IMG/VR virus record: IMGVR_UViG_3300045988_076504 | Span: 36,080-100,079 of that record | Source of the DNA: a virus | Length of the DNA: 64,000 bases | Reading direction: 5' to 3' (one strand) | Shown: piece after piece, positions 1 through 64,000 of the stretch | Layout of the letters: each line of letters starts with the position of its first letter | How positions within the stretch are numbered: position 1 is the stretch's first letter | Notes under the pieces: model-generated | Databases searched by the model: none | Told to the model about the DNA's origin: nothing | Seen by the model: only the letters and a program-made list of their open reading frames with translations | Translations under genes and position numbers: made by a program

Positions 1-260
1 ACTCTACTGATACCCGCAATAAGTGGACAAAGTGGGCTATAATAGACGTAGATACAATGTACACTACAAACAGGTCAAATATGAATAGTGTTTACAAATA
101 GCTGGGTAAACAACTACTTAGTAATTTGAGCGTGGATACGAATGGAAAAATCACATTCAGTTCTACTTATTCCGGAACAAGTACAGCAGGAATCAAATCA
201 CAATCTAAAGATATATTAACACCTATACTAAAATCGGAAATTACTACATTATTTAATTGA
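1..260 (+). CDS. C-terminal part of a late virion/tail protein (5' end lies outside the window)
   Basis: Frame 3 is open from the window edge to TGA 258-260 if TAG 99-101 is read as sense. It is co-oriented with the next late gene and 6 nt upstream of it. Confidence 0.5.
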
Positions 261-266
261 TAAAAT

Positions 267-914
267 ATGGCACAATATTTAGATTTAAACGGATTGCGTA
301 CGGTTGTAGACAATATAAAAAACATTAAATCCCCTGTTTGTTTACCTACTTACGATAGGCGTTCCTCCTTATCATCCACAGCAACTGTGAAAAATGAAAC
401 TGCCTCCTCATATACACTTATTATGTATGATACGAGGAGCTTGAGGTTTTTAGCATTGTCGAATGGAGCATTTTACACCAGGTGGGATTCTAATTCGAAA
501 CATTTGAGTTACGATTGTTATGGAACACCATTGGACACTGGTGTACAACCTAAATTTGGATATTTATATGCAAATGTATTTGATAATACATTATAGTTAG
601 GTGGAACAAATGGACAACTTAAAAATGTGGCAAATTATACAGCCCCAACAACATGGACTACTGTAACAACGTCTCCTATAAGTGGTGGGGATACAATTAC
701 AAAAATGGAAAAAAGCGATACTGGAAATGGTACATATTTGTGGAGAATAACTGTAAAAAATCCAAATGCGGACGCTTGTGACTTTCTCGTATAGGATGCT
801 GCCGGCAATAATTTCATACAGTATGGTATATATTTAGAAGGTAAGCAGTCTGGTACGTTTACAATAGAATTACCAAAAACAACTCCAAATGACCGTTTTT
901 ACGTCACAACATAA
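267..914 (+). CDS. Late structural protein of unknown function, 215 aa, with 2 in-frame TAG
   Basis: ATG 267. Track ORF 267..596 stops at TAG 594-596. The same frame stays open through TAG 792-794 to TAA 912-914. The antisense track ORF 635..817 is a shadow. Confidence 0.65.
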
Positions 915-971
915 TATATTTTAACATATTTTATCAAAAAATTGTACATTGATGCAACCATAAACGCATAA

Positions 972-1035
972 ATTTCCGTTATGGAAATATCAGCGGTAGC
1001 ACTTAGCTACCAGATTTATAGGTGTGCGAACACCT
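972..1035 (+). other. Three tandem perfect 6-bp stem-loops in a late intergenic region
   Basis: atttcc(972-977)/ggaaat(983-988) with loop gttat. ggtagc(995-1000)/gctacc(1006-1011) with loop actta. aggtgt(1020-1025)/acacct(1030-1035) with GNRA loop gcga. A 14-nt palindrome taacttgcaagtta follows at 1047-1060. Confidence 0.5.
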
Positions 1036-1197
1036 GTAAATCCCTATAACTTGCAAGTTATTTTATGAAGGTTCATAGCCATTTTTTAATTAATCCTTTT
1101 ATTTCTTTTAACTACGGAAGATAAAATAACTGAGAAGGTTTATTGTTACGATCATCCGAGCGCATACAATAACCACGACGCTCTTGCTATAGCAGCT

Positions 1198-1947
1198 ATG
1201 GCAGGACGCAATAATGAAGATCCGTTGGCAATGGCATCTATGATGAATAACAACTAGTGGATGAACAATCCTTTTATCTATTTGGTATTCCTCATGATGT
1301 TCGGTAATGGAGGTTTCTGGGGTAACCGTAATGGTCTCCAAGGAGCTGAAATTCAAGGACAGCTTGATTCTCTGCGTAATCAGATGGCAGATAACCAGAA
1401 TAGCAACTTAATTATGGGAGCTATTCAAGGTAATAACTGTGATCTGAAAGCTCTTGCTTCAAATCTTAACTGTGATTTCAACCAGTTACAAAACTCTGTT
1501 TGTGCGGTACGTTCCGCAATTGAACAGGTTGGTGGAAAGATCGGTTATAGCGCAGAACGAGTAATCAATGCAGCTAACTTAGGTGATATGAATATAATTC
1601 AGCAACTTAAGGACTGCTGCTGCCAGACCCAACAGAACATTATCAAGATGGGTTATGAGCAGTAGCTCGCAACATGTAATCAGACTAACACTTTGCAGAA
1701 TGCAATCCAGTATGTGGCAACAGGCGTTGAACGAGGATTCGCTGCATCAAGTTTCCAGAACGCACAAGATAAATGTGATATAATCCGTTCTAGCCAGGAT
1801 AATACTCAACGTATCATAGATACATTGAATAATCACTGGCAGTGTGATTTACAATAGAGGTATAATGATGCAAGACTAGAGCTCAGTCAGCAGAAACAGA
1901 ATGCTACGTTAATCGCAGCTCTGAAACCTGCTGCAGCTGCTGCATAA
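1198..1947 (+). CDS. Cys-rich late protein of unknown function (~249 aa, 3 in-frame TAG; start could be 1198, 1231, 1240 or 1261)
   Basis: The frame is open from 1090. TAGs lie at 1255-1257, 1663-1665 and 1855-1857. The stop is TAA 1945-1947, followed directly by a strong terminator. Confidence 0.6.
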
Positions 1948-1960
1948 AATGGTTAATAGA

Positions 1961-1997
1961 AGGGAGAGGGACAATATCCCTTTCCCTTTTTTGTTTT
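1961..1997 (+). terminator. Rho-independent terminator
   Basis: A 10-11 bp stem, gggagaggga(1962-1971)/tccctttccc(1977-1986), with loop caata, followed by ttttttgtttt. Confidence 0.8.
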
Positions 1998-2014
1998 ATT
2001 TAAATTTACAAACT

Positions 2015-2500
2015 ATGTTGTTTAAAGATTTGAATCCAAATTATCCGATATTTATCTTCAATAAAACAGATATTACTGTACAGGAAGGTAAAGTTATAAA
2101 CAAAGGTCTTCCGCATTTTGATATGTTGCATAACACTACTTCTGCGATGGTTACAGATATAACTATCAAAGCTGGAGATGTTACAAAAACATATACATTT
2201 AAAGACGATACTGAAATAGGGTATGCTGAAAACCTTGTAATATCTCCAAATAGAGATGCTATATTACGTGAGGTAGAATCTATCAAAGATCAATCTGAAC
2301 AAGTTCTTAACCAAATTGATCTACATAAAGCAACAGTAGAAAAATGTAACAAAGTATTGTCCGAGTTTAATCCGGTGTTTAAAGAGAAGAAAGAAACAGA
2401 ACAACGTTTCTCAAAACTTGAATCTTCTGTTGAAGATATTAAAACAATGATTTCAAATCTTTCAAACACTATAAACAATAATAACAATGGACAAGTCTAA
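2015..2500 (+). CDS. Late protein of unknown function with a coiled-coil C-terminus (161 aa)
   Basis: ATG 2015 is the first start after the terminator and shares its frame with track ORF 1949..2500. The stop is TAA. Confidence 0.6.
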   Translation: MLFKDLNPNYPIFIFNKTDITVQEGKVINKGLPHFDMLHNTTSAMVTDITIKAGDVTKTYTFKDDTEIGYAENLVISPNRDAILREVESIKDQSEQVLNQIDLHKATVEKCNKVLSEFNPVFKEKKETEQRFSKLESSVEDIKTMISNLSNTINNNNNGQV

Positions 2501-2984
2501 AATGAAAATGCACATAGACAGAATATCTTCTTTAATGGAAGAGCATAGTGATTCTGAAGTAAAGTGCGCAATAGTAAAAACGATCATGTCTTATCTATCA
2601 AAATGTGATGATAATACAATAAATGAGTTGTTAGATTGTACTGAAGGTTTATGTAATTATAATAACTTCTTAACGCAAAAGGAAGCATATGAAATACTAA
2701 ACAAGTTTAAAAACTCGAATGGTAGTTCTGGTGCCCCTTTAAACATGTCAATACTTGAAACGCTTAAAGATGAAAACAAGTGCATAGACGATGCTCCAAA
2801 TTATAATAAATGGGCATTATATGTCACAATGTGCAAGTTTGCATCGGATCAAGGAGAGGTTATTTCTAAACTTGTGAACAATGATCATAATGCTTATATT
2901 AGTGCTTGTTATGATATGTCTGTTGCTCAGCTTAAAGATGCTGACAGACCGAGATGGGTAAGACAATACTTTAATTTATTTTAA
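2487..2984 (+). CDS. Late protein of unknown function (165 aa)
   Basis: Intact track ORF. It overlaps the upstream gene by 14 nt and ends 2 nt before the next ATG. Confidence 0.6.
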   Translation: MDKSKMKMHIDRISSLMEEHSDSEVKCAIVKTIMSYLSKCDDNTINELLDCTEGLCNYNNFLTQKEAYEILNKFKNSNGSSGAPLNMSILETLKDENKCIDDAPNYNKWALYVTMCKFASDQGEVISKLVNNDHNAYISACYDMSVAQLKDADRPRWVRQYFNLF

Positions 2985-2986
2985 AT

Positions 2987-5866
2987 ATGAAAATTCAAAA
3001 GAAGCAAGAAATTGAATTCTTTGGTACCAAAACAGGCAATGCTAATTCTATCGCTTTAGGCTACGCAACTGAGACTAAGAACTTCGGGGAAGTTGCTGTA
3101 GGTGTAATGAATAAGTCTACCGCTGCTAAAGATCCAAATAGCCCAAAAGGCGTTTGCGCTGATTCTGATGCCACTTTGTTCTCTGTTGGATGTGGTGGAA
3201 GCGGGGAACGAAAGAACGCGTTAGAAGTAAAAGGAGACGGCTCTGTGTTGATTTCTGGAGAGAATGGTGATATAAATGTTGCCGATAAAATTAAGCAGGC
3301 TCTCGATACAGATGCAAGCATTGAACTTGTTAAATCTACAGAGAGTGATCTCCAGTATACACTTATGGTTAACAACGAGTCACGTGGAAGCATAAATATT
3401 CCAAAAGATCAATTCTTGAAGAATGTAACGTATGATACTGAAGCTAAACAGCTTGTATTTACGTTTGTAACACTTGATGAGGAAGAGCATGTAGAGAAAA
3501 TATCTATCAACGATCTGAAAGATGTCTATACAGCTGGTGATGGTATTAACATAGATAATAATGTAATATCTGCTGATTTTAGTTCTGTCATGACAGCTAT
3601 ATCTGATGAAAAGACTTAGAGGGAAACGACTGATAACGAAATAAAGTCTACATTAGATACTAAAGCTGATTTAAATAATGCCATAACTTATCGTTCAGAT
3701 AATATAAGTGGATTATTTAACAACGATGGAAACAAACAAGAATCTTATGGTTATCGTTGTGTGGATATAGGTTTTAATAATGTAAGAAACTTTAGCAATA
3801 CTTGCATTTCTATAGGTAGCGATAACAACCAACTTGAAAGAGGCGATAACACTATTTGTATGGGTACATCAAACACTTTTAACTATGGTAGTGTTTGTGT
3901 TGGAGACAATATAAAATCCAGATATACTAATTCTATATATATTGGAAGTGGAATAACCACAAAACAAGACACCTTTGGTTCACTTAACACTATAATTGGC
4001 AGTTATGACGGTTTAAATGTTGCTTGTACACCGATTGGATTTATTAGCGTTGGGTTCGGACCTCGTGCCGACAAAGACGGAAAAGTACTTTATCAAATCG
4101 GAGCTCATCATGCTACAGATTATAACAAAGATAATTATAATCTAGAAGAAACCCTTACTTCTGATTACGATCATAAAAAGTATATTTATGGTATTGGTGG
4201 TTATGATGGTACAGACCCTGTAACAACTAAAGCTAAATCTCTTCAAGAAGTCTTAGATACTAAAGCTAACAAAACAGATGTAAATAGTCGTTTAGATGAT
4301 TTACAAAACCGTTGTTTTAAGTTTGGAATTGATGGTAGCATAGCAGCTCCATATAAAGGAATACCTACAGATGATTCAAAACTAAAGATTAAAACATTAA
4401 AGGATAATCAAGAATATACTTATGTTAACGTAAGTGGTATTTTAGAGCCTGGAGACCCAGCTTATAATTGTATATATGATAAAACTCTCGATAAAACCAT
4501 TAATATTATAACTAGTGATGACTTTATTCCAACAAATAAAGAAGGTGATTTTTTTAAAACATCTGAATCTCTTGATTTAACTCACACATTTTATCTTGAT
4601 AATGAAAAGACAGGTATTGTTGATAATCTTACTCAACTTACCATTGAAGAAACTAATGTTTTTGTAAATTTTCCGTATGTGGAAATTAATGATAATCTTA
4701 ATGACAGTGAAGTACCACAATACATATATGATGCAACTGATAATAAATGGATAGAAGTTGTTGATACATTTTATACCAGTTCGTATGTTGGTTTTAATAC
4801 AGAAGAACCATTAGATTTGACACATGAATTTTATAATAATGTTATAGGAAATTGGACAAGCGTTGGAGAACACTCTACAGCATTAGGTTGTTATGCGTAT
4901 TCAGGTGGAAACGAATCTATAGCATTAGGATGTTTTACAACAGTAAACGGCAATGGTTCTACATGTTTAGGATATAATTCACAAGTAGATGGAGACGAAT
5001 CTATTGTATTAGGATATAATTCATCATCAAAGGCGAGTTATAATGTAGTATTAGGACGAAAAATAAAATCTTACGCAGGTGCGTCTAATAGTGTAGCAAT
5101 AGGAACTGGTCTAACTGTAAATGGAAATCATGCTATCGGGATAGGAGATGGAATAGATTTAAATAATGATAGGAGTATAGCAATAGGAGATGTTAGCTAT
5201 GTATCTGTTGGAGCTATAGCTATTGGTAATAATAATAATGCAACAGGAGACACGTCTATAGCTATTGGAGATACCACTCGCTCAAAGGGTAACTATTCTA
5301 CATGTATTGGTTATCGTGCAAATGCAACCGGTCTTAATTCTTCAGCTTTAGGTGCTTATTCAAGTACTGGTGGAGATTATGCTATAGCTCTTGGTAAAAA
5401 CATGTCAAATACTAAATCAATATTTGGTGTTGGTTTTAATGGTGTGAATGGTATCGATATGGATAGAGATAATTATGGTCTTTATCTTAAAGGTTTTGGT
5501 GGTTATGATGGAACTAATCTTGTAGTACCGAGTGGAAATACTGAAACTCTCAATCCTGGTATTAAAAGTGTTCAGCAAATAATTAATGAAAAAGCTGATG
5601 CTTCTGCTTATTATACTAAGACTGAAATAGATGGTAAGGGTTATCTTACAGCTCACCAATCATTGGATGATTATGCTAAGAAAACTGAAATACCTAATGT
5701 TAGTACCAAAGCCGATCTCGTTGATGGTAAATTAAAAGCAGAACAATTACCTAAGCTCGATAATATTGCGGAAGCCACCACAACAGAAGACATGATAACC
5801 AAATTCAACGATTTACTTGCCGATTTGAAAGCTAAAGGTTATATGACTGCCGACATAACAACATAA
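2987..5866 (+). CDS. Tail fibre/spike protein with YadA-head-like beta-roll repeats (959 aa, 1 in-frame TAG)
   Basis: Track ORFs 2987..3619 and 3761..5866 share a frame and are joined through TAG 3617-3619. Repeats of the type NSIALG / ESIVLG / NSVAIG / RSIAIG / TSIAIG / SSALG / YAIALG occur at the N-terminus and across 4860-5400. Confidence 0.75.
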
Positions 5867-5873
5867 TCATTTT

Positions 5874-6305
5874 ATGACATTTAATATTAATAATACCACT
5901 ATCAAAGGGATATGTAATTTCGAAGGATTAGTACTTACCGCATATAAATGTCCAGCTGGAGTTTGGACAATTGGATATGGACATACTAAAGGAGTTAAAA
6001 AAGGACAAAAGATAACAAGAGAACAAGCTGTAGAATATTTAAAATAGGACGTTCAGCCTATTGTAAGCTACTTAAATAAGCTTGGCGTGTGCAAGACACA
6101 AGGTTAGTTCGGAGCTTTAGTTAGTTTTATATTCAATTTAGGCGTTGGTAATTTTTAGAAATCGACACTATTTAAATATATTAAACAAGGTAAATCTGAC
6201 GACATGATATGTAATTAGTTCATGCGTTGGACAAAAGGTGGCGGTAAAGTACTACCAGGATTAGTAAAACGAAGATAGTGGGAGTGTAACATGTGGAGAA
6301 GCTAA
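5874..6305 (+). CDS. Endolysin, GH24 phage lysozyme family (143 aa, 5 in-frame TAG)
   Basis: Reading TAG as Q gives NFEGLVLTAYKCPAGVWTIGYGHT ... QFGALVSFIFNLGVGNF ... LPGLVKRRQWE, which carries the lysozyme signatures. It is missing from the ORF track because it is cut into pieces under 60 aa. The stop is TAA 6303-6305. Confidence 0.85.
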
Positions 6306-6306
6306 T

Positions 6307-6822
6307 ATGAATAACATACTTACTTAGATTGGATATATGTTCAATTCTATATGTGGACAAAGCCAATGGGCTAAGTTATGGCTTGGAGCGAGTGCGTTGC
6401 TCACAGCATACGTTGTCCCTATAGTAGGATTATTAGTCGCTTGTTTTGCATTTACTACCGTAGATATGATCTATGGTATAAAAGTAGCAAAAAAGCTAGG
6501 ACAAAAAATCACTAGTAAGAAAAATTGGCGTGGTACACTCTAGAAAATAAAGGATGAATTCACCATTATATTATTAGCACATTTGTTGGAATACGTTGTG
6601 CTAAACGATCAGATACCATTTGTACTAACAGGCGGCACTACAGTTATAATATGTTTAACTGAATTATGGTCTATTCTTGAGAATTTACATACATTGGATC
6701 CAAACGGTCCGTGGAGATCTTTAGGTATGTTTTTAAAGAAAAAAGGTGGTGAATATACAGGGATTGAAATTAATAATAAAAACGATGATACAAGCGATAA
6801 TAACGTGGTTATTAAACCATAA
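6307..6822 (+). CDS. Holin (LL-H/TcdE-like phage_holin_4 type; 171 aa, 2 in-frame TAG)
   Basis: Track ORFs 6337..6543 and 6583..6822 share a frame and are joined by TAG 6541-6543. It has TM segments, the motif TTVDMIYGIKVAKKLGQKITSKK, and TELWSILENL. It lies immediately after the endolysin. Confidence 0.7.
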
Positions 6823-7429
6823 AAGAATCGCTGTAGAAGCCTTTTTAAGCCTTTGTGTGACATTATCTGTTTTGTATGGAATAACTATACATAAACAGAA
6901 TTAGAAGCTTACAGAGAGCTTAGAAATAGCTCAGAATAACATTGAAGCCTATTAGGGGTTGTTAAACAACTCTTAGTAGGCTTGTAATGTTTTATAGCTA
7001 GACATGTCTAAACTAAAAGAATCTAACGATAAATTAATACAACAAATAGACAGTGTTCGTAAAGAAAATAAAATTTCTTCAAAAGGTTTAACTACAGCAG
7101 CAACCCAAACGTAGGTTTTAAACGTTAATAGTAGTAAGGGGGTAGGGGGTTAGGTTATAGTTACTAAAGATACTATATATACAGATAGTATTAAATATAA
7201 CGACTTAACCAATGTATATTATAGTATAAGTAAAGACAGTATTTCTATAAGATTAGATGTACGTAATACTTAGTATCTATACATATATAAGAAAAAAGAA
7301 TATAAAAATAAGAAAAACTTCTTTAAACGTTTGTTTACATTAGATTTCAAAAAGGTTACTAAGTACAAGTACAAAATAGTAAATACTAACGAATTACTTA
7401 AAGGGGAAGATATAAGAATTATAGAATAA
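6785..7429 (+). CDS. Spanin-like protein with an N-terminal TM helix plus coiled coil (214 aa, 8 in-frame TAG)
   Basis: ATG 6785 overlaps the holin 3' end in another frame. The N-terminus is AVEAFLSLCVTLSVLYGITI, followed by heptad-like sequence. The stop is TAA 7427-7429. It is invisible under the standard code. Confidence 0.6.
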
Positions 7430-7436
7430 CAATAAT

Positions 7437-8120
7437 ATGAAATTATTTACATTACGTAGTATAGTAGATGATGTTCTACTAATGATTAGAAATAATAATG
7501 TAAGTGAAAGTGAAGACTTCTCAAGAGCTTAGATAGCTCTATGGGTGTTAGCATATAAAGCTGCAATTCTTAAACGAAAACAAGAGAAAGATAAAGAAGC
7601 TGGAAAGAGCGATGAGGATGAAGATGACGATATAACGAAAACAATAGGTCCTGTCGAACTTGTAGACGAAGAGTCTTTAGACGGTACCTGTTTATATAGA
7701 AAAAGAACAAAGGATAAACTTCCAGAATTGTCAGGATCTAGCGATTGCAGTATTATAAGTGTACAGGACCAAGAAGGATGTCCGATACAAAAAATGAATG
7801 AGAAACGCAGACATTTTCACTTCTTTAGAAAATATACATTTGGAGAATTAGCATGGTGGTATGAAGACGAATACGTCTATTTAGAAGGTCTTACGGATCT
7901 AAATAGGTTACGTTATATATGGATCAGCGGAGTGTTTACAGGAGCTGATTCTAATGTAGACGAAGATGATGTAAAAATACCAGGGTGGATGATACCAGAT
8001 ATAAAACAAATGATTATTAAGAACGAGCTCGGGTTTATATTACAAATGCCTAGTGACGATGATAACAACAGTACTATAGCGAGTGTAAAGCCAAGAGGTC
8101 CTCAGCAAGATGAAAAATAA
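7437..8120 (+). CDS. Late structural protein of unknown function with an acidic linker (227 aa, 1 TAG)
   Basis: ATG 7437 is in frame with track ORF 7545..8120 through TAG 7530-7532. Confidence 0.6.
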
Positions 8121-8562
8121 AAAATCATACACTACAAAAGATATGTATAAAGCATATCATAAAATCAACAAAGAAGTACCATACGTTCGTTTTAAGCGCA
8201 TTTTAGATAAATGTAATAAGATTATCCTAGATGCGCTTTTAATGCGTTCAGAACTAATTAAAATGCCTTCTGGGTTAGGTTATATTTGTATATGTAAATA
8301 TAAACCCAAGACATATACAGCTAAAAGTTTATCTGTAGATTATAAAGCATCTAAAGAATGTAACAAACGTATATATCACTTAAATGAACATTCCGATGGT
8401 TATAAATATCGTCTATTTTGGTCTAAGCAACCTAGAATTTTTCCAGATATATATAAATACAATTTAAGTCTTGTACGAACAAATAAACGAGCGTTGGCAC
8501 AATTAATATTTAACAATCACGACTATATAAATATAGATGATATACAAATATACAAAATGTGA
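8110..8562 (+). CDS. Small basic protein of unknown function (150 aa)
   Basis: Intact track ORF. It overlaps the upstream gene by 11 nt. Confidence 0.55.
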   Translation: MKNKKSYTTKDMYKAYHKINKEVPYVRFKRILDKCNKIILDALLMRSELIKMPSGLGYICICKYKPKTYTAKSLSVDYKASKECNKRIYHLNEHSDGYKYRLFWSKQPRIFPDIYKYNLSLVRTNKRALAQLIFNNHDYINIDDIQIYKM

Positions 8563-8581
8563 ATCTGTTATTGCAAAAATA

Positions 8582-9397
8582 ATGGCAGATTCTGACATGT
8601 CGGAAAAAAATATGAGAGTGACCGACATTAGAGAATGGATATTTGAAGCTATCGAACACATAGGAGCTCCGATGTAGTATATACAAAAAGAGTCTGGTCA
8701 AGATGATTGCCCTGTATTTGAAATACATGAAAATCAAATACCAATACCAGACGATTTACATACATTAAATGGAGTTGCATATTCAAATAATCCAGACGGT
8801 CCTTGGATACCAGTCAGATCTGAAACAGCTACATTCAAAGGACCTAAAAGACACTCGCACCCGCATCACGAACCAGAGCAACCAATGAGGTACAAATTAC
8901 CTACAACGCAAGCTCAATTTTATGGTAACAATCTTACCAAATATGTCACAGACAGAATCCCAAATGAGGAGAATGATGTTACGATGTTTACAAAACCTGG
9001 ATGGATTGTATTTAATAAACCGAAGGGATATGTAAAATTGTCATATAAAGCAATCGCAACTGATGAGCGAGGTTATCCATTAATACCAGATTTAGCATCG
9101 TATCAAGAAGCTGTATATTGGTATGTAATGTGGAAATTATCATTTAACAAATATTTAAAAGGAGAGCTTGGTGGAAGTGTACGTAATTCCCAACAGGTTT
9201 ACTTTTATTTACAACAACAATGGAATTTCTTTAGAAATTGTGCATATGCTGAAGCAATGATACCAACAGAAACAGACATGCGTTCTATCAAAAACGAATG
9301 GAATAAATTAATACCAGATTGGGACAGCGATGATAATTTCTTCAGCAGTGTCGGAAAGAGACAATTAAATTATAACGATTATTATTATGGATACTAA
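8582..9397 (+). CDS. Tail/connector-associated structural protein (271 aa, 1 TAG)
   Basis: ATG 8582 is in frame with track ORF 8885..9397 through one TAG (atg tag tat, ~8675). Confidence 0.6.
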
Positions 9398-12300
9398 TCA
9401 AAACAACACCTCAATTAATGTATTCAACAAGGGTATGAATACAGATGCTTCATATTCTAATATACAAGAAGGTCAGTATTTATACGCTGAGAATCTTAGA
9501 AATTATATGCTAAATGGAGACGCTGACGGCTTTAATACAAACCAATATGGATCTATACAGCCAATAGAGGGGTGTGACTGGGACAAACTTAATATTAAGC
9601 TTATTGATTTTGACGGAAACCCATTTCATATAGATTCTATTTTAGCTGCGGATACAATACGTAATATTGGTATTATAATAGTTAAAGGTTATGTAGAAGA
9701 TGAAAATTCAGAACAGTAGTTAGAGCAATGGGCTGTTGCGCGTGCAACATTATCTGATGAAAAAATACTGGAAGACATTAAAATAATATACTTGTCTGGA
9801 ACTGGTGTTAAAAATTAGTTAGACGGGGAAAAGGTGAGTATTGTATTAAAATACGAAACCGAAGAAAATATAAAACTGTATATCGCAGACGGTAAGCATT
9901 TCATGCTCGTATTGAATGTTGCTGAAGGCAATGATGGTCACAATGAAAAAATATCTGGGGATTTATCAAAAATAGAAAATATACAATGTGTATTTTTAAA
10001 TCCTATAAAGTTTTTAGGTCTTACTACAGGAAATCTTACAGCAGGCGTTGTCCAATATGCTTATAGACTATATGATCAAAACGGATCTGCAAGTCCAATG
10101 TCTTGTATTACAAACACAATACAGCTGGTACAAAATGAAGAAAACAGCGCTTCTAAAATAACAAAAGGTGGAAGTAAGGGTAAGTATATAGGATGTGGTG
10201 TAAAATTACAAATAAAATTAGAAAAGGAAGAAAACGCAGCATATAATCATATAGAAATATATAGAATATATTATGAAGAAGGAGGACAACTTCCGAAAGT
10301 TGGCGTAATATATAATAAAAAAATACCACAACTCGATACTTTAGACTATACTGATTTTGGTCAGGGATATTTGTCAGAAATAACAGTAGACGAATTTAAC
10401 AACATATCTGGAATACATATCATTCCGAAAGTATTGGAATCTAAAAACGGACGATTATTTGCAGCAAACATTAAAGATTCAGCATCATCACTAAACGATA
10501 TTGCAAATCACTTTGACGCTAGAGCATTTAGGTTCAATAGGTAGAATAAAACAGTATATTCACAGTACTCCGATCAAAACACTACGTATTCAAAAACAAG
10601 AGAAGATATAGATAAAGAGTCTTATTATGATAGTAAAAATGATACGTCTGATTATTTTAACGAATACAACGATGTAACAAAAACTTTTAATATCGAAGAT
10701 GATGTATGTAGACTTGGAGAACTTACGGAAGATGGAACTGGTGCATATTACGGAGGATACGGTAAAAATATAAAGTGGAGGTTTGTAATAACAGAATTAG
10801 TTGGAGATTATTCTAATGTAGGAAACCCACATGGAACGCGTTAGACAGATCCAGAATTTTTATATGAAAACGTCGGAGCTGTCGGAAATACGTTGATAAC
10901 AAATTATGAGGAAAGTAGTGATGGAGTAAAACCGTTATCATATGACAACAAACTGAAATACGGGTATGTTATATAGAACCTCGAAACTGGTGATAATTCT
11001 ATGGAATTGTAGGACGAGATTGATTATACAGATTTGTTTGAATCTTCAAATAAAACATGCACATATTCCAACTCATGTATATCTTATGGATTTAGATCTT
11101 TAAAAAGAGACGAACTGTATAGGTTTGGTATAGTATTGTATAACAAAAGAAACGAAGCTACGCCTGTTATGTGGATCGGTGATGTTAGAACACCTCCGTG
11201 TAATGAAAAATGTTTTGACACATATGAATCGAATGTACATAATACAAGTCTTGTTGTGAGACCTTTGGGTATTGAATTTAAAGTAGATCTAACAGATATA
11301 AATAAGTACATAGCTAAGAACGATGAATACAACGAATCGGATCAAATAGTAGCGTATGAAATAGTACGTTGTTACAGATCGTCCAAAGATGTTTAGAATA
11401 TAGCGCAAGGTGTATTATCAAGACCTGTAAGGAAAACAAAAAATGAGTACGCGGCAAATGTTAAGATAGATCCTGTGTATACACCAACAGGTATACTTAC
11501 AACACAATCGTATTGGAATGGGGAATCCTGGGTATCACATAATGGATGTCTTAAAAACGTGTGGGACGCTGGTAAGCTAAATGATGCAAATGGATATGAA
11601 GCAGATAATTTCGACAACCGTACATTGTTTTAGTTTATATGTCCAGAGGCTTGTTACAACGGAGATTACATGAAAAGCGTAATAGACAATACTAATTTGT
11701 CAATATAGCCGTTTTTTTATATATTCGGTCAAGGTAAAGGTAAAACACATGCGTTAGATACTTGTAACGAGCTCATAACTGTTAGTGCCGACAAATAGGA
11801 GCGTCCGAAAATAAAAGATCATATATTATTACAATCTTATTATTATACAAGTACAGCGTGGTCAAACAATCAACAACCACTACCTCCGTATGCTACATCT
11901 TTTGACATTGTAGATAAAGAGTCTATCAATATAAATGGAGCTGTTATTAAGCTAGATAGAAATCCGTATGTAGATTACGGGGTTGATTTAAAGACAGACC
12001 AATGGGATTATTTACCTGTAGATCAGTTTGTATTACGCTCATATGAATCTGGATTTATAGACGATCCTATAAAACTTGTATTGTTTGCTCCGAGTGGAGA
12101 ATCTAAACAAACATAGGAAAAGTACCCGAAATTAAAAGATAATCAACTGTTCTTCATATATGATTCTTACGGAAGAACAGCTATTAATTATTTTGAAAAC
12201 AAAGCGTGTACAAGGAACGGTCAAGATCTTATCGTTGGTGGCGGATTATACAATAATCCTGATATTAAGAATTATGGTTTTAGAAGGTCTGTAGACAGTT

Positions 12301-14591
12301 ATGAATATCTTACTTATAAAACGCCAGAAAGACATTACAAAGGCGCTGCAAATGTCGGATCTCTTGGTATAATAGCAACACCTTCATATAAAAATTATAT
12401 AAACTGTGTACAATATTGTTACGGGTATTCTAAACTATACGAAAAGACACCATTCCTATATACAAGAGCGTACAGTAATTCAAATGAAACTACCAAATTA
12501 TTTGGTGACGCAAATATTGTAAATTCATATAATATAAAAGGAACTGAGAAGTATAATGTTAAGGATGCAATTATAACAAACGCTCTCGGATGGGATGATA
12601 TTTTTTCAGCAGACACTCAGAACGGAGCAACTTCATGGTCGTATAAATATAATGATTACGTACAACCAATAGGTATATCGACATATTGTAATATTATAAT
12701 GGGAGGAAAATATGGCGAATCTAAATATTTGACCAAAGACAAAGAGCAAGGGTTATTCAATAGCGAAGGAAAAACAAAAATATCATATGGAGACATGCCA
12801 TCTGGATTAGTAGGTACTGCAGGAAATAGCATATTGATAAATCTGGAAAGCGACAATAATATATTATATAAGAATGTAGCTACTGATAGAATATTAAAGC
12901 ATTCTAATCAAATGACATCGTTAAGCGATTATGAATTATGGTACAGCTACATATATGAACATCCAGCTACAGAGCAAAAAACTTTATATTCTACAACGTT
13001 TCCAAATGAGGTTACAGTAGACGAGGCTATAAGCGAAGCTTCTAGAGACAAATCTTGTATATACGACAAGGTAGTACGTAAAGAAGAAGGAGAATAGGAT
13101 TTGACTAGCTTTATTTATAGATCTAGTATTGCTGGAACATATCTTTGTAACTTGAAGCAGAACACCGTTCCGTATAATGGTTATCAATACACTTCCAGAT
13201 TAACAAATACGTATGTAAGTTGTGGAAATTATTATAAGTATAATCCGAATAAAAAGAAGATCGTATTTAACGGAGATTGTTATATTCAACCTTTTGAGTA
13301 TGTGAGTGCTCATAAATATTACTATAAAGATGTTGCCAGTCCTGTAACAACGTGTCTTATATACACATTCCCCGTGGAAACAAGTATAAACATGATAACA
13401 TCGTACGGTAATGAATTTTCAAAGAATCTCGACAGTGAAGGATTGTGTACAAATTTACAACAACAACCATCAAATGTGAACGACATTTATGCGTAGGATG
13501 ATCCTGAATATGTATACAATACTGCGTATTCTCAACAATCAAATGCTCAAACACACGAGGTTATAGATATTAGCGATGATAGCAATACCTTATCTTGTGT
13601 AGATTATAGATGTTACTATTCAGAATTAAAATCGAATAACGAAAATATTGATAGTTGGCAAGTATTTAAACCTGCTAATTTTTTAGATGTTGACGATAGA
13701 TACGGAGAAATAACCCATCTTAGAACATTTAACAATATATTAATGTTTTGGCAAGAGCACGCAACTGGACAGTTTAGTGTAAACGAGCGCAGTCAAATAA
13801 GCGATGATTCTGGAAAACCTATAGTTCTTGGTGTTGGAGATGTATTGAGTAGATACGATTATATTGATTATACAACAGGTATGCATAAAGAACAATATTG
13901 CGATACGTGTTCTAATACATCTTTATATTGGTTTGATTCGCACAACAGTGAAATAAAAACATTATCTGGTAACGGGGTTGTACAACTAAATAAAACACAC
14001 AACACGTAGAACATTATGCACGAATATTCTGGAATATCTGCACCAGTTATGTTCTATGATAAAAAATATAACGAGGTTGTTTCTAAAGTATTACACGGAG
14101 ATCCTGATAAATCTATCGCATATAATGAAATGATACAAGCATTTACATCTGTATACGATTTGGATTTCGAAAATCATCTCACGTTCGATAATAATATTTA
14201 TTTGTTAAATCCATCGAAAGAAGGAAAATTAAACATCGGACATTGGAATAATGGAACTCAAAACGTTAATACAAAATTAAAATATGTTGTGAATGCTAAT
14301 CCTGGAATAACCAAAGTATTTGATAATTAGGAAATCGTTACAGAACAATATAAAAACACCAATATTGAAGATTTTAAGTTTACGTGGTATACAGAAATAT
14401 CCGGAGATACTACTTATGAACAACCAAAGATAACAAACAGAGAAGGAAATTATAGATATTCGTTGCCGAGAGTTGGTTAGAATGCGGTCTATGGAAACAG
14501 ATTGCGTGGAAAATACATGATTGGCGAAATAGATAATATAATAACACCTATATCTTATATAATTACTAAATTTAGAAAATCATGTAGTTAA
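9387..14591 (+). CDS. Very large tail (hub/muzzle-type) structural protein, 1,734 aa, ~16 in-frame TAG
   Basis: Track ORFs 9387, 9834, 11034, 12699, 13101, 13743 and 14016 are all in frame 0. All gaps were read codon by codon and contain only TAG. The stop is TAA 14589-14591. Confidence 0.75.
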
Positions 14592-16642
14592 CAAATTATA
14601 AATATATAAAGAATCAAAAACCGAGATATGGCGATGGCAAGTGGGATTGGAATGATTGGTATAATGATACGAAAGGTATTATATCTTTTAATCAACCGAG
14701 CGGAAATAAACATCTAACATGGGGTAACGTACCTGGTCTTGAGAGTGTTATTCGAAGCGATATACAAACAGCTAGTCCAAATCAATTAAATAATATGGTT
14801 AACAAACCAGAACATTCGGAAATAAAACCAGGTTCTGAAAACGGAGGTTCATCTAAAGGCGTATCATCAACAGGATTATCTTGGGATCCTACATCAGCAT
14901 TAATGTCTACAGCTAATTTTGTTGGTGATGTGTTTAGCGCATATAATAGACCTGTTGCAAACGCATCCGAACTTGCTTCTCAAGCTGGTACATCTTATGG
15001 AAATGTAGGAGGAGTACAATATCAAAGACAGAATGCTGTTGACGTTGATCAGGCTGTATAGAATGCTAAAGAATAGGGGAACCAAGGAACAATGTCAACA
15101 GCTATGAGTGGTTTAAGTGCAGGAGCTGCTATAGGTTCTATAGGCGGACCACTCGGCGCAGGAATAGGTGCTGTTGTTGGAGGACTTGGTGGACTTTTAT
15201 TTGGAAATAGCGCAAAACGTAGAGCTATGAAACGAGCACAACGTCAAGGTGAATTAGCACAAAGAATGGCTGTAAATACTAATATATTTAACAGAGCACA
15301 AGCTCAGTCAGATTTGATGAAACAGCAATATATGTAGAAATACGGAAATACTCAAGGTGGTATACTGTATGCTAATAAAGGAAAAGATATACCGATGTAT
15401 AATAGTGGTAAAGATAAAGTATGGTCTCCTGACGGATATGTTTCTGGATTACACAATTCTTATGTAGGTAAAGGCGAAGTGATAGCCAACTTTAGCAGCG
15501 GCAAAGCTTCTGTAATCACAAAAGGTAAGGTTGGAGTTGATAATCAGAAATCATCGGTTAGTGAAAATGACGATAATGTAATACTCGGCAATGATGTTGA
15601 TTTTACAACAGGAAGGACATTCGCAGAACAAGGTAGACCATATGCAGACAAATTACATTTCATAAACCAATCTGAAAAGAAGGTTGGAAAATACGGGAAA
15701 TTGAGTTCTTTGAGTAAGAATACTCAAGATCTTTATAACAAACAAATAGGTTCTACTAAACAACAATTACTTGATGGTTTGAAAGATATTTCAGATAGAC
15801 AAGCAGAACAACATAATTATGAGAACAACATGAAACAATATGCACATTTTGCGAATGGCAAATCTTCTGTATTCTATAATAAATGGTTACCATATATGCA
15901 AATGGCAGTACCTAGTCTAACAGGTATTGCTGATGGAATCGGTAGATACATAAACGCTAACAAATAGAATATTGAAAATAGTGATACGTATTATAGAAAT
16001 CCGTATGCACAACGTGCTCTACAAGGTCTTGCAGGACTAAGATATGATGTAGATCCGGAGTTAAGACAATATGTGAATCAACAAGCTTATAATAAGTATG
16101 CAATAGATCAGCAAGGTGGTTTGACAGCTGGGCAGAAATATATAGCGAAGAATAGCTTGTATAATGATTATATAAATAATGTAGCTAAATTGTATGCAAA
16201 CGCTAACAATATAAATAATCAATACAAGGCACAGTATTATGATCAGCTTATGAAAGCTGGAGAAGCTGAAAGATCTGCTTTGACTGCAGCTAGACGTTAC
16301 GATGCTGATATTTATGCTAAAGCTAGAGCTGCACAACTTAATATGGCAAATCAAGCACGTAAGGATGCACTTGAAAATCTTTATAGAATGGATAAGAGAT
16401 TTGCAGATTATAAGATGTGGAAAGACACAAATAGGATTTACGAGCAGGATGTGGCTAATAAGAAACAAGATGTGCAAAATAGTTTTGATATAGCTAAAGA
16501 AACTGCTGCAAGTAATGAAAGAATCGCAAGAATGATGAATAATTCCAATCGTGTCGTTACAAATCCTATGTTTTATAGATTTACGCCAAGTAGTCTTTTT
16601 GATCAGTTAAACTTTAATTATTCAAATTTCACGAAACGATGA
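14582..16642 (+). CDS. Internal/ejected (cargo-type) protein with a Gly-zipper TM segment (686 aa, 5 TAG; codon 2 is TAG)
   Basis: It starts ATG TAG at 14582-14587, inside an ATGTAGTTAA overlap with the upstream stop. It joins track ORFs 14795, 15092, 15395 and 16073 (frame 2). It contains GLSAGAAIGSIGGPLGAGIGAVVGGLGGLLFG. The stop is TGA 16640-16642. Confidence 0.7.
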
Positions 16643-18363
16643 TATATAGATATGACCAACCTGTAGATATGCCAATTCCAGAACTGTATGATACCGGTTT
16701 AATGTAGGCATACACACAGGCGATAAGAGAGCAATTTGAAAAAGGAGAAAAGCGTTTAGATGAGTTTGCATCAAAGTATGGAAACTTCACATCTCCTTTT
16801 GCTAAAGATATACAAGATTGGGACAGATTGACAATGGGTCGAATAAATAATATTTATAATGACCTTGTATCCAGAGGCATAGATCCATTGCGTAGCAGAG
16901 AAGGTTAGATGCTAATGGCATAGGCTATTAGACAAACACCTGTTGGTAAATTAAATCAATTAAGGCAGTCTGCTGCAATAGGTGAACAATATCTCAAAGC
17001 CAAAGGAGATTTACAAGCGAAGGGTTTGTATAGCCAGGAGATGGAAGATTACTTTTTAAAACATCCTTTTAGTCAATGGAGTACTTCTGAAAACGGATTG
17101 TTTAATAGAACATCTCCTTTGCAATATAAGGATATACATGATATCACTGATGATTGGTTTAAGCATTCTGAGAAAAAATTTGATGAGAAATTAACAAAGC
17201 AGAAAGCGGACGGTTATGATTATTATACCGTTTCTGAAGATGATATACATGGTATTATAAACAGTAATATTAATGACTTTCTGGATAGCGATTACGGTCG
17301 TTATTATTATTAGAAAGAAAAGAATTTGGTTTAGCGTCTAAATCCTACAGCCACACAAGATTAGATAGAAAATATGGCGATGTAGAAGTTCAGAGAAGAT
17401 ATTGTCAATAGAAACAGTGATTATCTAAGAAACGAACGTAAAGTCAACGAATATGCTAAATTGGATTATGAGGATAAACTCGAACGTAGTAGAAAAGAGT
17501 GGGAGTGGGCAAACAAACCGTCTGGAAAATCTGGCGGTCCTCAGGAAACATAGAACTATCATCAGAACATGTTGTTAAACGGTTTGTATAATTTATCAGG
17601 CAATACAGATTTTCTTGATCCTGGTGTTTCAAGCAAAACCAAAACAACTATTGCATCTAAAGCTATTTCTTATTTGAAAGACGCTGTAAAAGGGTTTGAT
17701 ACAAATCCAAAGGAGAGACTAAAACAGATAATAAAATACACAACAATATAGGGGTCTGAAGAAAAACCTTCTTTTATAGGCGAGAAATTTAACCATAAAG
17801 CAGGAAAGTCGTATGGTAATTGGATGATCGGAAACAAAAAGGTCGAAGGCTTGACATTATCTCAAAACGAATTGAACACTTTAATCAGTGATATAAATTG
17901 GGGTGCGATGACAGTAAACAGTAATATTAAACAGTCACATGCGTTACATAACAACATAGCAAACCTTTCCAAAAAAACTATTTCATACGAAGTTACTGAT
18001 AAAAATAATAAATCAAAGAAAGTAACAAAAACAAAACCTAAATACAGATTTATTCTTATTCCGGATACATACAACAATGTCGCAACAACAATAGATAAAA
18101 ACGGAGCTGCTGTACAAGCTAATCGTGGAACGCTGTATGCTGTAAATACAGATGATAACTCAAAACAAATAAATCTCGGTAAAACATTCATACCGTTTAA
18201 TAAAACAGATCCTGTGACTACAGATGGAAAAGCTAAAACTAACGAAATTACAACAGCATCCGGATATAGAACAAGAACAGATCAACAAGAAAATAGTGTA
18301 CGTAAAGTATTAGGTATGAAAAATACCGATAAGGGTGCTAATACGGGAGATTATGATTATTGA
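16639..18363 (+). CDS. Internal/ejected protein of unknown function (574 aa, ~9 TAG)
   Basis: It has an ATGA overlap with the upstream stop. It joins track ORFs 17026, 17569 and 17824 (frame 1). The stop is TGA 18361-18363. Confidence 0.7.
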
Positions 18364-18365
18364 TT

Positions 18366-21300
18366 ATGGGAGATATTAGAAAATTAAGAGCCATCTCCGC
18401 AAATGTGAGACGGCAAGAAGAATATCAGCAGCGATTGAGGAATGAAGAGCGTGAGAAAAAACGCAAAGAAGAACTTCTTCGTCAACGTGAAAAGGAATAT
18501 TAGGAAGCTTTAAAAAAGAGAAAACAGGCTGAAGAAGCCGACGCACTTATACGAAAACATAAGGAGGAAAATAATTATAAGCCTGTTGATTCTCTAATAA
18601 CAAAATCCGAAGAGCCTCAAAAACAAGATTCTGCCGATATAATAAGACCTGTAACTAAACCTCAACCGAGTATATATAAAAGTCCTTTTAGAGAAGATAC
18701 AATATTTGGAGCAGATGGTAAATTAAACAAGTACGATTGGACAAAGTCTGAAAAGGCTATGAAATATACTCCAATGGTACAAAAAATGGTAGATAAATAT
18801 AAGCAGGATGAGAGTGACAAGCGTTTGAGATATGCCACAACTCCTGCTCGTATTGCTAACATGATGGCAGATCAAGCTGATTTGGAAGAAGCTCTTGCAG
18901 CGATGGGTGCTCAAAATGATGCGAATACCATGGCAATGAAAGAGGAGCTTAAAAAGATCAAAAACGACATTCAAAAGGAAGTAGATTGGTATACTGCAAC
19001 AACACCTCGTAGTAATTAGAGTGATATTAGAACAGATAGTTCGCGACTTATTTCTTATTTTGATGCTGGTGGTATAGGAGAAGCTTCTGTAGATATAAAT
19101 CATGCGTTAAAACAGCAACAACAAGCTAAAAAGCTCGGTCTTATTAATGACGGTCAGTCTTTGCTGGCTGACGCGTATCACACGTTCATGATTTCTAAAA
19201 ACGAAGTTCAACGACAAACATCACAAGGTAAAATTAATACTCTATAGCAACAGTTAAATATGGCGAACCCTCAGGGTCTGGACGAGTATCAAGACATATG
19301 TGAACAATATATACAATTAAATCAATGGTTGAACAGTGTTAAAAGAAGATATACTAGCGGACAAGGAATTACACCAGAAGAGAAAAGACAATGGGATCCT
19401 GTACAGAAAAAGATCAACGAGTTAAATAGCAAGAAAGAACAATATGAAAATATGTTTAATAATCTTGCTACTTTTGAAAATCAAACAACTGTTGGAGATT
19501 GGGTGTCAAATTCACAAAAATACTTAAACAAACTCAATTTGGATTTTGGTACTGGTGTTGGAGGATCTTTGAAAGGATATGGTGAAAATATAACCGGTTT
19601 TTAGAAAGCATTGGCCAATAGAGATCAAAAAGCTGTAAATTTTTATAAAAACAAGTTAAAAGGTATATTTAAGAATTTCTCTGCAAAAGGTGAAGAAATG
19701 AAAAAACTTTGGTAGAGAGATTATGATATAGATACTGCAGATTTAAATCGTTGGACATCGGACTACAAAGTATCTGAATATTTCAAACAAAAAGAACAAG
19801 AAGCTAATGATTTAGCATGGTATAATCCTAAAAAACTATGGATGGCTCCGTCTTTGTTAGGATCGTCTATGTCTTCTCCGGAAAAAACATTAATGTCCGT
19901 GGGAGCCGGATTGATAGCTCTCATGGGTTCGATATTAGCTCCTGAGACAGGAGGTGCTTCTATAGCACTTACAGCAGGAGCCGTATCATTCTTAAGCAGT
20001 ATGGCAGCAGGAGCTGATGAGAACTTTGCAAATGTCGCAGATGCTACAAACGAAATAGCCAAGAAAGATTTAGCTAAAAAAGGTCAGATGGATAAATTTT
20101 TAGCTGATGCCAGACAAGTTCTTGGTTATAATACAACAGAAGAGGACGCGTTACAAGCATTTTATCTCGGCAAATATGTTCCGAATGACTTTAAGATACG
20201 TCAGACTTTGTTAGATGCTACGGCAGGTTCTGCAAAGCAGTATTATCAAGGTATGGGTGTAAATACATGGGATTCTCTTGTAGATGCTATTGTTACATGT
20301 ATGCCTACTGGTGGTATTGCAAAAGGATCTAAAGTTGGGTTCTTAACAGATAAAATCGCAAGTAAAGCGGATAGAAAGTTGTTGAAAGCTCAGCTTTCTA
20401 AATATATGAAAGCAAACAATGTATCTCTCAAAGAAGCTATCAAGGCTTTCAATGAAAGCGGTGCTAGTAGAACAACAATATAGAACGCCATAAATGATTT
20501 ACGACAAGCTGTCAATGCTCCTGCTAATTATCTAAGAACGCTATCTAAAGACGTTGTAGAGAAAATGGGACTCCCTGTATTGCAACAAAAAGCAAATGCG
20601 TTGTTAGACAAAGGTCTCGCTAAAATGGCAGAAAGATCTTTAAGACATACAGCTAATGTTACAGACATGCTTGCAGCTGTTCCAGAAAGAGTTTTGAAGT
20701 ATAGAAAAAACTTAAGACTTGCTGGTAAACTAGCAAAAGATCTAGGATGGCGTACAGCAGCGTCTATGTATTCTGAAGGTGCAGAAGAAGGTATTCAGCA
20801 ATTGCAACAATATCAACGTATGGAAGAAAGGTCGAATGCGTATTTCAATGTATTAGAACAACTTCCTCTTACGATAATTGATGGAGCTAAATTATGGAGT
20901 ACGTTCTTATTTAAGAATCCAGAGAACCTTACAGCGCAAGAAAGAGATATAGTACAACAGATGCATGGTGGTATATTGGGAGCTTTGTTACAAGGTGGAC
21001 CGATGATTGCAGCACAAGGAGTTGGTGGTACGTATAAGCAATACAAGCTTGATCAGATTATAATGAATAACCTTTTAGCAGACAATATAGCAACAAATGA
21101 CTATCTTGATAAAGCTAGGATTTTGTCGCAAGAGCTTGGAAAAGGGAATTATAAGAACATTATAGAAACTCTGAATCAATACGATGAGTTAACTACAAAT
21201 ATGCGAAATCGTCATAAAGACGATCCTAATTGGGCGCTTCCTCAAAATCATATAAGCAATCTCCATAAACTTTTAAATGTTGTTGCAAATTTGCAACAAA

Positions 21301-24300
21301 ACGAAGAGGTTAAAAAAATAAAGAATTCTATTTTTAATTATGAAGATGATACGAAAGGCGTTATAAGAAAAACCGCAAAAGGTATATGGGATAATACATT
21401 TAATAGAAAAGATGCAAAACGCAGAAGCCAACTTAGAGACGATTATAATACATATATAGGTATCTTAGCAACGAGGTTGAACGAGATAAATGATTCCAAA
21501 CAGTTCTTGGACGAAAAGACAAGAGATCTTATTTCTGCAAGATTTAATCAAGGTACATTTGAAGACTATGTGAACAACAATCAAGCTAATCCTCTTGTAG
21601 CGGAACTATCTACAAAAATTGAAAAAGATGAACACGGATATCATTTGGCTGACGCATATAAAGATAACCAAGATCTACAAGAGAAGTTTAAATTGCTACA
21701 AGAAAATTATTAGACTCACAATTCGAATGCAGAAGTACTCCATAGTCTTATAGGTTAGATGCAGACGATGCAGCTTTTACAAGACATGGAGAAGATTAAA
21801 CAACTCCCAGGAGGAACCACACTGTCATCTAGAGCTAAGTTTGAAGTTGATCGTACTAAAAAACGACTTCGTGAGTTACATGGCGATAATATAAAGCTTG
21901 ATACAGAAGAAGATGTTAAGAACTTTGCAGCATCACAAGGCTATAATATAGACGACGATTATGTGGATGCATTAAGACAGGTATCTGATGCTAGAATGCA
22001 AGTGAACTTCAATACGGAAATGTTCAACAGGCTCATTACAAATACGAAAGACGCTGTAAAAGCTGTCAAATCATTTAAAGAGAATCGTAAAGCCGATGAG
22101 GAGTTAAGATAGAGTATTGAAGATGATTTCTACAACAATGAAATAGATCGTCAAAAGTTCGAAGCGTCGGAAATAAACGATGATAACAATACATTTACAA
22201 AAGACGGTAAAACGTATGTTGTACGTGATGATTCTGATGGTGTACGTAGAGTATACGAATACGACTCTGAAAACGACAAGCTTGTTCCTACAAATAAATA
22301 GTTCAATAAACGAGAGTGGTACGATAGTAGATAGTAGTTTGATGCTGAAACAGCAGACCATGAAAAACTCAGAGCTAAATATGACGATTATAAAAGCTTG
22401 CTCGATAAAGATGTAAATGATCTGACGGATCAAGAGAAAGAAAGACTTGAAACATACAAAGGTATGTTAGATAAGTTTAATCGTTTTGATGATTCTGAGC
22501 AAGCAAGAAATAAGTATTTAGAAGATGCTTCTAAGACTCCAGGATTAAAAACAGATTATACAGAAACCTTTAGAAATTTATCAGAGTACGCTAGCGAAAA
22601 AGGATATACTCAAGATCAATTTGATAGCCTTGTAAACGAATTAGCAAAAACATCAAACGATGGTTATAGAACCAGAGAATAGAAAATACGCAAATGGGTT
22701 GAAGATGGTAGAGATGTCGAATATTCTTATACAGGAGATTCTTATTTTATTGGAAGCGATCATGTGTCAAAAGAAGCTTATGATTATGCTAAATGGTTGC
22801 AAAAACGTAACGAAAATCAAGATGACGTTGTAGAAGATGACGAAGTTTTGGTAGAGCCTCCAATTGTTCCAGAGACTCGACCAGAAGATGAAGATAACTA
22901 GAGAAAAGCTTATCAAAAGCCAGAAACTACGTTTACGCATAATGGAAAGCCTATCACCTTGCAACAAGCTTAGGTTTTAACACAACTGCAGCCGTATCTA
23001 GCATCTGATGAAAAATATCATTATGAATGGCGTACTAGTGAAAACTATTTTATAGAAGAGAATGGTAAAATTGTAATGTACAATCGTCTACATAGTTTGT
23101 TAGATCCGTATATTGCAGATGAGCCAGAAAAAACAGAATCTATAAAAGAAAATACAAGAATATTACAAGCCGCAAGAGACAAATGGAAAACCGCTATTGA
23201 CAATAACGAATCTTCTGACCGAATTAAAGAGTTAAGAAAAGAGTATGTTTCATTAATCGAACAAATGCGTGACGATTATAACGAAATAGTTATGCTCAAA
23301 TATAGTCAGAATGAATCAGATGTTAAAAGATTCTATTTAAATTTTGATGGATATTTTCAAAATGACGACATTCTTATAAGCGATGATGCTGTAAACGCAA
23401 TGGCTACCATGCTTGCTCGTAAAGATAACAATTTGTTCGAAGTTGGATCTACCACAGTATCTGGTACAATTGTAGACGAAATAGCAAGATCTGTATTCGC
23501 ACATTCTCGTGTGGACAATATTCCAAGATTTAAAATGAGCGATGAAACATTTTCTAAACTCGTTAAAGATCTAGAGAAAGAAAGAGATCGCTGGGAATCA
23601 CTTGGTTATACTATTGTAACAGAAGGATTGTGTTTCCATGGTGAAATCCAAGACAAAGATGGTAATATAGTCCGAGTTGCTGGAGAAACAGACATGTTAG
23701 CAATAGCTCCAGACGGGTCTATTACAATCGTAGATTATAAAACGTCTAAGAAATCATGGGAAACTAAACAACGTCCTACAGGTGTACAAAGTACCGAAAG
23801 TGTTATAGACGCATTGGATTGGCAATATAGCAAACGCTATGCTTTTGGTAAACGACAACGTTCTACAGCAAGAGTATTCTATACAAATCAATTGAACGCA
23901 TACAGGCAAATGATAACAAACTGTACTGGATTGTCTGTTGCAAATCTTCAACTGATGGGATTTTAGACAGATATTGAAGAAAGTAATGATAGAATATTGT
24001 TAAACAAAATAAAATCTATTAGCGAACCTACAATTGTAGATATTGCTGTATTAGATCCTGTATTGAGTGAACATTCTTATATAGAACAACGTAGTGTAAT
24101 AGAAGAAAGAATAAAGGAAACTAAAGAGCGTACAAAAACCGCATTTAAAGAATATACCGATAAGTTTGCTGCTGTTGGAGAATTGATGCAAGACGTTCAA
24201 GATCCTAAATTACAAGCTTTGTATAAATATGCGAAAGAACAGATTGATAAGATTGGAGACATTGATCAGATCAACGACTTGGACAGATTAAACTAGCTTT

Positions 24301-27300
24301 ATAATTGGATCAATAATAGCATGTCCAGTTTACGTAATTTGGAAGCGGAAGCTCAACAAGCATTGAATGCTCAATCAGAAGATGCGTCTAGAAACGAAGG
24401 TGTTACACCTAACAGCAAAAAATTCAATGCTCCACACAGAGTGTATAGTGATGAAGAGTTGAAACATTATAATCACACAGCACAGGATCCTAAATTCTTA
24501 AACGCCCAATAGAAGAAAGAATTACAAACGTTCAAAGATTGGACAACACGACCAGATTTCGCATAGAATGTTCAGTTTGAAATAGATTTCGATGCGTCCG
24601 GGTTTATACATGGAGTACCTACAGCGGGTACCAGATTAAAATTCAAATCTATAAGTTATAACGGTGTTAAATTATCACCATCCGTTGTGCAGAATATTTC
24701 ATTTATGTGGTCTGTTGATCAAGACGCATCATCATTACGCCAGCGTCTTATACAATGTTTTAATGACAATTATGACGATATCAAATCTGGCAAAAAGAAA
24801 ATCATATTAAAGAACGTACAAAGAACAAACGGTAAATTACTATTCGGTGATACTTCTAAAAATGTACAAGAAGCGTTGGAATTGTCAGACGAACAAGTTT
24901 CAAATTTGTTAAATTATGATAGCGATGCTGTACTATTAATATCGGATAGTGCTGGTATTGTACGTAGATTGGATAGTGAAGATAAGAAAGCCGGGTCTGG
25001 AACCGCTGAGCGTATTTCTAAAAAAGAAGAAAATAGAAACCGTCCTGGTATTGTATACATACAAAAGTAGCTGCATTATGCTGAAGATGAAGGATCTGGA
25101 AATAAACCACACACAGCTTTAATTCCGCTCACGCCTGCTAAAATGTCATCTGGTGCAGTAGATCTCATAATAGATATTCTTACAAACACCGGTAAATCCA
25201 AAAATATGTCTGCAAAAGACAACAACGGAAATTCAATACCGGGACCTATAAATAGATCATTACTGTTACACTACTTAATCCGTTTTGGAGGTGGTGCTGA
25301 AGCTATGATGAATAGTTTCCAATTCAATTATGAAAGTAATGGTCAAAACGGTTTGGACTACAGTAAAGTATTCATAAGTACAGATAGAGGTTAGACAAAA
25401 ACAACTTATAACTTAAAAGACATACAAGATGTATAGAAATTAAGAGAGTGGTTGTTAAATAATGCATATTTGAATGTACAAAATATATCTTTGATTCGAG
25501 ATAATGTAGCAACATCTAAGGACGGTATTTTTGCAGGAGTAAAAGAATGGTTTGATAATCATCCTGATGTAGAATCTATATCATACTCTGACGAATTTGT
25601 AATAACGAGAGATGATGTAAATTCTAATATCGGAGGAATACAATGGATGATTAAAAACAACTGGTTGCAATCTCAGTATACTGGTATTACGGACGCTATT
25701 GTATCTGCTAATGATTTTGACATAATAGATCAAGTTCAAAACGCTCCAGAAAATATTTAGAAACAGCAAGATGATTTTGATCGAGCTGTGGAAGAGCAAC
25801 TAGGACCGATTCCGGACGGTGTAAACGATAACAACGATCAAAACACAACAAACGATGCTCCGATCTCTTTTGATGACTGTGATAACGCTTGGGGAAACAT
25901 AATAGATCCTAGCGCGACACTATTCATGAGAAACCCAGAACATCCAAAACGACCGATAACAGAAAAACGTCAAATGGACAAAGCTATTCAAGATGTCAAA
26001 AGGATGTGTGGAGATACAGTTCTCATAGAAACGTTGGACAGTGTTCAAATGGCTGAAAGATTTGGAGATGCTGTTGGAGCATGTACTCAAGCAAGTATTG
26101 TGTTATCGTACGGTGCGGAAAACGGAGTTCAATACCACGAAGCATTTCACAGAGTTGTAGAATTAGCAATGCCAAAAGATGAGCGAGACAAATTGTATAA
26201 TCTGTACAAGACTAAATACGCTAAGAATACAAACCTTAAAGATAAGGATGTTGCTGAAGATTTAGCCGATATGTATTTTGATTACAGTAAGAATGTATGG
26301 CACCCGAGAAATAAGTTGTTTGCAAAACTATTCTCGAAAATATATAATTATATAAATGCTTTATTGACAACAAAAAGTTTTAAATTTGCAGCAACGTTTG
26401 TTAGAATTGATTACGGTAAATATGCTAAGAATGAAATAACAAAAGAAAATCAAGACCGTTTTACAAAAGAATTCCACAATGTACTGAAAATGACATTGAA
26501 AGATTCTACTGGTAAGGAGCATGTATTTAATAATGTATATACACAAACACAACTAAAAGACGCTGTTGATGTATTGTTACCTTTAATAATCAAATCTCAA
26601 GGTATCGATATTCTTGGTTCTAACGCAGATACTCTAAAAACAGATAAAAAATCTTTGCTTGCAGAAGGTTCTAAATTCGCACAAATATATAGACAGTTAA
26701 CGTGTGGTGATGCTACTGAATTATAGTTAAATCAAGCTGTTGCGGAAGGTAAGTTGTCTCCACTAACAAGAAATAATGCATTAGCTTTACGAGAAGTGTT
26801 TGACAACTGGTCTCTTGTACAACCGATGTTGGAAGACAAATTACGTGCCGTCGGACTTCGTTCGAAACTTGGAGATGTCAATCAGATAAGTGCAGATGTA
26901 ACTAGTCATACAGACGATGCCTTTTATTCTCATTCTATGAGTGACGATATAGGTTCTGCGATGCTTTATTTACTTAGTACTATACCAAATCAAAGGTATG
27001 TTACACAAGAAGATGTGGCTTCTGGCTTAGCTAAAAACATGTATGCTACAGATAAAAATGGAAATATTATAATGGAGAATGGTAAACCGAAACGCGCTAC
27101 TATTCCAGCAATACGTAATAGTTTCGGAATGACTTCGTATCTTCCATTTAAAGCTGTACACCAAAGAATGTTAACAGAATTGCACGATGTAAAAGATGTT
27201 CGTGATTTGGTAGAAAAACTTAAGAAGTTAGGAGAAGTAGATTACTTATTTAACACTCTTGCACAGTATCTCGAAAGATTTAGATACTTGTCATATATAA

Positions 27301-30300
27301 GGTTTTCAGATAAAGAGAAATTTGGCGAATATGTAGGATTCCCTGTCGTGATGTATAAAAACGCAATAGTCGATCCGTCATATTATATTGCAGATACATC
27401 TATTCGTAATGAAGATACAATGTATCCTAAACAAATACGCCTCGTTAAGGATTTAAAGGACAAAAAGGGCAATCTCATATGTAAGGCTGGTGATATATTA
27501 CAAGGAGCTGCTATATTGTAGGATCAAGATAAACAAACATTAACAACGTTGTTTTATCAGTCTATAAAATCACAGAAGATGAATTTCAACTTCTTCAACA
27601 TTAGAAATTCTAAAGGTGAGAATGGAAGATATGAATATTCATATTAGCCTACAAATACAGACAGATCAATATCTCAGTTGCCTATAGGGTGGTTTGATAA
27701 TATTAGAATAGGTCTTACAGGTTTGTATAACAAAGATGGTTCTGTTAATAAGTCTAACAAATCATTTGAAACGACAAGGCAATTCTTGATGTCCATAAGA
27801 AACCAGCTTATTAATAATTCTGGATAGGTATAGATTGGTGATAAGATATATAAAATGAGCGACGCCGCTGATTTCGATCATGTTGTTTCTGCTACTGTAC
27901 AATCTTTAAATAATGTTGGCATAATGGTAAATAAAGCAACATGGTACAACATGTTGCATCGATTAAATCCGAACGAAACCGATTACACAATATCGTTTAG
28001 AGAGATCATGACAGCAAGTAACGAAAAAGGTCTTAGTATCGCGCCATTTATAGAAAAAGGTGGAGTATTAGATAAATTACAAAAAGCTGTTGATTCTGGC
28101 GATTTGAATATGTTTACACAAGACGTTGCACAAACTGGAAAGAGAGGTGGTTATTCTGGAGCATATTTATACGCTAGAAATAATTTTGTTAGAAGACTTG
28201 CTGAAGAAACCGGTGTATATCGGTCAGCAACATCTGAAATAATGACAATTGGAGCAGGAGATACTAAATTGTATATGTATGCTCAAAACAATACCGCATC
28301 TGATGTTACTGACGATTTGAATTCATCTCTTAACGAAGACGGTACGGTTAGAGAAGGATCTATTTTGAGCGATATGTAGAATGTAGAATATGTAGTTTAT
28401 CATGACGACCGTGGCGGTATACATGGATCTGTAATAGCAAAGGCTTTATTAGATCCTAATTTTAATAGAAATCATAACAGACTCGAAGTTATTACAGAAG
28501 CCGGTTCTAAACAAAGATTTGGACCAAGAGATAGCGTAAAGTTTGCAGAAATGGAAAAACGAACAGATTATCTTTCTCGTATTCAAAAAATAACAGACGG
28601 TCTTATCATATTCCCAACATTGTCTGATAAATCCACATATATGACAATAAAAGGTTTTGATAAACAGTACAGACTTCCAGGATTTAATTACGACTAGAAT
28701 ATTACAGAAACAAGTTCTACTGCAGATTTAAATAATTTCGGGAAACTTCCGTTCATAAATAAAAACAACGGTGCTCTTATATTTGATGCTGCTGATAAAT
28801 ACAACAATTATTCTCAAAACGAAGTGATCGACCAGTTTATAGAGTATTATGAAGCAGAACATCGTAATGTGTTAAAAACGTTAAATGAACTTGGATTTGG
28901 TCCGGACAAAAGTAAAAAATTACCTAAAGAATAGCTGGTTAAGAACTATCATACCGGTAGTATGAACGGTGCGAGATATACTTCTATTTCTGGAATATAT
29001 GATGAAAATGGTAATTTTATATCATTTAATTTTAAAACCGATTCCGAAGATAAAGGTGTTATTGAATGCAACAAGATTGCAGAAACAGAATTCTTTAGTA
29101 AGCCGATAGAAGAAAAAAGAGCGATTGTTGCTAGAATATTAAAACACAGACTTGATGACGAATTACGCGGTTTGGTTGATGCCGGAATTATACAAAAGCA
29201 AAATAATGACAATTCTTCTCGGAAGAATGCAGATTATAATAATTATAAAAACGTGTTTTTATCGAATAGTGTGATAACACAACTAAAATAGGCGTATTCG
29301 TTAAATGAAAACTTTAAGAAAGCTGCGCCTGGATCATTAAATACTGAAAGTTTAGCTGTAGTAGCGTATGTATACGATATTATGTGTAAACATCTGATGT
29401 GTATAGAAGAAACACGTAGATTCTATACAGGTATGCCCCAGTTCTTTAAAACAAGTTTCGGAGAAGATGGTCGTTTAACTGTTTTTGGAAATGATGAAAC
29501 AAAACGTTACGGTGGTGTCGGATCTACTGGTGTAAACAATAGAGAAGATATTCCGGGAATGAACGATGATTATCGTGTAGCTGAAATAAATGATTGGGAA
29601 ACACCGTCTCCGGTTTTAGATTCTTTAGGAACGTTGTTTAAGATTGGAGAATATAGAGAGGCAGTCGCTAATATAAGATTGCGAGAGCTTGGAGAAAATG
29701 CAAACGAAATTTAGAAATATGCTTTGTATGATTCTGTAAATTAGATGGACGAAGATGCAATGCGAGAAGTACTAGATGAAGCAGGCGTATTAAAAATGCT
29801 GGATAAAAAGATAGAAAAAGAAGCAAAGGCTTTCTCTAATGTGAATGTAGCTGATGGTACGGCATTCATTAGTGACAAGATGTGCGAAAATCTTTTGAAA
29901 CAGCGTGGCGCATTTACAAAAGCTGTTGAAAATGCATTTAAAATACTGCGTAGTGATTCTGACGATTATCTGAAATTGTCCCAGTCATATAAAATTATAC
30001 ACAACGCTATGATCTCTACATAGAAATATTCAGCGTTTGGTTATAGAATGGAGAATGGTACACCTGTACATTATTATAATAAATATGCATTATTTCCGGT
30101 CTTTAAAGGAATATCGTACGGCTTTATGAAGAATCTGTATGAAAAAATGAATGACGCTGAGAATGGAGTAGATGTTGTATTGTTTACATCTGCTGTTAAA
30201 GCAGGATCTCGTGGAGCACAGCGTTTTGATCCGAACATATCTCAAGAAGAAATTAAAAATTTCTCGTTTAAGGGTCATATATATAAGTAGAAATACAAAC

Positions 30301-31157
30301 ATATGCGTAGACAGTTGAACACTGATCCTAGAACAGACGAAATAATGTCTGCTGGTACACAGGCGTTAAAAGTTGTATTATCTACATTACGAGACGGATA
30401 GACATACAATATACTTGGACCAGACGGTTAGATACACGAAGCCACATCTTCCGAAGTTAGAGATCGTGTAATGGAATTACTCAATAAGATTGCTGATTCA
30501 GGGTGGAATAAGTTGTAGGATCAATTCTTCACAAACGGCAACCTTGATTATTCAAAACTACAAGACTTCTTAATTCATGAGTTACTTGGAAGAGATGCTG
30601 ATCAAAATATACTCGATGCTTTGTAGCTCAATGAAAACAAAGATGGCTTCATAGTAGATTTAAATAGTGTTTCTAACATGACTTGGGTTGAAAGTATTTT
30701 GACGTCCAAAGTAAACAAAGATGTTATTGATTTACAACTTAAGGGAAACGCATTCTATCAGAGATCTGTATTTGGTATGGATAGTCCTTATATCGCAATG
30801 AGCGACGATGAAGTGTCCAACGAAATAAATGGAGGAAAACCATTACAAATGATCAATGAAGAAGGTAGTATGGATGCTGTGGTATCTATAGATTATTTTA
30901 TGGATATTATTCCAAAAGAATACAAATACAATTTTAATAAAGCTAAGCAGTGGCTTATAGATAATGGTATTATATCCGGTGTAAAAACTGGAGAAATAGC
31001 ATGGAGCAATGCAGAAGCAAACACCATGTCGTATCGTATTCCTACACAGGCTGCATCTTCAATCGGCGCATTACGATTTGTAGATGTGTTACCTATTGTC
31101 AGAGACACTATTGTACTGCCTAAAGAATTTACAGCTTAGACTGGTTCTGACTTCGAT
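18366..31157 (+). CDS. Exon 1 of the giant virion RNA polymerase polyprotein (4,264 codons, ~41 TAG)
   Basis: Twenty-one track ORFs from 18759 to 30678 are all in frame 0, and every gap contains only TAG. The exon ends ...TGSDFD at 31157. It contains a RecB-like nuclease motif set (GETDMLAI / IVDYKTSK / QLNAYRQM) and HEAFH at 26135-26149. Confidence 0.8.
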
Positions 31158-32083
31158 AAACATCAATGTCGAAATAAAAGTATGTGAATTGCTGGGAAAT
31201 CCCTATGGGACAATCAGCAGCCTAGCCCTACGAAAGGGAAGGTTCAACGACTAATAGTATATTATATAATAATTCCTCATAAATTGAAGAAAGAAATGAA
31301 AAAGATTTTAAAAAATAGATTAAATGAAAATGGTAGAAATCTCCTAATTGCCGCTGCACTTGGAGATGGATGTATAAGTAAACAAGGATAGATGTTAATA
31401 AATCATTCTTGGAAGCAATACGAATATTGTAAATGGAAACGAGAACTTTTAAAAAAGAACGGAATAAAAGTAGGTGTTTTACAACGTTTTGAAGGTTCAA
31501 ATGGATATTTAAAACACACAATACAATATAGATTTTGCATTGGTATTACACCATTTAACAAAGTTCTAAGACGTATTATGTACAATGAACACGGTAAACA
31601 TTATTCTCGTAAATTATTAAACAGACTAAGTCAACAAGGTCTTGCCTTGTGGTTTATGGACGACGGTGCAATATTACGTAGAAAATATAAAGGTAAATAT
31701 TGCGGGTTCTATTTAAGAATATCTACATATTGTACATCACAAGAAGCTGATGATATTATTAAATATTTTGTTGAAGAATGGGATATACACCCTACCAAAG
31801 TACATGAAAATAAAATAAAACATTATGATGCTTATACTATCAATTTTGGAGCAAAAGAAGGTAAGAAGTTAATAGATATAATTAAGCCTTATATGTGTCC
31901 AAGTATGATGTATAAAGTGTTATATGATATCGAAGAATTAAAATCTTATTATGATATACAAGATGTGAGGGAAGTTCTCACAGAAAGTACATTAGAGTCT
32001 GATAGACTACTAATGGAAGCGCATACTACATCGAAAGATGTAAAGATATAGTCTAATCTTCGTAGCAATACGAAGTATAAATG
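31158..32083 (+). mobile_element. Group I intron (926 nt) carrying a homing endonuclease gene
   Basis: P1: exon ttcgat(31152-57) pairs with gtcgaa(31168-73), with a U.G pair at the splice site. P10: caat(31164-67) pairs with exon-2 attg(32084-87). The last intron nucleotide is G. The core-like string is aaggttcaacgacta, and gacta pairs with tagtc at 32049-53. A hairpin cttcgta-gcaa-tacgaag lies at 32058-32075. Removal shifts frame 0 to frame 2 and restores GSDFD-IDKLY. Confidence 0.85.
31296..32051 (+). CDS. LAGLIDADG homing endonuclease with two motifs, encoded in the intron (251 aa to TAG 32049-51; one internal TAG at 31389-91)
   Basis: The motifs are LLIAAALGDGC and GLALWFMDDGA. ATG 31296 is in frame with track ORF 31392..32051 through TAG. 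If the terminal TAG is also read through, the ORF ends at TGA 32082-84. Confidence 0.85.
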
Positions 32084-35000
32084 ATTGATAAGTTATATAT
32101 GTCTACACTTCATTATGATGTAGAGTCTGTTGACAACGATTATATCGATAAAAAAGGATAGATACACAGAAGAAAGACATATAACGCTAAATCTTACAAT
32201 TTATCAGATGTTACAAACAATAACACAAACGAGTTGTTGCGCATATATTTGTCTTTGTTAAAAGATACCGGATAGTACAAAGATGGAAAGATTGTAGGTG
32301 GAAGATACGGACACGTATTAAGAAGATCTATTGATAGTGATACGGATTTGATAAAAGAGGTTCTTTCAGAAATAGAAAGTAGTATAGAACAAAAAGCATA
32401 CGAACCGTATCAATTTGAAAGTATGTCGTTTTAGGTTAATACCAGATCTGCATTTGCAACCGGTAAAACTGGTATCGGACCATTTGCGCTGAATAACAAC
32501 AGTCAAATTCTTACACAAATATATGGCATCAAGTTTATAAACGATGGTGGTATATTAAGTTCTTTCGGAGCTTTATCATTAGATAGGACTTCGGACGTTG
32601 ATGGAAAATCTATATTATCTTGGATTTCTGGTATGATTAATGCTCACGTAGACGTTGCGAAAGACCCGTATATATTGAGATTAAATATCAATAAAGACAC
32701 ATATAATCTTGCAGCATTGTTATTACGTTTAGGATTTGGAAGACACGCTCTTTATTTCTTAAACAATCCTGTAATGAGAGAGCTTTCTGCTATACGAAAT
32801 GAGCAGGACGGATAGATTGTAAACGACCCTGGAAAAACTCCAACACAGCGTAAAGAAAAAGCTGAGAATGAATACATTAAAGATGTATTCGGTAGTAATA
32901 GTGTGGCATTCTCATACGTAAATGCAAAACCAGATGAAAAAGATGATATTGCTAAACGAGCTTTTAAAACGATTGTACAGATATTTGGAAATCCTTTTAA
33001 AGAACATAAAGATACTACAATATTACAAAGTATTTGTTAGAGTTTGTATGGAGAAAATGGTGAGAAAAAGGTAACAGATCTGTCAAAGGACAAGATATAT
33101 AAGTTGGAAGATGGTACAAAATTATCACCATTTGAAGTTCAACAATATGTATATATAGCATCTAAAGAATTTGAATCTTACGCTTAGGGTTTGTCAGACT
33201 TAGTACAATATACTAAAATCGACACAAAGAAACAAGGTATAAATTATACAGAACAGTAGAAGTATTTGCAAGGTTATGAGAAACTTTACAATAGCGGAAT
33301 GTTTAATTCAAATCTGAAACAATTGTTGAACGATTCTTATATACATACAAAAACAATATACGGTACTTCATTCTTACCTAGAGTATTAGGCGGACAAATG
33401 ATCCATATGTCATATCAATTCCAAGCTGAAACAGAATCGATTTTGGATAAAATTAACAACCATTCTAAAAATTCTAGAGAAGCTGTACAAAAAGCAATGC
33501 TGTGTTATATTAAACAAAAAGCTTTCAATAAGGCGTTTAAAGATTATGTTGATAAATATAACGAGCAAAATAATACAGACTACACAATAGAGAAATATTG
33601 GGAACATTTAATAAAAGGAAACGATACTTTATCTAATCGTATTTAGAAGCTACAGAGATGGATATAGGCTGATAATAAAGGACTGCTAAAAGAATTCGGT
33701 TAGAATGGTGTTATAACAAATGCGATACTTAAGAACTTATATCCGGTACCGTACATATCTCAATATGGGCAAGATCACTTTGATATTATCACTTTAGGAA
33801 ATAATAGCGAAGATGAAAAATCTATAAGTAATGATTATATATATTCATGGGAACAGATGTTAAATTATACAAATAGTGAACGTCTGGGATTACAGAAATA
33901 TATTAGAGATTTAGCTAACGATCTTGCTATATACGCATTTATGACATCTGCAGACAGTAAAGGATTTACAAAATTCTTTAAATACGCGCCACTTCAATGG
34001 AGAAAAGAGTTTGGATATTGTGATAATATTGCGGAAGCAAACAAAGAATATCAAGAAGGTGGTCTCACATTAACTACAGACAATGTTAGCGAATACGGTA
34101 TCGATTTCGATGATTTTATATAGAATTTCTATTACGACAACAATATATTACCGGAAACGTCTTTAACTGATCGTAATGGTCGCCAACAAATGGTTACTTC
34201 AGCATTTACATATAACACTCTTGACGAATACGGTAATCCTACATTACGTACAGAACCTAAAAATATAATAGGTCTTAACATGCGTGGTAATAAATATGCA
34301 CAAAGTATTAGTAAAAACAAAGACGGATACTTCCCAGAATATATAAAAACACGTAGAAACGGAACACGATATAACGATAACGATCAATTCCTATTGTATA
34401 AACTCGTAGATGTCGGAATTGTAAAGAATGGAAATGTCGAATTAGAATATCCAATATATCAAATTATAAACGCCAAAGGTTTACAAATGCAAATTGGTTC
34501 ACAAACATATCAATTCTATTCTTGTGGAATGAATGATAATTACGAGCGTTCTCAATTTACCACGAAAGATAAATCTGGAAATAGGGTAAAGCCAACCATG
34601 GAGCAAGTGCAAGAGTCTTATAATAACCGCAAAGCTGCTTTATAGAAATACATCAATGAGAATAATTATTCTATACTTGATGCGGTTAAGAAAGCAGGAC
34701 TCGTTAGTAAGAATGATATATTTGGAGGACAGTTATCTAGTATACAAGAAGCGGCATATAGCGGTATAGGTTCAAATAAGAATACTGTGAATGTTAACTT
34801 CGGAGCAAGCGATAATCCACATTTGTCTAATTTTGCAAAACGTCCTATTTCTGATATATTTGACGTAGTTGAAAGTTTTATTAATTCTCCAGAGTTTTAT
34901 AAAATAAAATCTACGGTTAAACATAAGGCAGACACTGTAGAAAATGCGTTCTAGGCGTTAAAAGTGTTGTATTCTGATTTGAATGATAATGATAAGGTGG

Positions 35001-35386
35001 TTAAATTTAATCATATTATATCACTACCGTCTGCAAAACAAGCTAGAGCGGAAGGTAGATCGTTACCTATTAGTAGTACAAAACTTAAAATGTGGGACGA
35101 TATAAGTACTGATGTATTACAGTCTTTGATGAGGGCTTCTTTTGAGCAGAATGAAGACGCAGCGCAAGCATTGGTTGATACTGGTGATAAAATAATAACA
35201 CATGATAACGCAAAAGGTGAATCTTTAGATGATAGATTTGCTCCAGCATTGACTCAGATACGCCAAGAGTTAATAGATGGAGGACATGCTCCAAACACTG
35301 TAAAACAACAATAGTCTTTGAAAGATTATCCCGCTAACGAGGCTCTTGATGAATTAGCAGATCAAATAGACGAACAATGTAAATAA
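32084..35386 (+). CDS. Exon 2 of the giant virion RNAP polyprotein (1,100 aa, ~14 TAG), with a NADAR/DUF1768-like C-terminal domain
   Basis: Frame 2 is open from the splice site and joins track ORFs 32633, 33266, 33857, 34190 and 34964. The true stop is TAA 35384-35386. The C-terminus reads HLSNF ... ENAFQALK ... MWDD ... ASFEQNEDAAQALVDTGDKIITH. Confidence 0.8.
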
Positions 35387-35395
35387 CAAATCATT

Positions 35396-38300
35396 ATGGT
35401 ATGTTTAATTAAAAGTAAATATAAAGAAGAATTAGATTTATACACATAGTTGCTAGGCTCTGAAAAACGAGCCTACGCGATTTTGTGTTGTAATAACGGA
35501 TATACTCTAGACAAGACTAAAGATGGAAAACCATCTAAATTGTATAATGATTTGTTAGAGTATTATAAAGGAGATGTAACAAAAGCTGTGCAAAAGAAAG
35601 CATAGCTTTTTACATCTGAATTTACAAAAGATTACGGTCAATGGTACCAAGACGGATATGAAATATCTGACGAATATAAAGATGTATTTGATGAGAATGG
35701 AGAACCGCTGCTTAACGGCACACATTTTGGTACAGCAGATAATAAGATATTACTCGGCGGGCAGAAAAAATTTGCATCAATAGAAGAGGAGGAACAATAT
35801 ATATTAGAGCACGCTACACGTGATGAAAATGGAAAACTATTGGCACCTAATGGCAAACCTTCAAATCTTACAGAAAAACAATACGCTCAAGTGAGAACTA
35901 AAGCCTTTAAAGAGTGGTTTGGTGATTGGGAGAATGATCCAGAGAGTGCTTCTAAGGTAATAGATGAAAATGGAGAACCTTTGGTTGTTTATCATAATAC
36001 ACCATTTAAATTCAATGGTATATTTGATATGGATCATGTTTCAAGAATTATGCCGTAGATGTCAGAGCCATTTGGTCATGTAAGGACTAAAGAAACCGCC
36101 AATACTATAAAAGGTTCACAATACGCTCTTTTCCTCAATTTAAAAAATCCATTAGAAACTCCTGATTTTGTCCACGAATCTGTAAGTTCCATGTTATCCG
36201 AGCTGTATAAACAAGGTATCATTTCTAGAGAAAAATATTCTTCTCTCAGAGGAATATCTAATTCAGAATTAAGAAATTTGATGCTTTCTTTGGGATATGA
36301 TGGTACAAAATATGAAAATAAAGCAGAAAGAGGCGGGATTTCTTATAGTTTTATAACACCTAATCAAATTAAATCAGCAACAGACAACGTAGGTACATTC
36401 TCTAAAACTAACGATAATATATACAAAAGACGTGGTGAAAAGAGAGACAACCATATGTACAACAGGGAGCGTGCTGTAAAATATATTAAGGATCAAGGAT
36501 ACACAATAGACAATCTGGTTCATGACACATATGAGACAAGATTTGAAGTCACATTAAAAGCTAAAACTAAAGAAGACGTTTGGAGATCGTATATAAAGAA
36601 TATGGATCCTGCGTTAAAGGTTAAATATGCAGGAGTACGTATTGGTAAGAAAGACCCTAGACTTGAAGTTTAGATTAAAACCAAAGAAAGTGAGTCACTA
36701 ACTAATCTAAATCAGTTTCTTGATAAAAAATCTTTAAATACTGCGCAAGATCTTTTACAATATATTATAAAACAAACTAAAGACGAGAATAATCAGAATT
36801 TTTCTTTCATCCGTGCTGTATTAAAAGATATTAATAAAACTGTTCCCGAATTATTTAGTAATATCAATGTCAAAGTAATTGCCGATAACAATGGTAATTA
36901 TTCTGCGAAATATGACAATAATACAAAAACTATAATTATAAATAGTGCAAGATCGTTCGGCAACGAAAATAATTTCAACGATGAGTTAATACAGACATTG
37001 ACTCATGAAATGATACATGCTGTTACGGTGGAAGCGTTATAGAGATCTAAACAATTGCGTGAAAGAGCTGAAAGATTATTATCAGAGCTCAAAAAACAAT
37101 TTAACAATGATCCAGATATTCAAGGTATACAGGATGTGTACGAAATGGTTGCCGAATTAAGTAACGATGAATTTATCAAAAAATTGTAGTAGATACAATA
37201 TTCTACTGATGAAACATGGTTTGATAAGATAAGAAGATTTATATCTACTGTTATTCGTCACTATCTACGTAAAATAGGGCTACAATATAAAAATACCGCA
37301 TATTCAGAACTCGCTAATATTTTTGTACAATCTGCGTACGGTAAGAAAACCGGTTTATAGATGTCTGAAAACATAGATGAAAAGACGGTTTTTAATAGAA
37401 ACTCTAAAAAACGCATACAAGAAGCTAAAAAGAAAGTAAAAGCTAAACTGAAGGAAGGTATACATATTGTCGGAACACGTGATTCTACATAGAAGCTTAT
37501 AGACAAGTTGTCGCAGGATATAATATTAGGAACACGTAGTAAAAATAAAGCATATTCTTCTAAAAGAAACAGTAGTGTATCTTACGGAAATGAAAGGTAG
37601 ATTGCCAGAAACCAAGAAGCTGTAAATTTTGTAGACGAGCAAGCTAAAACTATAAACGAAGCTATAGCTGAGCGTGATGCAGAAAAACAATTAACCGAAC
37701 AAGCAAAACTTATACTCGATTTTATAGATCACGCTGATTCTGATATAAATGAAGTACTACAAATGCTTAAAAACGCATAGGATAACGACTACGATTTAAT
37801 ATATTATAATGTCGACCAATTTGGAAATAGATTGTATCAAGATCCGTCTGGCAATTCTATAACAGCTCAAACTGCAGGAAATAATACTATAGCCAAGTAG
37901 TTTTCATTCGATGATATACAATATATGACAACCGATATTTTAGGTTATTATCAAAAACTTCTAAGCGACATTGACAATATGTTATTGTAGGTACCAGTTG
38001 GCAAAAATGCAATTGTTGATGAAATTCGCGATCTTATGCAATCATTAAGACTACACGATCAACTTCGAGCTGCATCTAATATGAAACGACAAGCGCAAGA
38101 GAAAATGCTTGATTTTTATATAGATCAACGTATAAATCAACAAGAATCATCAGAACTTACTGATGAAATGAAACAGAGGTTGTCTATCAACATGAAAAAA
38201 TGGGTAAAATCCCAATATGATTTTGGAGATGTTGGAAGTTTCGCTGTATGGACGCAACTCATATCTGATTCAAAAAGTCCTATTGTGAGAATGATGGCAG

Positions 38301-41300
38301 ATGAAATCTATACAATGAATCAAGAAATAGATAGTGCTATTGTTCCGAGGGGTGAAGAATTAGAAAAAGCTTTAAAAGAAGCCGAAAACGAAATGTCTAT
38401 TTTAGGAAATCATAATCCAGTCAACGTAATGACGATGTTGATGCAAAAGGATAGACGTGGTTATTACAACGGAGATTTTGTACAACCTATTAACAGAAGA
38501 CAATATTTTCAAGATCTTGAAGATTTTAAAACTGCGTTGTTGTTTGGAAAGGGAGGGTTGCAAGACTAGTTAAAGAAAAAGATCAGCAATGACTTTGAAT
38601 TAGAACTAGACGAATATGGAGAACCTGCAATACCAACAGGTGTTGAGTTTGATGATATATACAAAGACTACAAACGTAAGATGGAAACGTTTATATGTGA
38701 TCATGCTAACAGACGTTTTACGAAAGAGTATTATTTGTCTCGCATAGACACATTGTCTCCAACTACTATTCGTGTATTAGATCAATTTAGTAGGAAAATT
38801 AGTAATTTGAAAAATTCTGCAACGGTTGATGGTAAATTCAGACCAGACCTGCTAAGTTCTAAACAGCGTGCAGAATTAGCACAGCTTTAGAAAGATAGAC
38901 AGGAATTAAGTAACCCGTATGATCAGTTTGGAGAATTAAAAGATCCGGATTTTATTGAAGGAATCGTAGCTAAGGAATTAAATGACTGGCAGGACGTAAT
39001 AAATGGAGAGATAAAATATAAAAGCGACGTAGAAGCGTTCAACGAATGTCTTAATAATATACAATCTCAAGCAGAAAAAGATCAATTTAAACGCATGTTT
39101 GCATATGTTGGTTTAAATCCTAACATGTATAACTTTTTAGCAAAATATGAGTATATAGGTCAAAATGATGCTGTTAGACAATTACTTGACGAAATAAGCG
39201 AACTACGTAAGAAACTTCGTAAACTAATCGGAATAAACAAAGATCGTTCGTCATATCTTGGTTATAATTGGGAATAGTTATTCGATATTCGTACAGGAGA
39301 GATAAAAAACGAAAAACTTTTAGCAGAAATACGTAACGTTGATGATTAGTTACAACTTAAATCACAAATGTTGCGTAATATAAGGAAGAGCGACAAAGAA
39401 GACGAAGATACATTTGGCGACAAATGGCAACTCATTCCAGGCGTTTCGTATGGCAGATTATTTACACAAATGTATTATGGTAGTGTAAATATAGATCCTA
39501 CTTAGAGTAGTACTCAGACTGTATATTCTCCAAATAACGACACTGTTTATGAAATCGTACGTAATAATTATATAAATTATCTGACTAGTAATGGAATGTC
39601 AATACAAGACGCTACAGATAAAGCATCTTAGATGTTAACTATAGGTCATAATACACCGTTGTCCATTTTCATGGTGTAGATGCCTAGCAGCAAAACATTT
39701 AAATACGAAGATGAAAATGGTGTCGAGCATAGTGAACCGTCTTTTGTATGGATTCCAAATCAATTATTTAGTAAGGTGGATACTGAAAATTCATCTTCTA
39801 GGTTTATAAATAAGCACTTTGACGAATCATCCGGAGAAAGTGTACAGCCGAAGGAAGAAGACTATAGAGACGAGCGGTATTACGAAATGATAAAGCATCC
39901 AAAACTTAACGATTTATACGACAAGCTCGTAAAAGGTATGTAGGATGTTTACAGTATATTGCCGTATTCTGGTAAATACGATATGAGACTTCCACAAATG
40001 GGAGCTAACACAGCTGCGATGTTGACAAGAAATTTATCAAACGATTATGGTTTTCATTTTGCATCAAACCTACGGTCTGTATTTAATAGATTTGCCAACG
40101 CTACTGAGATAGATACTGATTATTATATTCCAGAATACAATAGACGACCAGATGGCAGTACTATTAAAAACATACCAATTAGGTATATAAACAGAATAGA
40201 TGATTCTAGAAATATATCTTCAGACTTAGCTGGTGGTGTCATAGCGATGTTGAAAATGGCTACTAACTATAACGTTAAAAGTAAACATATATCTAAATTT
40301 GAATCTATATTAAATTCTATTAAGGAAAACGATGTTGGAGAATCTAATCAATCTCGTGTAGTAGAAGGAATGCTCGACAGATTAATGTATGAAAATCAAA
40401 ACAATACAAAGAAAAACAAGGATGTTGAAGATATAAGTAAGATTAGACGTATATTCATAGGTGGCCCTAAAACTCTGTTAAAACGTTTAGGAATCGCAAG
40501 AGGTGCTTCAACACTTATAAACCTTGCAGGTAGAGGTGTATCTATGATAGTTTCATTTTTAGATCCTTTGCTTAGTACGTTTATAGAATCACTTACCGGT
40601 AGATATTATGGTGCGCGCGATCTTATGTGTGGTGTATTCGATACATGTAGAGAGTTCCCATTAATGCTTGCTAGTATTTCTAGAAGAAAATCTTTTAGTA
40701 AAACTATGGCTATTATAGACGCTCTCGGTATGGAAAAACCTATAGAGCATAGATTTTCTAATATGCATCATTCTTCTATAAGACGACTTCTTTCTGACAA
40801 TTTAATGATGAAAGGATTTGAAGTTGGAGATTATACGATAAAAGCTTTTAACGTAAATAGTATATTTAGAACTTATAGAATGTACACCGATAGCAACGGG
40901 TAGGTTTCGTTCTTAAATAAATACGACTATATACAACATTGTATACAAGACGGGATGTCTAAAAAAGATGCGGTGAAAGCTTACAAAAGTGCAAGAAATG
41001 CTCGTTCTTATTTATATGTTAAAAATGGAAGCTTAGCTTTCAAGAGTGGTATGACAGAAGATCAATTTAGAAAACTTGGAAATGCTGCGAAAAAGATTTC
41101 ACAGAATATCACACTTATGGCTAATACTGAAGATAAAACGTGGATGCAAACTAATCCGTGGACAGCTTTCATTACAATGTTGCGTACATTTATGCTTGTA
41201 GGATTTGGAGAAAGGTTTAAGAATTTTAATGATTTTATTGTTGGTACAGACGAACATTACGATCCTACAACCGGAAATGTTATTACTGATATATCTGATA

Positions 41301-42136
41301 GAAATCTTACGAGTCGTGAAATAAAACAATAGAAAAAATAGCATTATTATAGAGGAGGTTATAATTTTATGACAGGTCACATTGAAAATGGTATATATAT
41401 GAGTAACCTCAAAGCTCTTAAAAGATTAGTGTGGGATGCTTAGAAACACAGAATTAGATTCAATCGCTTTTTCTTGAAATATAGTAATATGACACAAGAA
41501 GAACTTAAAAAGTCTGACATATCTATGGCGGAATTATATTCACTTAAGCGTATATTATTAGAATTGTCTGTCGTTGCAGGTTGTGTTACAATGTCTGTTT
41601 TAGTAAATAGACATTGTCAAGGGTTGGATCCAGATGACGATGATAATTATTGGTGGTTCTTGTTAAATTCAATTTTCATGAGAATTGGTATTGAACGTGT
41701 TACAATGTATAATCCTTAGACTGTTAGTGATTTGATTACGTCTATAACAACATTAACTAGTGCAACTTCTAAATTATTTGGTGTATTTGATGTACTTGGT
41801 GATTTCTTAGGTCTTACAGATCACGATCCTAATGAAATCATAACATCGAATAGTGCATATAATGGCTATACACGGTCTTACAGAGCTACAATGAACGCTC
41901 TTTCAATTTTCGGTACAGCTGGTTGGTTTGCAACAATGCCTAAATCATTAGGAGGTGGTGGAGCTAGAGCTCTTGACAAGTCTGCAGGATGGTATGCTAA
42001 AACTGCTCCTTGGAGGTTGTTATATAAGAATCAAGATGCTGGATATACACCAGTAGAAAAAGATTATAAAGATCCGTCTCTTGCGACAGATGATATTTCA
42101 AATTCTGATTTAGCTACAGACGACGTTATAGAATAA
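35396..42136 (+). CDS. Polyvalent virion effector protein (2,246 aa, ~26 TAG): ART-PolyVal-like domain, HExxH metallopeptidase, and a C-terminal TM region
   Basis: ATG 35396 lies 9 nt after the upstream TAA. It joins 12 track ORFs in frame 2. It contains FKEWFGDWE..VIDENGEPLVVYHNT..ALFLNLKNPLE..ITPNQIKSATDNVGTF, plus HEMIH at 37004-37018. Hydrophobic segments fall near 41540-41700. The stop is TAA 42134-42136. Confidence 0.75.
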
Positions 42137-42181
42137 AAATTTTGGGCGTATTCTCCATAGTCCAATAATGGTTAAAAAAAG

Positions 42182-42212
42182 AGGGTGGTAGTTATTTGCT
42201 AACTATCACCCT
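42182..42212. terminator. Shared hairpin terminator at the convergence of the late (+) and early (-) blocks
   Basis: A 13-bp stem, agggtggtagtta(42182-94)/taactatcaccct(42200-12). On the minus strand it is followed by CTTTTTTT (aaaaaaag 42174-81); on the plus strand by gtttt. The 3' arm and loop contain the last codons and the TAA of the minus gene 42192..42692. Confidence 0.75.
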
Positions 42213-42692
42213 GTTTTCGTATATACGATCAAACTCTTCGATAGTTGGAGCATAGTCGTCTTCTGGTACCGACGATCTATCAACTCCAAATATTTGCATA
42301 GAAGAATTTAGGAGACGATTGTTCAGGTCGTCATCATCGAGTCCCCAAAATTGCAAAACACGGGTTGCTCGATTTCCTGTAGGTACTCTTCCTTTAAACA
42401 AATATCTTGAAAAGCTATCGAAAAGTTGAAGTGTATATACCGTATATGGTTTATTGTTTACTCTTATATGTTTTACAGAACGTAGCGATTTTTGTTCTCG
42501 GATTTTCATCCATCTAATCTTACTTTCTCTTGTATCGACAGTATCATCATACATTAAGAATAAACAATATTCTAAGCTGGGTCTGTTTTGATCGTATATA
42601 TACGCATCGACAAACCCAGCTTGTTTTGTAATATCATCCTTAGTTATTGTATCAACCGCGAAAGGAATGATACATTTTATCTGTGTAGACAT
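42192..42692 (-). CDS. Hypothetical protein (166 aa)
   Basis: Intact track ORF and the last gene of the minus-strand block. Confidence 0.6.
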   Translation of the reverse strand: MSTQIKCIIPFAVDTITKDDITKQAGFVDAYIYDQNRPSLEYCLFLMYDDTVDTRESKIRWMKIREQKSLRSVKHIRVNNKPYTVYTLQLFDSFSRYLFKGRVPTGNRATRVLQFWGLDDDDLNNRLLNSSMQIFGVDRSSVPEDDYAPTIEEFDRIYENRVIVSK

Positions 42693-42697
42693 AAGAT

Positions 42698-43672
42698 TCA
42701 GAGATTCAAATATTCTATACCGTTGTTTTCATAATAACCGCGAGTATGAGTCCAGTCACCTCTATTTCTATACCATACTATGTCAAACATAGCAGATTCA
42801 ATGTCATCGAGACGAGATTCAAGTTGTTCCGGAACAAACTCAAATACCCTCACCTCGTTATCAGACACTGTATCAATAGCAATTATGTAGACCCCAAATG
42901 TCCACCCTTTACTATCCTGGTGTAGTTCGTTTTGTATGTACCATTCTGCTGCCAGTTGATAAAACATAAACTGTCTGAAATAGTCATATTGCTCAACACT
43001 TTTTTCAAAATTGTGTATATGCACAGTTGTTTTTAAATCCATTATTGTACATTCTTTCTTTTCAATATCAAACTTAACACTGTCAAGAAGAGATTTACAT
43101 TGCACAACACCATTCATAGCTCTGTATGTCCAGTTTATATGAAATTCATGATGTGCATCAGGATCATCTAACAAAGGTTTTGCTGCCACATGTTTATCTA
43201 TATTCTGCTTAATAGACCATAACAACTTCATATCGTATTGTGTGATATATGTGTGTTCTGTATCTTTAAGGGATTTGATATAAGAATTCAACGTAGAGGC
43301 TATTTCCTTTGCTTCTGAGAGCATTTTAGCTTCAGACTTACCAACTATACTATATACCTTCTTATAAGCATCTAGAAGGGCTAAATCAGGCTCTATTTCA
43401 GTAGTGCTGACCAACTCTTGACAGAATTTCTCCTGTTGCTGAGATTTAGGTTTCTGCATACCTGAAACTCGATAATGTTTTTTAAACTCGTCTGGTTGCA
43501 AAAGCCACATATGAATCATGGTTCCTTTGCTCATAGCTCGCGATTCTTCGTCTGGAATTTCACCAGACATCTTTTTATAAAAATAGGATGGTCCTCCATA
43601 AAGGAGCCATCCTATCGCTGTATTGTTTATACGAGATTTATCCTCGTAATAAGGAATTTCAACCGACATCAT
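42698..43672 (-). CDS. PD-(D/E)XK (RecB/Cas4-like) nuclease (324 aa)
   Basis: The motifs are GTMIHMWLL, CTIMDLKTT (D-x-K) and QFMFYQLAAEWY (Q..Y). Confidence 0.6.
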   Translation of the reverse strand: MMSVEIPYYEDKSRINNTAIGWLLYGGPSYFYKKMSGEIPDEESRAMSKGTMIHMWLLQPDEFKKHYRVSGMQKPKSQQQEKFCQELVSTTEIEPDLALLDAYKKVYSIVGKSEAKMLSEAKEIASTLNSYIKSLKDTEHTYITQYDMKLLWSIKQNIDKHVAAKPLLDDPDAHHEFHINWTYRAMNGVVQCKSLLDSVKFDIEKKECTIMDLKTTVHIHNFEKSVEQYDYFRQFMFYQLAAEWYIQNELHQDSKGWTFGVYIIAIDTVSDNEVRVFEFVPEQLESRLDDIESAMFDIVWYRNRGDWTHTRGYYENNGIEYLNL

Positions 43673-43901
43673 ATCTCAAATATCCTTTTATTTGTGAACA
43701 TTTTTCAGAATCCGTATACTCTGCATTATCTATTATGTCTCTTACTTTTCTGTACAAGTTATGCCATTTATAGTAATGTATAGCTTTGGTTCTTTCTTCT
43801 AGCTTATGGTTCAATACTATTTCAATGATTGTACCAGTCACAACTGACATCAGTATAATACAAGTACAAACAATAATAAGAGTTATTTCTAATTCACTCA
43901 T
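43659..43901 (-). CDS. Small membrane protein (80 aa)
   Basis: Intact ORF with an N-terminal TM helix, ITLIIVCTCIILMSVVTGTII. Confidence 0.5.
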   Translation of the reverse strand: MSELEITLIIVCTCIILMSVVTGTIIEIVLNHKLEERTKAIHYYKWHNLYRKVRDIIDNAEYTDSEKCSQIKGYLRYDVG

Positions 43902-44052
43902 TGCATTCGTCGTATAATAAATGATCCAATTCTTGAATTTTACGTATAAGATTCATAGCTGTTTCTGGGTCTCTATTTAATATAGCTGAATAAACCTGTT
44001 GTTTAGTGTCATTCAGCTCTTTCCTTATTCGTCCTTCTTCAAGAATGTCCAT
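43894..44052 (-). CDS. Small helical protein (52 aa), absent from the ORF track
   Basis: ATG at 44052-44050, sequence MDILEEGRIRKELNDTKQQVYSAILNRDPETAMNLIRKIQELDHLLYDECNE, stop TGA 43896-43894. It forms an ATGAGTGA overlap with the next gene and fills an otherwise empty gap. Confidence 0.45.
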   Translation of the reverse strand: MDILEEGRIRKELNDTKQQVYSAILNRDPETAMNLIRKIQELDHLLYDECNE

Positions 44053-44425
44053 TGCATTTAATGTCTTTTATCATTTCGTCAACTTGTTTGTGATTTCTCA
44101 CAAGATAACATCGTTTTTTACTTCGATGTTTTTTCAAATAATATTTAAAGAGTTTATATCTTAAAGGAAAAGAATCTCCCATAAGACCTTTACACTCCAC
44201 AATAAAGTCTTTACCTATAAAATCCGGCAAATATGTTATGGGGCGTATTTTTTCTCCTAAATAATCAAATTTTGGTAGTAGTGTAAAATGCTTTGGCTCA
44301 TATTTAACAGGAATACCTGCTTCCATAAAAGCTTCATAAGTATAACATTCTAGTTTAGATCTAAAATGTAATCCATACTTATCGACCTTTGTCGCATTTC
44401 TCACTCTTCCTTTAGAGGTTCCCAT
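44039..44425 (-). CDS. Restriction-endonuclease-fold nuclease (DUF1064/resolvase-like, 128 aa)
   Basis: ITYLPDFIGKDFIVECKG matches the Y-x-(P)DF ... E-x-K pattern. Confidence 0.5.
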   Translation of the reverse strand: MGTSKGRVRNATKVDKYGLHFRSKLECYTYEAFMEAGIPVKYEPKHFTLLPKFDYLGEKIRPITYLPDFIGKDFIVECKGLMGDSFPLRYKLFKYYLKKHRSKKRCYLVRNHKQVDEMIKDIKCNGHS

Positions 44426-45395
44426 AACGTTGTAATTCTTTATTTAACCATTGTTTTACATCTTCGTAAGAATTATATTCTACCGCATCCGAAATATCTT
44501 TTGCTTTAAACTTCTTATTAATAAAGAACGCATCAAAATGATATTTTCTACTGTAATCTCTAGCTTTTTTTACTCCTGTAGCATCTCTATCATACAGAAT
44601 CAATATTGTTTTCCATTTAGTCTTAAGCTTATCCAATATTTCATCCGGAATAAATGTTGTTTCACTAGACGCAGCAATAGCATCATATCCCATCTCATAT
44701 AGAGTCATTACATCCTTAAGAGATTTTGTAATGATGAGAAGATTACCTCCTTCTTGAGGTATTTCAGCAAGCCCCTGAACGTCATAATTTGTCAGATTAG
44801 AACGCCATTTAGTATACTTAGAAGCCAAAGGTCTATAAATCTTAAAATGATCATATACCTTATATGCATACATAGGACAGGTTTCTTTGTAGACTCCTCG
44901 GACGGTTCCATTACAAAGAAAATACTTAATACTATAAACACGATATCTTTCAAGAGTTTTCAAAGATATATGAAACCTGCTCCAATATTGTAAATCGATG
45001 TTACTAAACGGTTGTCTAGCTATACCTATTACAGTATTGTGAGCAGGCTCATATGTCTTCTTATAATCAACCCTTTTACTTGTAGGATTCTGCTTTCGTA
45101 GAATCCTAAGAAGTTCTTTTTCTAATTCTTCCTTTGAATGTATATTACAAATAGTTTTTACAAACGTTATTGCATTTCCACCTATTCCATTACCATGGTC
45201 TTTAAAAAACAAACGTCCCTCATGTCCTACAAAGACTGCAAATGATGGATTTTTATCATCGTTTCGCAAAGGACTATTCATGAGTTTGTTTATTTTAAAT
45301 TGACCAAGATAATATGAGTAGATATCATAATCGTTCAACAGTTCTAATATATCTTGTAGAACTGTGTCCGTAATTGCTTTTTTTGTACTATACAT
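44412..45395 (-). CDS. DNA primase with a TOPRIM domain (327 aa)
   Basis: NLLIITKSLKDVMTLYEMGYDAIAASSETTFIP ... ILILYDRDATGVKKA shows the E and DxD TOPRIM motifs. Confidence 0.7.
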   Translation of the reverse strand: MYSTKKAITDTVLQDILELLNDYDIYSYYLGQFKINKLMNSPLRNDDKNPSFAVFVGHEGRLFFKDHGNGIGGNAITFVKTICNIHSKEELEKELLRILRKQNPTSKRVDYKKTYEPAHNTVIGIARQPFSNIDLQYWSRFHISLKTLERYRVYSIKYFLCNGTVRGVYKETCPMYAYKVYDHFKIYRPLASKYTKWRSNLTNYDVQGLAEIPQEGGNLLIITKSLKDVMTLYEMGYDAIAASSETTFIPDEILDKLKTKWKTILILYDRDATGVKKARDYSRKYHFDAFFINKKFKAKDISDAVEYNSYEDVKQWLNKELQRYGNL

Positions 45396-45419
45396 GACTT
45401 AAAAGTTCTTAGTTAGTAG

Positions 45420-45540
45420 TAAGAATGAGAGGACTCGAACCTCTTGATTATCCATATTGACAAGATTCGAACTTGCATACGTCAGCTTAATAGCTGATGC
45501 CTTACCTGTCGAGCCACAATATTGTATATATAAACATTCT
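45420..45540 (-). ncRNA. Composite tRNA-like element: an outer acceptor/T-arm minihelix enclosing a 72-nt cloverleaf-like core
   Basis: Minus strand: 5' AAGAATG (45540-34) pairs with CATTCTT (45427-21), next to the T-arm AGAGG-TTCGAGT-CCTCT (45444-28). The core at 45523-45452 has its own acceptor stem, D-arm and T-arm. Confidence 0.45.
45452..45523 (-). ncRNA. tRNA-shaped core lacking a 7-nt anticodon loop
   Basis: Acceptor (A)ATATTG/CAATAT(G). D-arm GCTC-GACAGGTA-AGGC. T-arm GCAAG-TTCGAAT-CTTGT. Variable loop 5 nt. The anticodon-position hairpin TCAGCT-ATTA-AGCTGA closes to a tetraloop. Confidence 0.45.
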
Positions 45541-45749
45541 TCCCCTGATATAACCACATGCATCAGAACACATCCAAGATACGCTTGGAAACAGGGCTAG
45601 ACTTACATCGATTAGAAAGCCTGTGTGTTACGTTGCTCCTCACGTCGACTTTATAGAGCTTCCTATGGAGTGGTAGGAGGTTACGATCCTCCCAAAGTTC
45701 ATATTTACCACTCTTAGTTGACTGGAGTCAACACTCCACCAGATCTGCA

Positions 45750-46364
45750 TTAGAAGGGCAGATCATCCTTTTTCTCTTCTACAATAGTATTGTCCGGGGT
45801 ACTGTGTACATCATTTTCTGATACAGCAAGCGGATCGACAGACTTTTCATCGTCTACCTTGAATTCTGGTCTGACAGTTTTGTCACGACCTGTTAATACT
45901 ATTTGAGTTTCTTTTACGTCCATTGGTTCTACAAATGTACCATATGCTGATACACGAATAAAACCTTTGTTATCGTACGTTGTTTTAAGACGTAGAAGCT
46001 TCTTTCCTCCAATAACTGAATCAAGCTTAGATTTAACCCAATTTATCATGTCAGAGAATGTATTAAGTTCTACATCTTCGATAGAGTCGAAATAACATTT
46101 GAGAATCTGAAGCATTCGTCCAAACTGCTGATTATCACGACGTTGTAGATCTTCGTCAGTTTTAATCCACTGGTTCTTCTCGTTCTTCCACTCTGTGAGA
46201 GAAGCTGTTGCTCCATTAGCATCCTCAAATGTTATCTCCAAGTAATCACGACCGGTTGGAGATTTCATGACATTTACTTCTTTAAGAGTTACATTGTCAT
46301 TAATTCCGGCATTCATATATTTATTTGATGAACTTTCAAATACGGCTGTTTTAGTACTAAACAT
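45750..46364 (-). CDS. Single-stranded DNA-binding protein (204 aa)
   Basis: The acidic C-terminal tip ...EEKKDDLPF is typical of SSB tails, and the gene sits in the replication module. Confidence 0.6.
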   Translation of the reverse strand: MFSTKTAVFESSSNKYMNAGINDNVTLKEVNVMKSPTGRDYLEITFEDANGATASLTEWKNEKNQWIKTDEDLQRRDNQQFGRMLQILKCYFDSIEDVELNTFSDMINWVKSKLDSVIGGKKLLRLKTTYDNKGFIRVSAYGTFVEPMDVKETQIVLTGRDKTVRPEFKVDDEKSVDPLAVSENDVHSTPDNTIVEEKKDDLPF

Positions 46365-46372
46365 ATCTTCTA

Positions 46373-47122
46373 TTAGTTTTCTGATTTATAAATTCTGTCC
46401 CAATAAGTTGTGATAGTTCCATCTTCATTACCAGTAGCAATGATGATGTCTTTACCTCTCAAGTGAGGTGCTCTAGCTTCTTTGATGGTTCCATCTCCAC
46501 CTTTGAAGCTTATATGAGTCTCGTTACCTTTTCTATAAACATATCCTACAGCATCAGCTTCACCACATACAATAGAACCAAGTTTTCCAACAAGGTCTAG
46601 TGCCATTTGACTAAGCTCTTCGCCATTCTGTTCTATTTGAACATCTTTAACATGTCCAATCAGAACAAACTCGTCACAAAGACTTTTAAACATATCTAAA
46701 ACTTTGCGTACAGCTTGTCTTAGATACATATATCCAGAACCGTTTGGCAAAGTGCGTACATCGTCTCCTTTGTAGTTCTTGCCCATTGGTGTTTGGCAAT
46801 ATAAAGTCTTCGCATACGACAAACACATCTCCTCTAATCGAGTAGCGTTGTCTATAGTAATACGTCTATAAAAATTATGTCCGGCTTCTGAGTTTTTAGC
46901 TCGGATAGCTTGTGCAATTTCTCCTAAATCTTTAACACTTCTAGCTTGTACAGCCATAGCGTCTATAAACTGGGACCCACCTTCCAAATCTATAATTAGA
47001 TTACTAGAAAGTTGTGCTAATGCACTAGTCTTTCCTGCTTTGGGACGACCGTACAAGATTAAAAATTTCGGATTAGTTGAAACTGCTGGTATTGGTTGTG
47101 TAGGTAATATTAAACCGCTCAT
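46373..47122 (-). CDS. P-loop ATPase (AAA_24/Sak4-like, 249 aa)
   Basis: Walker A motif LILYGRPKAGKTS, with a hydrophobic strand plus D (FVLIGHVKD). Confidence 0.6.
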   Translation of the reverse strand: MSGLILPTQPIPAVSTNPKFLILYGRPKAGKTSALAQLSSNLIIDLEGGSQFIDAMAVQARSVKDLGEIAQAIRAKNSEAGHNFYRRITIDNATRLEEMCLSYAKTLYCQTPMGKNYKGDDVRTLPNGSGYMYLRQAVRKVLDMFKSLCDEFVLIGHVKDVQIEQNGEELSQMALDLVGKLGSIVCGEADAVGYVYRKGNETHISFKGGDGTIKEARAPHLRGKDIIIATGNEDGTITTYWDRIYKSEN

Positions 47123-47161
47123 GTATCTATGTATCTTATTTGTTAGTTCGTTTGTTTACAA

Positions 47162-47617
47162 TTACGCTGCATGCTTAATATCGATGTAAATATCGATGAT
47201 GCGCTTACGAGTATCCTCAGAAAGAAGATCGTAATAAGCCTTTGTAAAGTTGTTAAGAGGTATCAAATCATAACCGATCTGAATCTCGTCAGAGAACATC
47301 TTTACTGGCGTTCCGTCGGAAAGCTTGAAGTCATAAGAAGGCTTCTCACGCTTGTAATCATAAATAAACTTAATAGCATCGAAAATGTCTCCATAATCGA
47401 TACTGTCATATGTATACGTTTTCTTCGGCTTGCGAGCGATATCAATGTTAATATTAATATTCTTTGCACGCTTCGGAGTCTCCTCAAAGTCTGCAAACCA
47501 TGGATTATTCTTCTTTATATTAGAAGATATAATGTCACTAAGAATCTCAGAATAAGTGTTACTGGGATTAATATTCATCTTTGCAGTATTGTCGATCTTA
47601 AATGTATACTTTTTCAT
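47162..47617 (-). CDS. Hypothetical protein (151 aa)
   Basis: Intact ORF preceded by the conserved TTAATTA-ACAATTTAAA leader motif. Confidence 0.55.
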   Translation of the reverse strand: MKKYTFKIDNTAKMNINPSNTYSEILSDIISSNIKKNNPWFADFEETPKRAKNININIDIARKPKKTYTYDSIDYGDIFDAIKFIYDYKREKPSYDFKLSDGTPVKMFSDEIQIGYDLIPLNNFTKAYYDLLSEDTRKRIIDIYIDIKHAA

Positions 47618-47637
47618 AATTTTCAGCCTTTAAATTG

Positions 47638-48588
47638 TTAATTATTATCTGATACAACTTCAGACTCTATTAGGTTGTTAAAAGCAAGGTCGTTTTCAAA
47701 TTCGAGAATACAAGGTTTACCGGCATCTCTATTTTTCAAGATGTGAATATAAACCTTGTTACAAGTAGGTAAACGATTGGGACCGTACTCTTGTATACCT
47801 AATATCTCAGGTCTGTGTATAACAAGCACATAATCAGATGCTTGAAATATTGAATCAGACGATGATAAATCGCTTCTCATCGGATAATGTGAAGCAGGGT
47901 TGTTAATCCTTTCAGGCTCTTCAATTCTTCTATTCATCTGTGATAATTGTATTACAGATGTCAATGGTAGTTTTTTAGTTCTAATAAAAACTTCTTGTAA
48001 AGCACTTAAAGTTTCTATAGCACTACCAATACGTTTAGTCAACAATGTATGATCGTACATGATCACAAAATGTTTATTTTGACCTTTAACGTATTTATTA
48101 TAAAAGTATTGAATTGTAGTATCTATTTGTTCTGGTGTACCAGGATCATCTACGAAGTAGATAGGGTAATTCCTGATTTGATTGGAAACATTAATGACTT
48201 GTTCGAATGTAGTGTCATCAAGGTCCTCTTGAGAACTATACAAATAAGAAGTCGTTTTCCGTAACTTATTAGAAAGCGTTCTTCCGATCTGCCTAAATCC
48301 AACCATCTCTAATGAGAACACTAAAACAATGATATTTGCTTTAGGATTAATATCAATTAAATCAGTTGCGATAAGGTTAGCAAATGAACTCTTACCGCTT
48401 CCAGAAATACCGGCAATTGTATATACACAATTTGGTTCAATACCGCCCATACAACACATATTCAACTTCTTCCATCTTGTAGCCAATGAATTTATATCGT
48501 GGTTCTTACGAGCCGTAATATAGTTGACAGCTTCATCTGTAACTACAGAAATAGGTCGAATCTTTAGGTTAGAATAATTCTGTTCCAT
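47638..48588 (-). CDS. DnaB-family replicative helicase, C-terminal RecA-like domain (316 aa)
   Basis: The motifs are GISGSGKSSF (Walker A), LVFSLEM and QLSQMNRR. Confidence 0.75.
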   Translation of the reverse strand: MEQNYSNLKIRPISVVTDEAVNYITARKNHDINSLATRWKKLNMCCMGGIEPNCVYTIAGISGSGKSSFANLIATDLIDINPKANIIVLVFSLEMVGFRQIGRTLSNKLRKTTSYLYSSQEDLDDTTFEQVINVSNQIRNYPIYFVDDPGTPEQIDTTIQYFYNKYVKGQNKHFVIMYDHTLLTKRIGSAIETLSALQEVFIRTKKLPLTSVIQLSQMNRRIEEPERINNPASHYPMRSDLSSSDSIFQASDYVLVIHRPEILGIQEYGPNRLPTCNKVYIHILKNRDAGKPCILEFENDLAFNNLIESEVVSDNN

Positions 48589-49138
48589 AACTATGTTGTA
48601 TGTTTTGCTCGGTATTGTTCATTTCTTCGTCTGAGGCTTCCCATTGTCTATCTTGCAACCACCGCCACATTGTTTTCATATAACCCATACTTCCACTTTT
48701 CATCTTTTTATCGATTTCAAACTGTAAGCATTTGTTAATATGTTCACACATGGCGTTATTACCTCCCGTAAGTATATTATAAAGGTTGCGACATTTGTTT
48801 TTATTTGTCCTTAAGAAAGCTTTACTTCCGTCAGAACGTAAGACATATATAGGATACATTTCATAAAACAAGTCAAATTGGTCTTTAGGAGGTTCCATAA
48901 AGACTTTAAGTTTATGACTTGCTTCATATAGTATAGATTTACTTCTCTCCATCGAAGTAACCAAACCCTTGTCGATTAAGTATAGTATTTCGTCGTCACG
49001 CATAAGGCTGACTAACTTGCGAACGTCTTGATCATATGTACTTTGATTCTTATTCAATACCATACTAAGGAATACTAACTGATTTAAATTGATTTTTTCT
49101 GGAAGTTCCAGAAGTTTAGTATCTAATTCCACTATCAT
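48569..49138 (-). CDS. Hypothetical protein (189 aa), possibly a replication accessory protein
   Basis: Intact ORF lying between the polymerase and helicase genes. Confidence 0.5.
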   Translation of the reverse strand: MIVELDTKLLELPEKINLNQLVFLSMVLNKNQSTYDQDVRKLVSLMRDDEILYLIDKGLVTSMERSKSILYEASHKLKVFMEPPKDQFDLFYEMYPIYVLRSDGSKAFLRTNKNKCRNLYNILTGGNNAMCEHINKCLQFEIDKKMKSGSMGYMKTMWRWLQDRQWEASDEEMNNTEQNIQHSYGTELF

Positions 49139-49154
49139 CTCTTATACTCTTTGG

Positions 49155-51062
49155 TTAACAAGATTGGAATAAATCTAGCTGTCTACATTCCAGCTGATTT
49201 ACTATTTTTCTTGCCTCACTAATATAGTAAGGGTAGTTAATTTTTCTTTTTTCCACCGGTTTGTCATCCAGTTTGTTTAGAATTGTAACACCGCTTTTCT
49301 TCAACAAGTTCGAATACTTAAATGGTGTTTTAGATTCATCAACTGTGTACAGATAACAACCGTCTGTACTGGCATACCAACGATTTATACGTTGAATATA
49401 TTTATCATTATACTCAACTTTAAATTTCTTATCAACACGCTGTGACATTAGAAATTTATAAATGTCGGTACAGTTTTTGACAGAATCCTCTATAGGAATG
49501 TTGTACACAAAGTAGTTTATAACAGATTCTGGGATAATGGTCGGTGCTAACCCTTTACCCAATACAGGCTCTGTTATAAACATACCTTTTTTTTCTATCA
49601 GTTTTGGATCTCTAGATTGAGAGAATCCGTCAATAACACCAAAATAATCATTGACAGCGAACTGATAAAACGCTTCATAGCTATCTGCTTCGAAAGAGAG
49701 TTTTGTTAATTGCTCAAGTTTTGCTACCGATTCCATTATAGCATCTTTGTACGCCTTTTTAGCAATAAACATCACACCGTCTGTGTTTACTTGTACAATC
49801 TCACAAGAATGCTCCAGAAGTATATCTGCAAGCATTAGTAGAATTAATTGCCCGTTTATTCTAATCTTAAACACACTAAATGGATCGTACATCCAACTAG
49901 TCTCTTGCTGCATTTTTCCTGTGACAGAATTAAGAACAAGCTTTAGCGCTAGATTCTTATGTTTCTGTCCGCTATGCTTGGCTTGTATTCTCTCATGATA
50001 AATCTGAGTATATACATCCAGGCCTGCTTTACCTAAGTGCCTAGGAAACCACCCGTAGCGCACAATGAAGGACGGATACATAGAAGCAACATCAAGGTGC
50101 CCTAAGTATTCATCTTCTTTAGGAACGTATATTCTAGGGTCGTTTAGCGAATGTATTCCGCCAACACCTATCGAATACCGTACATTTGAGACAACAAACT
50201 TGTTCTCGTAGTTTTTTTCTCCAGGCCTTTTTATAGAAGATACTACTTGTTTTTTCATATCTTCAAGGGCTTCCTGGAATTTTGGATTTTTGTATTTTAT
50301 AAATGGTAATATAACATCTTTCAAAGGAATGTTGTCCATTGGAGATCGCATTTGTTCTAGTTGTCTTTTGTTTATGTGTAATTCTTCACAAACTTTTTTA
50401 GCTAGCAATGTTTCTCCAAACTTAACACTATCCATTGAAAGTGCATTAAATCCATATTCTTTCTCTATAAACAATCGTAAATCAATGTCTCCTTTTTCGA
50501 CTAGCTGTGCAAATAATGCACAAGTTGATTCCACATCGTTTATATTGTAACTGATCATTTCGTCAATTTTATCTTTCGGTAAAAATGAATTAAAATCACC
50601 ATTGTATTCTTGCACGTTGTTGTACTTCATAGTGATTTGCATGGATTTTAATCCTACTCTGAGCTTAGAACTAAACATCATTGTAAGTAAATCCATAGAT
50701 TCGAAATAATTAGCGTATTTCCATCGTTTAATCCTATCGATATTTCCGTCTTCCGATATTATCAACGTTTGTGAAAGATTAAATAGCGATTTTGTTATAT
50801 CATATATGCTTTTATGCAACATAATGTCAACATAATCTATGATATAATTTATAATAACATCATCATAATGTTTGTTATTATAACCACATAAGAGATAGTT
50901 TTTATTAGTAAAGAAAGCTACTAATTGTTCTATCTGATTTATCCTTTCGGATATTTCAAACTTATATAGTTTCTCGTTATCTGTATCTTTTACAACACAA
51001 TGAAAAACATTAGGAAAAACTTCAATATCGTAGATCATAACTGTTTTGTTGTGTATTAGCAT
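49155..51062 (-). CDS. Family B DNA polymerase with a 3'-5' exonuclease domain (635 aa)
   Basis: Exo motifs are YDIEVFPN, NNKHYDDVII and YNINDVEST. Pol motifs are LDVASMYPS (A), KLVLNSVTGKM (B) and VNTDGV (C). Confidence 0.8.
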   Translation of the reverse strand: MLIHNKTVMIYDIEVFPNVFHCVVKDTDNEKLYKFEISERINQIEQLVAFFTNKNYLLCGYNNKHYDDVIINYIIDYVDIMLHKSIYDITKSLFNLSQTLIISEDGNIDRIKRWKYANYFESMDLLTMMFSSKLRVGLKSMQITMKYNNVQEYNGDFNSFLPKDKIDEMISYNINDVESTCALFAQLVEKGDIDLRLFIEKEYGFNALSMDSVKFGETLLAKKVCEELHINKRQLEQMRSPMDNIPLKDVILPFIKYKNPKFQEALEDMKKQVVSSIKRPGEKNYENKFVVSNVRYSIGVGGIHSLNDPRIYVPKEDEYLGHLDVASMYPSFIVRYGWFPRHLGKAGLDVYTQIYHERIQAKHSGQKHKNLALKLVLNSVTGKMQQETSWMYDPFSVFKIRINGQLILLMLADILLEHSCEIVQVNTDGVMFIAKKAYKDAIMESVAKLEQLTKLSFEADSYEAFYQFAVNDYFGVIDGFSQSRDPKLIEKKGMFITEPVLGKGLAPTIIPESVINYFVYNIPIEDSVKNCTDIYKFLMSQRVDKKFKVEYNDKYIQRINRWYASTDGCYLYTVDESKTPFKYSNLLKKSGVTILNKLDDKPVEKRKINYPYYISEARKIVNQLECRQLDLFQSC

Positions 51063-51087
51063 GATTCTATGATTCTTATTAATAATG

Positions 51088-51184
51088 TTCCCTATTCAGG
51101 ACTTGAACCTGATGTCTATCCACCGCGAATAATCAAACAAATACTGATACTAAGTTGCCAAAAAGACTGGTTATAGAATAGGGT
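51088..51184 (-). ncRNA. Atypical 97-nt class-II-like tRNA or tRNA-like element (anticodon not assignable)
   Basis: Acceptor (A)CCCTAT/ATAGGG(A). T-arm TCAGG-TTCAAGT-CCTGA. Long variable hairpin TATTC-GCGGT-GGATA. Anticodon-position hairpin ATCAG-TATTTGT-TTGAT, where the U33 position is A. The D region is oversized and non-canonical. Confidence 0.4.
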
Positions 51185-51209
51185 TCCAACCGCGAGATTG
51201 GCTTAGGTG

Positions 51210-52031
51210 TTAGATCCACATACCAACACTGGTACCGTTATGACAAAAGACTTTAAGGCAGATGAGGTCATCACCATGGCGATTTGTAGCTTTCTCTTTT
51301 AATTTACTAGCGAGCTCCTTAATGCGTTTGTCTTTTGTGGTATAATATGAAGGATGTGAATCTATTATATGTTTAGGGTCGTACATATGACCAAATAGTT
51401 TCTCATTTATAACAGTTCCGTCGTCACTATAAAATCTTACAGTGACTATACAACTGTCTTTCGGAGGATATAATGCTGATAAATCCTCACGTATCATCTC
51501 TCGTTTTTTGTCTCTAAGGTCGAGAAAACCTTGTATCAATGTTCTGGGGAATAAATCCTGTTTCAATTCCTCAAATGTAGGCTTGTGTTTACGTTCCCAC
51601 CTGTCTACTTTATGATTTTCGAGCATGTGTAAACGTTCAGCATATCCCAATTTAGTAGGTTTGTTTTTCCAAATAGCTTTGATTTCGTCTTTTGTAAGAT
51701 TCCAAGGTAATTTAAAATTTATATCTTTACGAGGTGTAAATACACCGTTGTTTATTCGAGTATAATCTCTAAATACTTTGTTCTTTGCCAACCTGTATCG
51801 TATAAATGCACGTATGGCGGATGGTGAATTATTCGGTCGTATCTTCTTCAGATACTGCAATCCGTACTTTTTCAGCAGGTCGTACATACCAAGCCTTTCA
51901 ACATCTATAACGAGTTTTTTAGCCCTTTCGGTTTTACAAAAGTTGTCAAATTTATTTACTATTTCTGTATTTTTATTTACTTTATCGAGATTCTTTTCTA
52001 TTGCTGTTTTCTTTTCTTCTTTCTTTTTCAT
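51210..52031 (-). CDS. Hypothetical basic protein (273 aa)
   Basis: Intact track ORF with stop TAA. Confidence 0.55.
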   Translation of the reverse strand: MKKKEEKKTAIEKNLDKVNKNTEIVNKFDNFCKTERAKKLVIDVERLGMYDLLKKYGLQYLKKIRPNNSPSAIRAFIRYRLAKNKVFRDYTRINNGVFTPRKDINFKLPWNLTKDEIKAIWKNKPTKLGYAERLHMLENHKVDRWERKHKPTFEELKQDLFPRTLIQGFLDLRDKKREMIREDLSALYPPKDSCIVTVRFYSDDGTVINEKLFGHMYDPKHIIDSHPSYYTTKDKRIKELASKLKEKATNRHGDDLICLKVFCHNGTSVGMWI

Positions 52032-52229
52032 ATTGATTATGCTTTTAAGGGGTTATAAAATTGATTCTAAGGCACTTCTCGTGCGTTCTAACGCATTTTG
52101 ACGTTCGTTGTGAATAACTTATCACAAAATGGTTGAAAGTGCCTTAAAATTGTTTATTTTAAGTGTTGCCATAACAGGACCCGACCCTGTGCATCTTAGT
52201 GCTGACCATATTCATAAGGCATTTTATTT

Positions 52230-52784
52230 TTATGCTATCTTATAGCGATTTATATCATCTATATCAGATGTCTCAAGCTCTGCAGTATCGTTAAATTTAG
52301 CAATATCTGCGTCAAGCTTGTTTATTTCGAGTTGCAGCTTCTTCTTAATAGAAGCAATCTTCGCTGATGTGAAAATCTCAATCTTTCCTGTACCTTTTAT
52401 ACCAGCTTTAGCCTTAGTAGCAGGATTAATTGTACTCTTCTTGAGAATCTCCTCCCAATGAGCAAGTTGCTCCTTCTTCTCGCATGCAGCATAAATTGTA
52501 TAATAATGTGTCTTCTTAGCCTCTTCAAAATCGAACTTCTTGATACCATTATTAATGGCATTCAACATAAGTTTAATCTTAATGAGAGTATCTGACATTT
52601 GTGTAATCTCATTATACAACTGTGTTAGGTCAAAACCTGAACCCATTCCGGCAGTTTTTGCCTTCTTGCTCATTACGTTCTCTGAACGTATAATACGCCA
52701 ATATTTGGTTTTAGTCTTACAAATGTTATCACGAGCAATAATAATATCCTTTGAGCTTAATTTCATTGATTTGTTCTTATTCAT
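52230..52784 (-). CDS. Hypothetical coiled-coil protein (184 aa)
   Basis: Intact track ORF. A variant of the conserved leader motif lies upstream. Confidence 0.55.
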   Translation of the reverse strand: MNKNKSMKLSSKDIIIARDNICKTKTKYWRIIRSENVMSKKAKTAGMGSGFDLTQLYNEITQMSDTLIKIKLMLNAINNGIKKFDFEEAKKTHYYTIYAACEKKEQLAHWEEILKKSTINPATKAKAGIKGTGKIEIFTSAKIASIKKKLQLEINKLDADIAKFNDTAELETSDIDDINRYKIA

Positions 52785-52893
52785 ACTAGATTTGATTTAA
52801 ATTAAACATGTTAATATGAATTTGAAAAATCGTTTACCTAGCGCCATGTGTGGACTTGCACCACCTGTTATCTATAATACAACATGGCAAAAC

Positions 52894-52919
52894 CCTCACT
52901 ATTCTCACGAACCGTGAGG
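52894..52919 (-). terminator. Hairpin plus U-run downstream of tRNA-Leu
   Basis: Minus strand: CCTCAC ... GTGAGG (an inner alternative is CTCACG-GTT-CGTGAG), followed by GTTTTG. Confidence 0.45.
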
Positions 52920-52975
52920 TAAATAAAATAATAAAATGAAAACAAAATTAAAACACTCTTACGATTAAAATTTTG

Positions 52976-53059
52976 TACCTCCAGCGGGACTCGAACCCGC
53001 ACGTCACATGGGACAACAGATTTTAAGTCTGTAGCGGCTGCCAATTACGCCATGAAGGT
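52976..53059 (-). tRNA. tRNA-Leu(UAA), class II, 84 nt, CCA not encoded
   Basis: ACCTTCA-TG-GCGT-AATTGGCAG-CCGC-T-ACAGA-CTTAAAA-TCTGT-[TGTCCCATGTGACGT]-GCGGG-TTCGAGT-CCCGC-TGGAGGT-A. It has a 7-bp acceptor stem, GG in the D-loop, U33, A37 and a long variable arm. Confidence 0.85.
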
Positions 53060-53154
53060 AACGAAGCTGGGATATTAACATGTCCCAACTTTAAGTGAAA
53101 TATATAGTAATCAATCAAACTTGTAATTAAACTCCTGTTTAACCTACAAAGAGA

Positions 53155-53682
53155 CTACTCAAAGAAATCCACACCTTTGACTCCAACTCTGATTTCGCAC
53201 AGAGGATCGCCTGATCCCGGCAAGCGTGCGATTTTAATACCATCCTTGGATTCAATCTTAATGTGTTTATCTATTTTATCACTAACAGAGAAACCCGTTG
53301 TATTTAACGGGCTTTTGACTCCATACCTTGCGGCATCAAATAAACGATCTACTACAGTGTCATATTCTTCTCGCATTACAGCATTACGTATTACCTCCTC
53401 ACTCAAGCCTTTGAGTATCACATCGTTGATATTACGTTCCTGTCCTGCAAGAGCTGCAACTGTTTTAATAGCGAAGTCTGCAAAAGAAATAGTCTTTTCA
53501 TCTCCTATAAGATGATTCCACCAAAGACACCCTGTCTTTCCAAATGTGATAGAACCATCTTCATTAATGGATACGCGACTATATAATTCTTTCTTAGACT
53601 CGTCAATCAAATTCCGTCTGATTGCCGGATCCAAGAATAGAATTTGTATTTGCAGTTTACTTCTCTGACTAATCTTTTTCAT
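53155..53682 (-). CDS. Hypothetical protein (175 aa) that terminates at TAG
   Basis: Intact track ORF. The stop codon is TAG (cta at 53155-57). Confidence 0.6.
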   Translation of the reverse strand: MKKISQRSKLQIQILFLDPAIRRNLIDESKKELYSRVSINEDGSITFGKTGCLWWNHLIGDEKTISFADFAIKTVAALAGQERNINDVILKGLSEEVIRNAVMREEYDTVVDRLFDAARYGVKSPLNTTGFSVSDKIDKHIKIESKDGIKIARLPGSGDPLCEIRVGVKGVDFFE

Positions 53683-54290
53683 TAATCAACAGTTACATTT
53701 ACATGCACCTCGCTCTTCTTCTGGTCGAGCTGGCGATAATAATCGTTTACTCCGGATATATTCTTGTCGAATGTATCCTGAATCATCTTACGCATCTTCT
53801 CAAGATCCTTCGTGAGCTCGTCGATACGACGCATCTCAGTGGCGTTAGCAGGATTCAATGCCTCAGCAAGCTTCTTTGCATTTGCAAAATAAGTTACTGT
53901 AAAATCCTTCTTGTTAAGAGCGTCTGTCACAGTGTCTGTAGTGACATCCTTTGTGAACTTCTCACTGTCGATTGGACAACGAACCTCTACAGATTCGCCT
54001 GAATCATCGACACGACCCCTGTTGATAACCACAACATTGGTTCCGTCTACATCCTTATCCAAATCGAGACCGATAATGTCGATAGGTACTATCTTATATC
54101 GGAATGGTGTGCGGTTTGTTACTAATCCGTGATTCTCATTTGCATCGCGGAGCTTCTTGTTAAAATCAAGGTCACATGGTACCTTAATAGCCTTAAAGAT
54201 TCGCTTACCGTAAAGCGATCCAAAATTGCTGATATTTACTCTGTTGTCTTCTACAAGTCTTACATTGATGTTTAATGTTTCGTTATTCAT
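53682..54290 (-). CDS. Hypothetical protein (202 aa)
   Basis: Intact track ORF forming an ATGA-type junction with the downstream gene. Confidence 0.6.
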   Translation of the reverse strand: MNNETLNINVRLVEDNRVNISNFGSLYGKRIFKAIKVPCDLDFNKKLRDANENHGLVTNRTPFRYKIVPIDIIGLDLDKDVDGTNVVVINRGRVDDSGESVEVRCPIDSEKFTKDVTTDTVTDALNKKDFTVTYFANAKKLAEALNPANATEMRRIDELTKDLEKMRKMIQDTFDKNISGVNDYYRQLDQKKSEVHVNVTVD

Positions 54291-56291
54291 AATAATTTAT
54301 CCTTTTTGATATCGTGTTTGATTACACCCACGATAAATTATGTAAAAATTCTCCTCTCAGCTCAGAGAAAGCTATAAATGCATCGTTTGATGCTACTCAA
54401 GATTTATTTTATACAGTGTCAAGTTTCTTTATGACCGCTTTATAAGCGTAAGTCACTATATGTGGATTCCAACGATAGGAATAGCTTAGCCTCATATAGA
54501 TATATACGACAGACCCGGATCTCTCACGGAAAGCTTTGAATGACCGGTGTACATCATGTACTAAATCTTATAAGTAAAACTAAATTTTTTGAAATAAAGT
54601 TTATATTCATCATCCGTCCAACGCTCTAATGTTTCTGGAATCGTGGAGGGTTCATTGGCTGAGATGATGAATATTACCCACAAAAATAAAAAGTGAGAAT
54701 ATCTTCCTTGTGCATTTCCTAAAACTAAGAAAACATTCTCCGATGCTGTACAGTCTTACGATACTGTTTAGGCGCATCTGCCACTATTCTAAGTACTGTG
54801 TAGAATAATCAATACACGTTTCATTATCGAACAGTCTAGCCTTCAGGGGGTATCTACGACTCTACGGCGGTTATTCGATGGAAAACCTTGCTAAAAACCT
54901 TCTTCTATTTATAGTGCACGAATATTGGGGATTTCAGCCCCGTACATATGTATATGTTATCACCCACATATTATTTTCACGCCCTACAGAGACAGTGTAG
55001 ACCGTGGTGGGTTAAGTCTCCCACAGGCATACGCTTTACGCACTGCTAGTATGATTTCTCATTTTAATAATATGCTGCCTACTATATTTTCTGTACTGAT
55101 TCTACCTTTCGCTTGACGCATACACTTGCGGATGTATACTTTAGGCTGGTTATCATAACGGTTGGCACTCGAACTTTCAGACCTCGTTACTCCTTATTTA
55201 CAACATAAGTTTTTCACTATCTGAGGACATCGATTTTTGTTAAACATGTTACTTTAATACTTAATATGTAGTTTTGTTCCTACACCATAATATCAAAATT
55301 TTTCATATACATACTTATGCTCATAATATATGCACTATTATTATGTACAATAACTATCATTGTTCCTTTCGGTTCTTTTTCTCTGTATAGAGAATAATAG
55401 ATATTATATATTATATATGAACATGTGTATATTATTATTTGATATTTTTATTGGCATTGAGGTAATTGATTACAACTGGAATGCTGCTCTTATTTACTCA
55501 ATGTATGTTTTTAGAAAGCCCCTCAAAAACATTAAAACGGCTGGTTTGGCTGTCAAGTAGCCACCTATGATGTCATATTTCATATAATACTAAGATTGCT
55601 AATGTCTTGTACTATAATCCTGTCTTCAGTCCTATGAACGCCGACTCTAGAGGCTGTGCAGCTGCCATACGCACCTAGTCATTTTACTTTTATATACCGC
55701 ATAAACGACCAAAGCCTGGCGGTCTTATCTCATTATAAGCGAATAGTTTTCTCAGCCTCAACTCTTTACTGCATCCCTGGACCCTTCTTTGGCTCAAAAG
55801 GCTGCTGAATCGAACAGCACAGATTTATCCCTGGACACTACGTTTACTGCGTAGCTTGGTCTAACTGACAATAATATGATCTGACTCACATATTACCTAC
55901 CAAGTCCTTCTCTATTCTATCTTATACCCTAATAAAATTTTCATCCCTTCATACACAGTTTGGACCTGTGGAACACTAGATTAAGCAATGATGTATCACA
56001 TAGAGGTTGGAAGTCTATGTGTTCAGCACTTGTATACGGTTACCAATGTAATCCACATCAAAATTACAAAGAGTATTAGCTACCGGTTCATTTTGCTCTT
56101 CTTGAGACTTACGCGTCTTCCTAAGTCGTTATTCGCCAGACGGTTCTCAATAACGCTGTTGGGGTTGATACAACGCTCTCCCCACTTACATATTACTTTT
56201 CACATAATATGCATTTCATCCTACCTTTTGAGTTATCTCGCCTTTTGAGAAGGTTAACATATTCTCGGATCAAGTTTATTTCGTACACGAG
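54291..56291 (-). other. 2-kb ORF-free, hairpin-dense region: candidate large structured ncRNA(s) and/or replication origin
   Basis: All six frames carry frequent stops of all three kinds, so recoding does not rescue an ORF. There are many perfect 5-12 bp helices. An AT-rich spacer at ~55260-55500 splits it into two GC-richer halves. Confidence 0.5.
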
Positions 56292-56744
56292 CTAATGAGA
56301 CTCGTTATATGTACTGACGGAGGTGTCTTCGACTGAATGATCGTAATCATTCTCTCCCGGAGTGAATATCGTTTCGCAGTCTATGTCTTCAGGGCTAGCT
56401 TTCCTTACAACATATTTAGCTTGAGAATCACTGCAGGTTTGCTCCTCACGAACCTTTGATGAAGCAATATACAATATAGGTACATACAACGTATCATGTA
56501 CTGCATATGGTACTTTCACCACTTTTACATTCTCTTTATGGTTGCACACTTGTGATGTTGTCTCAGGATTGACAGGATCACGTTTCATATGACTCAGCTG
56601 GAGATCATATGGCAATTGCCCTATTACAGGCATCACTGGTGCAGCTTGTATAGTTACACCAGGATCTGCTCTATTGTTTATTCCTACTAATAGGCCGTAT
56701 AGTAGTAACATTGAGCATGAAATAATTGTTGTTAACTTTTTCAT
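56292..56744 (-). CDS. Secreted or membrane-anchored protein with an N-terminal signal/TM (150 aa) that terminates at TAG
   Basis: The N-terminus is MKKLTTIISCSMLLLYGLLVG. The stop codon is TAG (cta at 56292-94). The conserved ATTATCAAA-ATG leader lies upstream. Confidence 0.6.
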   Translation of the reverse strand: MKKLTTIISCSMLLLYGLLVGINNRADPGVTIQAAPVMPVIGQLPYDLQLSHMKRDPVNPETTSQVCNHKENVKVVKVPYAVHDTLYVPILYIASSKVREEQTCSDSQAKYVVRKASPEDIDCETIFTPGENDYDHSVEDTSVSTYNESH

Positions 56745-57100
56745 TTTGATAATGTGTTAAGCGATAGCTTCTTTCTTTTCATGGTCTACTATTACAGTAA
56801 TACCATTATGTCTAGGTACCATCATCGATACGTCAAGATTATGTGTATAACCTCGGGCGTCTAAATTGTTGATGACTTTTCTAAGCTTTTTCTACTACCG
56901 ATATGAATTTCTGACATTTTGATAATGTTTTTAATTGTTTTAGGAGTTGCGAATGCGTCTTCCAAATTTTGGAATTCCACCTTCATCTAGTTCGACATGC
57001 AAAAGATTCTTTATAGATGTAGCTACTCGTCTACAAGAATCTTTTACATCGTCGACAACTAGTTGAATATGTCTTTTTTTACGAATCTTTCGTAACTCCT

Positions 57101-58534
57101 TTATGCGTTTTTTGAGTCTTCTTTTTTGGCTTCAGCAGCAGCTTTTGCTTCTGCCTCACGCATCTCCTTAATCTCCTCTGTAGTATACGCTACAAGATCG
57201 TGGAGATTAATCTCGGCATAGGTCTCATCCCGGTCAGCTAACGGCTTGAACATGTTACATATAATGCCAGCATGCTGTACAATATTGTAATCCATGTTCT
57301 TAAATCCGCCACGAGCAGAGTTCGGATAATACTGATCCTTAATGCGGCCATAAATCTTAATGGCTCCAGGATCCTTATCCTTGTCCATCTTCTCAATGAG
57401 AGAGCTGACGATCTCTGGATCCGGATTCGTTACATAGCCCAAGATGTCCTTATAGTGCTGGATAGAGTTCTTGTACTTCTCAGCTACATCCTTATAGTCT
57501 TTTGCTTTCTTATCAAGAGCGTCAAGATTCTTTTGCTCGTCAGCAATAGTATTGTTAGCTACAAGATAAATGATCGCCTTAACGGCGTCAGCAATTGACT
57601 GTTCGTCCCATACAGGTTGTCCTGTCTCAGGGTCTGTAAGAGACTTTCTGAGAATACAGAATGAAGAAATCGGACTCTTGTCGAAAGACGCCATGGTGAT
57701 AAGACCACGTCCGATACCGTGAAGAAGAAATGTAGGCTTGACGTATGAGAATGCATCCATCAACCACTGGTCAACAGTATAATCGTCATACTTCAGCTTT
57801 GCTTCAGCAGAGTTCTCCGCTTTATCTGCCATTGTCATGCGATAGGTACGCATGAAATCAACAACACTTACAAGTGTGTTCTTGATATTGGTCTTCTTAG
57901 GACCGACAATCAACAGATACTGAAGAGCCTTTTTGAGATCGTCCTCACTCATAGCTGCCACCTTTACAGGGTCAAGCTCTGGCTGCTCGTCCTCAATCGC
58001 ATGTTCTTCTGCAAGCTTCTCCTTTGCCGCCTTGGACACCTTTACCTCTTTGCTGTCAACAGTCACATTACCGTTCTCGTCAACCGGCAACGCCTTAACG
58101 TTCGGCAATGTGATACCCATATCCTTTGCAGCAACAAGAAGCTGAGGATACATTGTATGGTTAAGAACTGCTGAGAAGGTAGAATTACCATATACTGCCT
58201 CATCTGCAATTGCTGCGATAACGCCGGCTGCAACGATAGCATTCGCTCCCTCTCTTACCTCTAGCGAGAACTTGCGTTCTGCATCTGGGTCTTTGCGAAA
58301 GATATCGTCAGCAAGACACAACAGATCTACGCGATGATTTGCATCGAGAGACGACTGGGTACCACCTACAAGATTCTTTGCGTTTATCTGTGAAGGATTT
58401 ACTTGATCCTTCTTAGGAGGTTCTACTGTTGTCTCGACTGTTTCTACTACAGCTGCTTCTGCTGGAGCTGCTGCTGGTTTATTTACTTTAGTTGTCTTCT
58501 TTTGAGTTTTGTTATTTTTAGTTTTAGCTGCCAT
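57101..58534 (-). CDS. Abundant-looking early protein of unknown function (477 aa; Lys/Ala/Pro-rich N-terminus, Ala/Glu/Lys C-terminal tail)
   Basis: Intact ORF preceded by the conserved leader. By eye it is visibly more GC-rich than its neighbours. Confidence 0.6.
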   Translation of the reverse strand: MAAKTKNNKTQKKTTKVNKPAAAPAEAAVVETVETTVEPPKKDQVNPSQINAKNLVGGTQSSLDANHRVDLLCLADDIFRKDPDAERKFSLEVREGANAIVAAGVIAAIADEAVYGNSTFSAVLNHTMYPQLLVAAKDMGITLPNVKALPVDENGNVTVDSKEVKVSKAAKEKLAEEHAIEDEQPELDPVKVAAMSEDDLKKALQYLLIVGPKKTNIKNTLVSVVDFMRTYRMTMADKAENSAEAKLKYDDYTVDQWLMDAFSYVKPTFLLHGIGRGLITMASFDKSPISSFCILRKSLTDPETGQPVWDEQSIADAVKAIIYLVANNTIADEQKNLDALDKKAKDYKDVAEKYKNSIQHYKDILGYVTNPDPEIVSSLIEKMDKDKDPGAIKIYGRIKDQYYPNSARGGFKNMDYNIVQHAGIICNMFKPLADRDETYAEINLHDLVAYTTEEIKEMREAEAKAAAEAKKEDSKNA

Positions 58535-58605
58535 AATTTTGATAATTATTTAAAACGTTAATATATGTTAATTTATAGTTGATGGTCTTGGAATCGTTTT
58601 GAAAT

Positions 58606-58977
58606 TCAAGACGAGTCAAAAATAAATGGAACTAATCCATCACCATAAAGAGGTGAGAAATTTTGTTCACCACTAAGAGTTGTAGATTCGGTGGTACAAT
58701 AATGTACAACCGGTGTTTCACAAGTAGGAACTACTTCTTCGGTGTTACTAGGTAACAGGAATTGAGCAGTGGGCATACTGCTGTTAAGTGTCAGATCCTG
58801 TGAAACACATTCTACGTTACTCTCCTTATTGTTTCCAATATTGGCTGCAATTGTACCGCCAATAAACCCGCTCATCATTGAGATAAGCAGAATCCAGAAT
58901 AATTTGTTACTCTTGTTGTATCGAGCAAGCAAGAATATAACAACTATTCCTACGAAGAATGTTAGAAGATTTAACAT
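58606..58977 (-). CDS. Two-TM membrane protein (123 aa) translationally coupled to the sigma factor gene
   Basis: Its start overlaps the sigma gene 3' end by 7 nt. TM segments are LLTFFVGIVVIFLL and WILLISMMSGFIGGTIAA. Confidence 0.55.
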   Translation of the reverse strand: MLNLLTFFVGIVVIFLLARYNKSNKLFWILLISMMSGFIGGTIAANIGNNKESNVECVSQDLTLNSSMPTAQFLLPSNTEEVVPTCETPVVHYCTTESTTLSGEQNFSPLYGDGLVPFIFDSS

Positions 58978-59531
58978 AGTTTCAGTTGTTTTTTTAGGTT
59001 ATTGCGAACTCTGTGTAGACATGACTTTATAGTTCCCACTGGCACATTTATCGCTTTACTTATTTGAGATACTGTCATACCATTTTCATAGTATAGTTTG
59101 ACAATTCTTTTGCTATGTTCTGGTAACTGATCGAATATTTCGACCATATTATCGTATGTCAGAGTAGTATTTTCATCTACAGTACTGGTAACATCTGATA
59201 ATTGTATACCTGATTCCTTGTCATCTATTGATATTGCTTTGTTTTTCAACGACCGCAAATAATCAATGGCAGTATTTTTTGTCATTATTCTCAACCATCC
59301 TCCGAATGAAGAATAGTCTGTGAATTTCGAGAGTTTTTGATATATTTTCAAGAATACAATGTTCGACAAGTCTTTAGCCTCATCATAATCATTTATATAC
59401 TGATATAAAAGATTTATTACAAAATCTTTATATTTATAATATATCAAATTGAATGCCGATTCTTTACCGGCTTTGGCATCTTTGATTATCCCAATTTCTT
59501 CTGGAGTAATTTTGGGTGTTTTCATAATCAA
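58971..59531 (-). CDS. ECF-type sigma-70 family sigma factor (186 aa)
   Basis: Region 2 reads AFNLIYYKYKDFVINLLYQY..DEAKDLSNIVFLKIYQKL...FGGWLRIMTKNTAIDYLR. Region 4 reads LPEHSKRIVKLYYENGMTVSQISKAINVPVGTIKSCLHRVRNNLKK. Confidence 0.75.
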   Translation of the reverse strand: MIMKTPKITPEEIGIIKDAKAGKESAFNLIYYKYKDFVINLLYQYINDYDEAKDLSNIVFLKIYQKLSKFTDYSSFGGWLRIMTKNTAIDYLRSLKNKAISIDDKESGIQLSDVTSTVDENTTLTYDNMVEIFDQLPEHSKRIVKLYYENGMTVSQISKAINVPVGTIKSCLHRVRNNLKKQLKLC

Positions 59532-59536
59532 ACAAT

Positions 59537-59932
59537 TTAAAAAGGTAACTCACTTAAGACGATATCTGACAATTCTTTGTTGATATTATCTTTTAGATTT
59601 GTAAATATTTGCACATTCTCAATGTCTGTCAAGTTGTCTACTTTATTCAACATACTTGCAGCTATACGCAATTTTACGCGAGTTGTAGATTCAGAATCTA
59701 GACCAAGATTGAGTATAATATTTCTATTTACCCAGTTTAACCATTCTTTGAGAGATTTATTTGACAAACATCGTTGTCTACTAAACGGAAAAATGCAGAC
59801 AGAGCTGTCGTAGATAAAATATCTATACGCCCATGCTACTTTACGTACCGTATTATATTTCTCTCTTAATGTGTCTTGGTCTAGATAACGTATGAAAGGA
59901 CCATCAAACAACATAATTCGAATCGTGATCAA
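59537..59932 (-). CDS. Hypothetical protein (131 aa)
   Basis: Intact track ORF, tightly packed with its neighbours. Confidence 0.5.
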   Translation of the reverse strand: MITIRIMLFDGPFIRYLDQDTLREKYNTVRKVAWAYRYFIYDSSVCIFPFSRQRCLSNKSLKEWLNWVNRNIILNLGLDSESTTRVKLRIAASMLNKVDNLTDIENVQIFTNLKDNINKELSDIVLSELPF

Positions 59933-60353
59933 ATTTGTTTAACAAGTTTATAACTTGCTCCATTGATGTCTTATATTCGTACATAAGAGCACGAATAATT
60001 TTCGATGATGATACTCCACTTTGTACCATACGGTAATACGTATTACGAAGCATCAAGCGTTCGTCGGTACTAAGATCCAAGTTACCATCTGCTTTGAATG
60101 ATGTTTTAGGAAACACACTTACGTTTATATCTTTCAACATAGTAAATTTCCACTTGTCGCTGAACAATAAAATACTGTTTATTACTTCTTTCGAAGCTTC
60201 TTTTATTGTGTTTCCACATATCAACGAAGTTATGTTGATACATTTACCCAACTCAAGTGTTGGATACATACCTGTAATCTTTATTAAGACTACATCATAA
60301 TCACGTTGAGCTATATATAGCCCAGGTGTTTCTGGAAAACCTTTGTTAATCAT
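59904..60353 (-). CDS. Hypothetical protein (149 aa)
   Basis: Intact track ORF that overlaps its neighbours. Confidence 0.5.
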   Translation of the reverse strand: MINKGFPETPGLYIAQRDYDVVLIKITGMYPTLELGKCINITSLICGNTIKEASKEVINSILLFSDKWKFTMLKDINVSVFPKTSFKADGNLDLSTDERLMLRNTYYRMVQSGVSSSKIIRALMYEYKTSMEQVINLLNKFDHDSNYVV

Positions 60354-60763
60354 AATAGATTGATATTTTTTATTAGAAATTTATATAATTTAGTATCGAT
60401 GTTCCATCGCTCCTTAAATTTCTTTTCAGATAACCGTTTAAGATCATCTGAAAAATATAAACTATATCGTGCAAACCATTTAACCCATGTATTTATGGAT
60501 TCCCAGTATTCGTATTCTTCTGGGTTGTTTGCTCTAAAACAATTATCGTTTGATATAGTACTCATAAATGACAATTGTATGCCGTCTTTGTTTTTTCTAC
60601 CAGCTATTACTTTGCAGGTTTCTGATTTGAGGCGATTGTCAATATTACGAATATGTATATCATATACAAGGTCTAACCATCTTGTTTTTGCGCTACACCA
60701 TAATAGTGCTAAATTCCATGTCGGTATTAACCGATCTTTTATCATTCCTTTATATCCTTTCAT
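60350..60763 (-). CDS. Hypothetical protein (137 aa)
   Basis: Intact track ORF with an ATGA junction downstream. Confidence 0.5.
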   Translation of the reverse strand: MKGYKGMIKDRLIPTWNLALLWCSAKTRWLDLVYDIHIRNIDNRLKSETCKVIAGRKNKDGIQLSFMSTISNDNCFRANNPEEYEYWESINTWVKWFARYSLYFSDDLKRLSEKKFKERWNIDTKLYKFLIKNINLL

Positions 60764-60778
60764 AATAAAAGTTTTAGA

Positions 60779-60826
60779 AGAGAAGAGGAGATTCGAACTC
60801 CTACAACTCCTAATTAGTACTTCTCT
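60779..60826 (-). ncRNA. Acceptor/T-arm minihelix (48 nt)
   Basis: AGAGAAG-[17 nt]-AGGAG-TTCGAAT-CTCCT-CTTCTCT. It has a canonical T-loop and a 7-bp closing stem. Confidence 0.35.
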
Positions 60827-60839
60827 AACATCCTATTCT

Positions 60840-61090
60840 TCCAACTGACTCAAGGAATTGTCAGGACTCATACTTACGCTACGTGAGTATAGTCAACAAT
60901 GTTATTGTTCTGATTTATCGAATTCTGAAATCTCGTATTTACTTCCTCTATCTGTCAAAACCAAACACGCCCTAATGAACAGTTTTACAACATGTTCAGG
61001 TTGTCCATCAATCGGGTGGTCACCAGAAAGTTGGCTGAAGACCGTGGACGTGGAGGGATTCGAACCCTCGTCCAAATAGATTAACTCATA
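60840..61090 (-). ncRNA. Candidate circularly permuted (two-piece) tmRNA-like element
   Basis: Upstream piece: CTATTT-GGAC-GAGGG-TTCGAAT-CCCTC-CACGTCC-A (61079-61045). After a 72-nt spacer comes GGGCGTG-TTTGGTTTTGAC-AGATAG (60972-60948). The acceptor pairing is 7 bp with G3.U70 and discriminator A73. There is no D-stem. AGATAG/CTATTT is a P2-like helix. Confidence 0.35.
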
Positions 61091-61569
61091 CTCAAACGAT
61101 TTCATTTTGTACTATGATGAATTGATCAGACCCATCATAGTTGTGTACATGTTAAATACTACAATCGTACATCAATTGGAATCATAAGATCAGCTGCTCT
61201 TAATCTCTCCGTATGACGTACAATTATAGTATTATATTAGTACATAAATATCTTAGTTGCAATAATGTCATGGTTCCAAGACTCTTAGACGTTGCAAACG
61301 TTAACACTTTGACAGTACATTTGGATGCTTTTAGTTCAACCGAACCTACTCACATACGACTCGATGGTTCACAAATGTTAATTGTTGATCTAGTGACCAT
61401 AGTTTATTCTCCCTGGTTGAGAGTTCTTTTCCCGCTGGCTCTAGGCTCTTTAAGCGTCAATGTCAATTCATCAATATTTCACCCATACTTTAACCGCATC
61501 GCGCCTTACAAAAGTCCAATGGGTATATAAAGTGACTGATTCGAGATTCTGCACTTTGGAAATAGTGGT

Positions 61570-62088
61570 TTACCAACGGCTACTGTAGATCTTGCGATCC
61601 CAAGCGTTCTCATAACACCAGTAGTCTGGGAAGCGTCCTTGCAATTCAGAAGTCTCCTCTTGAAATACCTTACGAGCTTTCTCACGCTCGTCATTTGCAG
61701 CTTTGATGATCTCCTCCTTCTTCTTCTCATATTCAGTTGGAGTGAGAGTGCCGGCAACAAACTTACCCTTGTCGTCCTTCTTGCCTACAAGTCCTTGTAG
61801 CAATTCTAACGTGTCGTCAGCAAGCTTCTTATCGATTTTTGCCAAGCGACGTTGGTTGCGCAAGCGGATCACAGTCTTCAAGTTGTTGTATTCAGCTTCC
61901 TTGATTGCATTCTTAGCAATACGAATCTGATTCTCCTCCTTGGACTTGGCTATCTCTTCGAGAGCCTTCTCGTTAACTGACTGAGAAATCAAATTTCCCT
62001 TCTTCAAGTTCTCGAATGATGTGTCAAGAGTTGTGTCCTGTGACTGTGCGTTGTTCTCCGGTGCTGTTGTTTTTTCGTTCTTTGCCAT
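61570..62088 (-). CDS. Hypothetical coiled-coil protein (172 aa)
   Basis: Intact ORF with the conserved leader GTTAATTAACAATTTAAATCATTATCAAA-ATG. Confidence 0.6.
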   Translation of the reverse strand: MAKNEKTTAPENNAQSQDTTLDTSFENLKKGNLISQSVNEKALEEIAKSKEENQIRIAKNAIKEAEYNNLKTVIRLRNQRRLAKIDKKLADDTLELLQGLVGKKDDKGKFVAGTLTPTEYEKKKEEIIKAANDEREKARKVFQEETSELQGRFPDYWCYENAWDRKIYSSRW

Positions 62089-62120
62089 TTTGATAATGAT
62101 TTAAATTGTTAATTAACTTC
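62089..62120 (-). promoter_or_regulatory. Conserved early-gene leader/promoter motif
   Basis: Minus strand: GTTAATTAACAATTTAAATCATTATCAAA directly abuts the ATG. Near-identical copies occur at 63431-63470, and variants at 58535-58580, 56745-56770, 56918-56950, 52785-52830 and 47618-47650. Confidence 0.55.
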
Positions 62121-62142
62121 CTAACCTAGTTGTATGATCGGG

Positions 62143-62364
62143 TTAGTAACGATCGTCTTTTATGGGATTTGAGCAAACCCAACCTCCCAATATTTTTTGT
62201 GTTACAGGTCGATTTTCGCCAAACGATTGACAATATCGACCTTTTGGTATGCTCATTAGAGCTTTTCTTGCAGCAGTTGCTTCTGTCTCTAATGGATACC
62301 AACAAGAGGTGTATAAACGCTTCTTGTTTTCTTTTACTCTTTCGTATACGTCGATTCTGTACAT
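62143..62364 (-). CDS. Hypothetical small protein (73 aa)
   Basis: Intact track ORF. Confidence 0.45.
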   Translation of the reverse strand: MYRIDVYERVKENKKRLYTSCWYPLETEATAARKALMSIPKGRYCQSFGENRPVTQKILGGWVCSNPIKDDRY

Positions 62365-62462
62365 TAGTAGTTTATATACTCTTCTTCGTCATCGTCGATG
62401 TCGTCGAAGATGTGTTGTTTACTCTGACGCTTATAAGGTTTAACCTTAGCGCGTCGTTCCAT
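62364..62462 (-). CDS. Possible 32-aa peptide with a basic N-terminus and acidic C-terminus
   Basis: MERRAKVKPYKRQSKQHIFDDIDDDEEEYINY, with a TAATG overlap with the next gene. It is below the track cutoff. Confidence 0.3.
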   Translation of the reverse strand: MERRAKVKPYKRQSKQHIFDDIDDDEEEYINY

Positions 62463-62490
62463 TCTCTCAAAAGGATCGTGATTTATACGA

Positions 62491-62985
62491 TCATTCCTTG
62501 ATTTCGCCATTTTCGTCAAATATTCTGTTACAGATTTCTCTAAGTGCTTTGTCTATTTCTTTCGTATAGGAGTATCTGTCACATACTCTTTCAGAGCGAG
62601 GTCCCCCAACTCTTAATACATTAAGAGCTTTTATGAGAGCTTTATCTCGTTCTGTAAGACCTAAGGTTCTCTTTCGGTCTAATATACGCATAAGTTTTGT
62701 AGACAAGTTTACTACAAATGCTGTTACTGTCGTATTAATACCAACATCGTTAGCTAATACTTTTATAGCATTATCGCACGTCTTGCACTTTTCTGTAGTG
62801 TCTTCTTTAGATACATAATAATTTTTGACAATTACTTTCGTAATATCGTCTGCACTTAGAGCGAAAATTGATATTTTTTCAATATCAGTTTCGCACCATG
62901 TAGAAATCTCTTTAGAAATTCTTTCGATAATGTTGTTGGGGACTTCGTTCCCATTAAACAACACAACCAATGCTCTATTCTCCAT
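62491..62985 (-). CDS. Hypothetical protein (164 aa)
   Basis: Intact track ORF that overlaps the upstream gene by 11 nt. Confidence 0.55.
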   Translation of the reverse strand: MENRALVVLFNGNEVPNNIIERISKEISTWCETDIEKISIFALSADDITKVIVKNYYVSKEDTTEKCKTCDNAIKVLANDVGINTTVTAFVVNLSTKLMRILDRKRTLGLTERDKALIKALNVLRVGGPRSERVCDRYSYTKEIDKALREICNRIFDENGEIKE

Positions 62986-63430
62986 CTTGTACCCCCGTTG
63001 TATCTGGTTTGTATGTGTTAATATCGGTTTTTAGTTCACCGTTACTGTCTAGCAGATACTTGTATACAGAATCGTAATTCTCGTTATATTCTTTAGCAAC
63101 TAGGTGTTTCGTAATAATACCGTATTTGCTATATACAACGTCCGTTATACGATTAAGTATATTTATCGGCACATGTTGGATTACAGAATCCGCTTTTGCC
63201 GACTGTTGCTCTGTCACAACAACAGCCATAAAAGACTCTTTGTTCTTAAATTCTTTCTGGTCGATTCTGTCCAAGCATGCTTGAACATACTCAACGTCTT
63301 CGGACGTAATAGATGTCGCTATTTCATCCGCATCCGGTTGTGGACCAGATTTGTGTTTACATGATGTGATTGTGAACACTGCTAGTGCTGTTATGAGCAA
63401 CACTATTAAAATACTAAATTTTCTTTTCAT
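62975..63430 (-). CDS. Lipoprotein (151 aa)
   Basis: Signal peptide MKRKFSILIVLLITALAVFTITSC with a lipobox Cys. The conserved leader lies upstream. Confidence 0.65.
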   Translation of the reverse strand: MKRKFSILIVLLITALAVFTITSCKHKSGPQPDADEIATSITSEDVEYVQACLDRIDQKEFKNKESFMAVVVTEQQSAKADSVIQHVPINILNRITDVVYSKYGIITKHLVAKEYNENYDSVYKYLLDSNGELKTDINTYKPDTTGVQDGE

Positions 63431-63470
63431 TTTGATAATGATTTAAAATTTTAAAAATGTTAATTAACTC
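63431..63470 (-). promoter_or_regulatory. Conserved early-gene leader/promoter motif (second full copy)
   Basis: Minus strand: GTTAATTAACATTTTTAAAATTTTAAATCATTATCAAA-ATG. Confidence 0.55.
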
Positions 63471-63547
63471 TATGTATAGCCATCAACTTTCGTTTTGGAC
63501 TTTGGACCAACACGGAAAGAATACCGTGGTAGTTTTACTATACAACA

Positions 63548-63581
63548 GGGGTATAGTTTGATACTATACCCCTTTTGTTTT
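63548..63581 (+). terminator. Strong hairpin whose U-run lies on the plus strand, inside the minus-strand block
   Basis: ggggtatagt(63548-57)/actatacccc(63563-72) with loop ttgat, followed by ttttgtttt on the plus strand. On the minus strand it starts just after the TAA of gene 63580..63993 but has no U-run. Confidence 0.5.
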
Positions 63582-63993
63582 AAAGATATTGATACTCTGG
63601 AATGTCGCCGTCAAGAAGATAATGTGTGTTAATTCTTAGTTCCAACACCTTGAGATAATTTATCATGTAGCAGTATTGAACGAAAGCGAGTACTGTCTGA
63701 TGTATACTTACCTTTTCCATTACTTTGTATAAACAATACGGCAATTCGTCTTCGCCCAGTTTCAGAAACACTTCAAGCTTTTTTATACGCGCTTTCAGTT
63801 CTATACGTTCTATCTTGAGTTTGTCAAGGACGGTTTCTGATGGTCTGTATGTTTCTTCAAACACACTCTTTGGAAACCAGGACTTATATCCGTCCTTGTA
63901 CTTTACTAAGTAGCCATCTTCTTTAGCGGCTGCCGGTTTTAGTTCTCTACCAAGCACTTTCTGTGCTTCTGTCATAGTCATAGGCTCTGCCAT
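63580..63993 (-). CDS. Hypothetical protein (137 aa)
   Basis: Intact track ORF. The start at 63993 is close to the window edge. Confidence 0.5.
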   Translation of the reverse strand: MAEPMTMTEAQKVLGRELKPAAAKEDGYLVKYKDGYKSWFPKSVFEETYRPSETVLDKLKIERIELKARIKKLEVFLKLGEDELPYCLYKVMEKVSIHQTVLAFVQYCYMINYLKVLELRINTHYLLDGDIPEYQYL

Positions 63994-64000
63994 AATGACC

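Follow-up and report, generated by a model that had tools for sequence, protein, structure and literature searches.

The 64-kb stretch of DNA analyzed here (the window) is part of the 100,020-bp circular genome of a gut crAss-like phage (Crassvirales, Suoliviridae/Oafivirinae-like). We reached the rest of the genome through protein searches and cluster look-ups, with loci L095 and L099 yielding the 100,020-bp circle; wherever L099 overlaps other loci of the same genome, the identity is 100%. Matches to crass-specific Pfam families (CrAss_Ring_1, CrAss_Ring_2, CrAss_Ring_3_4, crAss_MUZ, and Crass_capsid), together with best tblastn matches in Suoliviridae, place the phage in Crassvirales. Its closest RefSeq phages, cr7_1 and cr124_1, share 62% amino acid identity in a ring protein and ~75% nucleotide identity in the portal gene. 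A megablast search with the muzzle gene against GenBank phages and an exact 42-mer scan across IMG/VR each returned no match, and the window sequence was recovered at 100% identity in independent assemblies.

The window consists of two convergent gene blocks (Table 1). Virion and lysis genes fill the plus strand up to position 42136, including one 214-aa product that is possibly a spanin. Proteins of the minus-strand block include a PD-(D/E)XK-like exonuclease, a Toprim primase (a weak match), an AAA_24 ATPase, a DnaB-like helicase, and a sigma-70-like factor; in Pfam scans, none of the 26 early proteins in the window showed a release factor or an aminoacyl-tRNA synthetase domain. Between the blocks lies a 13-bp hairpin, preceded by an A-run and followed by a T-run.

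Table 1. Features of the window, in order of position
Feature	Position	Strand	Remarks
Late gene, 215 aa	267-914	+	2 in-frame TAG; stop TAA
Late gene, 249 aa	1198-1947	+	3 in-frame TAG; stop TAA
Two late genes	1949-2500, 2487-2984	+	0 TAG; second has a weak DUF7841 Pfam match (public collection)
Fibre-like protein, 959 aa	2987-5866	+	1 TAG vs 8.8 expected (depleted); faint YadA_head Pfam match
GH24 endolysin, 143 aa	5874-6305	+	5 TAG, enriched (p=0.011)
Holin (Phage_holin_4_1), 171 aa	6307-6822	+	2 TAG
214-aa protein, hydrophobic N-terminal stretch	6785-7429	+	Adjoins holin; 8 TAG, densest in window (p=0.001)
CrAss_Ring_2, tail ring protein	7437-8120	+	1 TAG
150-aa protein between ring genes	8110-8562	+	0 TAG
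CrAss_Ring_1, tail ring protein	8537-9397	+	1 TAG
crAss muzzle protein (crAss_MUZ), 1,734 aa	9387-14591	+	16 TAG
Two late genes, 686 aa and 574 aa	14582-18363	+	5 and 9 TAG; both stop TGA
Giant virion protein, exon 1	18366-31157	+	41 TAG; ends ...TGSDFD, U31157 at 5' splice site
Group I intron, 926 nt	31158-32083	+	Terminal G is 32083; Q-, R-, and S-like core elements
LAGLIDADG homing-endonuclease ORF	31296-32084	+	In giant-gene intron; 2 TAG
Giant virion protein, exon 2	32084-35386	+	14 TAG
Last late gene, 2,246 aa	35396-42136	+	26 TAG; stop TAA
Candidate bidirectional terminator	42182-42212		Hairpin; overlaps last codons of minus-strand gene 42192-42692
Early/replication block, standard code	42192-63993	-	26 ORFs, 0 in-frame TAG
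tRNA-Leu (anticodon UAA)	52975-53059	-	Only canonical tRNA in window; not a suppressor
TAG-terminated early gene	53155-53682	-	Read-through adds 43 codons, into tRNA-Leu gene
TAG-terminated early gene	56292-56744	-	Read-through adds 32 codons
TAG-terminated early gene	62975-63430	-	Read-through adds 6 codons

Stop-codon usage in the two gene blocks

Parsing the plus strand from 1 to 42136 with TAA and TGA as the sole stops yielded 18 long genes, whose 13,838 codons contain 136 in-frame TAG and not one in-frame TAA or TGA. Thirteen of these genes end at TAA, five at TGA, and none at TAG. Base composition does not account for the lack of in-frame TAA and TGA, since both are abundant in the other two frames of the same genes (464 and 855 TAA; 205 and 589 TGA). 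A first-pass annotation had described every break between plus-strand fragments as a TAG, estimated about 135 of them, and placed gene ends at 914, 1947, 6305, 14591, 16642, 18363, 35386, and 42136; our parse bears out the first point, comes within one codon of the estimate, and reproduces each end exactly. Its treatment of 18366-35386 as a single open frame fails, because a TGA at 31185-31187 and a change of frame, both due to a group I intron, interrupt the gene. Under table 11 the block splits into ~150 short ORFs, but the idea that these are separate genes, decayed pseudogenes, or assembly errors, with TAG an ordinary stop, is refuted by the codon statistics and retains practically no probability: all 136 breaks are TAG although TAA and TGA are common out of frame, the merged products match full-length crAss muzzle, ring, and ~5,400-aa giant proteins, the independently assembled sequences are identical, and TAG positions are mostly kept in relatives.

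As had been proposed, replication genes retain the standard code. The 26 ORFs of their block (5,580 codons) contain no in-frame TAG, against ~51 expected at the late-gene rate, and TAG serves as the stop codon in three of them (Table 1) rather than the two noted originally. Homologues of these three genes in relatives are too divergent for gene ends to be compared.

From the terminase gene to window position 42136, the genome carries 184 in-frame TAG, the 136 in the window included; their density peaks in the lysis cassette and reaches its minimum in the major capsid protein and fibre. Outside the window, the late strand opens with seven ORFs that contain no TAG in 1,353 codons (12.4 expected); an HNH gene, a dUTPase, and a 172-aa protein are among them. 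These ORFs flank the putative suppressor tRNA gene, and the terminase gene, immediately downstream of it, is the first to use TAG. Recoding is thus limited to late structural and lysis genes, being absent from both the 26 early ORFs and the first seven on the late strand. The proposal of a strand-partitioned code consequently holds within the window and fails genome-wide. Likewise, the convergent terminator that had been equated with the code boundary does coincide with a hairpin, but it is just one of two boundaries, the other being the terminase gene, where TAG first appears. The partition tracks expression class, and the code in force would depend on whether the suppressor tRNA is present when an mRNA is translated, not on the DNA strand.

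The meaning of TAG in the late genes

In five relatives that are 85-98% identical, codons aligned to the TAG codons of the window are TAG (128), CAA (22), CAG (9), TAC (5), or others (6), so that Gln codons make up 31 of the 42 replacements. The reverse comparison, of TAG codons in the relatives with the window, gives CAG 16 times and CAA four times among 30 sites (Gln 20/30). At ~30% identity, the commonest residue in TAG columns is Q (27), followed by TAG itself (24), and the overall residue profile of these columns resembles that of CAA/CAG columns. The GH24 lysozyme gives the same picture. Its TAG at residue 78 (T-Q-G-X-F-G-A-L-V-S) aligns with Gln in all four PDB homologues shown, within the motif T-Q-N/T-Q-F-D-A-L, and a second TAG, at residue 114, aligns with Gln in three of the four and apparently also in the fourth. 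The first-pass annotation had pointed to a conserved lysozyme Gln and to Gln as the likeliest meaning; the lysozyme alignment bears out the former, and the residues at TAG columns in close and distant relatives the latter. As judged from these alignments, TAG therefore most likely specifies Gln in late genes for virion and lysis proteins.

About a quarter of the substitutions at TAG columns in the close relatives are to codons other than Gln (TAC, AAG, GAG, and others). With TAC found five times, AAG twice, and GAG or GAA three times, and with ARAGORN labeling CUA tRNAs "Pyl" by default, one might suppose that TAG is a sense codon for Tyr, Lys, Glu, or pyrrolysine. We regard this as very improbable, given the predominance of Gln in both directions of comparison, the two lysozyme sites, and the resemblance to CAA/CAG columns. 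Moreover, each of the 22 CAA replacements is two base changes away from TAG. The CUA tRNA of cr7_1 is annotated as tRNA-Gln in RefSeq, and Peters et al. 2022 (PMC9523058) report Gln at TAG from metaproteomics of other crAss-like phages.

Introns in the giant virion gene and the putative suppressor tRNA gene

Once the group I intron is removed, the giant virion gene encodes a protein of 5,364 aa with 55 TAG. The intron's guide GUCGAA (31170-31175) pairs with the exon sequence UUCGAU to form P1, in which a U.G pair marks the 5' splice site; G32083 precedes exon 2, and the exon junction (...TGSDFD|IDKLYM) is in frame. The gene is uninterrupted in both cr272_1 and cr7_1, and cr272_1 gp23 is continuous across the insertion site. 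Rfam model RF00028 scores 43.1 bits (31177-31263) and 23.5 bits (32041-32073) on this intron, both below the gathering score of 50.

A second intron splits the putative suppressor tRNA(CUA) gene. This gene lies outside the window and precedes the dUTPase gene; in L099 its two exons span 4444-4480 and 5463-5499. When joined, the exons fold without constraints into a full cloverleaf with the loop CUCUAAC (-26.8 kcal/mol). The 982-nt intron separates U35 from A36 of the anticodon and is filled almost entirely by an HNH ORF. Its insertion point is fixed because both intron-less and intron-bearing alleles exist in relatives: the exons of the intron-bearing copy in L030 match the intron-less tRNA(CUA) found in L015 and L045 without a mismatch over 72 nt, with the junction at CUCU|AAC. 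In L014, ARAGORN run in intron mode reports a tRNA(cta) whose intron measures 983 nt. Both the existence and the exact position of the split tRNA(CUA) are shown by these data.

Several features suggest that this intron also belongs to group I. A U closes the 5' exon and a G closes the intron, and R- and S-like motifs occur at the intron's 3' end. Compact 228-nt versions have a textbook P1 helix and match RF00028 weakly; in L018, the score is 21.4 bits (E=0.002, below gathering) and P1 is GCUCU/GGAGC. RF00028 gave no match to the ORF-containing tRNA intron of the present genome, in which a P1 guide was not located by eye. Both the D loop and the T loop of the spliced tRNA are non-canonical, and ARAGORN and Rfam did not recognize this product as a tRNA. 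Standard tRNA finders thus miss the suppressor because its gene is intron-split and structurally unusual; within the window, ARAGORN with relaxed settings and introns allowed made 104 calls, all noise. We would give even odds to the full proposal that the amber suppressor is a split gene, interrupted at U35/A36 by a mobile, HNH-encoding group I intron, acquiring its CUA anticodon only after splicing and folding with a non-canonical D-loop/T-loop elbow.

The failure of Rfam and ARAGORN to recognize the spliced product, and of the Rfam group I model to detect its intron, would also be expected if the split tRNA(CUA) were dead and TAG were read by a host suppressor, a near-cognate tRNA-Gln, or an odd tRNA-like element. 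This seems improbable to us. Perfect cloverleaf pairing and the CUCUAAC loop are kept in diverged copies (L018, L103, and the present genome), the split gene occupies the site at which relatives carry an intact tRNA(CUA), and the intron has the terminal U and G and the core elements described above. Furthermore, the 55 TAG in a single 5,364-aa protein require efficient suppression, and near-cognate reading is unlikely to achieve this. Candidates for another decoder do exist in the genome. Beyond the window end, the early region encodes a canonical tRNA-Gln(UUG); we rejected it because it has the wrong anticodon and is encoded on the early strand. Two tRNA-like genes with anticodon loops of 4-6 nt (window 45452-45523; L005 5198-5266) were also considered as suppressors. 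Host or highly divergent suppressors have been raised as possibilities by Yutin et al. 2021 (PMC7886860).

Proposed two-phase decoding and known recoded phages

We favor a model of two-phase decoding in a crAss-like phage, with TAG-to-Gln late genes read by a phage CUA suppressor, and put its probability at roughly 0.9. Early in infection, replication and regulatory genes would be translated by the unmodified host ribosome under the standard code, which is feasible because they lack in-frame TAG; the first ~4 kb of the late-strand unit, also TAG-free, could be translated in the same way. This segment carries the suppressor tRNA and would bring about the switch: removal of the intron from the precursor, presumably by self-splicing, would be needed to create the CUA anticodon, and the tRNA would presumably be charged with glutamine by host GlnRS. 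As the suppressor accumulates, UAG would come to be read as Gln, and only then would full-length packaging, virion, and lysis proteins be made. The three TAG-terminated early genes might at this stage be read through as well, by 6-43 codons. A temporal switch gains support from the location of the suppressor gene, whose TAG-free segment immediately precedes the first gene with in-frame TAG. A role for TAG as a gate on late and lytic expression, and perhaps also as a throttle, fits the data because no late gene stops at TAG, the lysis cassette is densest in TAG, and capsid and fibre are sparsest. If splicing occurs as proposed, it could add a further timing gate to the code switch.

Late-gene recoding is itself already well described. 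TAG-to-Gln recoding ("code 15") of late genes in crAss-like phages was published by Yutin et al. 2021 (PMC7886860) and Borges et al. (bioRxiv 10.1101/2021.08.26.457843), in accord with the original claim of precedent, and is treated by Mgcod (bioRxiv 10.1101/2022.06.29.495998) and by Peters et al. 2022 (PMC9523058). In these phages, as here, TAG is sense in the structural and lysis block only, replication genes use the standard code, TAG is inferred to mean Gln, and a tRNA(CUA), here a candidate suppressor, is encoded. Order (Crassvirales) and delta/Suoliviridae group are shared as well. In the phages of Borges et al. (bioRxiv 10.1101/2021.08.26.457843) and in ours, recoding is heaviest in lysis genes, and Mgcod was built for genomes divided into code blocks, as this one is. 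For annotation, the standard code produces ~150 false ORFs in the 42-kb block and TAG=Gln produces 18 genes, the 5,364-aa virion protein among them; both the problem and the remedy have been published, and current tools cope with them.

The present phage falls within the known recoding group because such recoding is published and cr7_1 (Burzaovirus coli, NC_055895) has TAG-recoded late genes too. The two phages share late-block gene order, a giant protein of ~5,400 aa in cr7_1 and a similar one here, a tRNA(CUA) directly upstream of the dUTPase gene, and a tmRNA-like gene in the early block. They differ in that the cr7_1 suppressor is intact and canonical whereas ours is split, and in that the cr7_1 giant gene is free of the intron found here. 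Protein identity between them is only ~30-65%, and the present phage represents a separate lineage, its portal gene sharing ~75% nucleotide identity with the closest GenBank phage record.

What appears new is the intron-split suppressor tRNA, a suppressor with an intron and non-canonical D and T loops being unreported in the recoding surveys consulted. Published surveys find no suppressor tRNA in ~60% of TAG-recoded phage genomes. The split gene provides one concrete reason for such "missing" suppressors and may help explain others; if intron-split or divergent suppressors are general, they would account for part of this gap. Group I introns in the anticodon loop are known from bacterial tRNAs, namely cyanobacterial tRNA-Leu(UAA) and tRNA-fMet and Azoarcus tRNA-Ile, and the 2014 review that covers them (PMC3984707) placed every phage group I intron known at that time in a protein-coding gene. 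The phage tRNA(CUA) intron, if of group I, would be an instance in a phage tRNA gene, of which that review knew none. It shares with the bacterial introns the anticodon-loop site, the U ending the 5' exon, and the intron-final G; the compact 228-nt version likewise forms P1 with anticodon-arm sequence, and the tRNA-fMet intron also carries a homing endonuclease. Unlike the bacterial introns, the phage intron matches RF00028 weakly (21 bits) or not at all, its endonuclease is of the HNH type and takes up nearly the whole intron, and it sits in a putative suppressor tRNA, between anticodon bases 35 and 36.

Gene blocks and in-frame TAG

The late proteins encoded in the window match crAss-specific families (CrAss_Ring_1, Ring_2, Ring_3_4, crAss_MUZ and Crass_capsid), and among GenBank phages the best relatives belong to Suoliviridae/Oafivirinae and include cr7_1 and cr124_1, with 62% amino acid identity in ring protein 1 and ~75% nucleotide identity in the portal gene. 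The window is part of a ~100 kb contig; exact-protein look-ups recovered several independent assemblies of it, all from one Peruvian gut sample (SRR1761707) and 100% identical where they overlap. Assembled with further contigs of the same genome (L005, L099 and L095), it yields a complete circle of 100,020 bp, equal to the 100,075-bp NODE_65 contig minus 55 bp that probably represent a terminal assembly overlap.

GC and AT skew both switch from positive to negative at ~42 kb, a change of sign that indicates two convergent blocks; a hairpin lies at their junction (Table). When only TAA and TGA are treated as stops, positions 1 to 42136 of the plus strand resolve into 18 long genes, 13 ending at TAA and five at TGA, and the gene ends listed in a first-pass annotation match this resolution exactly. 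That annotation also estimated ~135 in-frame TAGs and no in-frame TAA or TGA, and the 13,838 codons of these genes indeed contain 136 TAG and neither of the others; TAA and TGA occur by the hundreds in the other two frames. The minus-strand block is a replication/early module, encoding a PD-(D/E)XK-like nuclease, a primase (weak Toprim match), an AAA_24 ATPase, a DnaB-like helicase and a sigma-70-like factor. Its 26 ORFs (5,580 codons) are uninterrupted, as had been described, and free of in-frame TAG, but TAG terminates three of them (53155-53682, 56292-56744 and 62975-63430) rather than the two reported. Read-through of the first would run into the tRNA-Leu gene.

The region 18366-35386 had been taken as one gene, which holds, but not as an uninterrupted frame: what look like separate genes at 18366-31187 and 32081-35386 are exons on either side of a group I intron whose two ends match RF00028 with 43 and 23.5 bits, both below the gathering score. 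The TGA at 31185-31187 is intronic and not the stop of the giant virion-protein gene. The exons join in frame (...TGSDFD to IDKLYM...), and the homologs cr272_1 gp23 and cr7_1 gp32 are continuous across the intron site. The spliced product comprises 5,364 aa and includes 55 TAG codons. Near-cognate leakage is unlikely to read so many in one protein, which argues that an efficient suppressor is needed.

Meaning and distribution of TAG

The window was aligned codon by codon over 1-14.6 kb with five contigs of 85-98% identity (L008 and L010-L013). Opposite TAG in the window, these close relatives carry TAG (128), CAA (22), CAG (9), TAC (5) or other codons (6); conversely, their own TAGs face CAG at 16 and CAA at 4 of 30 positions. 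Since TAG to CAA requires two base changes, this pattern points to selection for Gln and not to mutational proximity. In the relatives cr7_1, cr131_1 and cr272_1, which are ~30% identical, Q is the most frequent match to TAG columns (27) and TAG the second most frequent (24), and overall the residue profile is similar to the one that CAA/CAG columns of the window give. Two sites in the GH24 lysozyme agree: each of the four PDB homologs shown has the Gln of T-Q-N-Q-F-D-A-L at TAG residue 78, and TAG residue 114 corresponds to the Gln of D-Q-F-L-V-W in PDB homologs. With Gln codons or residues the leading non-TAG match among homologs, Gln is the predicted and, from these alignments, well-supported meaning of TAG, as the first-pass annotation had proposed.

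The code had also been described as strand-partitioned, a description that fits the window but fails genome-wide. The late strand begins in an intergenic region between divergent genes (74365-74595, window-oriented coordinates), and its first seven ORFs, which include an HNH gene, a dUTPase and a 172-aa protein, contain no TAG in 1,353 codons, against 12.4 expected. TAG is used from the terminase gene through to 42136 (184 in 20,068 codons). This TAG-free late-strand leader indicates a partition by expression class, not by strand. TAG is densest in the lysozyme (5 TAG in 143 codons, p=0.011) and in the 214-aa membrane protein next to it (8 in 214, p=0.001), the same lysis-gene bias as in Borges et al. 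It is sparsest in the genes of the major capsid protein (0 in 507, p=0.01) and of the fiber (1 in 959, p=0.0015). The base following in-frame TAG is A in 50% of cases, compared with 27-35% after CAA and CAG (chi-square p=1.4e-6; late block 267-42136 plus the rest of the genome), a bias that may reflect selection for efficient suppression.

A predicted split tRNA(CUA) and other RNA features

No suppressor tRNA was found within the window. On the contig L099, two half-tRNA segments occupy the site that holds tRNA(CUA) in cr7_1. Between them lies a 982-nt insert with a 300-codon HNH ORF that lacks TAG. When joined, the halves adopt a complete cloverleaf in an unconstrained fold (-26.8 kcal/mol), and the anticodon loop CUCUAAC gives the anticodon CUA. 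The split falls between anticodon bases 35 and 36, with a predicted ligated junction of ...GCGCGCCGGGCUCU to AACCCCGGAGGAG...; U ends the 5' exon, G ends the insert, and R- and S-like group I elements (CAGACUAAAC ... CAAUAGUCG) are present at the insert's 3' end. We interpret the two halves as a predicted suppressor tRNA(CUA) gene split by a putative group I-like intron with an HNH endonuclease ORF.

Related IMG/VR contigs carry intron-less, compact-intron and HNH-intron alleles of tRNA(CUA). A similar insert is present in L030; across 72 nt, the exons of this contig match the intron-less tRNA(CUA) of L015 and L045 perfectly. In L014, ARAGORN (intron mode, default threshold) predicts a tRNA(cta) interrupted at position 35 by a 983-nt intron, which is 85% identical to the insert of this genome. 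At the same site, L018 and three further contigs have a compact, ORF-less intron of 228 nt. The P1 of this intron, GCUCU/GGAGC, includes a splice-site U.G pair, and RF00028 covers the intron from end to end with 21.4 bits (E=0.002), short of the gathering score. All five exact IMG/VR matches to the exon-1 type of this genome are intron-bearing. The ORF-containing intron itself had no Rfam match, and a guide sequence was sought in it but not found. The predicted mature tRNA forms a perfect cloverleaf, but its D and T loops are non-canonical, and neither ARAGORN nor Rfam accepted the joined sequence as a tRNA. In L096, a close relative with 99% identity in the portal, the corresponding site holds a tRNA(CUA) without an insert, likewise non-canonical.

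Several other RNA features were detected (Table). Permuted tmRNAs occur in relatives, with tag peptides such as GNTSYVMDYTRLAA (ARAGORN), and a tmRNA is annotated in RefSeq for cr7_1; in a stop-codon-suppressing phage, the putative tmRNA might deal with ribosomes reading through host stops. Two matches in the small-RNA cluster stay below threshold, a hammerhead-like core (CUGAUGAG...GAAAC) at 26.6 bits and a RAGATH-12-like element at 33.7 bits; the cluster also has a canonical tRNA-Gln(UUG), and the motif GGTTCGTGA(G/A)AATAG is repeated ahead of several of these features. At least four homing-endonuclease elements, two introns included, are present in the genome. The thyX (Thy1)-to-tRNA segment is inverted relative to the more distant IMG/VR relatives L015-L045: thyX lies here on the early strand, and in those relatives on the strand opposite the tRNA-Leu and tmRNA genes, with tRNA(CUA) sharing the thyX strand ~5 kb downstream.

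Table. Locations of features in window coordinates or, where prefixed, in coordinates of the same-genome contigs L005 and L099 (L005 5198-5266 and all L099 locations lie outside the window)
Feature	Location	Strand	Details
Group I intron	31158-32083	plus	Guide GUCGAA pairs with exon UUCGAU; Q/R/S elements; terminal G32083
LAGLIDADG homing endonuclease ORF	31296-32084		Inside the group I intron; 2 TAG
Hairpin	42182-42212		Block junction; 13 pairs, A-run on one side, T-run on the other
T-arm-like hairpin	45428-45444		After the tRNA-like gene 45452-45523
tRNA-like gene	45452-45523	minus	36.6 bits, passes Rfam tRNA threshold; shortened anticodon loop UAUUAA (6 nt)
tRNA-Leu gene	52975-53059		
Permuted tmRNA match	60874-61104	minus	Rfam, 57.5 bits (gathering 47)
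thyX-to-tRNA segment	L005 95-958		
Small-RNA cluster	L005 4340-5600	early	~2.7-4 kb past window end
tRNA-like gene	L005 5198-5266		56.3 bits, passes Rfam tRNA threshold; shortened anticodon loop CUUA (4-6 nt)
Half-tRNA segments	L099 4444-4480 and 5463-5499 (assembled genome 76432-76468 and 77451-77487)		TAG-free leader, directly upstream of dUTPase
Terminase large-subunit gene	L099 6656-9172		Intein with LAGLIDADG domain (Pfam matches on record)
NUMOD4 homing-endonuclease gene	L099 12496-13161		After portal gene

Comparison with known recoded phages

The first-pass annotation linked its observation to recoding in crAss-like phages, and both the literature and cr7_1 bear this out. TAG recoding of this kind was already known (Yutin et al., PMC7886860), and Borges et al. 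(bioRxiv 10.1101/2021.08.26.457843) described the same layout with preferentially recoded lysis genes and proposed a temporal-switch model. Gln at TAG was reportedly validated by metaproteomics in two crAss-like phages (Peters et al., PMC9523058), and block-wise dual coding is the situation for which Mgcod was designed (bioRxiv 10.1101/2022.06.29.495998). The nearest RefSeq phage, cr7_1, is TAG-recoded like this one: the longest ORF of its late block is 231 aa under table 11 versus 2,505 aa with TAG as sense, and it has a tRNA(CUA) annotated as tRNA-Gln. Full-length read-through products of this lineage are also already in a public protein collection. The observation is real and its interpretation right, but it is not new; the recoding is a known phenomenon, correctly recognized in a lineage without a close member in the GenBank phage set.

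The part deserving follow-up is the predicted intron-split, atypical suppressor tRNA found on genome completion. All phage group I introns known to a 2014 review (PMC3984707) sat in protein-coding genes, and our literature search, of incomplete coverage, found no counter-example. Yutin et al., Borges et al. and the zeta-group paper report no introns in suppressor tRNAs, and all mention suppressors that are undetectable.

Follow-up and report, generated by a model that had tools for sequence, protein, structure and literature searches.

Why should a phage that reads the stop codon TAG as an amino acid crowd this codon into its lysis genes? The question is raised by positions 5874-7429 of the 64,000-nucleotide stretch of DNA analysed here (the window). 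A sequence-only reading had placed an endolysin, a holin and a spanin-like gene there, had described them as the most TAG-dense part of the window and as invisible under the standard code, and had linked them to the published idea that recoding gates lysis until suppression is established. The source is a gut crAss-like phage (Crassvirales, Suoliviridae), nearest to the Oafivirinae. Its late-gene block lies on the + strand (1-42136, 18 ORFs) and uses TAG as a sense codon, while the early/middle block on the - strand (42192-64000, 24 ORFs) follows the standard code and contains 4 TAG in 5483 codons. The 18 late and 24 early ORFs all terminate in TAA or TGA, never in TAG. Read-through of TAG doubled the ORF coverage of the + strand, from 25.2 kb to 50.1 kb; with TGA or TAA read through instead, the gain was smaller and similar on both strands. 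In the TAG-free relative L005, Gln stands opposite 36% of 319 TAGs, a 10-fold enrichment, and published metaproteomics shows TAG decoded as Gln in crAss-like phages (PMC9523058). The late block, and only the late block, is recoded from TAG to Gln.

The first gene of the cassette (5874-6305, + strand, 143 codons) encodes a soluble lysozyme of the GH24 (T4/P22) type. When TAG was translated as Gln, the product matched PF00959 (Phage_lysozyme) over profile positions 2-125 of 125 (E=1.2e-44; 152 bits against a cut-off of 22.3) as well as the endolysin family phrog_7 (8.4e-55), and a search of the protein for a hydrophobic segment found none. GH24 phage lysozymes share the catalytic pattern Glu-x8-Asp/Cys-x5-Thr, which is legible in the translation as a predicted E17-x8-C26-x5-T32. 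The five TAGs occupy codons 58, 78, 95, 115 and 135 (6045-6047, 6105-6107, 6156-6158, 6216-6218 and 6276-6278), and 104 of 120 homologues have Gln at the position of codon 78. The holin gene (6307-6822, + strand, 171 codons) begins 1 nt past the endolysin stop and has TAG at codons 7 and 79 (6325-6327 and 6541-6543). Its product matched PF05105 (Phage_holin_4_1; E=5.5e-12, 46.2 bits against a cut-off of 22.2) and the holin family phrog_199 (1.9e-7), has hydrophobic segments at residues 31-60 and 106-124, and has orthologues in cr130_1 and cr113_1 that carry a holin annotation. Profile searches of the read-through translations therefore bore out both the GH24 and the phage_holin_4-type assignments.

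The third gene (6785-7429, + strand, 214 codons; alternative GTG start at 6746) overlaps the holin gene by 38 nt and contains eight TAGs, at codons 40, 57, 64, 65, 71, 110, 123 and 163 (first bases 6902, 6953, 6974, 6977, 6995, 7112, 7151 and 7271). The protein has a single membrane helix at its N-terminus (residues 15-33); beyond it come a long helical or coiled-coil stretch and a C-terminal half that is basic and β-rich. AlphaFold modelled a helix over residues 13-94 with moderate confidence (mean pLDDT 51.7; below 50 in the C-terminal half). Similarity of the window protein to Rz-like spanin profiles is weak (E=0.008), while 9 of 17 orthologues matched the Rz-like spanin family phrog_739 (best 6e-6) and others matched four more Rz-like PHROGs; all of these matches span the membrane helix and coiled coil only. 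Pfam and PDB profile searches returned coiled-coil matches only, and the PDB matches (e.g. Beclin-1) were discounted as coiled-coil noise. The family has more than 3400 relatives, with the holin gene adjacent wherever we checked, and some records label its members "lysis regulatory protein-like (LysB/FtsL)". A simple pattern search for an outer-membrane partner, covering Met-initiated ORFs in all + frames of 5800-9500 with TAG read through, found no lipobox ORF of at least 25 aa. Of the proposed spanin-like identity, the membrane helix and coiled-coil layout of an inner-membrane spanin stood, whereas the profile matches were weak and no outer-membrane partner was found; architecture together with these matches weakly suggests a spanin.

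The three genes share with the lambda-type holin/endolysin/Rz-Rz1 system a layout of three steps that suits a host with two membranes, consisting of a soluble muralytic enzyme, a small multi-pass membrane protein, and a protein with an N-terminal helix and a periplasmic coiled coil, encoded by tightly linked, overlapping genes. The order differs, being endolysin, holin, spanin-like in the window, and no embedded or adjacent Rz1-type lipoprotein was found there. The third protein also departs from Rz in its additional basic, β-rich C-terminal half of about 110 residues, and in its weak similarity to the Rz family profiles.

The TAG counts given in the sequence-only reading proved exact: 5 of 143 codons in the endolysin, 2 of 171 in the holin and 8 of 214 in the third gene, against about 1% in a giant ORF (18360-31187; 41 TAG in 4275 codons, 0.96%), whose C-terminal 1753 aa had no PHROG match. 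As a unit the cassette has 15 in-frame TAGs in 528 codons (2.84%) versus 121 in 13316 (0.91%) for the 15 other late genes, an enrichment confirmed by Fisher's test (p=2e-4). TAG makes up 50% of its Gln codons versus 18% in the other late genes (p=1e-4), with 50% in the lysozyme and 57% in the third gene. The cassette is indeed the most TAG-dense part of the window, forming the maximum of 143-, 214- and 528-codon sliding windows over all late genes. A blind scan statistic at the scale of the cassette gave P=0.0135 under an any-codon null and 0.06 under a Gln-codon null; within this single genome the enrichment is clear if the hypothesis was set beforehand, but no more than moderate when judged post hoc. 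Invisibility under the standard code held for the lysozyme and the third gene, whose longest code 11 pieces are 57 and 52 aa, so that both are missing from a list of ORFs of 60 aa or more; it did not hold for the holin, which still yields pieces of 68 and 79 aa.

The core pattern of a TAG-rich lysis region is known, since Borges et al. (bioRxiv 10.1101/2021.08.26.457843) described TAG-recoded crAss-like phages with four TAG-preferring gene families, lysozyme and spanin among them. Their phages and ours belong to one order, decode TAG as Gln in the late block alone, and have the cassette at the same position in the late operon; in both, the lysozyme and spanin-type genes favour TAG over CAA/CAG, and the holin does not stand out. 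The fit to the published idea on lysis and recoding is thus close. The endolysins differ, being a GH24 lysozyme here and a "lysozyme type amidase" there, and a third, unrelated type occurs in relatives. Borges et al. (10.1101/2021.08.26.457843) also reported TAG preference in a tail-tube family gene lying two genes, or about 1.1 kb, downstream of the spanin. This preference is absent at the positional candidates in the window, with no TAG at 8110-8562 and one in 286 codons at 8537-9397; genes flanking the cassette were mostly of "unknown function" in our PHROG scan. The study reportedly appeared later in Nat Microbiol in 2022.

The enrichment recurs in relatives. All 16 dereplicated related lineages have a TAG-dense third gene (Wilcoxon p=1.5e-5), and endolysins are TAG-enriched on average, with a pooled odds ratio of 2.05 (p=2e-5; 5e-4 without the window) or 2.35 per Gln codon. 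Several related endolysins have only one TAG, and some members of an unrelated endolysin type of about 142-154 aa are TAG-dense too. TAG density in the holin exceeded background in 5 of 16 lineages and is not raised. Among lysozymes of 96% identity, TAG and CAG exchange at homologous Gln sites while the count stays at 5-6; this turnover of positions at a steady count argues that the load is maintained and not merely inherited. A weaker suppression context at lysis TAGs was considered and rejected, as the nucleotide that follows TAG showed no difference between the third gene and other genes across the 16 lineages (chi-square p=0.2); the figures from the window by itself, with A after 4 of 15 lysis TAGs and after 65 of 121 others, are too few to use. 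Site-fixed selection for a stop codon in the third gene was likewise rejected: the probability of TAG given TAG is 0.69 versus 0.48 given CAA/CAG, an excess that resembles that of Lys and Asp codon states.

Part of the third gene is also conserved as RNA. A sliding-fold scan detected a sense-strand hairpin at 6938-6991 (+ strand; 22 bp, third-gene codons 52-69), whose G-U pairs had hidden it from a strict Watson-Crick inverted-repeat search. Helix 1 joins 6938-6942 to 6987-6991, and helix 2 pairs 6946-6962 with 6966-6982 around a loop at 6963-6965; TAG codons 57, 64 and 65 sit in helix 2. The invariant motif GTTTTA (6989-6994) contributes 6989-6991 to helix 1, and its last three bases lie beyond. 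The hairpin is mid-ORF, 116 nt past the holin stop, and has the lowest 60-nt folding energy of the window on either strand (-32.9 kcal/mol, z=-6.1, a stability that none of 200 shuffles matched; -18.2, z=-2.6 for the antisense strand). RNAalifold recovered 22 hairpin pairs, six of them with compensatory changes, and 94.7% of alignment cells were paired versus at most 52.5% with slid partners, a score reached by 0 of 500 shuffles. We found the hairpin in at least 119 IMG/VR viral contigs with 63 different inner stems; a covariance model gave one copy per genome, and there was no match to an Rfam family.

Comparison among relatives separates the stem from its stop codons. The stem is kept in a TAG-free relative, so the function of the hairpin would need no stop codons, and the one lineage that lost TAG has Trp-Trp in place of Gln-Gln. 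A search for further TAG-free hairpin variants returned a single contig, the one already known. Selection on the hairpin is strong enough that the TAG-losing lineage took Trp-Trp to keep the stem, and the three invariant TAGs of the third gene are best explained as fixed by the RNA structure. The hairpin would add a second, RNA-level layer within this gene. It is this conserved, covarying hairpin that is unreported, as the TAG-rich cassette itself is already published; the paper by Borges et al. makes no mention of a hairpin or of tandem TAGs.

With moderate confidence, we read the locus as the lysis cassette of a TAG-to-Gln recoded crAss-like phage, comprising a GH24 lysozyme, a holin and a protein of spanin layout, in which the TAG load delays or limits the lysis proteins. 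The cassette lies within the late block with gaps to the neighbouring genes of at most 7 nt, and would be transcribed as part of a long late operon, flanked by a tail-fibre-like gene on one side and by virion genes on the other. Because the lysis genes are packed without intergenic space, they have no obvious transcriptional control of their own. With about half of their Gln codons as TAG, compared with about a fifth in the other late genes, no lysis protein would be completed before a tRNA with anticodon CUA became active. As every added TAG multiplies the dependence on suppression, the small lysis proteins would lag behind TAG-poor neighbours encoded on the same transcript and would be made in smaller amounts. 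The load may thus have been selected to delay or limit these proteins and not merely tolerated. The quantity that gates a protein is the number of TAGs per ORF, not their density: one TAG blocks an unsuppressed protein, and the giant virion ORFs, with 14-41 TAGs each, have a greater need of suppression than the lysis genes.

This reading must be weighed against accounts in which the TAGs carry no regulatory meaning. That the three ORFs are decaying pseudogenes with real stops, or that TAG encodes a residue other than Gln, could be argued from the fragmentation of the genes under code 11 and from the window itself, in which ARAGORN and Rfam searches found no suppressor tRNA(CUA). That negative applies to the window only, which covers about two thirds of a 95-100 kb genome, and in the relative cr130_1 tRNA(CUA) lies at 67368-67441, upstream of the late genes and outside the region matching the window. 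Moreover, the frames are interrupted by TAG only, never by TAA or TGA, and give full-length profile matches once it is read through; essential virion genes show the same pattern across 42 kb, hundreds of contigs contain orthologues that are intact, and the TAG-free relative has Gln opposite TAG. We consider this idea refuted for practical purposes. It is also improbable, if not quite to that degree, that structure or composition accounts for most of the enrichment as an artefact, with TAGs kept by the hairpin or by TAG-rich sequence and not by decoding. Three of the eight third-gene TAGs do pair with each other or with GCC-TAT within the hairpin, where they are TAG in 12 of 12 recoded lineages examined, and raw TAG trinucleotides in all frames peak at the cassette (51 at 6001-7557 versus a mean of 26). 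Yet the excess is 3.1-fold in frame compared with 1.9-fold in the +1 frame and 0.6-fold in the remaining frame, and once the three TAGs of the hairpin are left out, 12 remain in the 525 other codons of the cassette (p=0.005), or 12 of 27 Gln codons versus 121 of 668 (p=0.002). The lysozyme has no such structure, and in clades without the hairpin the third gene remains TAG-dense (4.55% vs 1.36%, 2.73% vs 1.43% and 1.89% vs 0.94%). By these counts an artefact is largely refuted.

A further account, which we consider possible but doubtful, is that abundant late proteins purge TAG, which a suppressor would decode more slowly or leakily than normal, while lysis proteins, presumed to be in low demand, let it drift to the mutational equilibrium set by an AT-rich genome; high TAG density would then be a by-product of low expression demand without a role in timing. 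TAG:CAG in the lysis genes of the window is 3.75, indistinguishable from the Leu ratios, whereas the other late genes combine a TAG:CAG of 0.92 with TTG:CTG of 4.6 and TTA:CTA of 4.9. Over 16 lineages the three lysis genes, holin included, range from 3.0 to 3.3 versus 1.00 for the rest. The other late genes, with a TAG:CAG of about 1 where the first positions of synonymous Leu codons have a T:C ratio of 3-5, under-use TAG roughly four-fold (p=2e-16 for the window and 1e-95 for the 16 lineages). In-frame TAG is below mononucleotide expectation in most late genes and about at expectation in the lysozyme and third gene, and TAG positions turn over freely. The contrast between lysis and other late genes is therefore mostly an absence of TAG avoidance, and to call the enrichment "extreme", as had been done, overstates it, since TAG:CAG in the lysis genes equals the T-over-C preference of the genome at synonymous Leu first positions. 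Drift alone fits less well with the third gene, whose TAG:CAG of 3.26 exceeds its own Leu T:C of 1.69 (p=0.004), a mild overshoot. Nor is CAA/CAG-coded Gln raised in the window cassette (2.84 vs 4.11 per 100 codons), where Gln as a whole is up by only a little (5.68 vs 5.02). The Gln excess comes from the lysozyme (7.0%) and third gene (6.5%, against about 5% overall) and is all TAG-coded, which argues that these two genes gained TAGs in addition to swapping them. That unrelated endolysin families occupying one locus share the bias also counts against drift alone.

What the hairpin does can be considered in the light of known elements. Structured RNAs occur in or beside phage late and lysis genes, among them RNase III hairpins (T7 R sites, lambda sib) and intrinsic terminators, and stop codons are found within stem contexts in the T4 gene 60 take-off hairpin and the bacterial SECIS. 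At about 22 bp, the near-perfect sense-strand stem, which is interrupted by an internal loop, falls in the size class of RNase III substrates. The conserved GUUUUA straddling the 3' end of helix 1 recalls an intrinsic terminator, and a terminator consensus scan flags the hairpin; yet three bases of the motif pair, a canonical terminator would have more than the UU that follows the outer helix, the stem is unusually long, and the structure is mid-ORF and not at a gene end. The stop codons inside the stem recall gene 60 and SECIS. These UAGs lie within the stem, not upstream of it, so the hairpin would already be melted when they are decoded. One could speculate, although we think it unlikely, that the hairpin is a lysis switch, with termination of the late transcript or RNase III-type cleavage set by ribosomes reading through the upstream and embedded UAGs. 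Were this so, expression of the third lysis protein, and of the virion genes that follow it, would depend on amber suppression having begun, through a suppression-sensing attenuator of a type not known from recoded phages.

The cassette provides one more independent example, replicated in 16 lineages, of the published idea that recoding times lysis, and sharpens this idea in two respects: the contrast arises mainly from avoidance of TAG in other late genes and not from over-use in lysis genes, and unrelated endolysins at the same locus acquire the TAG bias, at least in some members. The hairpin may offer a handle on post-transcriptional control of lysis in the abundant, mostly uncultured crAss-like phages of the gut.

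By DNA and protein searches, the window sequence is assigned to a crAss-like phage of the family Suoliviridae, with cr130_1 and cr131_1 (Oafivirinae) and several IMG/VR contigs of 95-100 kb as its closest relatives. The 18 late ORFs at 1-42136 (+) are tightly packed and intact only with TAG read-through, and the 24 early-block ORFs on the - strand (42192 to the window end) contain in-frame TAG at 4 of 5483 codons. Reading TAG through raises the coverage by ORFs of at least 100 aa from 25.2 to 50.1 kb; read-through of TGA or TAA gives a smaller gain, alike on both strands. TAG terminates no gene on either window strand. We assign TAG to Gln because Gln occupies 36% of the 319 positions facing relatives' TAG in L005, a related contig without in-frame TAG (a 10-fold enrichment), because Gln is conserved across the family at lysozyme codon 78 (TAG), and because published metaproteomics (PMC9523058) reports TAG decoded as Gln in crAss-like phages. 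No suppressor tRNA was found within the 64-kb window; cr130_1 has a tRNA(CUA) immediately upstream of its first late genes. L005 (L168; IMGVR_UViG_3300021255_000891, 8813 bp) is nested among TAG-recoded lineages and has no in-frame TAG across six complete genes (~2750 codons), while one additional ORF seemingly terminates in TAG. This looks like a return to the standard code, or TAG loss in that segment.

The lysis cassette (5874-7429, +) was searched as translations with TAG read as Gln. Gene 1 (5874-6305) aligns with Phage_lysozyme PF00959 along its entire length (E=1.2e-44) and has the E-x8-C-x5-T catalytic pattern. It lacks a hydrophobic segment, as expected of a soluble endolysin requiring a holin, which we predict it to be. 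Gene 2 (6307-6822) matches Phage_holin_4_1 (E=5.5e-12) and contains several hydrophobic segments. Gene 3 (6785-7429) encodes a single N-terminal membrane helix, a long helix reaching roughly residue 94, and a C-terminal half, basic and beta-rich, for which AlphaFold gave no model. Its similarity to Rz-like spanin families is weak (E=0.008 for the window protein; 9 of 17 orthologues match phrog_739, best 6e-6), and a search for a lipoprotein partner found none. The annotation proposed in the sequence-only reading is thus largely correct: profile searches bear out the GH24 lysozyme and the holin, while "spanin-like" is a fair label for the probable mode of action of gene 3, whose membership in the Rz family is not established. 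The holin and gene 3 form a pair conserved throughout Suoliviridae. The upstream endolysin is swappable: some relatives carry the GH24 enzyme, and the rest have in its place a ~142-154 aa protein that is unrelated to it and labelled a putative transpeptidase. Outside crAss-like contigs, many lysozymes of 142-153 aa on metagenome contigs share ~57-64% identity with gene 1, one of them titled "MAG: lysozyme [Prevotella sp.]", which hints at a Prevotella/Segatella host and endolysin exchange with that gene pool.

The TAG enrichment in the cassette is real. Recounting reproduced the reported numbers exactly (5/143, 2/171 and 8/214 codons; 41/4275 in the giant ORF at 18360-31187), and cassette density exceeds that of other late genes (2.84% vs 0.91%, Fisher p=2e-4). 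The cassette is also the densest TAG stretch of the late block, as had been claimed, at windows of 143, 214 and 528 codons. Of the Gln codons in the cassette, 50% are TAG, compared with 18% in the other late genes (p=1e-4). An unguided scan statistic gave P=0.0135, and 0.06 when TAGs were restricted to Gln codons. Counted irrespective of frame, TAG trinucleotides are likewise most frequent at the cassette, with a 3.1-fold excess in-frame vs 1.9-fold and 0.6-fold in the other two frames. The statement that the cassette is invisible under code 11 applies to the lysozyme and gene 3, neither of which leaves a piece of at least 60 aa, but not to the holin, which leaves pieces of 68 and 79 aa. The late genes poorest in TAG flank the cassette: the tail-fibre-like gene directly upstream (2987-5866, 959 codons) is significantly depleted, with one TAG (p=5e-4), and three neighbouring genes have none (segments concerned: 2987-5866, 1949-2984, 8110-8562). 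These TAG-poor flanks could reflect recent acquisition or high expression.

Related loci (46 retrieved, TAG being a sense codon in all but one) were dereplicated to 16 recoded lineages. Gene 3 exceeds the rest of its locus in TAG density in all 16 (median +2.2 TAG per 100 codons, Wilcoxon p=1.5e-5), an excess that holds even for outgroup clades sharing just 33-37% identity. On average, endolysins too are enriched (Mantel-Haenszel odds ratio 2.05, p=2e-5; 1.89 without the window, p=5e-4), but the enrichment is uneven: GH24 genes in closer relatives of the window carry 5-6 TAG, two endolysins of the unrelated type carry 4 and several endolysins carry 1. GH24 genes exchange TAG and CAG at individual sites even at 96% identity, with the number of TAGs unchanged. 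Holin TAG density shows no enrichment (5/16 lineages).

The choice between TAG and CAG is a first-position choice between T and C, as is that between TTG and CTG or TTA and CTA. In the other late genes the Leu ratios are 4.6 (TTG:CTG) and 4.9 (TTA:CTA), yet TAG:CAG is 0.92 (p=2e-16); the window's lysis genes stand at 3.75. Over the 16 lineages TAG:CAG is 3.26 in gene 3, 3.0 in the holin and 3.3 in the endolysin, against 1.00 in the rest (p=1e-95). Thus TAG is avoided in most late genes but not in the three lysis genes, the holin being no exception. The enrichment had been called extreme, which overstates a contrast that mainly reflects avoidance elsewhere. Relaxed selection in low-abundance lysis proteins fits this lack of avoidance as well as positive selection does. 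Gene 3, alone of the three, exceeds its own Leu ratio (p=0.004).

The further claim that recoding gates lysis also goes beyond the evidence. Gating of a protein is set by its TAG number: if suppression were 90% efficient at each codon, full-length product would be expected at 81% for the holin, 59% for the endolysin and 43% for gene 3, and at still lower levels for virion ORFs with 16, 26 and 41 TAG (19%, 6.5% and 1.3%). These per-protein counts, the avoidance elsewhere and the lack of a suppressor tRNA in the window all weaken the gating reading. On the other side, the cassette spacing (gaps of 7, 1 and 7 nt and one overlap) leaves no space for a promoter of its own, so codon-level control is the obvious means to separate lysis proteins from neighbours on the same transcript, and this favours a translational role for the TAGs.

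Part of the load in gene 3 has another explanation. A terminator scan flagged 6945-6983, which overlaps three gene 3 TAGs (codons 57, 64 and 65) that are invariant in 12/12 recoded lineages of the window's clade. When folded, positions 6938-6991 (+) form a predicted hairpin of two helices (-32.9 kcal/mol, z=-6.1), and no other 60-nt fold on the two window strands is as stable; the antisense fold is much weaker (-18.2), owing to four G-U pairs in the hairpin. For 18 sequences RNAalifold predicts 22 pairs, of which 6 show compensatory double changes; pairing holds in 94.7% of cells vs at most 52.5% with slid partners, and no shuffle reached the covariation score. An outer-stem pattern search returned at least 119 IMG/VR stretches with 63 different inner stems, nearly all complementary, and with 41 versions of the encoded peptide. 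A covariance model found one copy per genome but, in outgroup clades, none at the corresponding position.

TAG-57 and TAG-64 pair through their TA, and TAG-65 pairs with GCC-TAT, so that a synonymous change to CAG would disrupt the stem unless the partner's amino acid changed. L005, the single contig found with a TAG-free variant, has CAG on one arm and TGG-TGG on the other (Trp-Trp replacing Gln-Gln), with all pairs kept. The structure is hence strongly selected and accounts for the three frozen TAGs, and its persistence without TAG makes its function independent of them. Without these three codons the cassette remains enriched (12/525, p=0.005). The hairpin could be an RNase III-type processing site, which its length suits, a stable 3' end of the endolysin-holin message (116 nt past the holin stop), or a terminator overridable by translation, at which the conserved GUUUUA straddling the 3' end of helix 1 hints; we consider none of these roles probable. 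Rfam families gave no match to the hairpin. A G-rich segment at 7133-7156 (AAGGGGGTAGGGGGTTAGG) encodes the conserved KGVGGq of gene 3; its AAG, GGG and GTA codons are invariant or almost so in 14 lineages despite the AT-rich genome, which suggests further nucleotide-level constraint.

After the hairpin, the strongest local folds, on the + strand (-23 to -27 kcal/mol per 60 nt), lie at 986-1045, within the 914-1198 gap, at 1931-1990, a gene junction, at 35436-35495, and at 42171-42230, where the late and early blocks converge and which is probably a terminator. A tRNA-like gene at 45452-45523 (-; Rfam 36.6 bits, not detected by ARAGORN) has the anticodon arm UCAGC-UAUUAA-GCUGA, with a 6-nt loop or a 6-bp stem and tetraloop, and no CUA where the anticodon normally sits; it may represent a tRNA that has decayed or is unconventional. 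The early block also contains a match to the Rfam permuted tmRNA (60874-61104, -; 57.5 bits, gathering score 47), and cr130_1 too has an annotated permuted tmRNA. The giant ORF ends in TGSDFD; after it come a 266-aa ORF (31284-32084) with LAGLIDADG motifs (LGDGCI, FMDDGA) and an ORF (32081-35386) beginning M-IDKLYM. Joining the two ends gives DFDID, which we take to be the metal-binding motif of the crAss-like virion RNA polymerase. The junction supports the earlier RNAP label, and the gene appears split by a ~0.9 kb intron with a homing endonuclease, which looks to sit exactly in the catalytic motif (31100-32120). Rfam gave no intron match at the split.

Among the gene families of TAG-recoded crAss-like phages, no more than four were reported to favour TAG over CAA/CAG: a lysozyme-type amidase, a spanin, a family of tail-tube genes located 1.1 kb downstream, and one unknown (Borges et al., bioRxiv 10.1101/2021.08.26.457843). 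Those authors proposed that recoding prevents premature lysis; they do not mention the hairpin, and a literature search on it returned nothing relevant. The tail-tube preference fails in the window, where genes downstream of the cassette carry 0-1 TAG. The cassette is otherwise another instance of their pattern, so the core finding, TAG-rich lysis genes, was already known. What this analysis adds is its replication in relatives, the analysis of TAG avoidance and the hairpin in gene 3.

Follow-up and report, generated by a model that had tools for sequence, protein, structure and literature searches.

A phage gene of 5,364 codons was found to encode a virion cargo protein, a virion RNA polymerase and a NADAR domain in one reading frame. 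The gene lies on the plus strand of the window, that is, the whole 64-kb stretch of DNA that was analysed, and is very probably best explained as an intron-split, TAG-recoded cargo-polymerase-NADAR giant of a Suoliviridae-like crAss-like phage. Such giant genes have been described before as characteristic of this gut phage group.

Gene structure and the reading of TAG

18366..31157, plus strand: exon 1, 12,792 nt or 4,264 codons (aa 1-4264), with 41 TAG and no TAA or TGA; gp47-like N-terminal part and first half of the RNA polymerase, last residues ...TGSDFD
32084..35386, plus strand: exon 2, 3,303 nt (aa 4265-5364 plus TAA), with 14 TAG; remainder of the catalytic loop, bridge-helix and trigger-loop region, C-terminal part of the polymerase, and NADAR

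The earlier note had claimed one spliced gene with TAG as a sense codon, giving the exon coordinates, about 55 TAG and a single TAA at 35384-86. All of these were reproduced by recount, and the intron boundaries were found exactly as claimed. The joined exons gave 5,364 aa with 55 in-frame TAG; the joined frame contained no TGA, and its sole TAA was the terminal codon of exon 2. The ATG at 18366 was the first in-frame ATG, and the TGA of the upstream gene ends 2 nt before it. Translation across the junction reads ...TAQTGSDFD/IDKLYMSTL..., the DFDID motif being present only once the exons are joined. Exon 1 was collinear with cr130_1 gp79 and cr118_1 gp14, and in the relative L010, which lacks the intron, exon 2 follows exon 1 directly. 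Splicing activity and full-length translation of the giant gene are predicted from these features.

Standard-code gene callers would report this region differently, with TAG as a true stop and approximately 56 short ORFs or a decayed pseudogene in place of one gene. The ENA record of a 90%-identical relative indeed shows dozens of 60-400-aa genes there, and no suppressor tRNA with a CUA anticodon was found within the 64-kb window, beyond which about one-third of the genome lies. Such a reading is vanishingly improbable, and is effectively refuted by the absence of TAA and TGA, the alignment of homologues and the existence of a TAG-free orthologue. In the 4,264 codons of exon 1, approximately 253 TAA and TGA codons were expected from the base composition of the region compared to 0 observed (P approximately 1e-110 on that expectation), and the other two frames over the same stretch contained 197 and 410. 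Homology to the orthologues continued uninterrupted over the TAG positions, which aligned with sense codons in the homologues; Q was the most frequent partner, and TAG position 3975 was aligned with Q in all five homologues. Moreover, read in the standard code, the orthologue in cr118_1 is an ORF of 4,946 aa with 0 TAG, and TAG recoding of late genes is documented in this phage group (PMC7886860). ORFs with in-frame TAG were confined to the plus (late) strand of the window. As elsewhere among the late genes of this phage, Gln is the most probable amino acid at UAG.

The group I intron in the catalytic motif

31158..32083, plus strand: group I intron, 926 nt, between the second and third Asp codons of DFDID
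31152..31173, plus strand: P1/P10 guide region, read off the sequence
31296..32084, plus strand: intron-encoded LAGLIDADG homing endonuclease ORF, 262 aa

Judged from its sequence, the 926-nt gap between the exons is a group I intron carrying a LAGLIDADG endonuclease, and it is predicted to be self-splicing. Rfam RF00028 gave partial matches at 31177-31263 (43.1 bits, P3-P7) and 32041-32073 (23.5 bits, P7'-P9), each below the gathering score of 50 when taken singly because the endonuclease ORF, placed between the P3' and P7' elements (P8 region), splits the intron core. P1 is formed by exon TTCGAT (31152-57) and intron GTCGAA (31168-73) and includes a U·G at the splice site; in the 6-bp P10, intron ATCAAT (31162-67) pairs with ATTGAT at the start of exon 2 (32084-89); and G 32083, the final intron base, is the omega-G. 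The relative L010 (90% nucleotide identity) is without exactly these 926 bases and joins window position 31157/8 straight to 32084, leaving GSDFDIDKL unbroken. Sequence of the conserved P4-P6-P7 core was common to 54 IMG/VR phage contigs. Homologous introns in other phages occur after GSD, after GSDF and after GSDFD, the 15-nt motif being occupied in three registers; each guide is the complement of the exon sequence around it, and P5 and P9 show covariation.

The endonuclease matched Pfam LAGLIDADG_2 (E 1.9e-18, 67.4 bits; cut-off 25), contained both motifs (LLIAAALGDG and LALWFMDDG) and 2 in-frame TAG (31389-91 and 32049-51), and was homologous to that in the cr131_1 intron. Phage group I introns with homing endonucleases are known in catalytic-site codons of essential genes, as in T4 td, nrdB and nrdD. 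The present intron resembles them in having its endonuclease ORF in a peripheral loop, in its insertion at the most conserved codons, and in the occurrence of intron-plus and intron-minus alleles in near-identical genomes. It is unlike them in that the endonuclease needs TAG read-through and in that one 15-nt motif is filled in three registers in different phages.

The final three bases of the intron form an AUG that is in the frame of exon 2 and shares bases with the TGA stop of the endonuclease (ATGA). Separate translation of exon 2 from unspliced RNA is possible via this AUG. A terminal in-frame AUG also occurred in all the relatives for which the DNA examined included the 3' intron end, namely L015, L038 and cr131_1 (after GSD) and L025 (after GSDF). 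These observations, together with the annotation of the cr131_1 pieces as three separate CDSs in RefSeq, favour a model in which the insert splices inefficiently and the two halves assemble as a split polymerase. The exon 1 product would then end ...GSDFD+KHQCRNKSM, the endonuclease would be translated on its own, and exon 2 would be translated from the AUG at 32081, coupled to the endonuclease stop. We regard this model as quite improbable. The intron has kept its catalytic core, P1, P10 and omega-G, and the guide co-varies with the exon in three registers, indicating selection for splicing; moreover, the split would leave the third catalytic Asp on a different chain from the other two, and alleles without the intron are continuous.

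Domains of the predicted protein

19884..20015, plus strand: adjacent pair of hydrophobic, Gly/Ala-rich segments (aa 507-550; Kyte-Doolittle scan)
23424..23963, plus strand: RecB/Cas4-like PD-(D/E)xK nuclease domain (aa 1687-1866)
25941..26390, plus strand: putative zincin-like (HExxH...E) metallopeptidase domain (aa ~2526-2675)
29673..31157, plus strand: two-barrel RNA polymerase core, exon 1 part (~aa 3770-4264; coordinates approximate)
32084..33241, plus strand: RNA polymerase core, exon 2 part (~aa 4265-4650), aligning with gp66 residues 1364-1717
32462-32497, exon 2: GKTGIGPFALNN, before the bridge helix
32636-32674, exon 2: INAHVDVAKDPYI, trigger-loop region
34784..35281, plus strand: C-terminal NADAR domain (aa ~5165-5330)

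The polymerase homology around DFDID, which the earlier note had set as a test of its own proposal, was borne out. Profile A1 of the core matched phi14:2 gp66 (PDB 6VR4 chain A) with E 1.1e-58, with DFDID, GK.G.G and INA.VD.AKDPYI aligned. The exon 1 part aligned with gp66 residues ~946-1363, and the alignment of exon 2 included GKSGVG and LNAFVDNAKDPYI; gp66 landmarks were taken from 10.1101/2020.03.07.982082. Both of the downstream sequence blocks that had been claimed are present in exon 2. BLAST matches to crAss001 were collinear, aa 1699-1943 and 2560-2647 of the giant protein matching gp47 and aa 3795-4277 matching gp50. The N-terminal ~2,780 aa are the counterpart of gp47, and the remainder is that of gp50.

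Within the gp47-like part, the hydrophobic segments belong to a stretch (aa 279-667) whose conservation extends to cr130_1, and may form a membrane hairpin. The nuclease module that had been claimed was recovered above the Pfam PDDEXK_1 cut-off (26.9 bits; cut-off 22), as it was in 17 of 18 family members. Its motifs are GETD (D1776), DYK (1790-92) and QLNAY (1842-46), of which D, DxK, Q and Y are invariant in the family, and the domain is homologous to crAss001 gp47 aa 1714-1943. The claimed metallopeptidase is plausible: HEAFH at 26136-26150 and a candidate third ligand, E2631 (26256-58), belong to an H, E, H, E set invariant across 21 sequences with a mean identity of 27%, but searches of the domain against Pfam, PDB and Foldseek gave no significant match. 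The AF2 model showed a helix, a beta-sheet, the HExxH helix and the Glu helix, with pLDDT 60-84 over its residues 1-150.

In another reading, the 5,364-aa chain is made as proposed and then cut, in the capsid or after ejection, by its own zincin-like domain, which lies ~100-250 aa upstream of the junction of the gp47-like and gp50-like parts near aa 2780. The gp47-like protein and the polymerase would thereby be freed, perhaps along with the NADAR tail. In crAss001 the first two exist as separate proteins, HExxH...E is invariant family-wide and always N-terminal to the polymerase, and like autoprocessing has been proposed for the N4-like virion RNA polymerase polyvalent proteins, in which a zincin-like peptidase is fused almost always (Iyer et al. 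2017, PMC5512222). We consider such processing unlikely, though a good deal less so than a split polymerase. Cleavage by this domain is putative, and the peptidase fold was unconfirmed by the searches and the AF2 model. In addition, crAss001 gp47 retains the domain without any fusion to resolve, so the domain must serve another role.

The claimed NADAR module was confirmed at the level of the family. The window copy alone scored slightly under the Pfam cut-off (E 1.4e-7, 32.4 bits; cut-off 35.1), aligned homologues reached 57-58 bits, and the family profile matched YbiA 2B3W (E 8.5e-15) and 8BAU (E 2.9e-13). Its motifs are LSNF, vENAFQALK, W, SFEQN and TG..ITH.

Proposed expression and relatives

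The uncut, spliced giant would be expressed as a late gene of the "transcription block" of a crAss-like phage akin to Suoliviridae (delta group). In its primary transcript, the mobile group I intron would lie within the codons of the catalytic Asp loop; self-removal guided by the P1 and P10 pairings and the terminal G would restore DFDID and shift the reading frame into exon 2. Translation of the 16.1-kb mRNA, with 55 UAG read as amino acid, would give a 5,364-aa protein of three parts: (i) ~2,780 aa equivalent to crAss001 gp47, with the hydrophobic hairpin, the RecB-like PD-(D/E)xK nuclease and the zincin-like HExxH...E domain; (ii) a two-barrel virion RNA polymerase of ~2,300 aa, the counterpart of crAss001 gp50 and phi14:2 gp66; and (iii) NADAR at the C-terminus. 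On the model of phi14:2 and crAss001, this protein would be packed in the capsid, be ejected with the DNA and transcribe the early genes. Both crAss001 gp47 and gp50 are virion cargo by mass spectrometry (PMC10172136), and these two, phi14:2 gp66 and the giant protein are all known or expected virion cargo.

The polymerase belongs to the same family as crAss001 gp50 (2,412 aa) and phi14:2 gp66 (2,180 aa, PDB 6VR4), with DFDID, bridge helix and trigger loop aligned. The PDDEXK and HExxH regions are shared with crAss001 gp47 (2,341 aa) in identical order. In contrast to the single reading frame here, crAss001 gp47 and gp50 are separate genes on opposite strands, and crAss001 and phi14:2 are without the intron, TAG recoding and NADAR tail. 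Giant virion-delivered polymerases encoded amid late genes, each fused to a zincin-type peptidase and to variable effectors, also include the N4-like polyvalent proteins (Iyer et al. 2017, PMC5512222) and the tape-measure-fused polymerase of P23-45 (5,002 aa). The likeness is one of functional analogy, not membership: the N4 polymerase is T7-like and single-subunit whereas the present one is two-barrel, and the N4 peptidase family (MPTase) was not detected in the giant protein. The common logic would be that the first transcription enzyme and accessory activities enter with the DNA.

The exceptional size claimed in the earlier note did not hold. Annotated RefSeq orthologues from Suoliviridae are single CDSs of 4,328-5,801 aa, one with 0 TAG, and include cr130_1 gp79 (YP_010113266; 5,801 aa), cr7_1 gp32 (5,443 aa) and cr118_1 gp14 (4,946 aa); in cr131_1, gp50 and gp48 (4,372 + 1,401 aa) have a LAGLIDADG intron between them. 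At least 58 public protein clusters have the same architecture, and 58 representative proteins (3,940-6,939 aa) have an uninterrupted GSDFDxD, with HExxH in all those checked. Yutin et al. 2021 (PMC7886860) had described proteins of the transcription block that combine several domains, PDDEXK among them, with in-frame stops and an intron-encoded LAGLIDADG, and reviews mention RNA polymerase genes of up to ~6,000 aa, TAG recoding, PDDEXK and LAGLIDADG introns in the same gene block. The extra modules said to be fused in cis are better described as a fusion of gp47-like and gp50-like cargo with a variable C-terminal tail.

Gene order is shared with cr130_1, cr118_1, cr113_1, cr60_1, cr7_1 and cr131_1. 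The Suoliviridae giant genes occupy the same site, with three cargo/structural genes preceding them and a ~2,000-aa gene and the strand switch following; they are collinear (PDDEXK, HExxH, two-barrel polymerase, variable tail), and TAG recoding occurs in most. The homologous intron of cr131_1 lies in the same motif in a different register (GSD/FDID compared to GSDFD/ID here). Identity of the polymerase core to these orthologues was 31-44%, indicating a distinct lineage. The tails differ, with NADAR only in the present protein, NADAR, DUF7831 and further sequence in cr130_1, and an SF1 helicase in cr118_1.

Reading frame and group I intron

The giant gene was found on the plus strand as two exons separated by a 926-nt insert. 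All exon coordinates proposed in an earlier note, made from the sequence alone, were right, as was its claim of a single terminal stop in a TAG-rich frame.

Parts of the giant gene
18366-31157, plus strand, exon 1: 4,264 codons, 41 TAG, no TAA or TGA
31158-32083, plus strand, intron, with a 262-aa LAGLIDADG endonuclease ORF between its two Rfam core matches
32084-35386, plus strand, exon 2: 1,100 codons, 14 TAG, terminal TAA

From base composition, approximately 253 TAA or TGA codons would be expected in exon 1, and the other two frames contain 197 and 410. The start codon, ATG 18366, lies 2 nt past the TGA of the upstream gene. Exon 1 ends with ...TAQTGSDFD, followed by nine unspliced codons (KHQCRNKSM) to a TGA, and exon 2 starts with IDKLYMSTL. 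When the exons were spliced in silico with TAG translated as Q, as the note had proposed, the junction 31157|32084 read GACTTCGAT|ATTGATAAG and the DFDID motif, present in the joined sequence only, was restored.

Homology to orthologues runs on through the TAG positions, where the commonest aligned residue is Q, followed by K; at TAG position 3975, Q was aligned in five of five homologues. The orthologue in cr118_1, one of the RefSeq Suoliviridae (crAss-like phages), is a 4,946-codon ORF in the standard code without a single TAG, showing that the giant frame is no read-through artefact. In-frame TAG was a feature of the late genes and lay opposite sense residues in homologues, the pattern of TAG-to-Gln recoding (genetic code 15) in late genes of crAss-like phages, and these alignments indicate that TAG is a sense codon in the giant gene. 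No tRNA(CUA) was found within the 64-kb window; approximately one third of the roughly 98-kb genome lies outside it, so a suppressor is possible there.

Two collinear matches to Rfam Intron_gpI (RF00028) were found in the insert, at 31177-31263 (P3-P7, model 47-158, 43.1 bits, E 2e-9) and at 32041-32073 (P7'-P9, model 219-251, 23.5 bits, E 0.0015). Neither reaches the gathering score of 50 by itself; together they sum to 66.6, and the endonuclease ORF lies in between. P1 joins the six final bases of exon 1 (UUCGAU) to intron GUCGAA (31168-73) and places the canonical U·G pair at the splice site, and P10 joins intron AUCAAU (31162-67), without mismatch, to the six bases that open exon 2 (AUUGAU). 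The terminal intron base is G32083. The decisive control was L010, a 90%-identical relative on a 98-kb ENA contig, in which window position 31157/8 is joined directly to 32084, the intron being precisely absent, and the site reads GGTTCTGACTTCGATATTGATAAA = GSDFDIDK. These findings identify the 926-nt insert as a group I intron. An intein was considered and rejected, given a TGA nine codons into the insert, a different frame for exon 2 and the presence of the RNA core.

The endonuclease ORF matched Pfam LAGLIDADG_2 (E 1.9e-18; 67.4 bits, cut-off 25) and carries the motifs LLIAAALGDG and LALWFMDDG, with acidic residues. It holds two in-frame TAG codons and is thus also dependent on read-through. 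Homologous introns in other phages occupy the same 15-nt DFDID motif in three codon registers.

Registers of homologous introns (L011-L064 are the IMG/VR loci sharing the intron core)
After GSD: cr131_1 (L004, 16376-17286), L015, L032, L038 and many truncated database proteins
After GSDF: L018, L025
After GSDFD: window phage (31158-32083), L064

The guide sequences of cr131_1 (GGUUCGGAU/GUUCGAACC), L015 and L025 (GACUUU/GGAGUC) are each complementary to the exon context of their own gene, and the P5 and P9 helices covary among the homologous introns, which argues that splicing is under selection. In all five introns with a recovered 3' end (cr131_1, L015, L025, L038 and the window phage), that end is an AUG in frame with exon 2, and the endonuclease stop adjoins or overlaps this AUG (ATGA in the window, TAA-ATG elsewhere), an arrangement that might permit exon 2 to be translated separately. 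The P4-P6-P7 core string (AATTGCTGGGAA...AATCAGCAGCC...GGTTCAACGACTAA) was found exactly in 54 IMG/VR viral contigs of 4-170 kb, only eight of which have it at the polymerase site, indicating that the intron family is present in many other phage genes.

Polymerase core and gp47-like part

The spliced DFDID occupies aa 4262-4266 and was aligned with 1361-DFDID-1365 of gp66, the virion RNA polymerase of phage phi14:2, that is, with the DFDxD loop of its second double-psi beta-barrel. A profile of the polymerase core (A1), built from the window phage, three Suoliviridae and four metagenomic proteins, matched gp66 (PDB 6VR4_A) with an E of 1.1e-58 over residues 946-1265 and 1331-1717, bearing out the RNA polymerase homology that the earlier note had placed around the DFDID loop. 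Aligned motifs include TGSDFDIDK as well as GK.G.G and INA.VD.AKDPYI, which in gp66 mark or adjoin the bridge helix and the trigger loop, and homology extends from barrel 1 through the connector and barrel 2 to the bridge helix and the region of the trigger loop. A single-sequence phmmer search with 3,264 aa returned nothing from the PDB, 6VR4 being found by the family profile only; by BLAST, the core matched crAss001 gp50 at 4e-14. These matches indicate that the giant gene is a member of the crAss-like two-barrel virion RNA polymerase family (phi14:2 gp66/crAss001 gp50). Virion packaging and early-gene transcription are known for the phi14:2 and crAss001 polymerases only.

When the protein was compared with crAss001 by BLAST, aa 1699-1943 and 2560-2647 matched gp47 at 1714-1943 and 2126-2212, respectively, and aa 3795-4499 matched gp50. 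Both gp47 and gp50 are virion cargo by mass spectrometry (PMC10172136). In crAss001 they are separate genes on opposite strands, whereas in the window phage there is one fused gene. The ordered matches indicate that the mega-gene joins a gp47-like to a gp50-like part near aa 2780 and continues into a tail.

Three of the four module labels in the earlier note (polymerase, PD-(D/E)xK nuclease and NADAR) were right, and the fourth, metallopeptidase, is plausible in view of an invariant HExxH...E. The nuclease, a RecB/Cas4-like segment of 180 aa, scored 26.9 bits with Pfam PDDEXK_1 (cut-off 22), a family that 17 of 18 relatives also matched, and the D, DxK, Y, Q and Y of D...(D/E)xK...QxxxY are invariant. 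In the HExxH domain, H2591, E2592, H2595 and E2631, a Glu 36 residues downstream, are invariant in 21 diverse sequences. No significant match to this domain was found in Pfam, NCBIfam, PDB sequences or Foldseek. Structure models were made for TAG-free segments only; those of the HExxH segment by AF2 gave a pLDDT of 39.6 with five sequences and a moderate 58.3 with 11 sequences. The moderate model has its secondary structures in the order of a zincin, and its best Foldseek match had an E of 0.31, the zinc peptidases MATCAP, DPP3 and M32 appearing among non-significant matches only. From its invariant residues, the domain is probably a metallopeptidase, with a putative zincin (gluzincin-like) fold.

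In the gp47-like part, aa 507-550 (19884-20015) form two adjoining Gly/Ala-rich hydrophobic stretches in a block conserved with cr130_1. These could be a membrane-inserting hairpin, as expected of an ejection protein.

NADAR and the variable tail

The NADAR copy in the window matched Pfam with an E of 1.4e-7 and 32.4 bits, just below the cut-off of 35.1, and its aligned homologues scored 57-58 bits. A single-sequence comparison with the PDB (E 0.52) was superseded by a profile of the alignment with 10 relatives, which matched YbiA 2B3W at 8.5e-15 and 8BAU at 2.9e-13. Two residues, the E in vE.AFQ..K and the H in ..ITH, do not vary across the family. PHROGs yielded a single unnamed family, which matched the NADAR region. 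The Pfam and profile matches indicate that the C-terminal domain is a NADAR domain of YbiA fold, a predicted member of the ADP-ribose N-glycosidase/hydrolase family. In vitro, phage NADARs take ADP-ribose off guanine in DNA, although in vivo the T4 NADAR gave cells no rescue from DarT1 (PMC11125620).

Tail after the polymerase
Window phage: NADAR only
L010: NADAR + DUF1848 and more (scaffold with N runs)
cr130_1: NADAR + DUF7831
cr118_1: SF1 helicase
Other relatives: helicase/NADAR/DUF1848 or helicase/DUF7831/NADAR mosaics

Compared with window 35271-35315, the giant gene of L010 (ENA ERZ28576889, BRIT20-1 scaffold_131) is extended at its 3' end by approximately 2.2 kb (18175-20381). The extra stretch includes DUF1848 (Pfam E 1e-24), its frame continuity being uncertain because of N runs, which also make the exact length of the '6,061-codon' ORF of L010 unreliable. 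The comparison points to an exchange of tail modules at strain level.

The details of tail variability are suggestive, but no proof, of a counter-defence cassette delivered by the virion. In this reading, tail pieces would be cut from a polyprotein by the conserved zincin-like domain, and an enzyme removing ADP-ribose from DNA would enter the cell along with the DNA that it protects. The catalytic-site intron might act as a gate, active polymerase being made from spliced late mRNA only. These two readings, a swappable virion-delivered counter-defence tail cassette and the intron as gate, are speculative and we consider them rather unlikely. Tail variation between near-identical strains offers a testable lead to virion-delivered anti-defence activities in what are the most abundant phages of the human gut.

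Size, annotation and genomic context

The earlier note had held the size of the protein to be exceptional. The length comparison with related phages that it proposed was carried out, and the claim proved wrong.

Orthologues in RefSeq Suoliviridae
cr130_1, single CDS: 5,801 aa, 74 TAG
cr7_1, single CDS: 5,443 aa
cr118_1, single CDS: 4,946 aa
cr60_1, single CDS: 4,494 aa
cr113_1, single CDS: 4,328 aa
cr131_1, split gene: 4,372 + 1,401 aa flanking a LAGLIDADG intron

When the HExxH segment was searched exhaustively by HMMER, 286 representative clusters were recovered, approximately 100 of the best 150 being at least 3,000 aa long. A word-indexed protein search gave very few matches, presumably because the database shreds recoded genes. 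Uninterrupted GSDFDxD was present in at least 58 representative proteins of 3,940-6,939 aa, with HExxH in all those checked, and approximately 22 stop within the catalytic motif, most continuing into translated intron sequence. Polymerase genes of up to approximately 6,000 aa are a hallmark of the crAss-like group (PMC10136315), and its transcription block is described as made up of giant multidomain proteins, with stops in frame, PDDEXK domains and an intron-encoded LAGLIDADG (PMC7886860, Fig. 3 legend and text). Fusion of the virion polymerase to a zincin peptidase and variable effector domains is a described theme in N4-like phages (PMC5512222). The giant gene is thus not unusual for its group in size or architecture. 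Four points are modestly new: the fusion is described precisely as gp47-like/gp50-like; the intron is modelled to the base, alongside an allele that lacks it; introns occupy the DFDID codons in three registers, with matching guides and a terminal AUG always in frame; and the tail behind the polymerase varies.

Current understanding is not overturned, and the value lies mainly in annotation. The standard code turns the 17-kb locus into dozens of hypothetical genes; in the ENA record of L010, standard-code gene calling cut the giant gene into more than 30 short ORFs. The RefSeq names of its orthologues in NC_055901, NC_055872, NC_055896, NC_055891 and NC_055899 ('DprA-like DNA recombination-mediator protein', 'exonuclease V', 'DNA helicase', 'nuclear pore complex protein-like protein') are misleading. 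The correct gene model reads TAG as sense, removes the group I intron and has a gp47-like, gp50-like and tail layout. It also provides a clean, boundary-resolved example of a mobile intron within the active site of an enzyme predicted to start infection, with intron-plus and intron-minus alleles at 90% identity.

On the plus strand, from 1 to approximately 42,100, long frames are open only when TAG is read through. ORFs on the minus strand from 42,192 on have no in-frame TAG, or one in a few cases, and GC skew switches sign at approximately 42 kb. This pattern corresponds to the late/early split with late-gene TAG recoding known for many crAss-like phages (PMC7886860). The closest annotated genomes are Suoliviridae (cr130_1, cr124_1, cr118_1, cr131_1 and others), with 31-44% identity in the polymerase core. 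Megablast of the locus against GenBank phages gave no nucleotide match, so the lineage is related to known genomes at the protein level only. The giant gene lies in the late block beside cargo and structural genes, in the same order as in six Suoliviridae genomes, and the 1,741-aa ORF upstream of it matches crAss001 gp44.

Neighboring features
35387-42136, plus strand, next gene: ATG 35396, 2,246 aa, 26 TAG, same frame, directly after the TAA of the giant gene
45452-45523, minus strand, tRNA-like gene: Rfam tRNA, 36.6 bits; ARAGORN with relaxed settings only
60874-61104, minus strand, tmRNA_permuted match: Rfam 57.5 bits, gathering score 47, E 1.5e-8

Translation continuing past TAA 35384-86 into 35387-42136 was considered and rejected. 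The next gene starts from an ATG of its own, and its counterparts in cr130_1 and cr118_1 either overlap or lie in a different frame, which makes the common frame look coincidental. The next gene did not match crAss001 gp49 by BLAST and encodes a strongly hydrophobic segment around aa 2050-2072.

In the tRNA-like gene, called as 'tRNA-?(Asn|Stop)(atta)', the anticodon loop is 8 nt long (CUAUUAAG). The gene is no CUA suppressor; it could be a UAA-reading tRNA, a frameshift-type tRNA or a decayed gene. The tmRNA_permuted match, without an ARAGORN call, lies in the early-gene region of this TAG-recoding phage and has a possible tag ending ...THVA ahead of UAA.

Follow-up and report, generated by a model that had tools for sequence, protein, structure and literature searches.

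A group I intron in the giant virion RNA polymerase gene of a TAG-recoded crAss-like phage

[quoted passage not shown] 2021, PMC7886860). The intron hosts named in the text of that study are MCP, PolB, primase, ATP_43b and TerL; a 'LAGLIDADG intron-encoded endonuclease maturase' is listed for the transcription gene block in the legend to its Fig. 3, and neither splice sites nor RNA structure are given for an intron of the RNA polymerase (RNAP). Unexplained disruptions within the RNAP DxDxD motif were also described there for Zeta phages (PMC7886860), a point repeated in a 2023 review. Detection of those introns relied on protein domains, a route by which an ORF-less type of 261 nt would be missed. 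For the virion RNAP of phage phi14:2 (gp66), replacement of any of the three Asp residues of DFDID abolishes RNA synthesis, and packaging in the virion and transcription of early genes have been established for phi14:2 only (bioRxiv 10.1101/2020.03.07.982082).

The classical phage introns (T4 td, nrdB and nrdD, the Bacillus SPO1-type and SPbeta-type introns, and Twort) have the same P/Q/R/S core as the intron described here, and in both cases a conserved site of an essential enzyme is occupied and a homing endonuclease ORF lies in a peripheral region. As a rule, phage group I introns occupy catalytic sites of essential enzymes. The enzymes encoded by phage introns are mostly of the GIY-YIG, HNH, PD-(D/E)xK or EDxHD types (PMC3984707).

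The window analyzed here, a stretch of 64,000 nt of viral DNA, comes from a TAG-recoded crAss-like phage nearest to the Suoliviridae (Suoliviridae-like), and at 31158-32083 a group I intron interrupts its giant virion-RNAP gene. From its sequence, we regard this element as very probably a bona fide group I intron that splices at these boundaries. The phage order and the combination of TAG recoding with a group I intron are the same as in Yutin et al. 2021, whereas the host gene is the RNAP. Unlike the classical introns, it resides in a single-chain, two-barrel crAss RNAP, both host gene and intron ORF are in TAG-recoded code, and the encoded enzyme belongs to the LAGLIDADG family, less usual in phage introns than GIY-YIG or HNH. 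Since the element class has already been described for crAss-like phages, the exact site (DFD/ID, with the slash marking the insertion), the structure, the ORF-less forms and a second site (GSD/FDID) are additions rather than surprises.

The interrupted polymerase gene and its recoded context

The host gene was assigned using a 600-residue spliced segment, which matched phi14:2 gp66 (PDB 6VR4) with a phmmer E of 4.4e-21. The match consists of two stretches (query 30-327 against gp66 1125-1404) around the metal-binding double-psi beta-barrel. Across the junction, TGSDFDIDK is identical to gp66 and aligned with gp66 1361-DFDID-1365, and the catalytic motif DFD[IV]D was found only when 31157 was joined to 32084. 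Judged by this homology, the host gene is a crAss-type virion RNAP.

The open frame of exon 1 begins at 18357, with the first Met codon a few codons further in, and contains 41 in-frame TAG codons, read as Gln. The last residues that it encodes are T G S D F D, and its nucleotide end is ...GACTTCGAT, where 31149-31157 reads gac ttc gaT. Exon 2 starts with ATTGATAAG, reading att gat aag from 32084 onward. Within the codons for the catalytic DFDID motif, the insertion point therefore follows the second Asp and precedes the Ile. With the exons ligated and TAG as sense, a single ORF of 5,367 codons results, whose sole stop is terminal. Without ligation, a long ORF from 18357 to 31184 stops at TGA 31185-87, so that a separate upstream polypeptide would end in ...GSDFDKHQCRNKSM, and a long ORF in another frame runs from 32081 to 35383.

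These results agree in most respects with an initial annotation made from the letters of the window. The exon ends and the intron interval given there match the sequence, as do the final G of the intron at 32083 and the 1,100 residues said to lie downstream, which is what exon 2 encodes. The proposal that splicing would rebuild the catalytic DFDID was borne out by the identity with gp66, and the frame switch attributed to the 926-nt length follows from 926 mod 3 = 2. The premature stop had been placed at TGA 31183-85 and needs to be moved to the position given above.

Uninterrupted relatives provide the ligated sequence directly. In a tblastn search, 28 phage records, nearly all crAss-like, span the junction as one uninterrupted piece. 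The uninterrupted target sequence of the window-type site is ACTGGTTCTGACTTCGATATTGATAAGTTATAT. In cr124_1 the sequence ggttctgacttcgatattgataa equals window exon 1 and exon 2 exactly ligated, and no other uninterrupted allele is as common among 80 IMG/VR relatives; the cr130-type uninterrupted site reads ACTGGTTCGGATTTCGATATTGACCAC. The presence of a DFDID-like motif at this position in homologous RNAPs, on which the initial annotation had staked its reading, was found in every relative fetched: a contiguous G[ST]DFD[IVL]D is present in 80 of 80 from the IMG/VR profile search, which was seeded on GSDFDID and is biased to uninterrupted genes, so that no intron frequency can be derived from it. 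A single junction peptide used as query for related loci found nothing, and a profile was needed. No close relative of exon 1 was found in phage records by megablast.

The gene is located in a region in which TAG appears to be a sense codon. From 1 to about 42 kb, the plus strand carries long co-directional ORFs with many in-frame TAGs, and the number per gene reaches 41 in the plus-strand late and virion genes compared with 0-1 in the minus-strand genes (42-64 kb). Aligned with L009, the closest relative found, TAG corresponds to Gln at 20 of 24 window codons. This comparative pattern fits the late-gene TAG-to-Gln recoding of Delta-group crAss-like phages (PMC7886860). The recoding is needed to read both the host gene and the endonuclease described below.

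No UAG suppressor tRNA was found within the 64-kb window, where the only clear tRNA is a Leu(UAA) at 52975-53059 on the minus strand. A tRNA-like match on the same strand at 45452-45523 (RF00005, 36.6 bits) was not called by ARAGORN; its anticodon arm, UCAGC-UAUUAA-GCUGA, has a loop of 6 nt, or of 8 nt with the last pair open. A further RNA gene was observed on the minus strand at 60874-61104, where the Rfam tmRNA_permuted model RF04321 scored 57.5 bits (gathering 47), again with no ARAGORN call. By eye, its acceptor stem GGGCGUG/CACGUCC contains G3.U70, the alanine identity element. The region is approximately 72% identical to annotations of 'transfer-messenger RNA, SsrA' in cr124_1 and cr7_1, with shorter matches in cr272_1 and cr273_1. 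It is a known, though little-discussed, phage-encoded two-piece tmRNA.

Table 1. Positions of the gene, the intron and its structural elements; window coordinates except in the last row
Feature	Position	Strand	Basis or remark
Exon 1, giant virion-RNAP-containing gene	18357..31157	+	ORF with TAG as sense; homology to 6VR4 gp66
Group I intron, 926 nt	31158..32083	+	omega-G at 32083; RF00028 on both halves; helices; relatives with ligated sequence
Exon 2, I D K L Y ..., 1,100 codons + stop	32084..35386	+	first six bases attgat form P10
P1 5' strand, ttcgaT	31152..31157	+	last U is the U.G wobble at the 5' splice site
Internal guide sequence	31162..31173	+	atcaat 31162-67 (P10), Gtcgaa 31168-73 (P1)
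5' half of catalytic core	31179..31253	+	alignment to RF00028 and helix table
P3	31179-86 / 32020-27	+	3' strand cgcatact
J3/4, aat	31187-89	+	
P4	31190-95 / 31214-19	+	
P5, tccc/ggga	31200-03 / 31207-10	+	
P6, gcc/ggt	31220-22 / 31241-43	+	
P6a, ccct/aggg	31226-29 / 31235-38	+	
P7, gacta/tagtc	31249-53 / 32049-53	+	
Double-motif LAGLIDADG homing endonuclease, 251 aa	31296..32051	+	PF03161; between P7 5' and P3 3' strands
3' half of core	32020..32083	+	P3 3', P8, J8/7, P7 3', P9, omega-G 32083
P8, acatc-gaaa-gatgt	32028-32 / 32037-41	+	GAAA loop
P9, cttcgta-gcaa-tacgaag	32058-64 / 32069-75	+	GCAA loop
ORF-less 261-nt introns, GSD/FDID site	L105 9582-9842, L127 5712-5972, L145 4511-4771, L163 406-666		

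Ribozyme core and intron-encoded endonuclease

A default Rfam scan of the whole window at the gathering threshold (50 bits) gave no group I match. This absence is a false negative, since an ORF of about 760 nt splits the RF00028 model and no single match reaches the threshold. When Infernal was run in E-value mode, the check that the initial annotation had recommended, RF00028 gave two partial matches, each below gathering: one to the 5' half at 31120-31298 (43.2 bits, E 1.8e-9) and one to the 3' half at 31940-32075 (31.2 bits, E 7e-6). In the whole-window RF00028 scan, the E-value of the 5' half was 1.2e-7. Together with a complete P1-P10 core that shows covariation and with ORF-less homologues that score 88-91 bits, the matches on both halves uphold the group I identity proposed in that annotation.

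The pairings with the exons were likewise confirmed, with one revision. The hand-derived P1 holds with its U.G at the cleavage site and comprises 6 bp counting that pair. For P10, the pairing with exon 2 is real; its extent had been given as 4 bp (caat with attg) and is actually 6/6 bp (atcaat with attgat at 32084-89).

Pattern searches in IMG/VR and metagenomes recovered 13 related introns in the RNAP motif, and helices were tabulated per sequence for 11 introns, the window's included. Across these 11, there are four sequence versions of P3, five of P8 and four of P9, every one of them paired, while P4, P6 and P7 are invariant. One pair of P5, read directly from the intron sequences, is C-G, A-T or T-A, and P1 covaries with the codon choice of the exon (for example Ser AGT versus TCG in L116). 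The P1-P10 core is complete and is backed by covariation in P1, P3, P5, P8 and P9. The P3 assigned by Infernal within the 5' half was rejected, as the true 3' strand, which covaries in four versions, lies downstream of the ORF and directly before P8. MAFFT alignments of ORF-deleted constructs placed P3' and P8 out of register between classes and were not used.

P2 is absent or indistinct in the window intron, and small hairpins flank the homing endonuclease gene (HEG) between the P7 5' and P3 3' strands. Subgroup IA introns have additional helices, P7.1 and P7.2, in this same interval. The architecture here appears IA-like, with peripheral sequence of a putative P7.1/P7.2 type between P7 and P3'. 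The 5' half of the core is approximately 82-87% identical to intron cores of Bacillus, Vibrio, Acinetobacter and Pseudomonas phages, and over about 67 nt the core is 81-87% identical to Bacillus, Vibrio, Acinetobacter and 201phi2-1 phage sequences. In Pseudomonas phage 201phi2-1 (gp273/274), the core match falls under an RNAP beta CDS that is annotated as interrupted by a mobile element.

The endonuclease matched Pfam PF03161 (LAGLIDADG_2) over residues 22-192 with 67.5 bits (cut-off 25; E 1.8e-18), and both motifs can be seen in the translation, as LLIAAALGDG (residues 16-25) and LALWFMDDG (116-124). An in-frame TAG at codon 32 (31389-91) falls between the first motif and the remainder, so UAG must be read through to make the complete enzyme, just as in the host gene. 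The standard-code stop, TAG 32049-51, is inside the P7 3' strand (agataTAGtc). If this terminal TAG is also read as Gln, the ORF becomes 11 codons longer and ends at TGA 32082-84, which straddles the 3' splice site and has the first base of exon 2 as its last base; protein coding would therefore overlap P7, P9 and the 3' splice site. The gene is intact. Compared with the L009 copy, its substitutions are confined to third (38) and first (13) codon positions, with 0 at second positions, which indicates purifying selection. The enzyme could be without cleavage activity or could act as a maturase, properties that are invisible in sequence. The endonuclease, the TAG recoding, the true P3 3' strand and the prior description of the element class were all absent from the initial annotation.

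Intron relatives, spread and competing explanations

A homologous intron was found in the RefSeq genome cr131_1 (NC_055902) and in eight IMG/VR genomes (L004, L005, L007, L116, L105, L127, L145 and L163). These sibling introns follow the first Asp codon (GSD/FDID), 6 nt upstream of the window site. The assignment to one or the other site is unambiguous because the Phe codon is in exon 2 for the siblings and in exon 1 for the window. Host gene, motif and HEG position are shared; identity in the 5' half is 79%, there is no difference in the P10 guide ATCAAT or the J8/7-P7 segment, and the LAGLIDADG_2 endonucleases are homologues (37-39% aa, E about 1e-46). One base separates the P1 guides (GTTCGAA... 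in the siblings versus GTCGAA) with the P10 guide unchanged, whereas P3, P8 and P9 are of wholly different but compensated sequence. In the RefSeq annotation of cr131_1 (NC_055902.1; L001 1-4529) the RNAP gene is broken into three 'hypothetical protein' CDSs, gp50, gp49 and gp48, of which gp49 is the LAGLIDADG endonuclease, and no intron is marked.

Four of the sibling copies have no ORF and are 261 nt long. The three that were scanned scored 88.4-90.9 bits with RF00028, against a gathering threshold of 50. About 62 nt with two hairpins separate the P7 5' and P3 3' strands in these copies. Their 5' half and P9 resemble those of the HEG-containing GSD/FDID introns, while P3, P7.1/7.2 and P8 differ, which suggests a mosaic history.

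At the window site itself, an insertion at the same nucleotide is present in the independent assemblies L009, L188 and L187, and at least four independent contigs have the same intron. Identity to the L009 copy is 93.7% for the intron, compared with 82% and 78% for the flanking 900 nt of exon. In L187, a metagenome contig, the intron matches the window's at 93.5% identity over its first 679 nt, and host exon 1 has 27.5% aa identity to that of the window over 500 residues. This is the pattern that recent horizontal transfer by homing into conserved motif DNA would be expected to leave. In the same contig (ERZ1026901, 1-1564), the last 11 exon residues, EFTAQTGSDFD, are identical to the window's; they could be a co-conversion tract from homing or plain conservation of the motif.

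The alternative that deserves most attention is that the element is a decayed, splicing-dead relic, with the RNAP being a pseudogene or working as two associating polypeptides and the endonuclease being effectively free-standing. Splicing is inferred here from sequence and no single match reaches the Rfam gathering score, and RNAP ORFs of the Zeta group are known to be disrupted within DxDxD with unknown mechanisms of expression (Yutin et al. 2021, PMC7886860), all of which a relic would accommodate. A relic would hardly be expected, however, to keep the core helices, the U.G pair, omega-G and P10 all intact and covarying, or to be retained as the same intron in at least four independent contigs. 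The ribozyme parts show very few changes between the window and L009, and these are in loops or extend P1. The DFD/ID split would moreover part the three metal-binding Asp residues, and gp66 tolerates the loss of none of them. We consider a relic unlikely on this balance.

Removal or bypass of the insert at the level of protein or translation, by an intein, a programmed frameshift or ribosomal bypass, is far less probable still. LAGLIDADG inteins also target catalytic motifs, and inteins have been reported in crAss-like TerL (Yutin et al. 2021, PMC7886860). Yet 926 nt is not a multiple of 3, the frame of exon 1 meets the TGA at 31185-87 and the endonuclease is in another frame. A Pfam search of the product gave LAGLIDADG_2 only, with no Hint domain found, and the covariance-model and covariation evidence indicates an RNA structure. 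An intein identity was rejected on the first, second and last of the protein-level counts, namely an insert that is out of frame, a stop in the exon frame and the missing Hint domain in Pfam. Equally improbable is an assembly error or a chimeric contig by which a foreign, intron-like fragment came to lie in the gene. The window is probably metagenome-derived and there is no near-identical record in the phage collection, which leaves room for such an error; but the same-nucleotide insertion recurs in L009, L188 and L187, sibling introns lie 6 nt away in at least nine further genomes including RefSeq NC_055902, and P1 and P10 are complementary to the flanking exons. A self-splicing group I intron accordingly remains the preferred reading of 31158-32083.

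Proposed splicing and homing, and their implications

For the group I intron, a sequence of events can be proposed. The ribozyme would fold in the late transcript, and exogenous guanosine would attack after U31157; exon 1 would then attack after G32083, restoring GAT/ATT. Translation with UAG as Gln would yield a full-length polymerase with all three Asp residues. Because of its own in-frame UAG codons, the endonuclease would be made in full only under active recoding, late in infection. In mixed infections it may cut uninterrupted alleles (ggttctgacttcgat^attgataag), after which the intron would be copied into the cut allele by double-strand-break repair.

The two sites raise the possibility that a single intron lineage colonized two positions 6 nt apart in one motif by a transposition that the guide sequence permitted, a history that we put forward only tentatively. 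The target contexts are quasi-repeats, TTCGGAT/TTTGAT for GSD/FDID and TTCGAT/ATTGAT for GSDFD/ID, and the P10 guide ATCAAT fits both sites because the motif DNA repeats itself imperfectly in tandem. The window's clade uses GAC for the first Asp and thus has no obligatory U at the upstream site, which would explain why the intron is at the downstream site there. The shift may have occurred by reverse splicing or by ectopic cleavage through relaxed specificity of the endonuclease. For reverse splicing, P1 complementarity over 4-6 nt is enough, endonucleases of relaxed specificity that cut at ectopic sites have also been discussed, and guide-permitted intron transposition has so far been argued mainly from rDNA introns (PMC3984707). 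If the proposed history is true, the RNAP introns would be an example of such transposition in a protein gene.

The practical consequence for crAss-like phages is that, where the intron and the TAG recoding go unrecognized, an essential virion RNAP is annotated as fragments with a seemingly broken catalytic motif. ORF-less introns escape intron searches based on protein domains, and they may be behind part of the unexplained 'disruptions within the DxDxD motif' described in other crAss-like RNAP genes. The findings point to a homing element that moves between very distant gut crAss-like phages and whose target, as for other homing elements, is the most conserved DNA in the genome. By adopting the recoded UAG of its host, the endonuclease would have its expression tied to late infection. 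With two sites at a distance of 6 nt, and with forms that have or lack the ORF, these introns are a small natural system for working out how guide complementarity and endonuclease specificity jointly determine where an intron sits.

Follow-up and report, generated by a model that had tools for sequence, protein, structure and literature searches.

A family-wide, covarying 2-kb non-coding locus in the replication module of Suoliviridae phages as a candidate giant structured RNA

A non-coding gap within a co-directional operon

The window analyzed here (the whole stretch of viral DNA under study, 64,000 nt) derives from a phage of the Suoliviridae (delta crAss-like), in which TAG recoding is limited to late genes. 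In its replication module, with the DNA polymerase gene ~3 kb downstream, lies a 2-kb gap (54291–56291) inside a co-directional operon, with both flanking genes on the minus strand, i.e., in the same sense as the RNA described below (Table 1). In that sense, the structured locus is delimited upstream by a hairpin spanning the stop codon of a 150-aa ORF and downstream by a hairpin placed 4 nt ahead of AAAAAGGA (54303–54310), an A-rich, RBS-like stretch that precedes a 202-aa ORF. No known family was found for either flanking ORF, though a syntenic ORF of 131–152 aa takes the upstream position in loci where the right flank was captured. Of ten neighboring proteins searched against PHROGs, Pfam, and PDB sequences, just the DNA polymerase and a sigma-70-family protein were recognized. 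For a 477-aa neighbor, the AF2 model (pLDDT 74) had no significant PDB match (best Foldseek E 0.11), and Pfam gave nothing for it or for its 17 aligned homologs. Among these neighbors, no partner protein for the RNA was identified.

The gap is non-coding. As had been seen from the letters alone, no frame stays open (the longest ORF, on the plus strand, is 86–87 aa) and the stops are mixed, with 7–23 copies of every stop codon in each of the six frames. Recoding does not rescue a gene either: reading TAG, TGA, or TAA as sense raises the maximum to just 112–122 aa, again on the plus strand, and with TAG as sense the longest minus-strand ORF listed is 87 aa. Column conservation across homologs also lacks 3-base periodicity (power ratio 1.6–3.5 vs. 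67 in the flanking CDS). A coding reading is ruled out by the stops, under the standard and single-reassignment codes, together with this missing period-3 signal. Present genome annotations wrongly place small ORFs, or a stop-containing ORF, into the gap; the plus-strand ORF annotated there in cr7_1, for example, has two stops under code 11.

The initial annotation had also called the region less AT-rich than its flanking genes, which holds only marginally: its GC content of 0.366 exceeds the ~0.33–0.35 of most of the window but not the 0.37–0.44 of the immediate flanks. Sigma-70-like promoter sites show no excess in the gap, no intrinsic terminators were found within it, and no Bacteroidetes -7 motif (TAnnTTTG) is conserved inside it. 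ARAGORN detected no tRNA or tmRNA in the gap, and Rfam 15 gave nothing at the gathering threshold nor at E ≤ 10 with permissive filters; the families named at the outset as possible relatives (GOLLD, ROOL, HEARO, and group II introns) thus go unmatched even at E ≤ 10. The proximity to tRNA genes that had suggested GOLLD and ROOL is, on the other hand, real (tRNA-Leu; Table 1).

Table 1. Features of the locus and its surroundings, in window coordinates; helix sequences are given in minus-strand (RNA) sense.
Feature	Position	Strand	Details
tRNA-Leu	52975–53059		1.2 kb downstream of gap
Downstream flanking ORF	53682–54290	minus	202 aa
Whole putative structured ncRNA locus	54295–56312	minus	~2.0 kb, RNA sense minus
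3'-terminal hairpin	54295–54338	minus	AUCGUG...CACGAU extended, 7–9 bp, 99% paired, 5–6 covarying
12-bp helix	54603–54674	minus	54603–14 / 54663–74; encloses conserved CUCAGC...AACCCUCC(A/G)CGA(U/A)UCC
~250-nt domain	54913–55169	minus	closed by AGUGC (55169–65) / GCACU (54917–13)
AT-rich center	55305–55435	minus	nested A-U-rich helices 55435–27/55312–05 and 55398–91/55344–37
Highly conserved block	55678–55725	minus	GACCGCCAGGCUUUGGUCGUUUAUGCGGUAUAUAAAAGUAAAAUGACC, near-invariant columns
T-loop-like hairpin	55803–55819	minus	5-bp stem, 7-nt loop UUCGAUU; 5/5 compensatory, 95% paired
Short covarying hairpins in series	55837–55970	minus	2–5 covarying pairs each: 55855–50/55842–37; 55893–89/55860–56; 55970–66/55958–54 nested within 55980–78/55946–44
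5' core domain, most widely conserved part	56091–56312	minus	covariance model R1, 225 positions, 34 pairs
14-mer	56136–56149	minus	UGAGAACCGUCUGG, 13/14 positions invariant, C/U at position 11
AUCC/GGAU helix	56218–56270	minus	AUCC (56270–56267) / GGAU (56221–56218); 98% paired, 4/4 pairs covary
First hairpin	56287–56305	minus	6 pairs, 5 compensatory, 94% paired; loop UCUCAUUAG
Upstream flanking ORF	56292–56744	minus	150 aa, hydrophobic N-terminus
tmRNA	60874–61104

Conservation and covariation across the Suoliviridae

A gap of 2.0–2.5 kb in the same gene order is present in the Oafivirinae, Loutivirinae, and Boorivirinae, among them eight annotated Oafivirinae-type genomes, cr4_1 (Loutivirinae), and cr50_1 (Boorivirinae), and also in more than 100 contigs of IMG/VR. 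The RNA is far better kept than its surroundings: neighboring proteins are just 26–45% identical where the RNA retains invariant blocks, and the 202-aa flanking protein falls in this range between genomes whose RNA blocks are 70–80% identical. While the flanking protein was too divergent for finding distant relatives, a DNA pattern derived from the RNA (UGAGAACCGUCUGG) succeeded, recovering at least 120 contigs in a scan of IMG/VR; with nhmmer, at least 111 loci were matched, annotated reference loci included. Homology runs collinearly from the 5' core through the 3' hairpin in 45 full-length and 42 distant loci. Locus length is 1954–2198 nt in 27 representatives and about 2.5 kb in cr50_1 (~2% of the genome in every member examined), block order is constant across subfamilies, and the blocks best kept in distant subfamilies are the 5' core, 54904–55255, and the 3' hairpin.

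The region had been described as hairpin-dense. The helices are there, but their density is within what chance yields for one sequence (MFE z-score of -1.3 per half), so we judge the structure real from the comparison of homologs instead. In aligned homologs, compensatory changes lie far above slid and shuffled control alignments. Specifically, the 5' 720 nt hold 70 consensus pairs that are 91.3% paired (vs. 33–43% in slid controls), with 51 of the 70 showing compensatory changes; none of 500 shuffles equaled the observed values on four of five measures, and 7 of 500 did so on further pair types. The 3' 1.44 kb add 65 pairs that are 94.3% paired (vs. 32–44% slid), 37 of them compensatory, with 0 of 500 shuffles reaching the observed values. 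Conservatively counted, the whole locus thus has 135 consensus pairs, 88 with compensatory changes. As judged from these alignments, strong base-pair covariation extends over the full length, and the locus is a conserved, heavily base-paired, non-coding element common to the Suoliviridae.

Conserved G.U pairs assign the RNA sense to the minus strand and show that selection acts at the RNA level: in helices whose definition treats both strands alike, 74 G.U vs. 28 A.C pairs are counted in the minus sense, and helix 55855–50/55842–37 by itself has 38 G.U vs. 0 A.C. The consensus fold is likewise of lower energy, and contains more pairs, on the minus sense in every segment. The early suggestion of one or more giant structured RNAs is borne out in its main part: the locus is kept across the family and covaries strongly along all of its 2 kb. 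These data suggest that the gap probably encodes a previously undescribed, very large (2.0–2.5 kb), multi-domain structured ncRNA characteristic of the Suoliviridae.

Domain organization and the boundaries of the RNA

Of the whole locus, the 5' core is kept most widely. The R1 model returned 82 matches in 91 sources, one per locus, at E-values from 1e-60 to 7e-7. In a set of 63 distinct sequences from across subfamilies, paired cells make up 91.7% (vs. 33–46% slid), with 495 double-change cells (vs. 66–141 slid). Within the core, the AUCC/GGAU helix encloses a covarying hairpin, CCUU/AAGG (56253–56250 / 56244–56241), and UGAGAACCGUCUGG is surrounded by a covarying stem (56152–56149 / 56133–56130; 3–4 covarying pairs). 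Two more distant pairings found less support. A long-range helix proposed by RNAalifold (56275–56267 / ~55790–55782) competes for bases that the local helix, with 4/4 covarying pairs, fits better, and a 10-bp pairing between 55793–802 and 56240–49, noted initially, exists as complementarity but appears in no consensus fold, its 3' partner (56241–56253) forming the local covarying hairpin instead. A candidate closing helix for the core (CUUG/CAAG) was just 80% paired with many gaps, and the core was left open. A candidate pseudoknot would pair AAG in the loop of 56103–56116 with CUU of 56273. The 8-bp (55997–56004 / 56014–21) and 6-bp (56106–11 / 56122–27) helices listed at the outset are both present in the sequence, and the GACCGCCAGGCUUUGGUCGUUUAUGCGGUAUAUAAAAGUAAAAUGACC block carries a helix (55709–04 / 55683–78) that is 97% paired.

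Further 3', the ~250-nt domain is closed by a 5-bp helix with three covarying pairs and neither G.U nor A.C; its nested helices are 88–99% paired, and nhmmer also matched the domain in ~25 distant loci. The domain also contains the GGGG-7-CCCC hairpin (54927–41) listed at the outset, which homologs keep with compensatory changes. The 12-bp helix had been spotted as well and is an exact inverted repeat, but with its second arm one base from where it had been placed (54663–74, not 54664–75); it is retained with differing sequences in homologous loci L008, L010, the L006 group, L082, and L123. The 3'-terminal hairpin, ~20 nt ahead of the ATG of the 202-aa ORF, is matched by nhmmer in Boorivirinae-type loci.

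The initial annotation had read the AT-rich stretch at 55260–55500 as a spacer between two halves and, alternatively, as a replication origin. The AT-rich runs exist (GC 0.26), but the stretch is no spacer, as it forms covarying helices: the center has a 9-bp and an 8-bp helix with seven covarying pairs each. As an origin, the locus would produce a long structured transcript priming DNA synthesis via an R-loop, as with ColE1 RNA II and the T4 and T7 origin transcripts, which are likewise structured transcripts of replication regions. The position in the replication module ~3 kb upstream of the polymerase gene, the AT-rich center in this genome, and an RNA-level structure suited to a pre-primer agree with this. 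However, the gap lacks the hallmarks of an origin: no iterons or repeat arrays were found in it, the GC skew does not change there (the window has its sole switch at 42198), and an AT-rich unwinding element is not conserved, as the center varies from 0.22 to 0.39 GC in homologs. The pre-primer RNAs known to us are also far shorter than 2 kb, ColE1 RNA II by several times. We therefore consider an origin very unlikely.

The modular build bears on whether the locus encodes one RNA or several. No covarying helix joining the 5' and 3' halves was found and the longest well-supported closures span about 100–350 nt, which leaves room for several separate RNAs, e.g., a head-to-tail cluster of independent small or medium structured RNAs of a few hundred nucleotides each. 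The much better retention of the 5' core, 54904–55255, and the 3' hairpin than of other blocks in distant subfamilies would fit such a cluster too. Nevertheless, neither a terminator nor a conserved internal promoter motif lies between the modules, total length, order, and spacing are constant across subfamilies, and no lone module was found elsewhere, the R1 core matching once per locus. On balance, a cluster seems unlikely, though less so than the origin.

The two ends of the locus touch the flanking genes. The invariant loop UCUCAUUAG of the first hairpin holds the TAG stop (56292–56294) of the upstream 150-aa ORF, such that its 5' arm is coding and its 3' arm non-coding, and this hairpin is missing from the Boorivirinae-type R1 matches, which begin at model position 42–44; for both reasons, the 5' boundary of the RNA is uncertain. 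A hairpin on the upstream stop codon and another 4 nt before AAAAAGGA, in a co-directional operon whose gap has neither its own promoter nor its own terminator, would also be expected of a cis-acting intercistronic spacer of a polycistronic mRNA, with no role in trans, that controls processing, stability, or translation of the flanking genes (e.g., by uncoupling the 150-aa and 202-aa ORFs). On the contrary, the RNA is conserved much better than either gene it would regulate, and 2 kb with >130 conserved pairs and many invariant loops exceeds the needs of leaders; we know of no cis-regulatory leader that requires as much. We regard a purely cis-acting role as improbable, somewhat more so than a cluster of RNAs.

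Relation to known RNAs and a proposed mode of action

Self-splicing introns are the other kilobase-scale RNAs to be weighed, as group II introns also fold into several independent domains, and many group I introns are carried by delta-group crAss-like phages (PMC7886860). An intron that has decayed or diverged strongly, or a mobile RNA element of another kind, would match the gap between the two genes in size if ORF-less and accompanied by relics. Against this, neither the group I intron model RF00028 (P3–P7 core) nor the group II models Intron_gpII and group-II-D1D4 (domain V/VI) matched in the gap at E ≤ 10, and what follows the upstream stop varies (GUACGA, GGAACG, GAGAUG) where a group II 5' end would read GUGYG. 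Nor do the flanks resemble exons to be joined: both ORFs are complete, separate proteins, the upstream one with its own conserved stop and the downstream one with AAAAAGGA and an ATG. All genomes examined, from three subfamilies, have the locus at one fixed site, no copy was found elsewhere, and neither a homing endonuclease or reverse transcriptase nearby nor any other intron-encoded protein or sign of mobility was found. An intron origin is accordingly implausible in the extreme.

The Ro60/Y-RNA-like arrangement of crAss001 (Steigviridae) offers a parallel, in that there too a non-coding gap lies in a leftward early operon, just downstream of a ~475-aa protein. There, Gp96 (TROVE + vWA) adjoins a 0.9-kb gap that has a tRNA-like match, whereas the gap of our window has neither a tRNA-like nor a Y_RNA match, and the R1 model found no match in crAss001. 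As neither BLASTP nor Pfam nor Foldseek linked the 477-aa neighbor to Gp96, the idea of a Ro60/Y-RNA module was dropped. We found no description of a non-coding or structured RNA in the searchable literature on crAss-like phages, Crassvirales, or Suoliviridae; Yutin (2021) mentions non-coding regions, for the most part in the Zeta group, without specifying them.

Closer in kind, if not in sequence, are GOLLD (RF01998) and ROOL (RF03087). GOLLD is a very large, ornate, multi-domain ncRNA of phages and prophages, found near tRNA genes and recognized from conservation and covariation rather than function; ROOL is a large structured RNA of gut and rumen metagenomes, where it often lies near tRNAs in prophage-like surroundings. 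The largest structured RNA of phages known to us is GOLLD, at about 0.8 kb; ROOL measures about 0.6 kb. Neither model matches the gap, and for ROOL no similarity of sequence or structure was detected. In contrast to GOLLD, the gap RNA belongs to crAss-like phages of Bacteroidota, lies in a protein-coding operon without its own terminator, and at 2.0–2.5 kb is about 2.5 times longer; were it a single molecule, it would exceed GOLLD (about 800 nt) in size.

For the multi-domain structured RNA that we favor, a working model can be sketched from these comparisons. We infer that it would be transcribed by minus-strand read-through in an early/middle (replication-module) unit that also holds the sigma factor, tRNA, tmRNA, and DNA polymerase, and that its fold may comprise eight or more domains, each closed on its own, in which many loops and junctions are invariant. 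Release between the terminal hairpins would probably follow and yield a stable RNA or a few large pieces. By analogy with GOLLD and ROOL, our guess is that inside infected cells it might act in trans, either as RNA or as a ribonucleoprotein particle. More tentatively, and with less confidence than we place in the structured RNA as such, the whole 2.0–2.5 kb could be a single stable RNA that forms a defined 3D particle (of RNA alone or joined by phage or host proteins) and serves a phage-specific task in Prevotella/Segatella-type hosts, at which MAG bins hint. This task might be connected with the nearby tRNA and tmRNA as well as with the change from early genes to the TAG-recoded late ones.

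With 2 kb, >130 conserved pairs, and many invariant loops, the RNA would be of ribosomal RNA scale rather than regulatory RNA scale, which points to an RNA-based machine or scaffold in a virus group (the gut crAss-like phages) that is among the most abundant in the human body. A family-wide alignment, a working covariance model, the strand, and approximate ends are now at hand, such that the RNA is a defined target. One physical form for it is suggested by analogy: ROOL, GOLLD, and OLE are reported from cryo-EM to form homo-oligomeric, RNA-only complexes (PMC12286853), and the gap RNA may assemble in the same manner.

A non-coding locus kept across the Suoliviridae

A coding reading of the gap at 54291–56291 is excluded by stop codons in all frames, by the failure of reassignment to rescue a gene and by the lack of three-base periodicity. 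Specifically, each stop codon occurs 7–23 times in every one of the six frames and the longest ORF is 86–87 aa, in line with the ORF-free region described in the initial annotation; its further claim that recoding rescues no gene also holds, as reading TAG, TGA or TAA as sense yields a maximum of 112–122 aa, on the plus strand. Among 27 aligned homologs of the gap (median pairwise identity 56%), three-base periodicity of column conservation was absent (power ratio 1.6–3.5); an alignment of the neighbouring 202-aa CDS from these genomes gave a ratio of 67. GenBank ORFs inside homologous gaps are short, lie on either strand and differ from record to record. ORFs are annotated over the gaps of three compared loci (L003 3473–3955, L006 3837–4343, L007 3167–5175), Dulem virus 42 carries 13 ORFs of 31–102 aa on both strands within its gap, and the ORF within the gap of the reference genome cr7_1 is interrupted by two stops when read with code 11. 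These public ORFs look like annotation artefacts.

The same unannotated gap, in the same gene order, occurs in eight annotated Oafivirinae-type genomes (2.0–2.2 kb) and also in the reference genomes cr4_1 (Loutivirinae, 2.1 kb) and cr50_1 (Boorivirinae, 2.5 kb). A 17-mer taken from the gap retrieved at least 120 contigs from IMG/VR, and a nucleotide profile matched at least 111 loci, annotated reference loci counted in, with 45 full length among the matches listed. Matches were collinear in 42 distinct distant gaps: the 5' core (56110–56290) was present in nearly all of them, about 25 had the block 54904–55255, and those of Boorivirinae type had the 3'-terminal hairpin. Neighbouring proteins are only 26–45% identical between these genomes, whereas the RNA has many invariant stretches.

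The core motif occurred only four times in one-genome-per-species bacterial assemblies, in contigs (L135–L138) whose MAG bins carry the labels Segatella copri, Prevotella sp. and Bacteroidaceae. Contigs L135 and L137 are about 101 kb long, the size of a whole phage genome—a sign of phage genomes binned into MAGs, and a weak hint of the host.

Covariation, strand and architecture

The gap is a structured RNA whose sense is the minus strand. In the 5' segment (55651–56371, 720 nt, minus sense, 27 sequences), RNAalifold gave 15 helices with 70 pairs in total, of which 51 showed compensatory double changes; 91.3% of cells were paired, against 33–43% when the 3' partner was slid by 1–3 columns, and double-change cells numbered 375 against 43–89. 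None of 500 shuffles attained the observed value on four of five measures, and 7 of 500 did so on the fifth, further pair types. The 3' segment (54211–55650, 1.44 kb, 14 diverse sequences) behaved likewise, with 65 pairs in 14 helices, 94.3% of cells paired (32–44% slid), 37 compensatory pairs (5–16 slid) and 500 shuffles that all fell short of the observed value on all five measures. A covariance model of 56091–56312 (225 positions, 34 pairs) found exactly one match per locus in 82 of 91 sources; across 63 distinct sequences, in an alignment fitted to that model and thus biased towards structure, 91.7% of cells were paired (33–46% slid) and 29 of the 34 pairs were compensatory.

The strand is set by G.U pairs conserved in the minus sense (for example, U.G in 24 of 27 sequences at one site, with three more sites at 21–22 of 27), which become C-A mismatches if read on the plus strand. 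Under a strand-symmetric rule, 16 helices held 74 G.U against 28 A.C, and in every segment the minus-sense consensus fold was lower in energy and richer in pairs. Single-sequence folding energy was unexceptional (z = -1.3 in each half of the gap). The five helices listed in the initial annotation (54603–14/54664–75, 55997–56004/56014–21, 56106–11/56122–27, 54927–41 and 55793–802/56240–49) were all found in place, the second arm of the first one base off, at 54663–74.

Features of the RNA, listed 5' to 3', and of other loci
Feature	Coordinates	Strand	Remarks
First hairpin	56305-56287	-	Invariant loop UCUCAUUAG contains the TAG stop of the upstream ORF
Core domain		-	After the first hairpin; AUCC/GGAU helix, CCUU/AAGG hairpin, near-invariant 14-mer UGAGAACCGUCUGG, CUC/GAG hairpin
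Short covarying hairpins		-	Series after the core; includes a T-loop-like hairpin, loop UUCGAUU (55819-55803)
Near-invariant 48-nt block	55725-55678	-	
AT-rich centre	55435-55305	-	Two nested A-U-rich helices, 7 covarying pairs each
~250-nt domain		-	Closing helix AGUGC/GCACU (55169-65 with 54917-13); nested helices and the GGGG/CCCC hairpin
12-bp helix		-	3' of the ~250-nt domain; kept with different sequences in other lineages
Terminal hairpin	54338-54295	-	End of locus, 4 nt short of the next ORF's A-rich, RBS-like stretch
Sigma-70/ECF-type sigma factor	58971-59531	-	Regions 2 and 4 (E 3e-13 and 8e-10)
Permuted (two-piece) tmRNA	60874-61104	-	Rfam RF04321, 57.5 bits (gathering score 47); uncalled by ARAGORN
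tRNA-like gene	45452-45523	-	Rfam 36.6 bits; uncalled by ARAGORN
crAss001 locus (L134)	43286-44190		NC_049977 95965-96869

The upstream 150-aa ORF ends at a stop codon (56292–56294, minus strand) within the loop of the first hairpin, whose coding 5' arm covaries with its non-coding 3' arm. This stop is UAG in the window and UAA in two compared loci (L001 and L043), and the 150-aa protein ends in a conserved Ser-His. Some lineages insert extra hairpins at fixed points (columns 620–700 and 440–465 of alignment A3, 150–190 of A2), reminiscent of rRNA expansion segments; one such insert, a 45–100-nt module with the motif ACAUGGUAUGG, is present in many Oafivirinae and absent from the window.

Nature of the RNA and its rivals

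The locus is thus non-coding, 2.0–2.5 kb long, family-wide, collinear and base-paired throughout, and it is under RNA-level selection on the strand that the surrounding operon uses. The proposal that the region holds one or more giant structured RNAs is borne out, as to structure, by family-wide conservation and by covariation along the 2 kb, and the gap very probably is a functional structured RNA. Whether it forms one giant molecule is more doubtful, with the odds leaning somewhat against: no well-supported helix was found to connect the halves, and a head-to-tail cluster of smaller RNAs is a main rival.

A search of Rfam 15 covering GOLLD, ROOL, HEARO, OLE, raiA, group I and II introns, RNase P, Y RNA and rRNAs matched nothing in the gap, even when filters were relaxed and E was allowed up to 10; the check for GOLLD, ROOL, HEARO and group II introns that the initial annotation proposed was thus negative. 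A degenerate intron is unlikely. No account of this RNA was found in the searchable literature, which omits most subscription-journal papers. Large ornate phage-borne ncRNAs are the nearest known kind, yet the locus is not homologous to them, is longer than GOLLD by a factor of about 2.5, and differs in being operon-embedded and fixed in a whole crAss-like phage family.

The initial annotation had offered an origin as the alternative, pointing to the AT-rich centre. The AT-rich stretch (55260–55500) is present, but strong AT-richness is limited to the window phage and its nearest relatives (centre GC 0.22–0.24, against 0.28–0.39 in most other lineages). The gap contains no repeat arrays. Across the window, cumulative GC skew changes direction only once, at the point of convergence of the two gene blocks (42198), and not at the gap. 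An origin of replication is therefore unsupported, and one of R-loop type is unlikely. The impression that the gap is less AT-rich than the flanking genes is marginal: its GC (0.366) only slightly exceeds the window average and does not exceed that of the immediate flanks.

Sigma-70-like promoters are not in excess in the gap, intrinsic terminators occur on neither strand, and the Bacteroidetes -7 motif has no conserved copy on the RNA strand. With neither promoter nor terminator signals detected inside the gap, the RNA would be transcribed by read-through within the surrounding operon. It may then be released between its terminal hairpins and, by analogy with GOLLD and ROOL, could act in trans as a stable RNA or RNP. 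We regard this explanation as a whole (structured RNA, read-through, release and action in trans) as likely; its other main rival is a purely cis-acting intercistronic element.

Genomic setting, recoding and the crAss001 locus

By blastn, the window belongs to a crAss-like phage of the family Suoliviridae, subfamily Oafivirinae, "delta" group. Genes lie on the plus strand over 1–42136 and on the minus strand from 42192 onward. The plus-strand late block (structural and virion-RNAP genes) reads TAG as sense: with that reading, stop-to-stop ORFs of 150 aa or more cover 0.98 of it instead of 0.50, and ORFs of 4276, 2249 and 1740 aa emerge. The minus-strand early block (42192–64000), in which the gap lies, uses the standard code (the same coverage goes from 0.70 to 0.71), and TGA reassignment had no effect on ORF coverage in the window. 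Gene order on the minus strand runs from the sigma-70-family gene through ORFs of 123, 477 and 150 aa to the gap, then ORFs of 202 and 175 aa, tRNA-Leu, two ORFs and DNA polymerase. The sigma factor heads the same gene run as the RNA, a position kept in all Suoliviridae loci examined, and could direct transcription of the RNA-containing operon.

The largest unannotated gap of crAss001 (Steigviridae; 0.9 kb, 905 nt) lies just downstream of Gp96. This protein, annotated only as "RNA-binding protein," is of Ro60 type (TROVE, 5.5e-13 in Pfam, plus the Ro60 vWA domain), and the gap contains a 144-nt tRNA-like match (46.6 bits) that suggests a Y-RNA-like partner; together they look like a phage Ro60/Y-RNA (YrlA-type) module. 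The window's 477-aa protein resembles Gp96 in size and position, but shows no similarity to Ro60 in sequence, Pfam domains or fold: its AF2 model is all-alpha (pLDDT 74, pTM 0.70), with a best Foldseek match at E 0.11 and TM <=0.17. As the 477-aa protein is unlike Ro60 and the 5' core model found nothing in crAss001 (best 8.6 bits), the two loci are at most analogous.

Two further small RNA genes lie in the minus-strand block. The permuted tmRNA has a counterpart in cr50_1, where an annotated tmRNA also lies upstream of the sigma factor. The tRNA-like gene has, by eye, an anticodon arm UCAGC-UAUUAA-GCUGA with a 6-nt loop and, in view of the TAG recoding, is a possible candidate suppressor tRNA.
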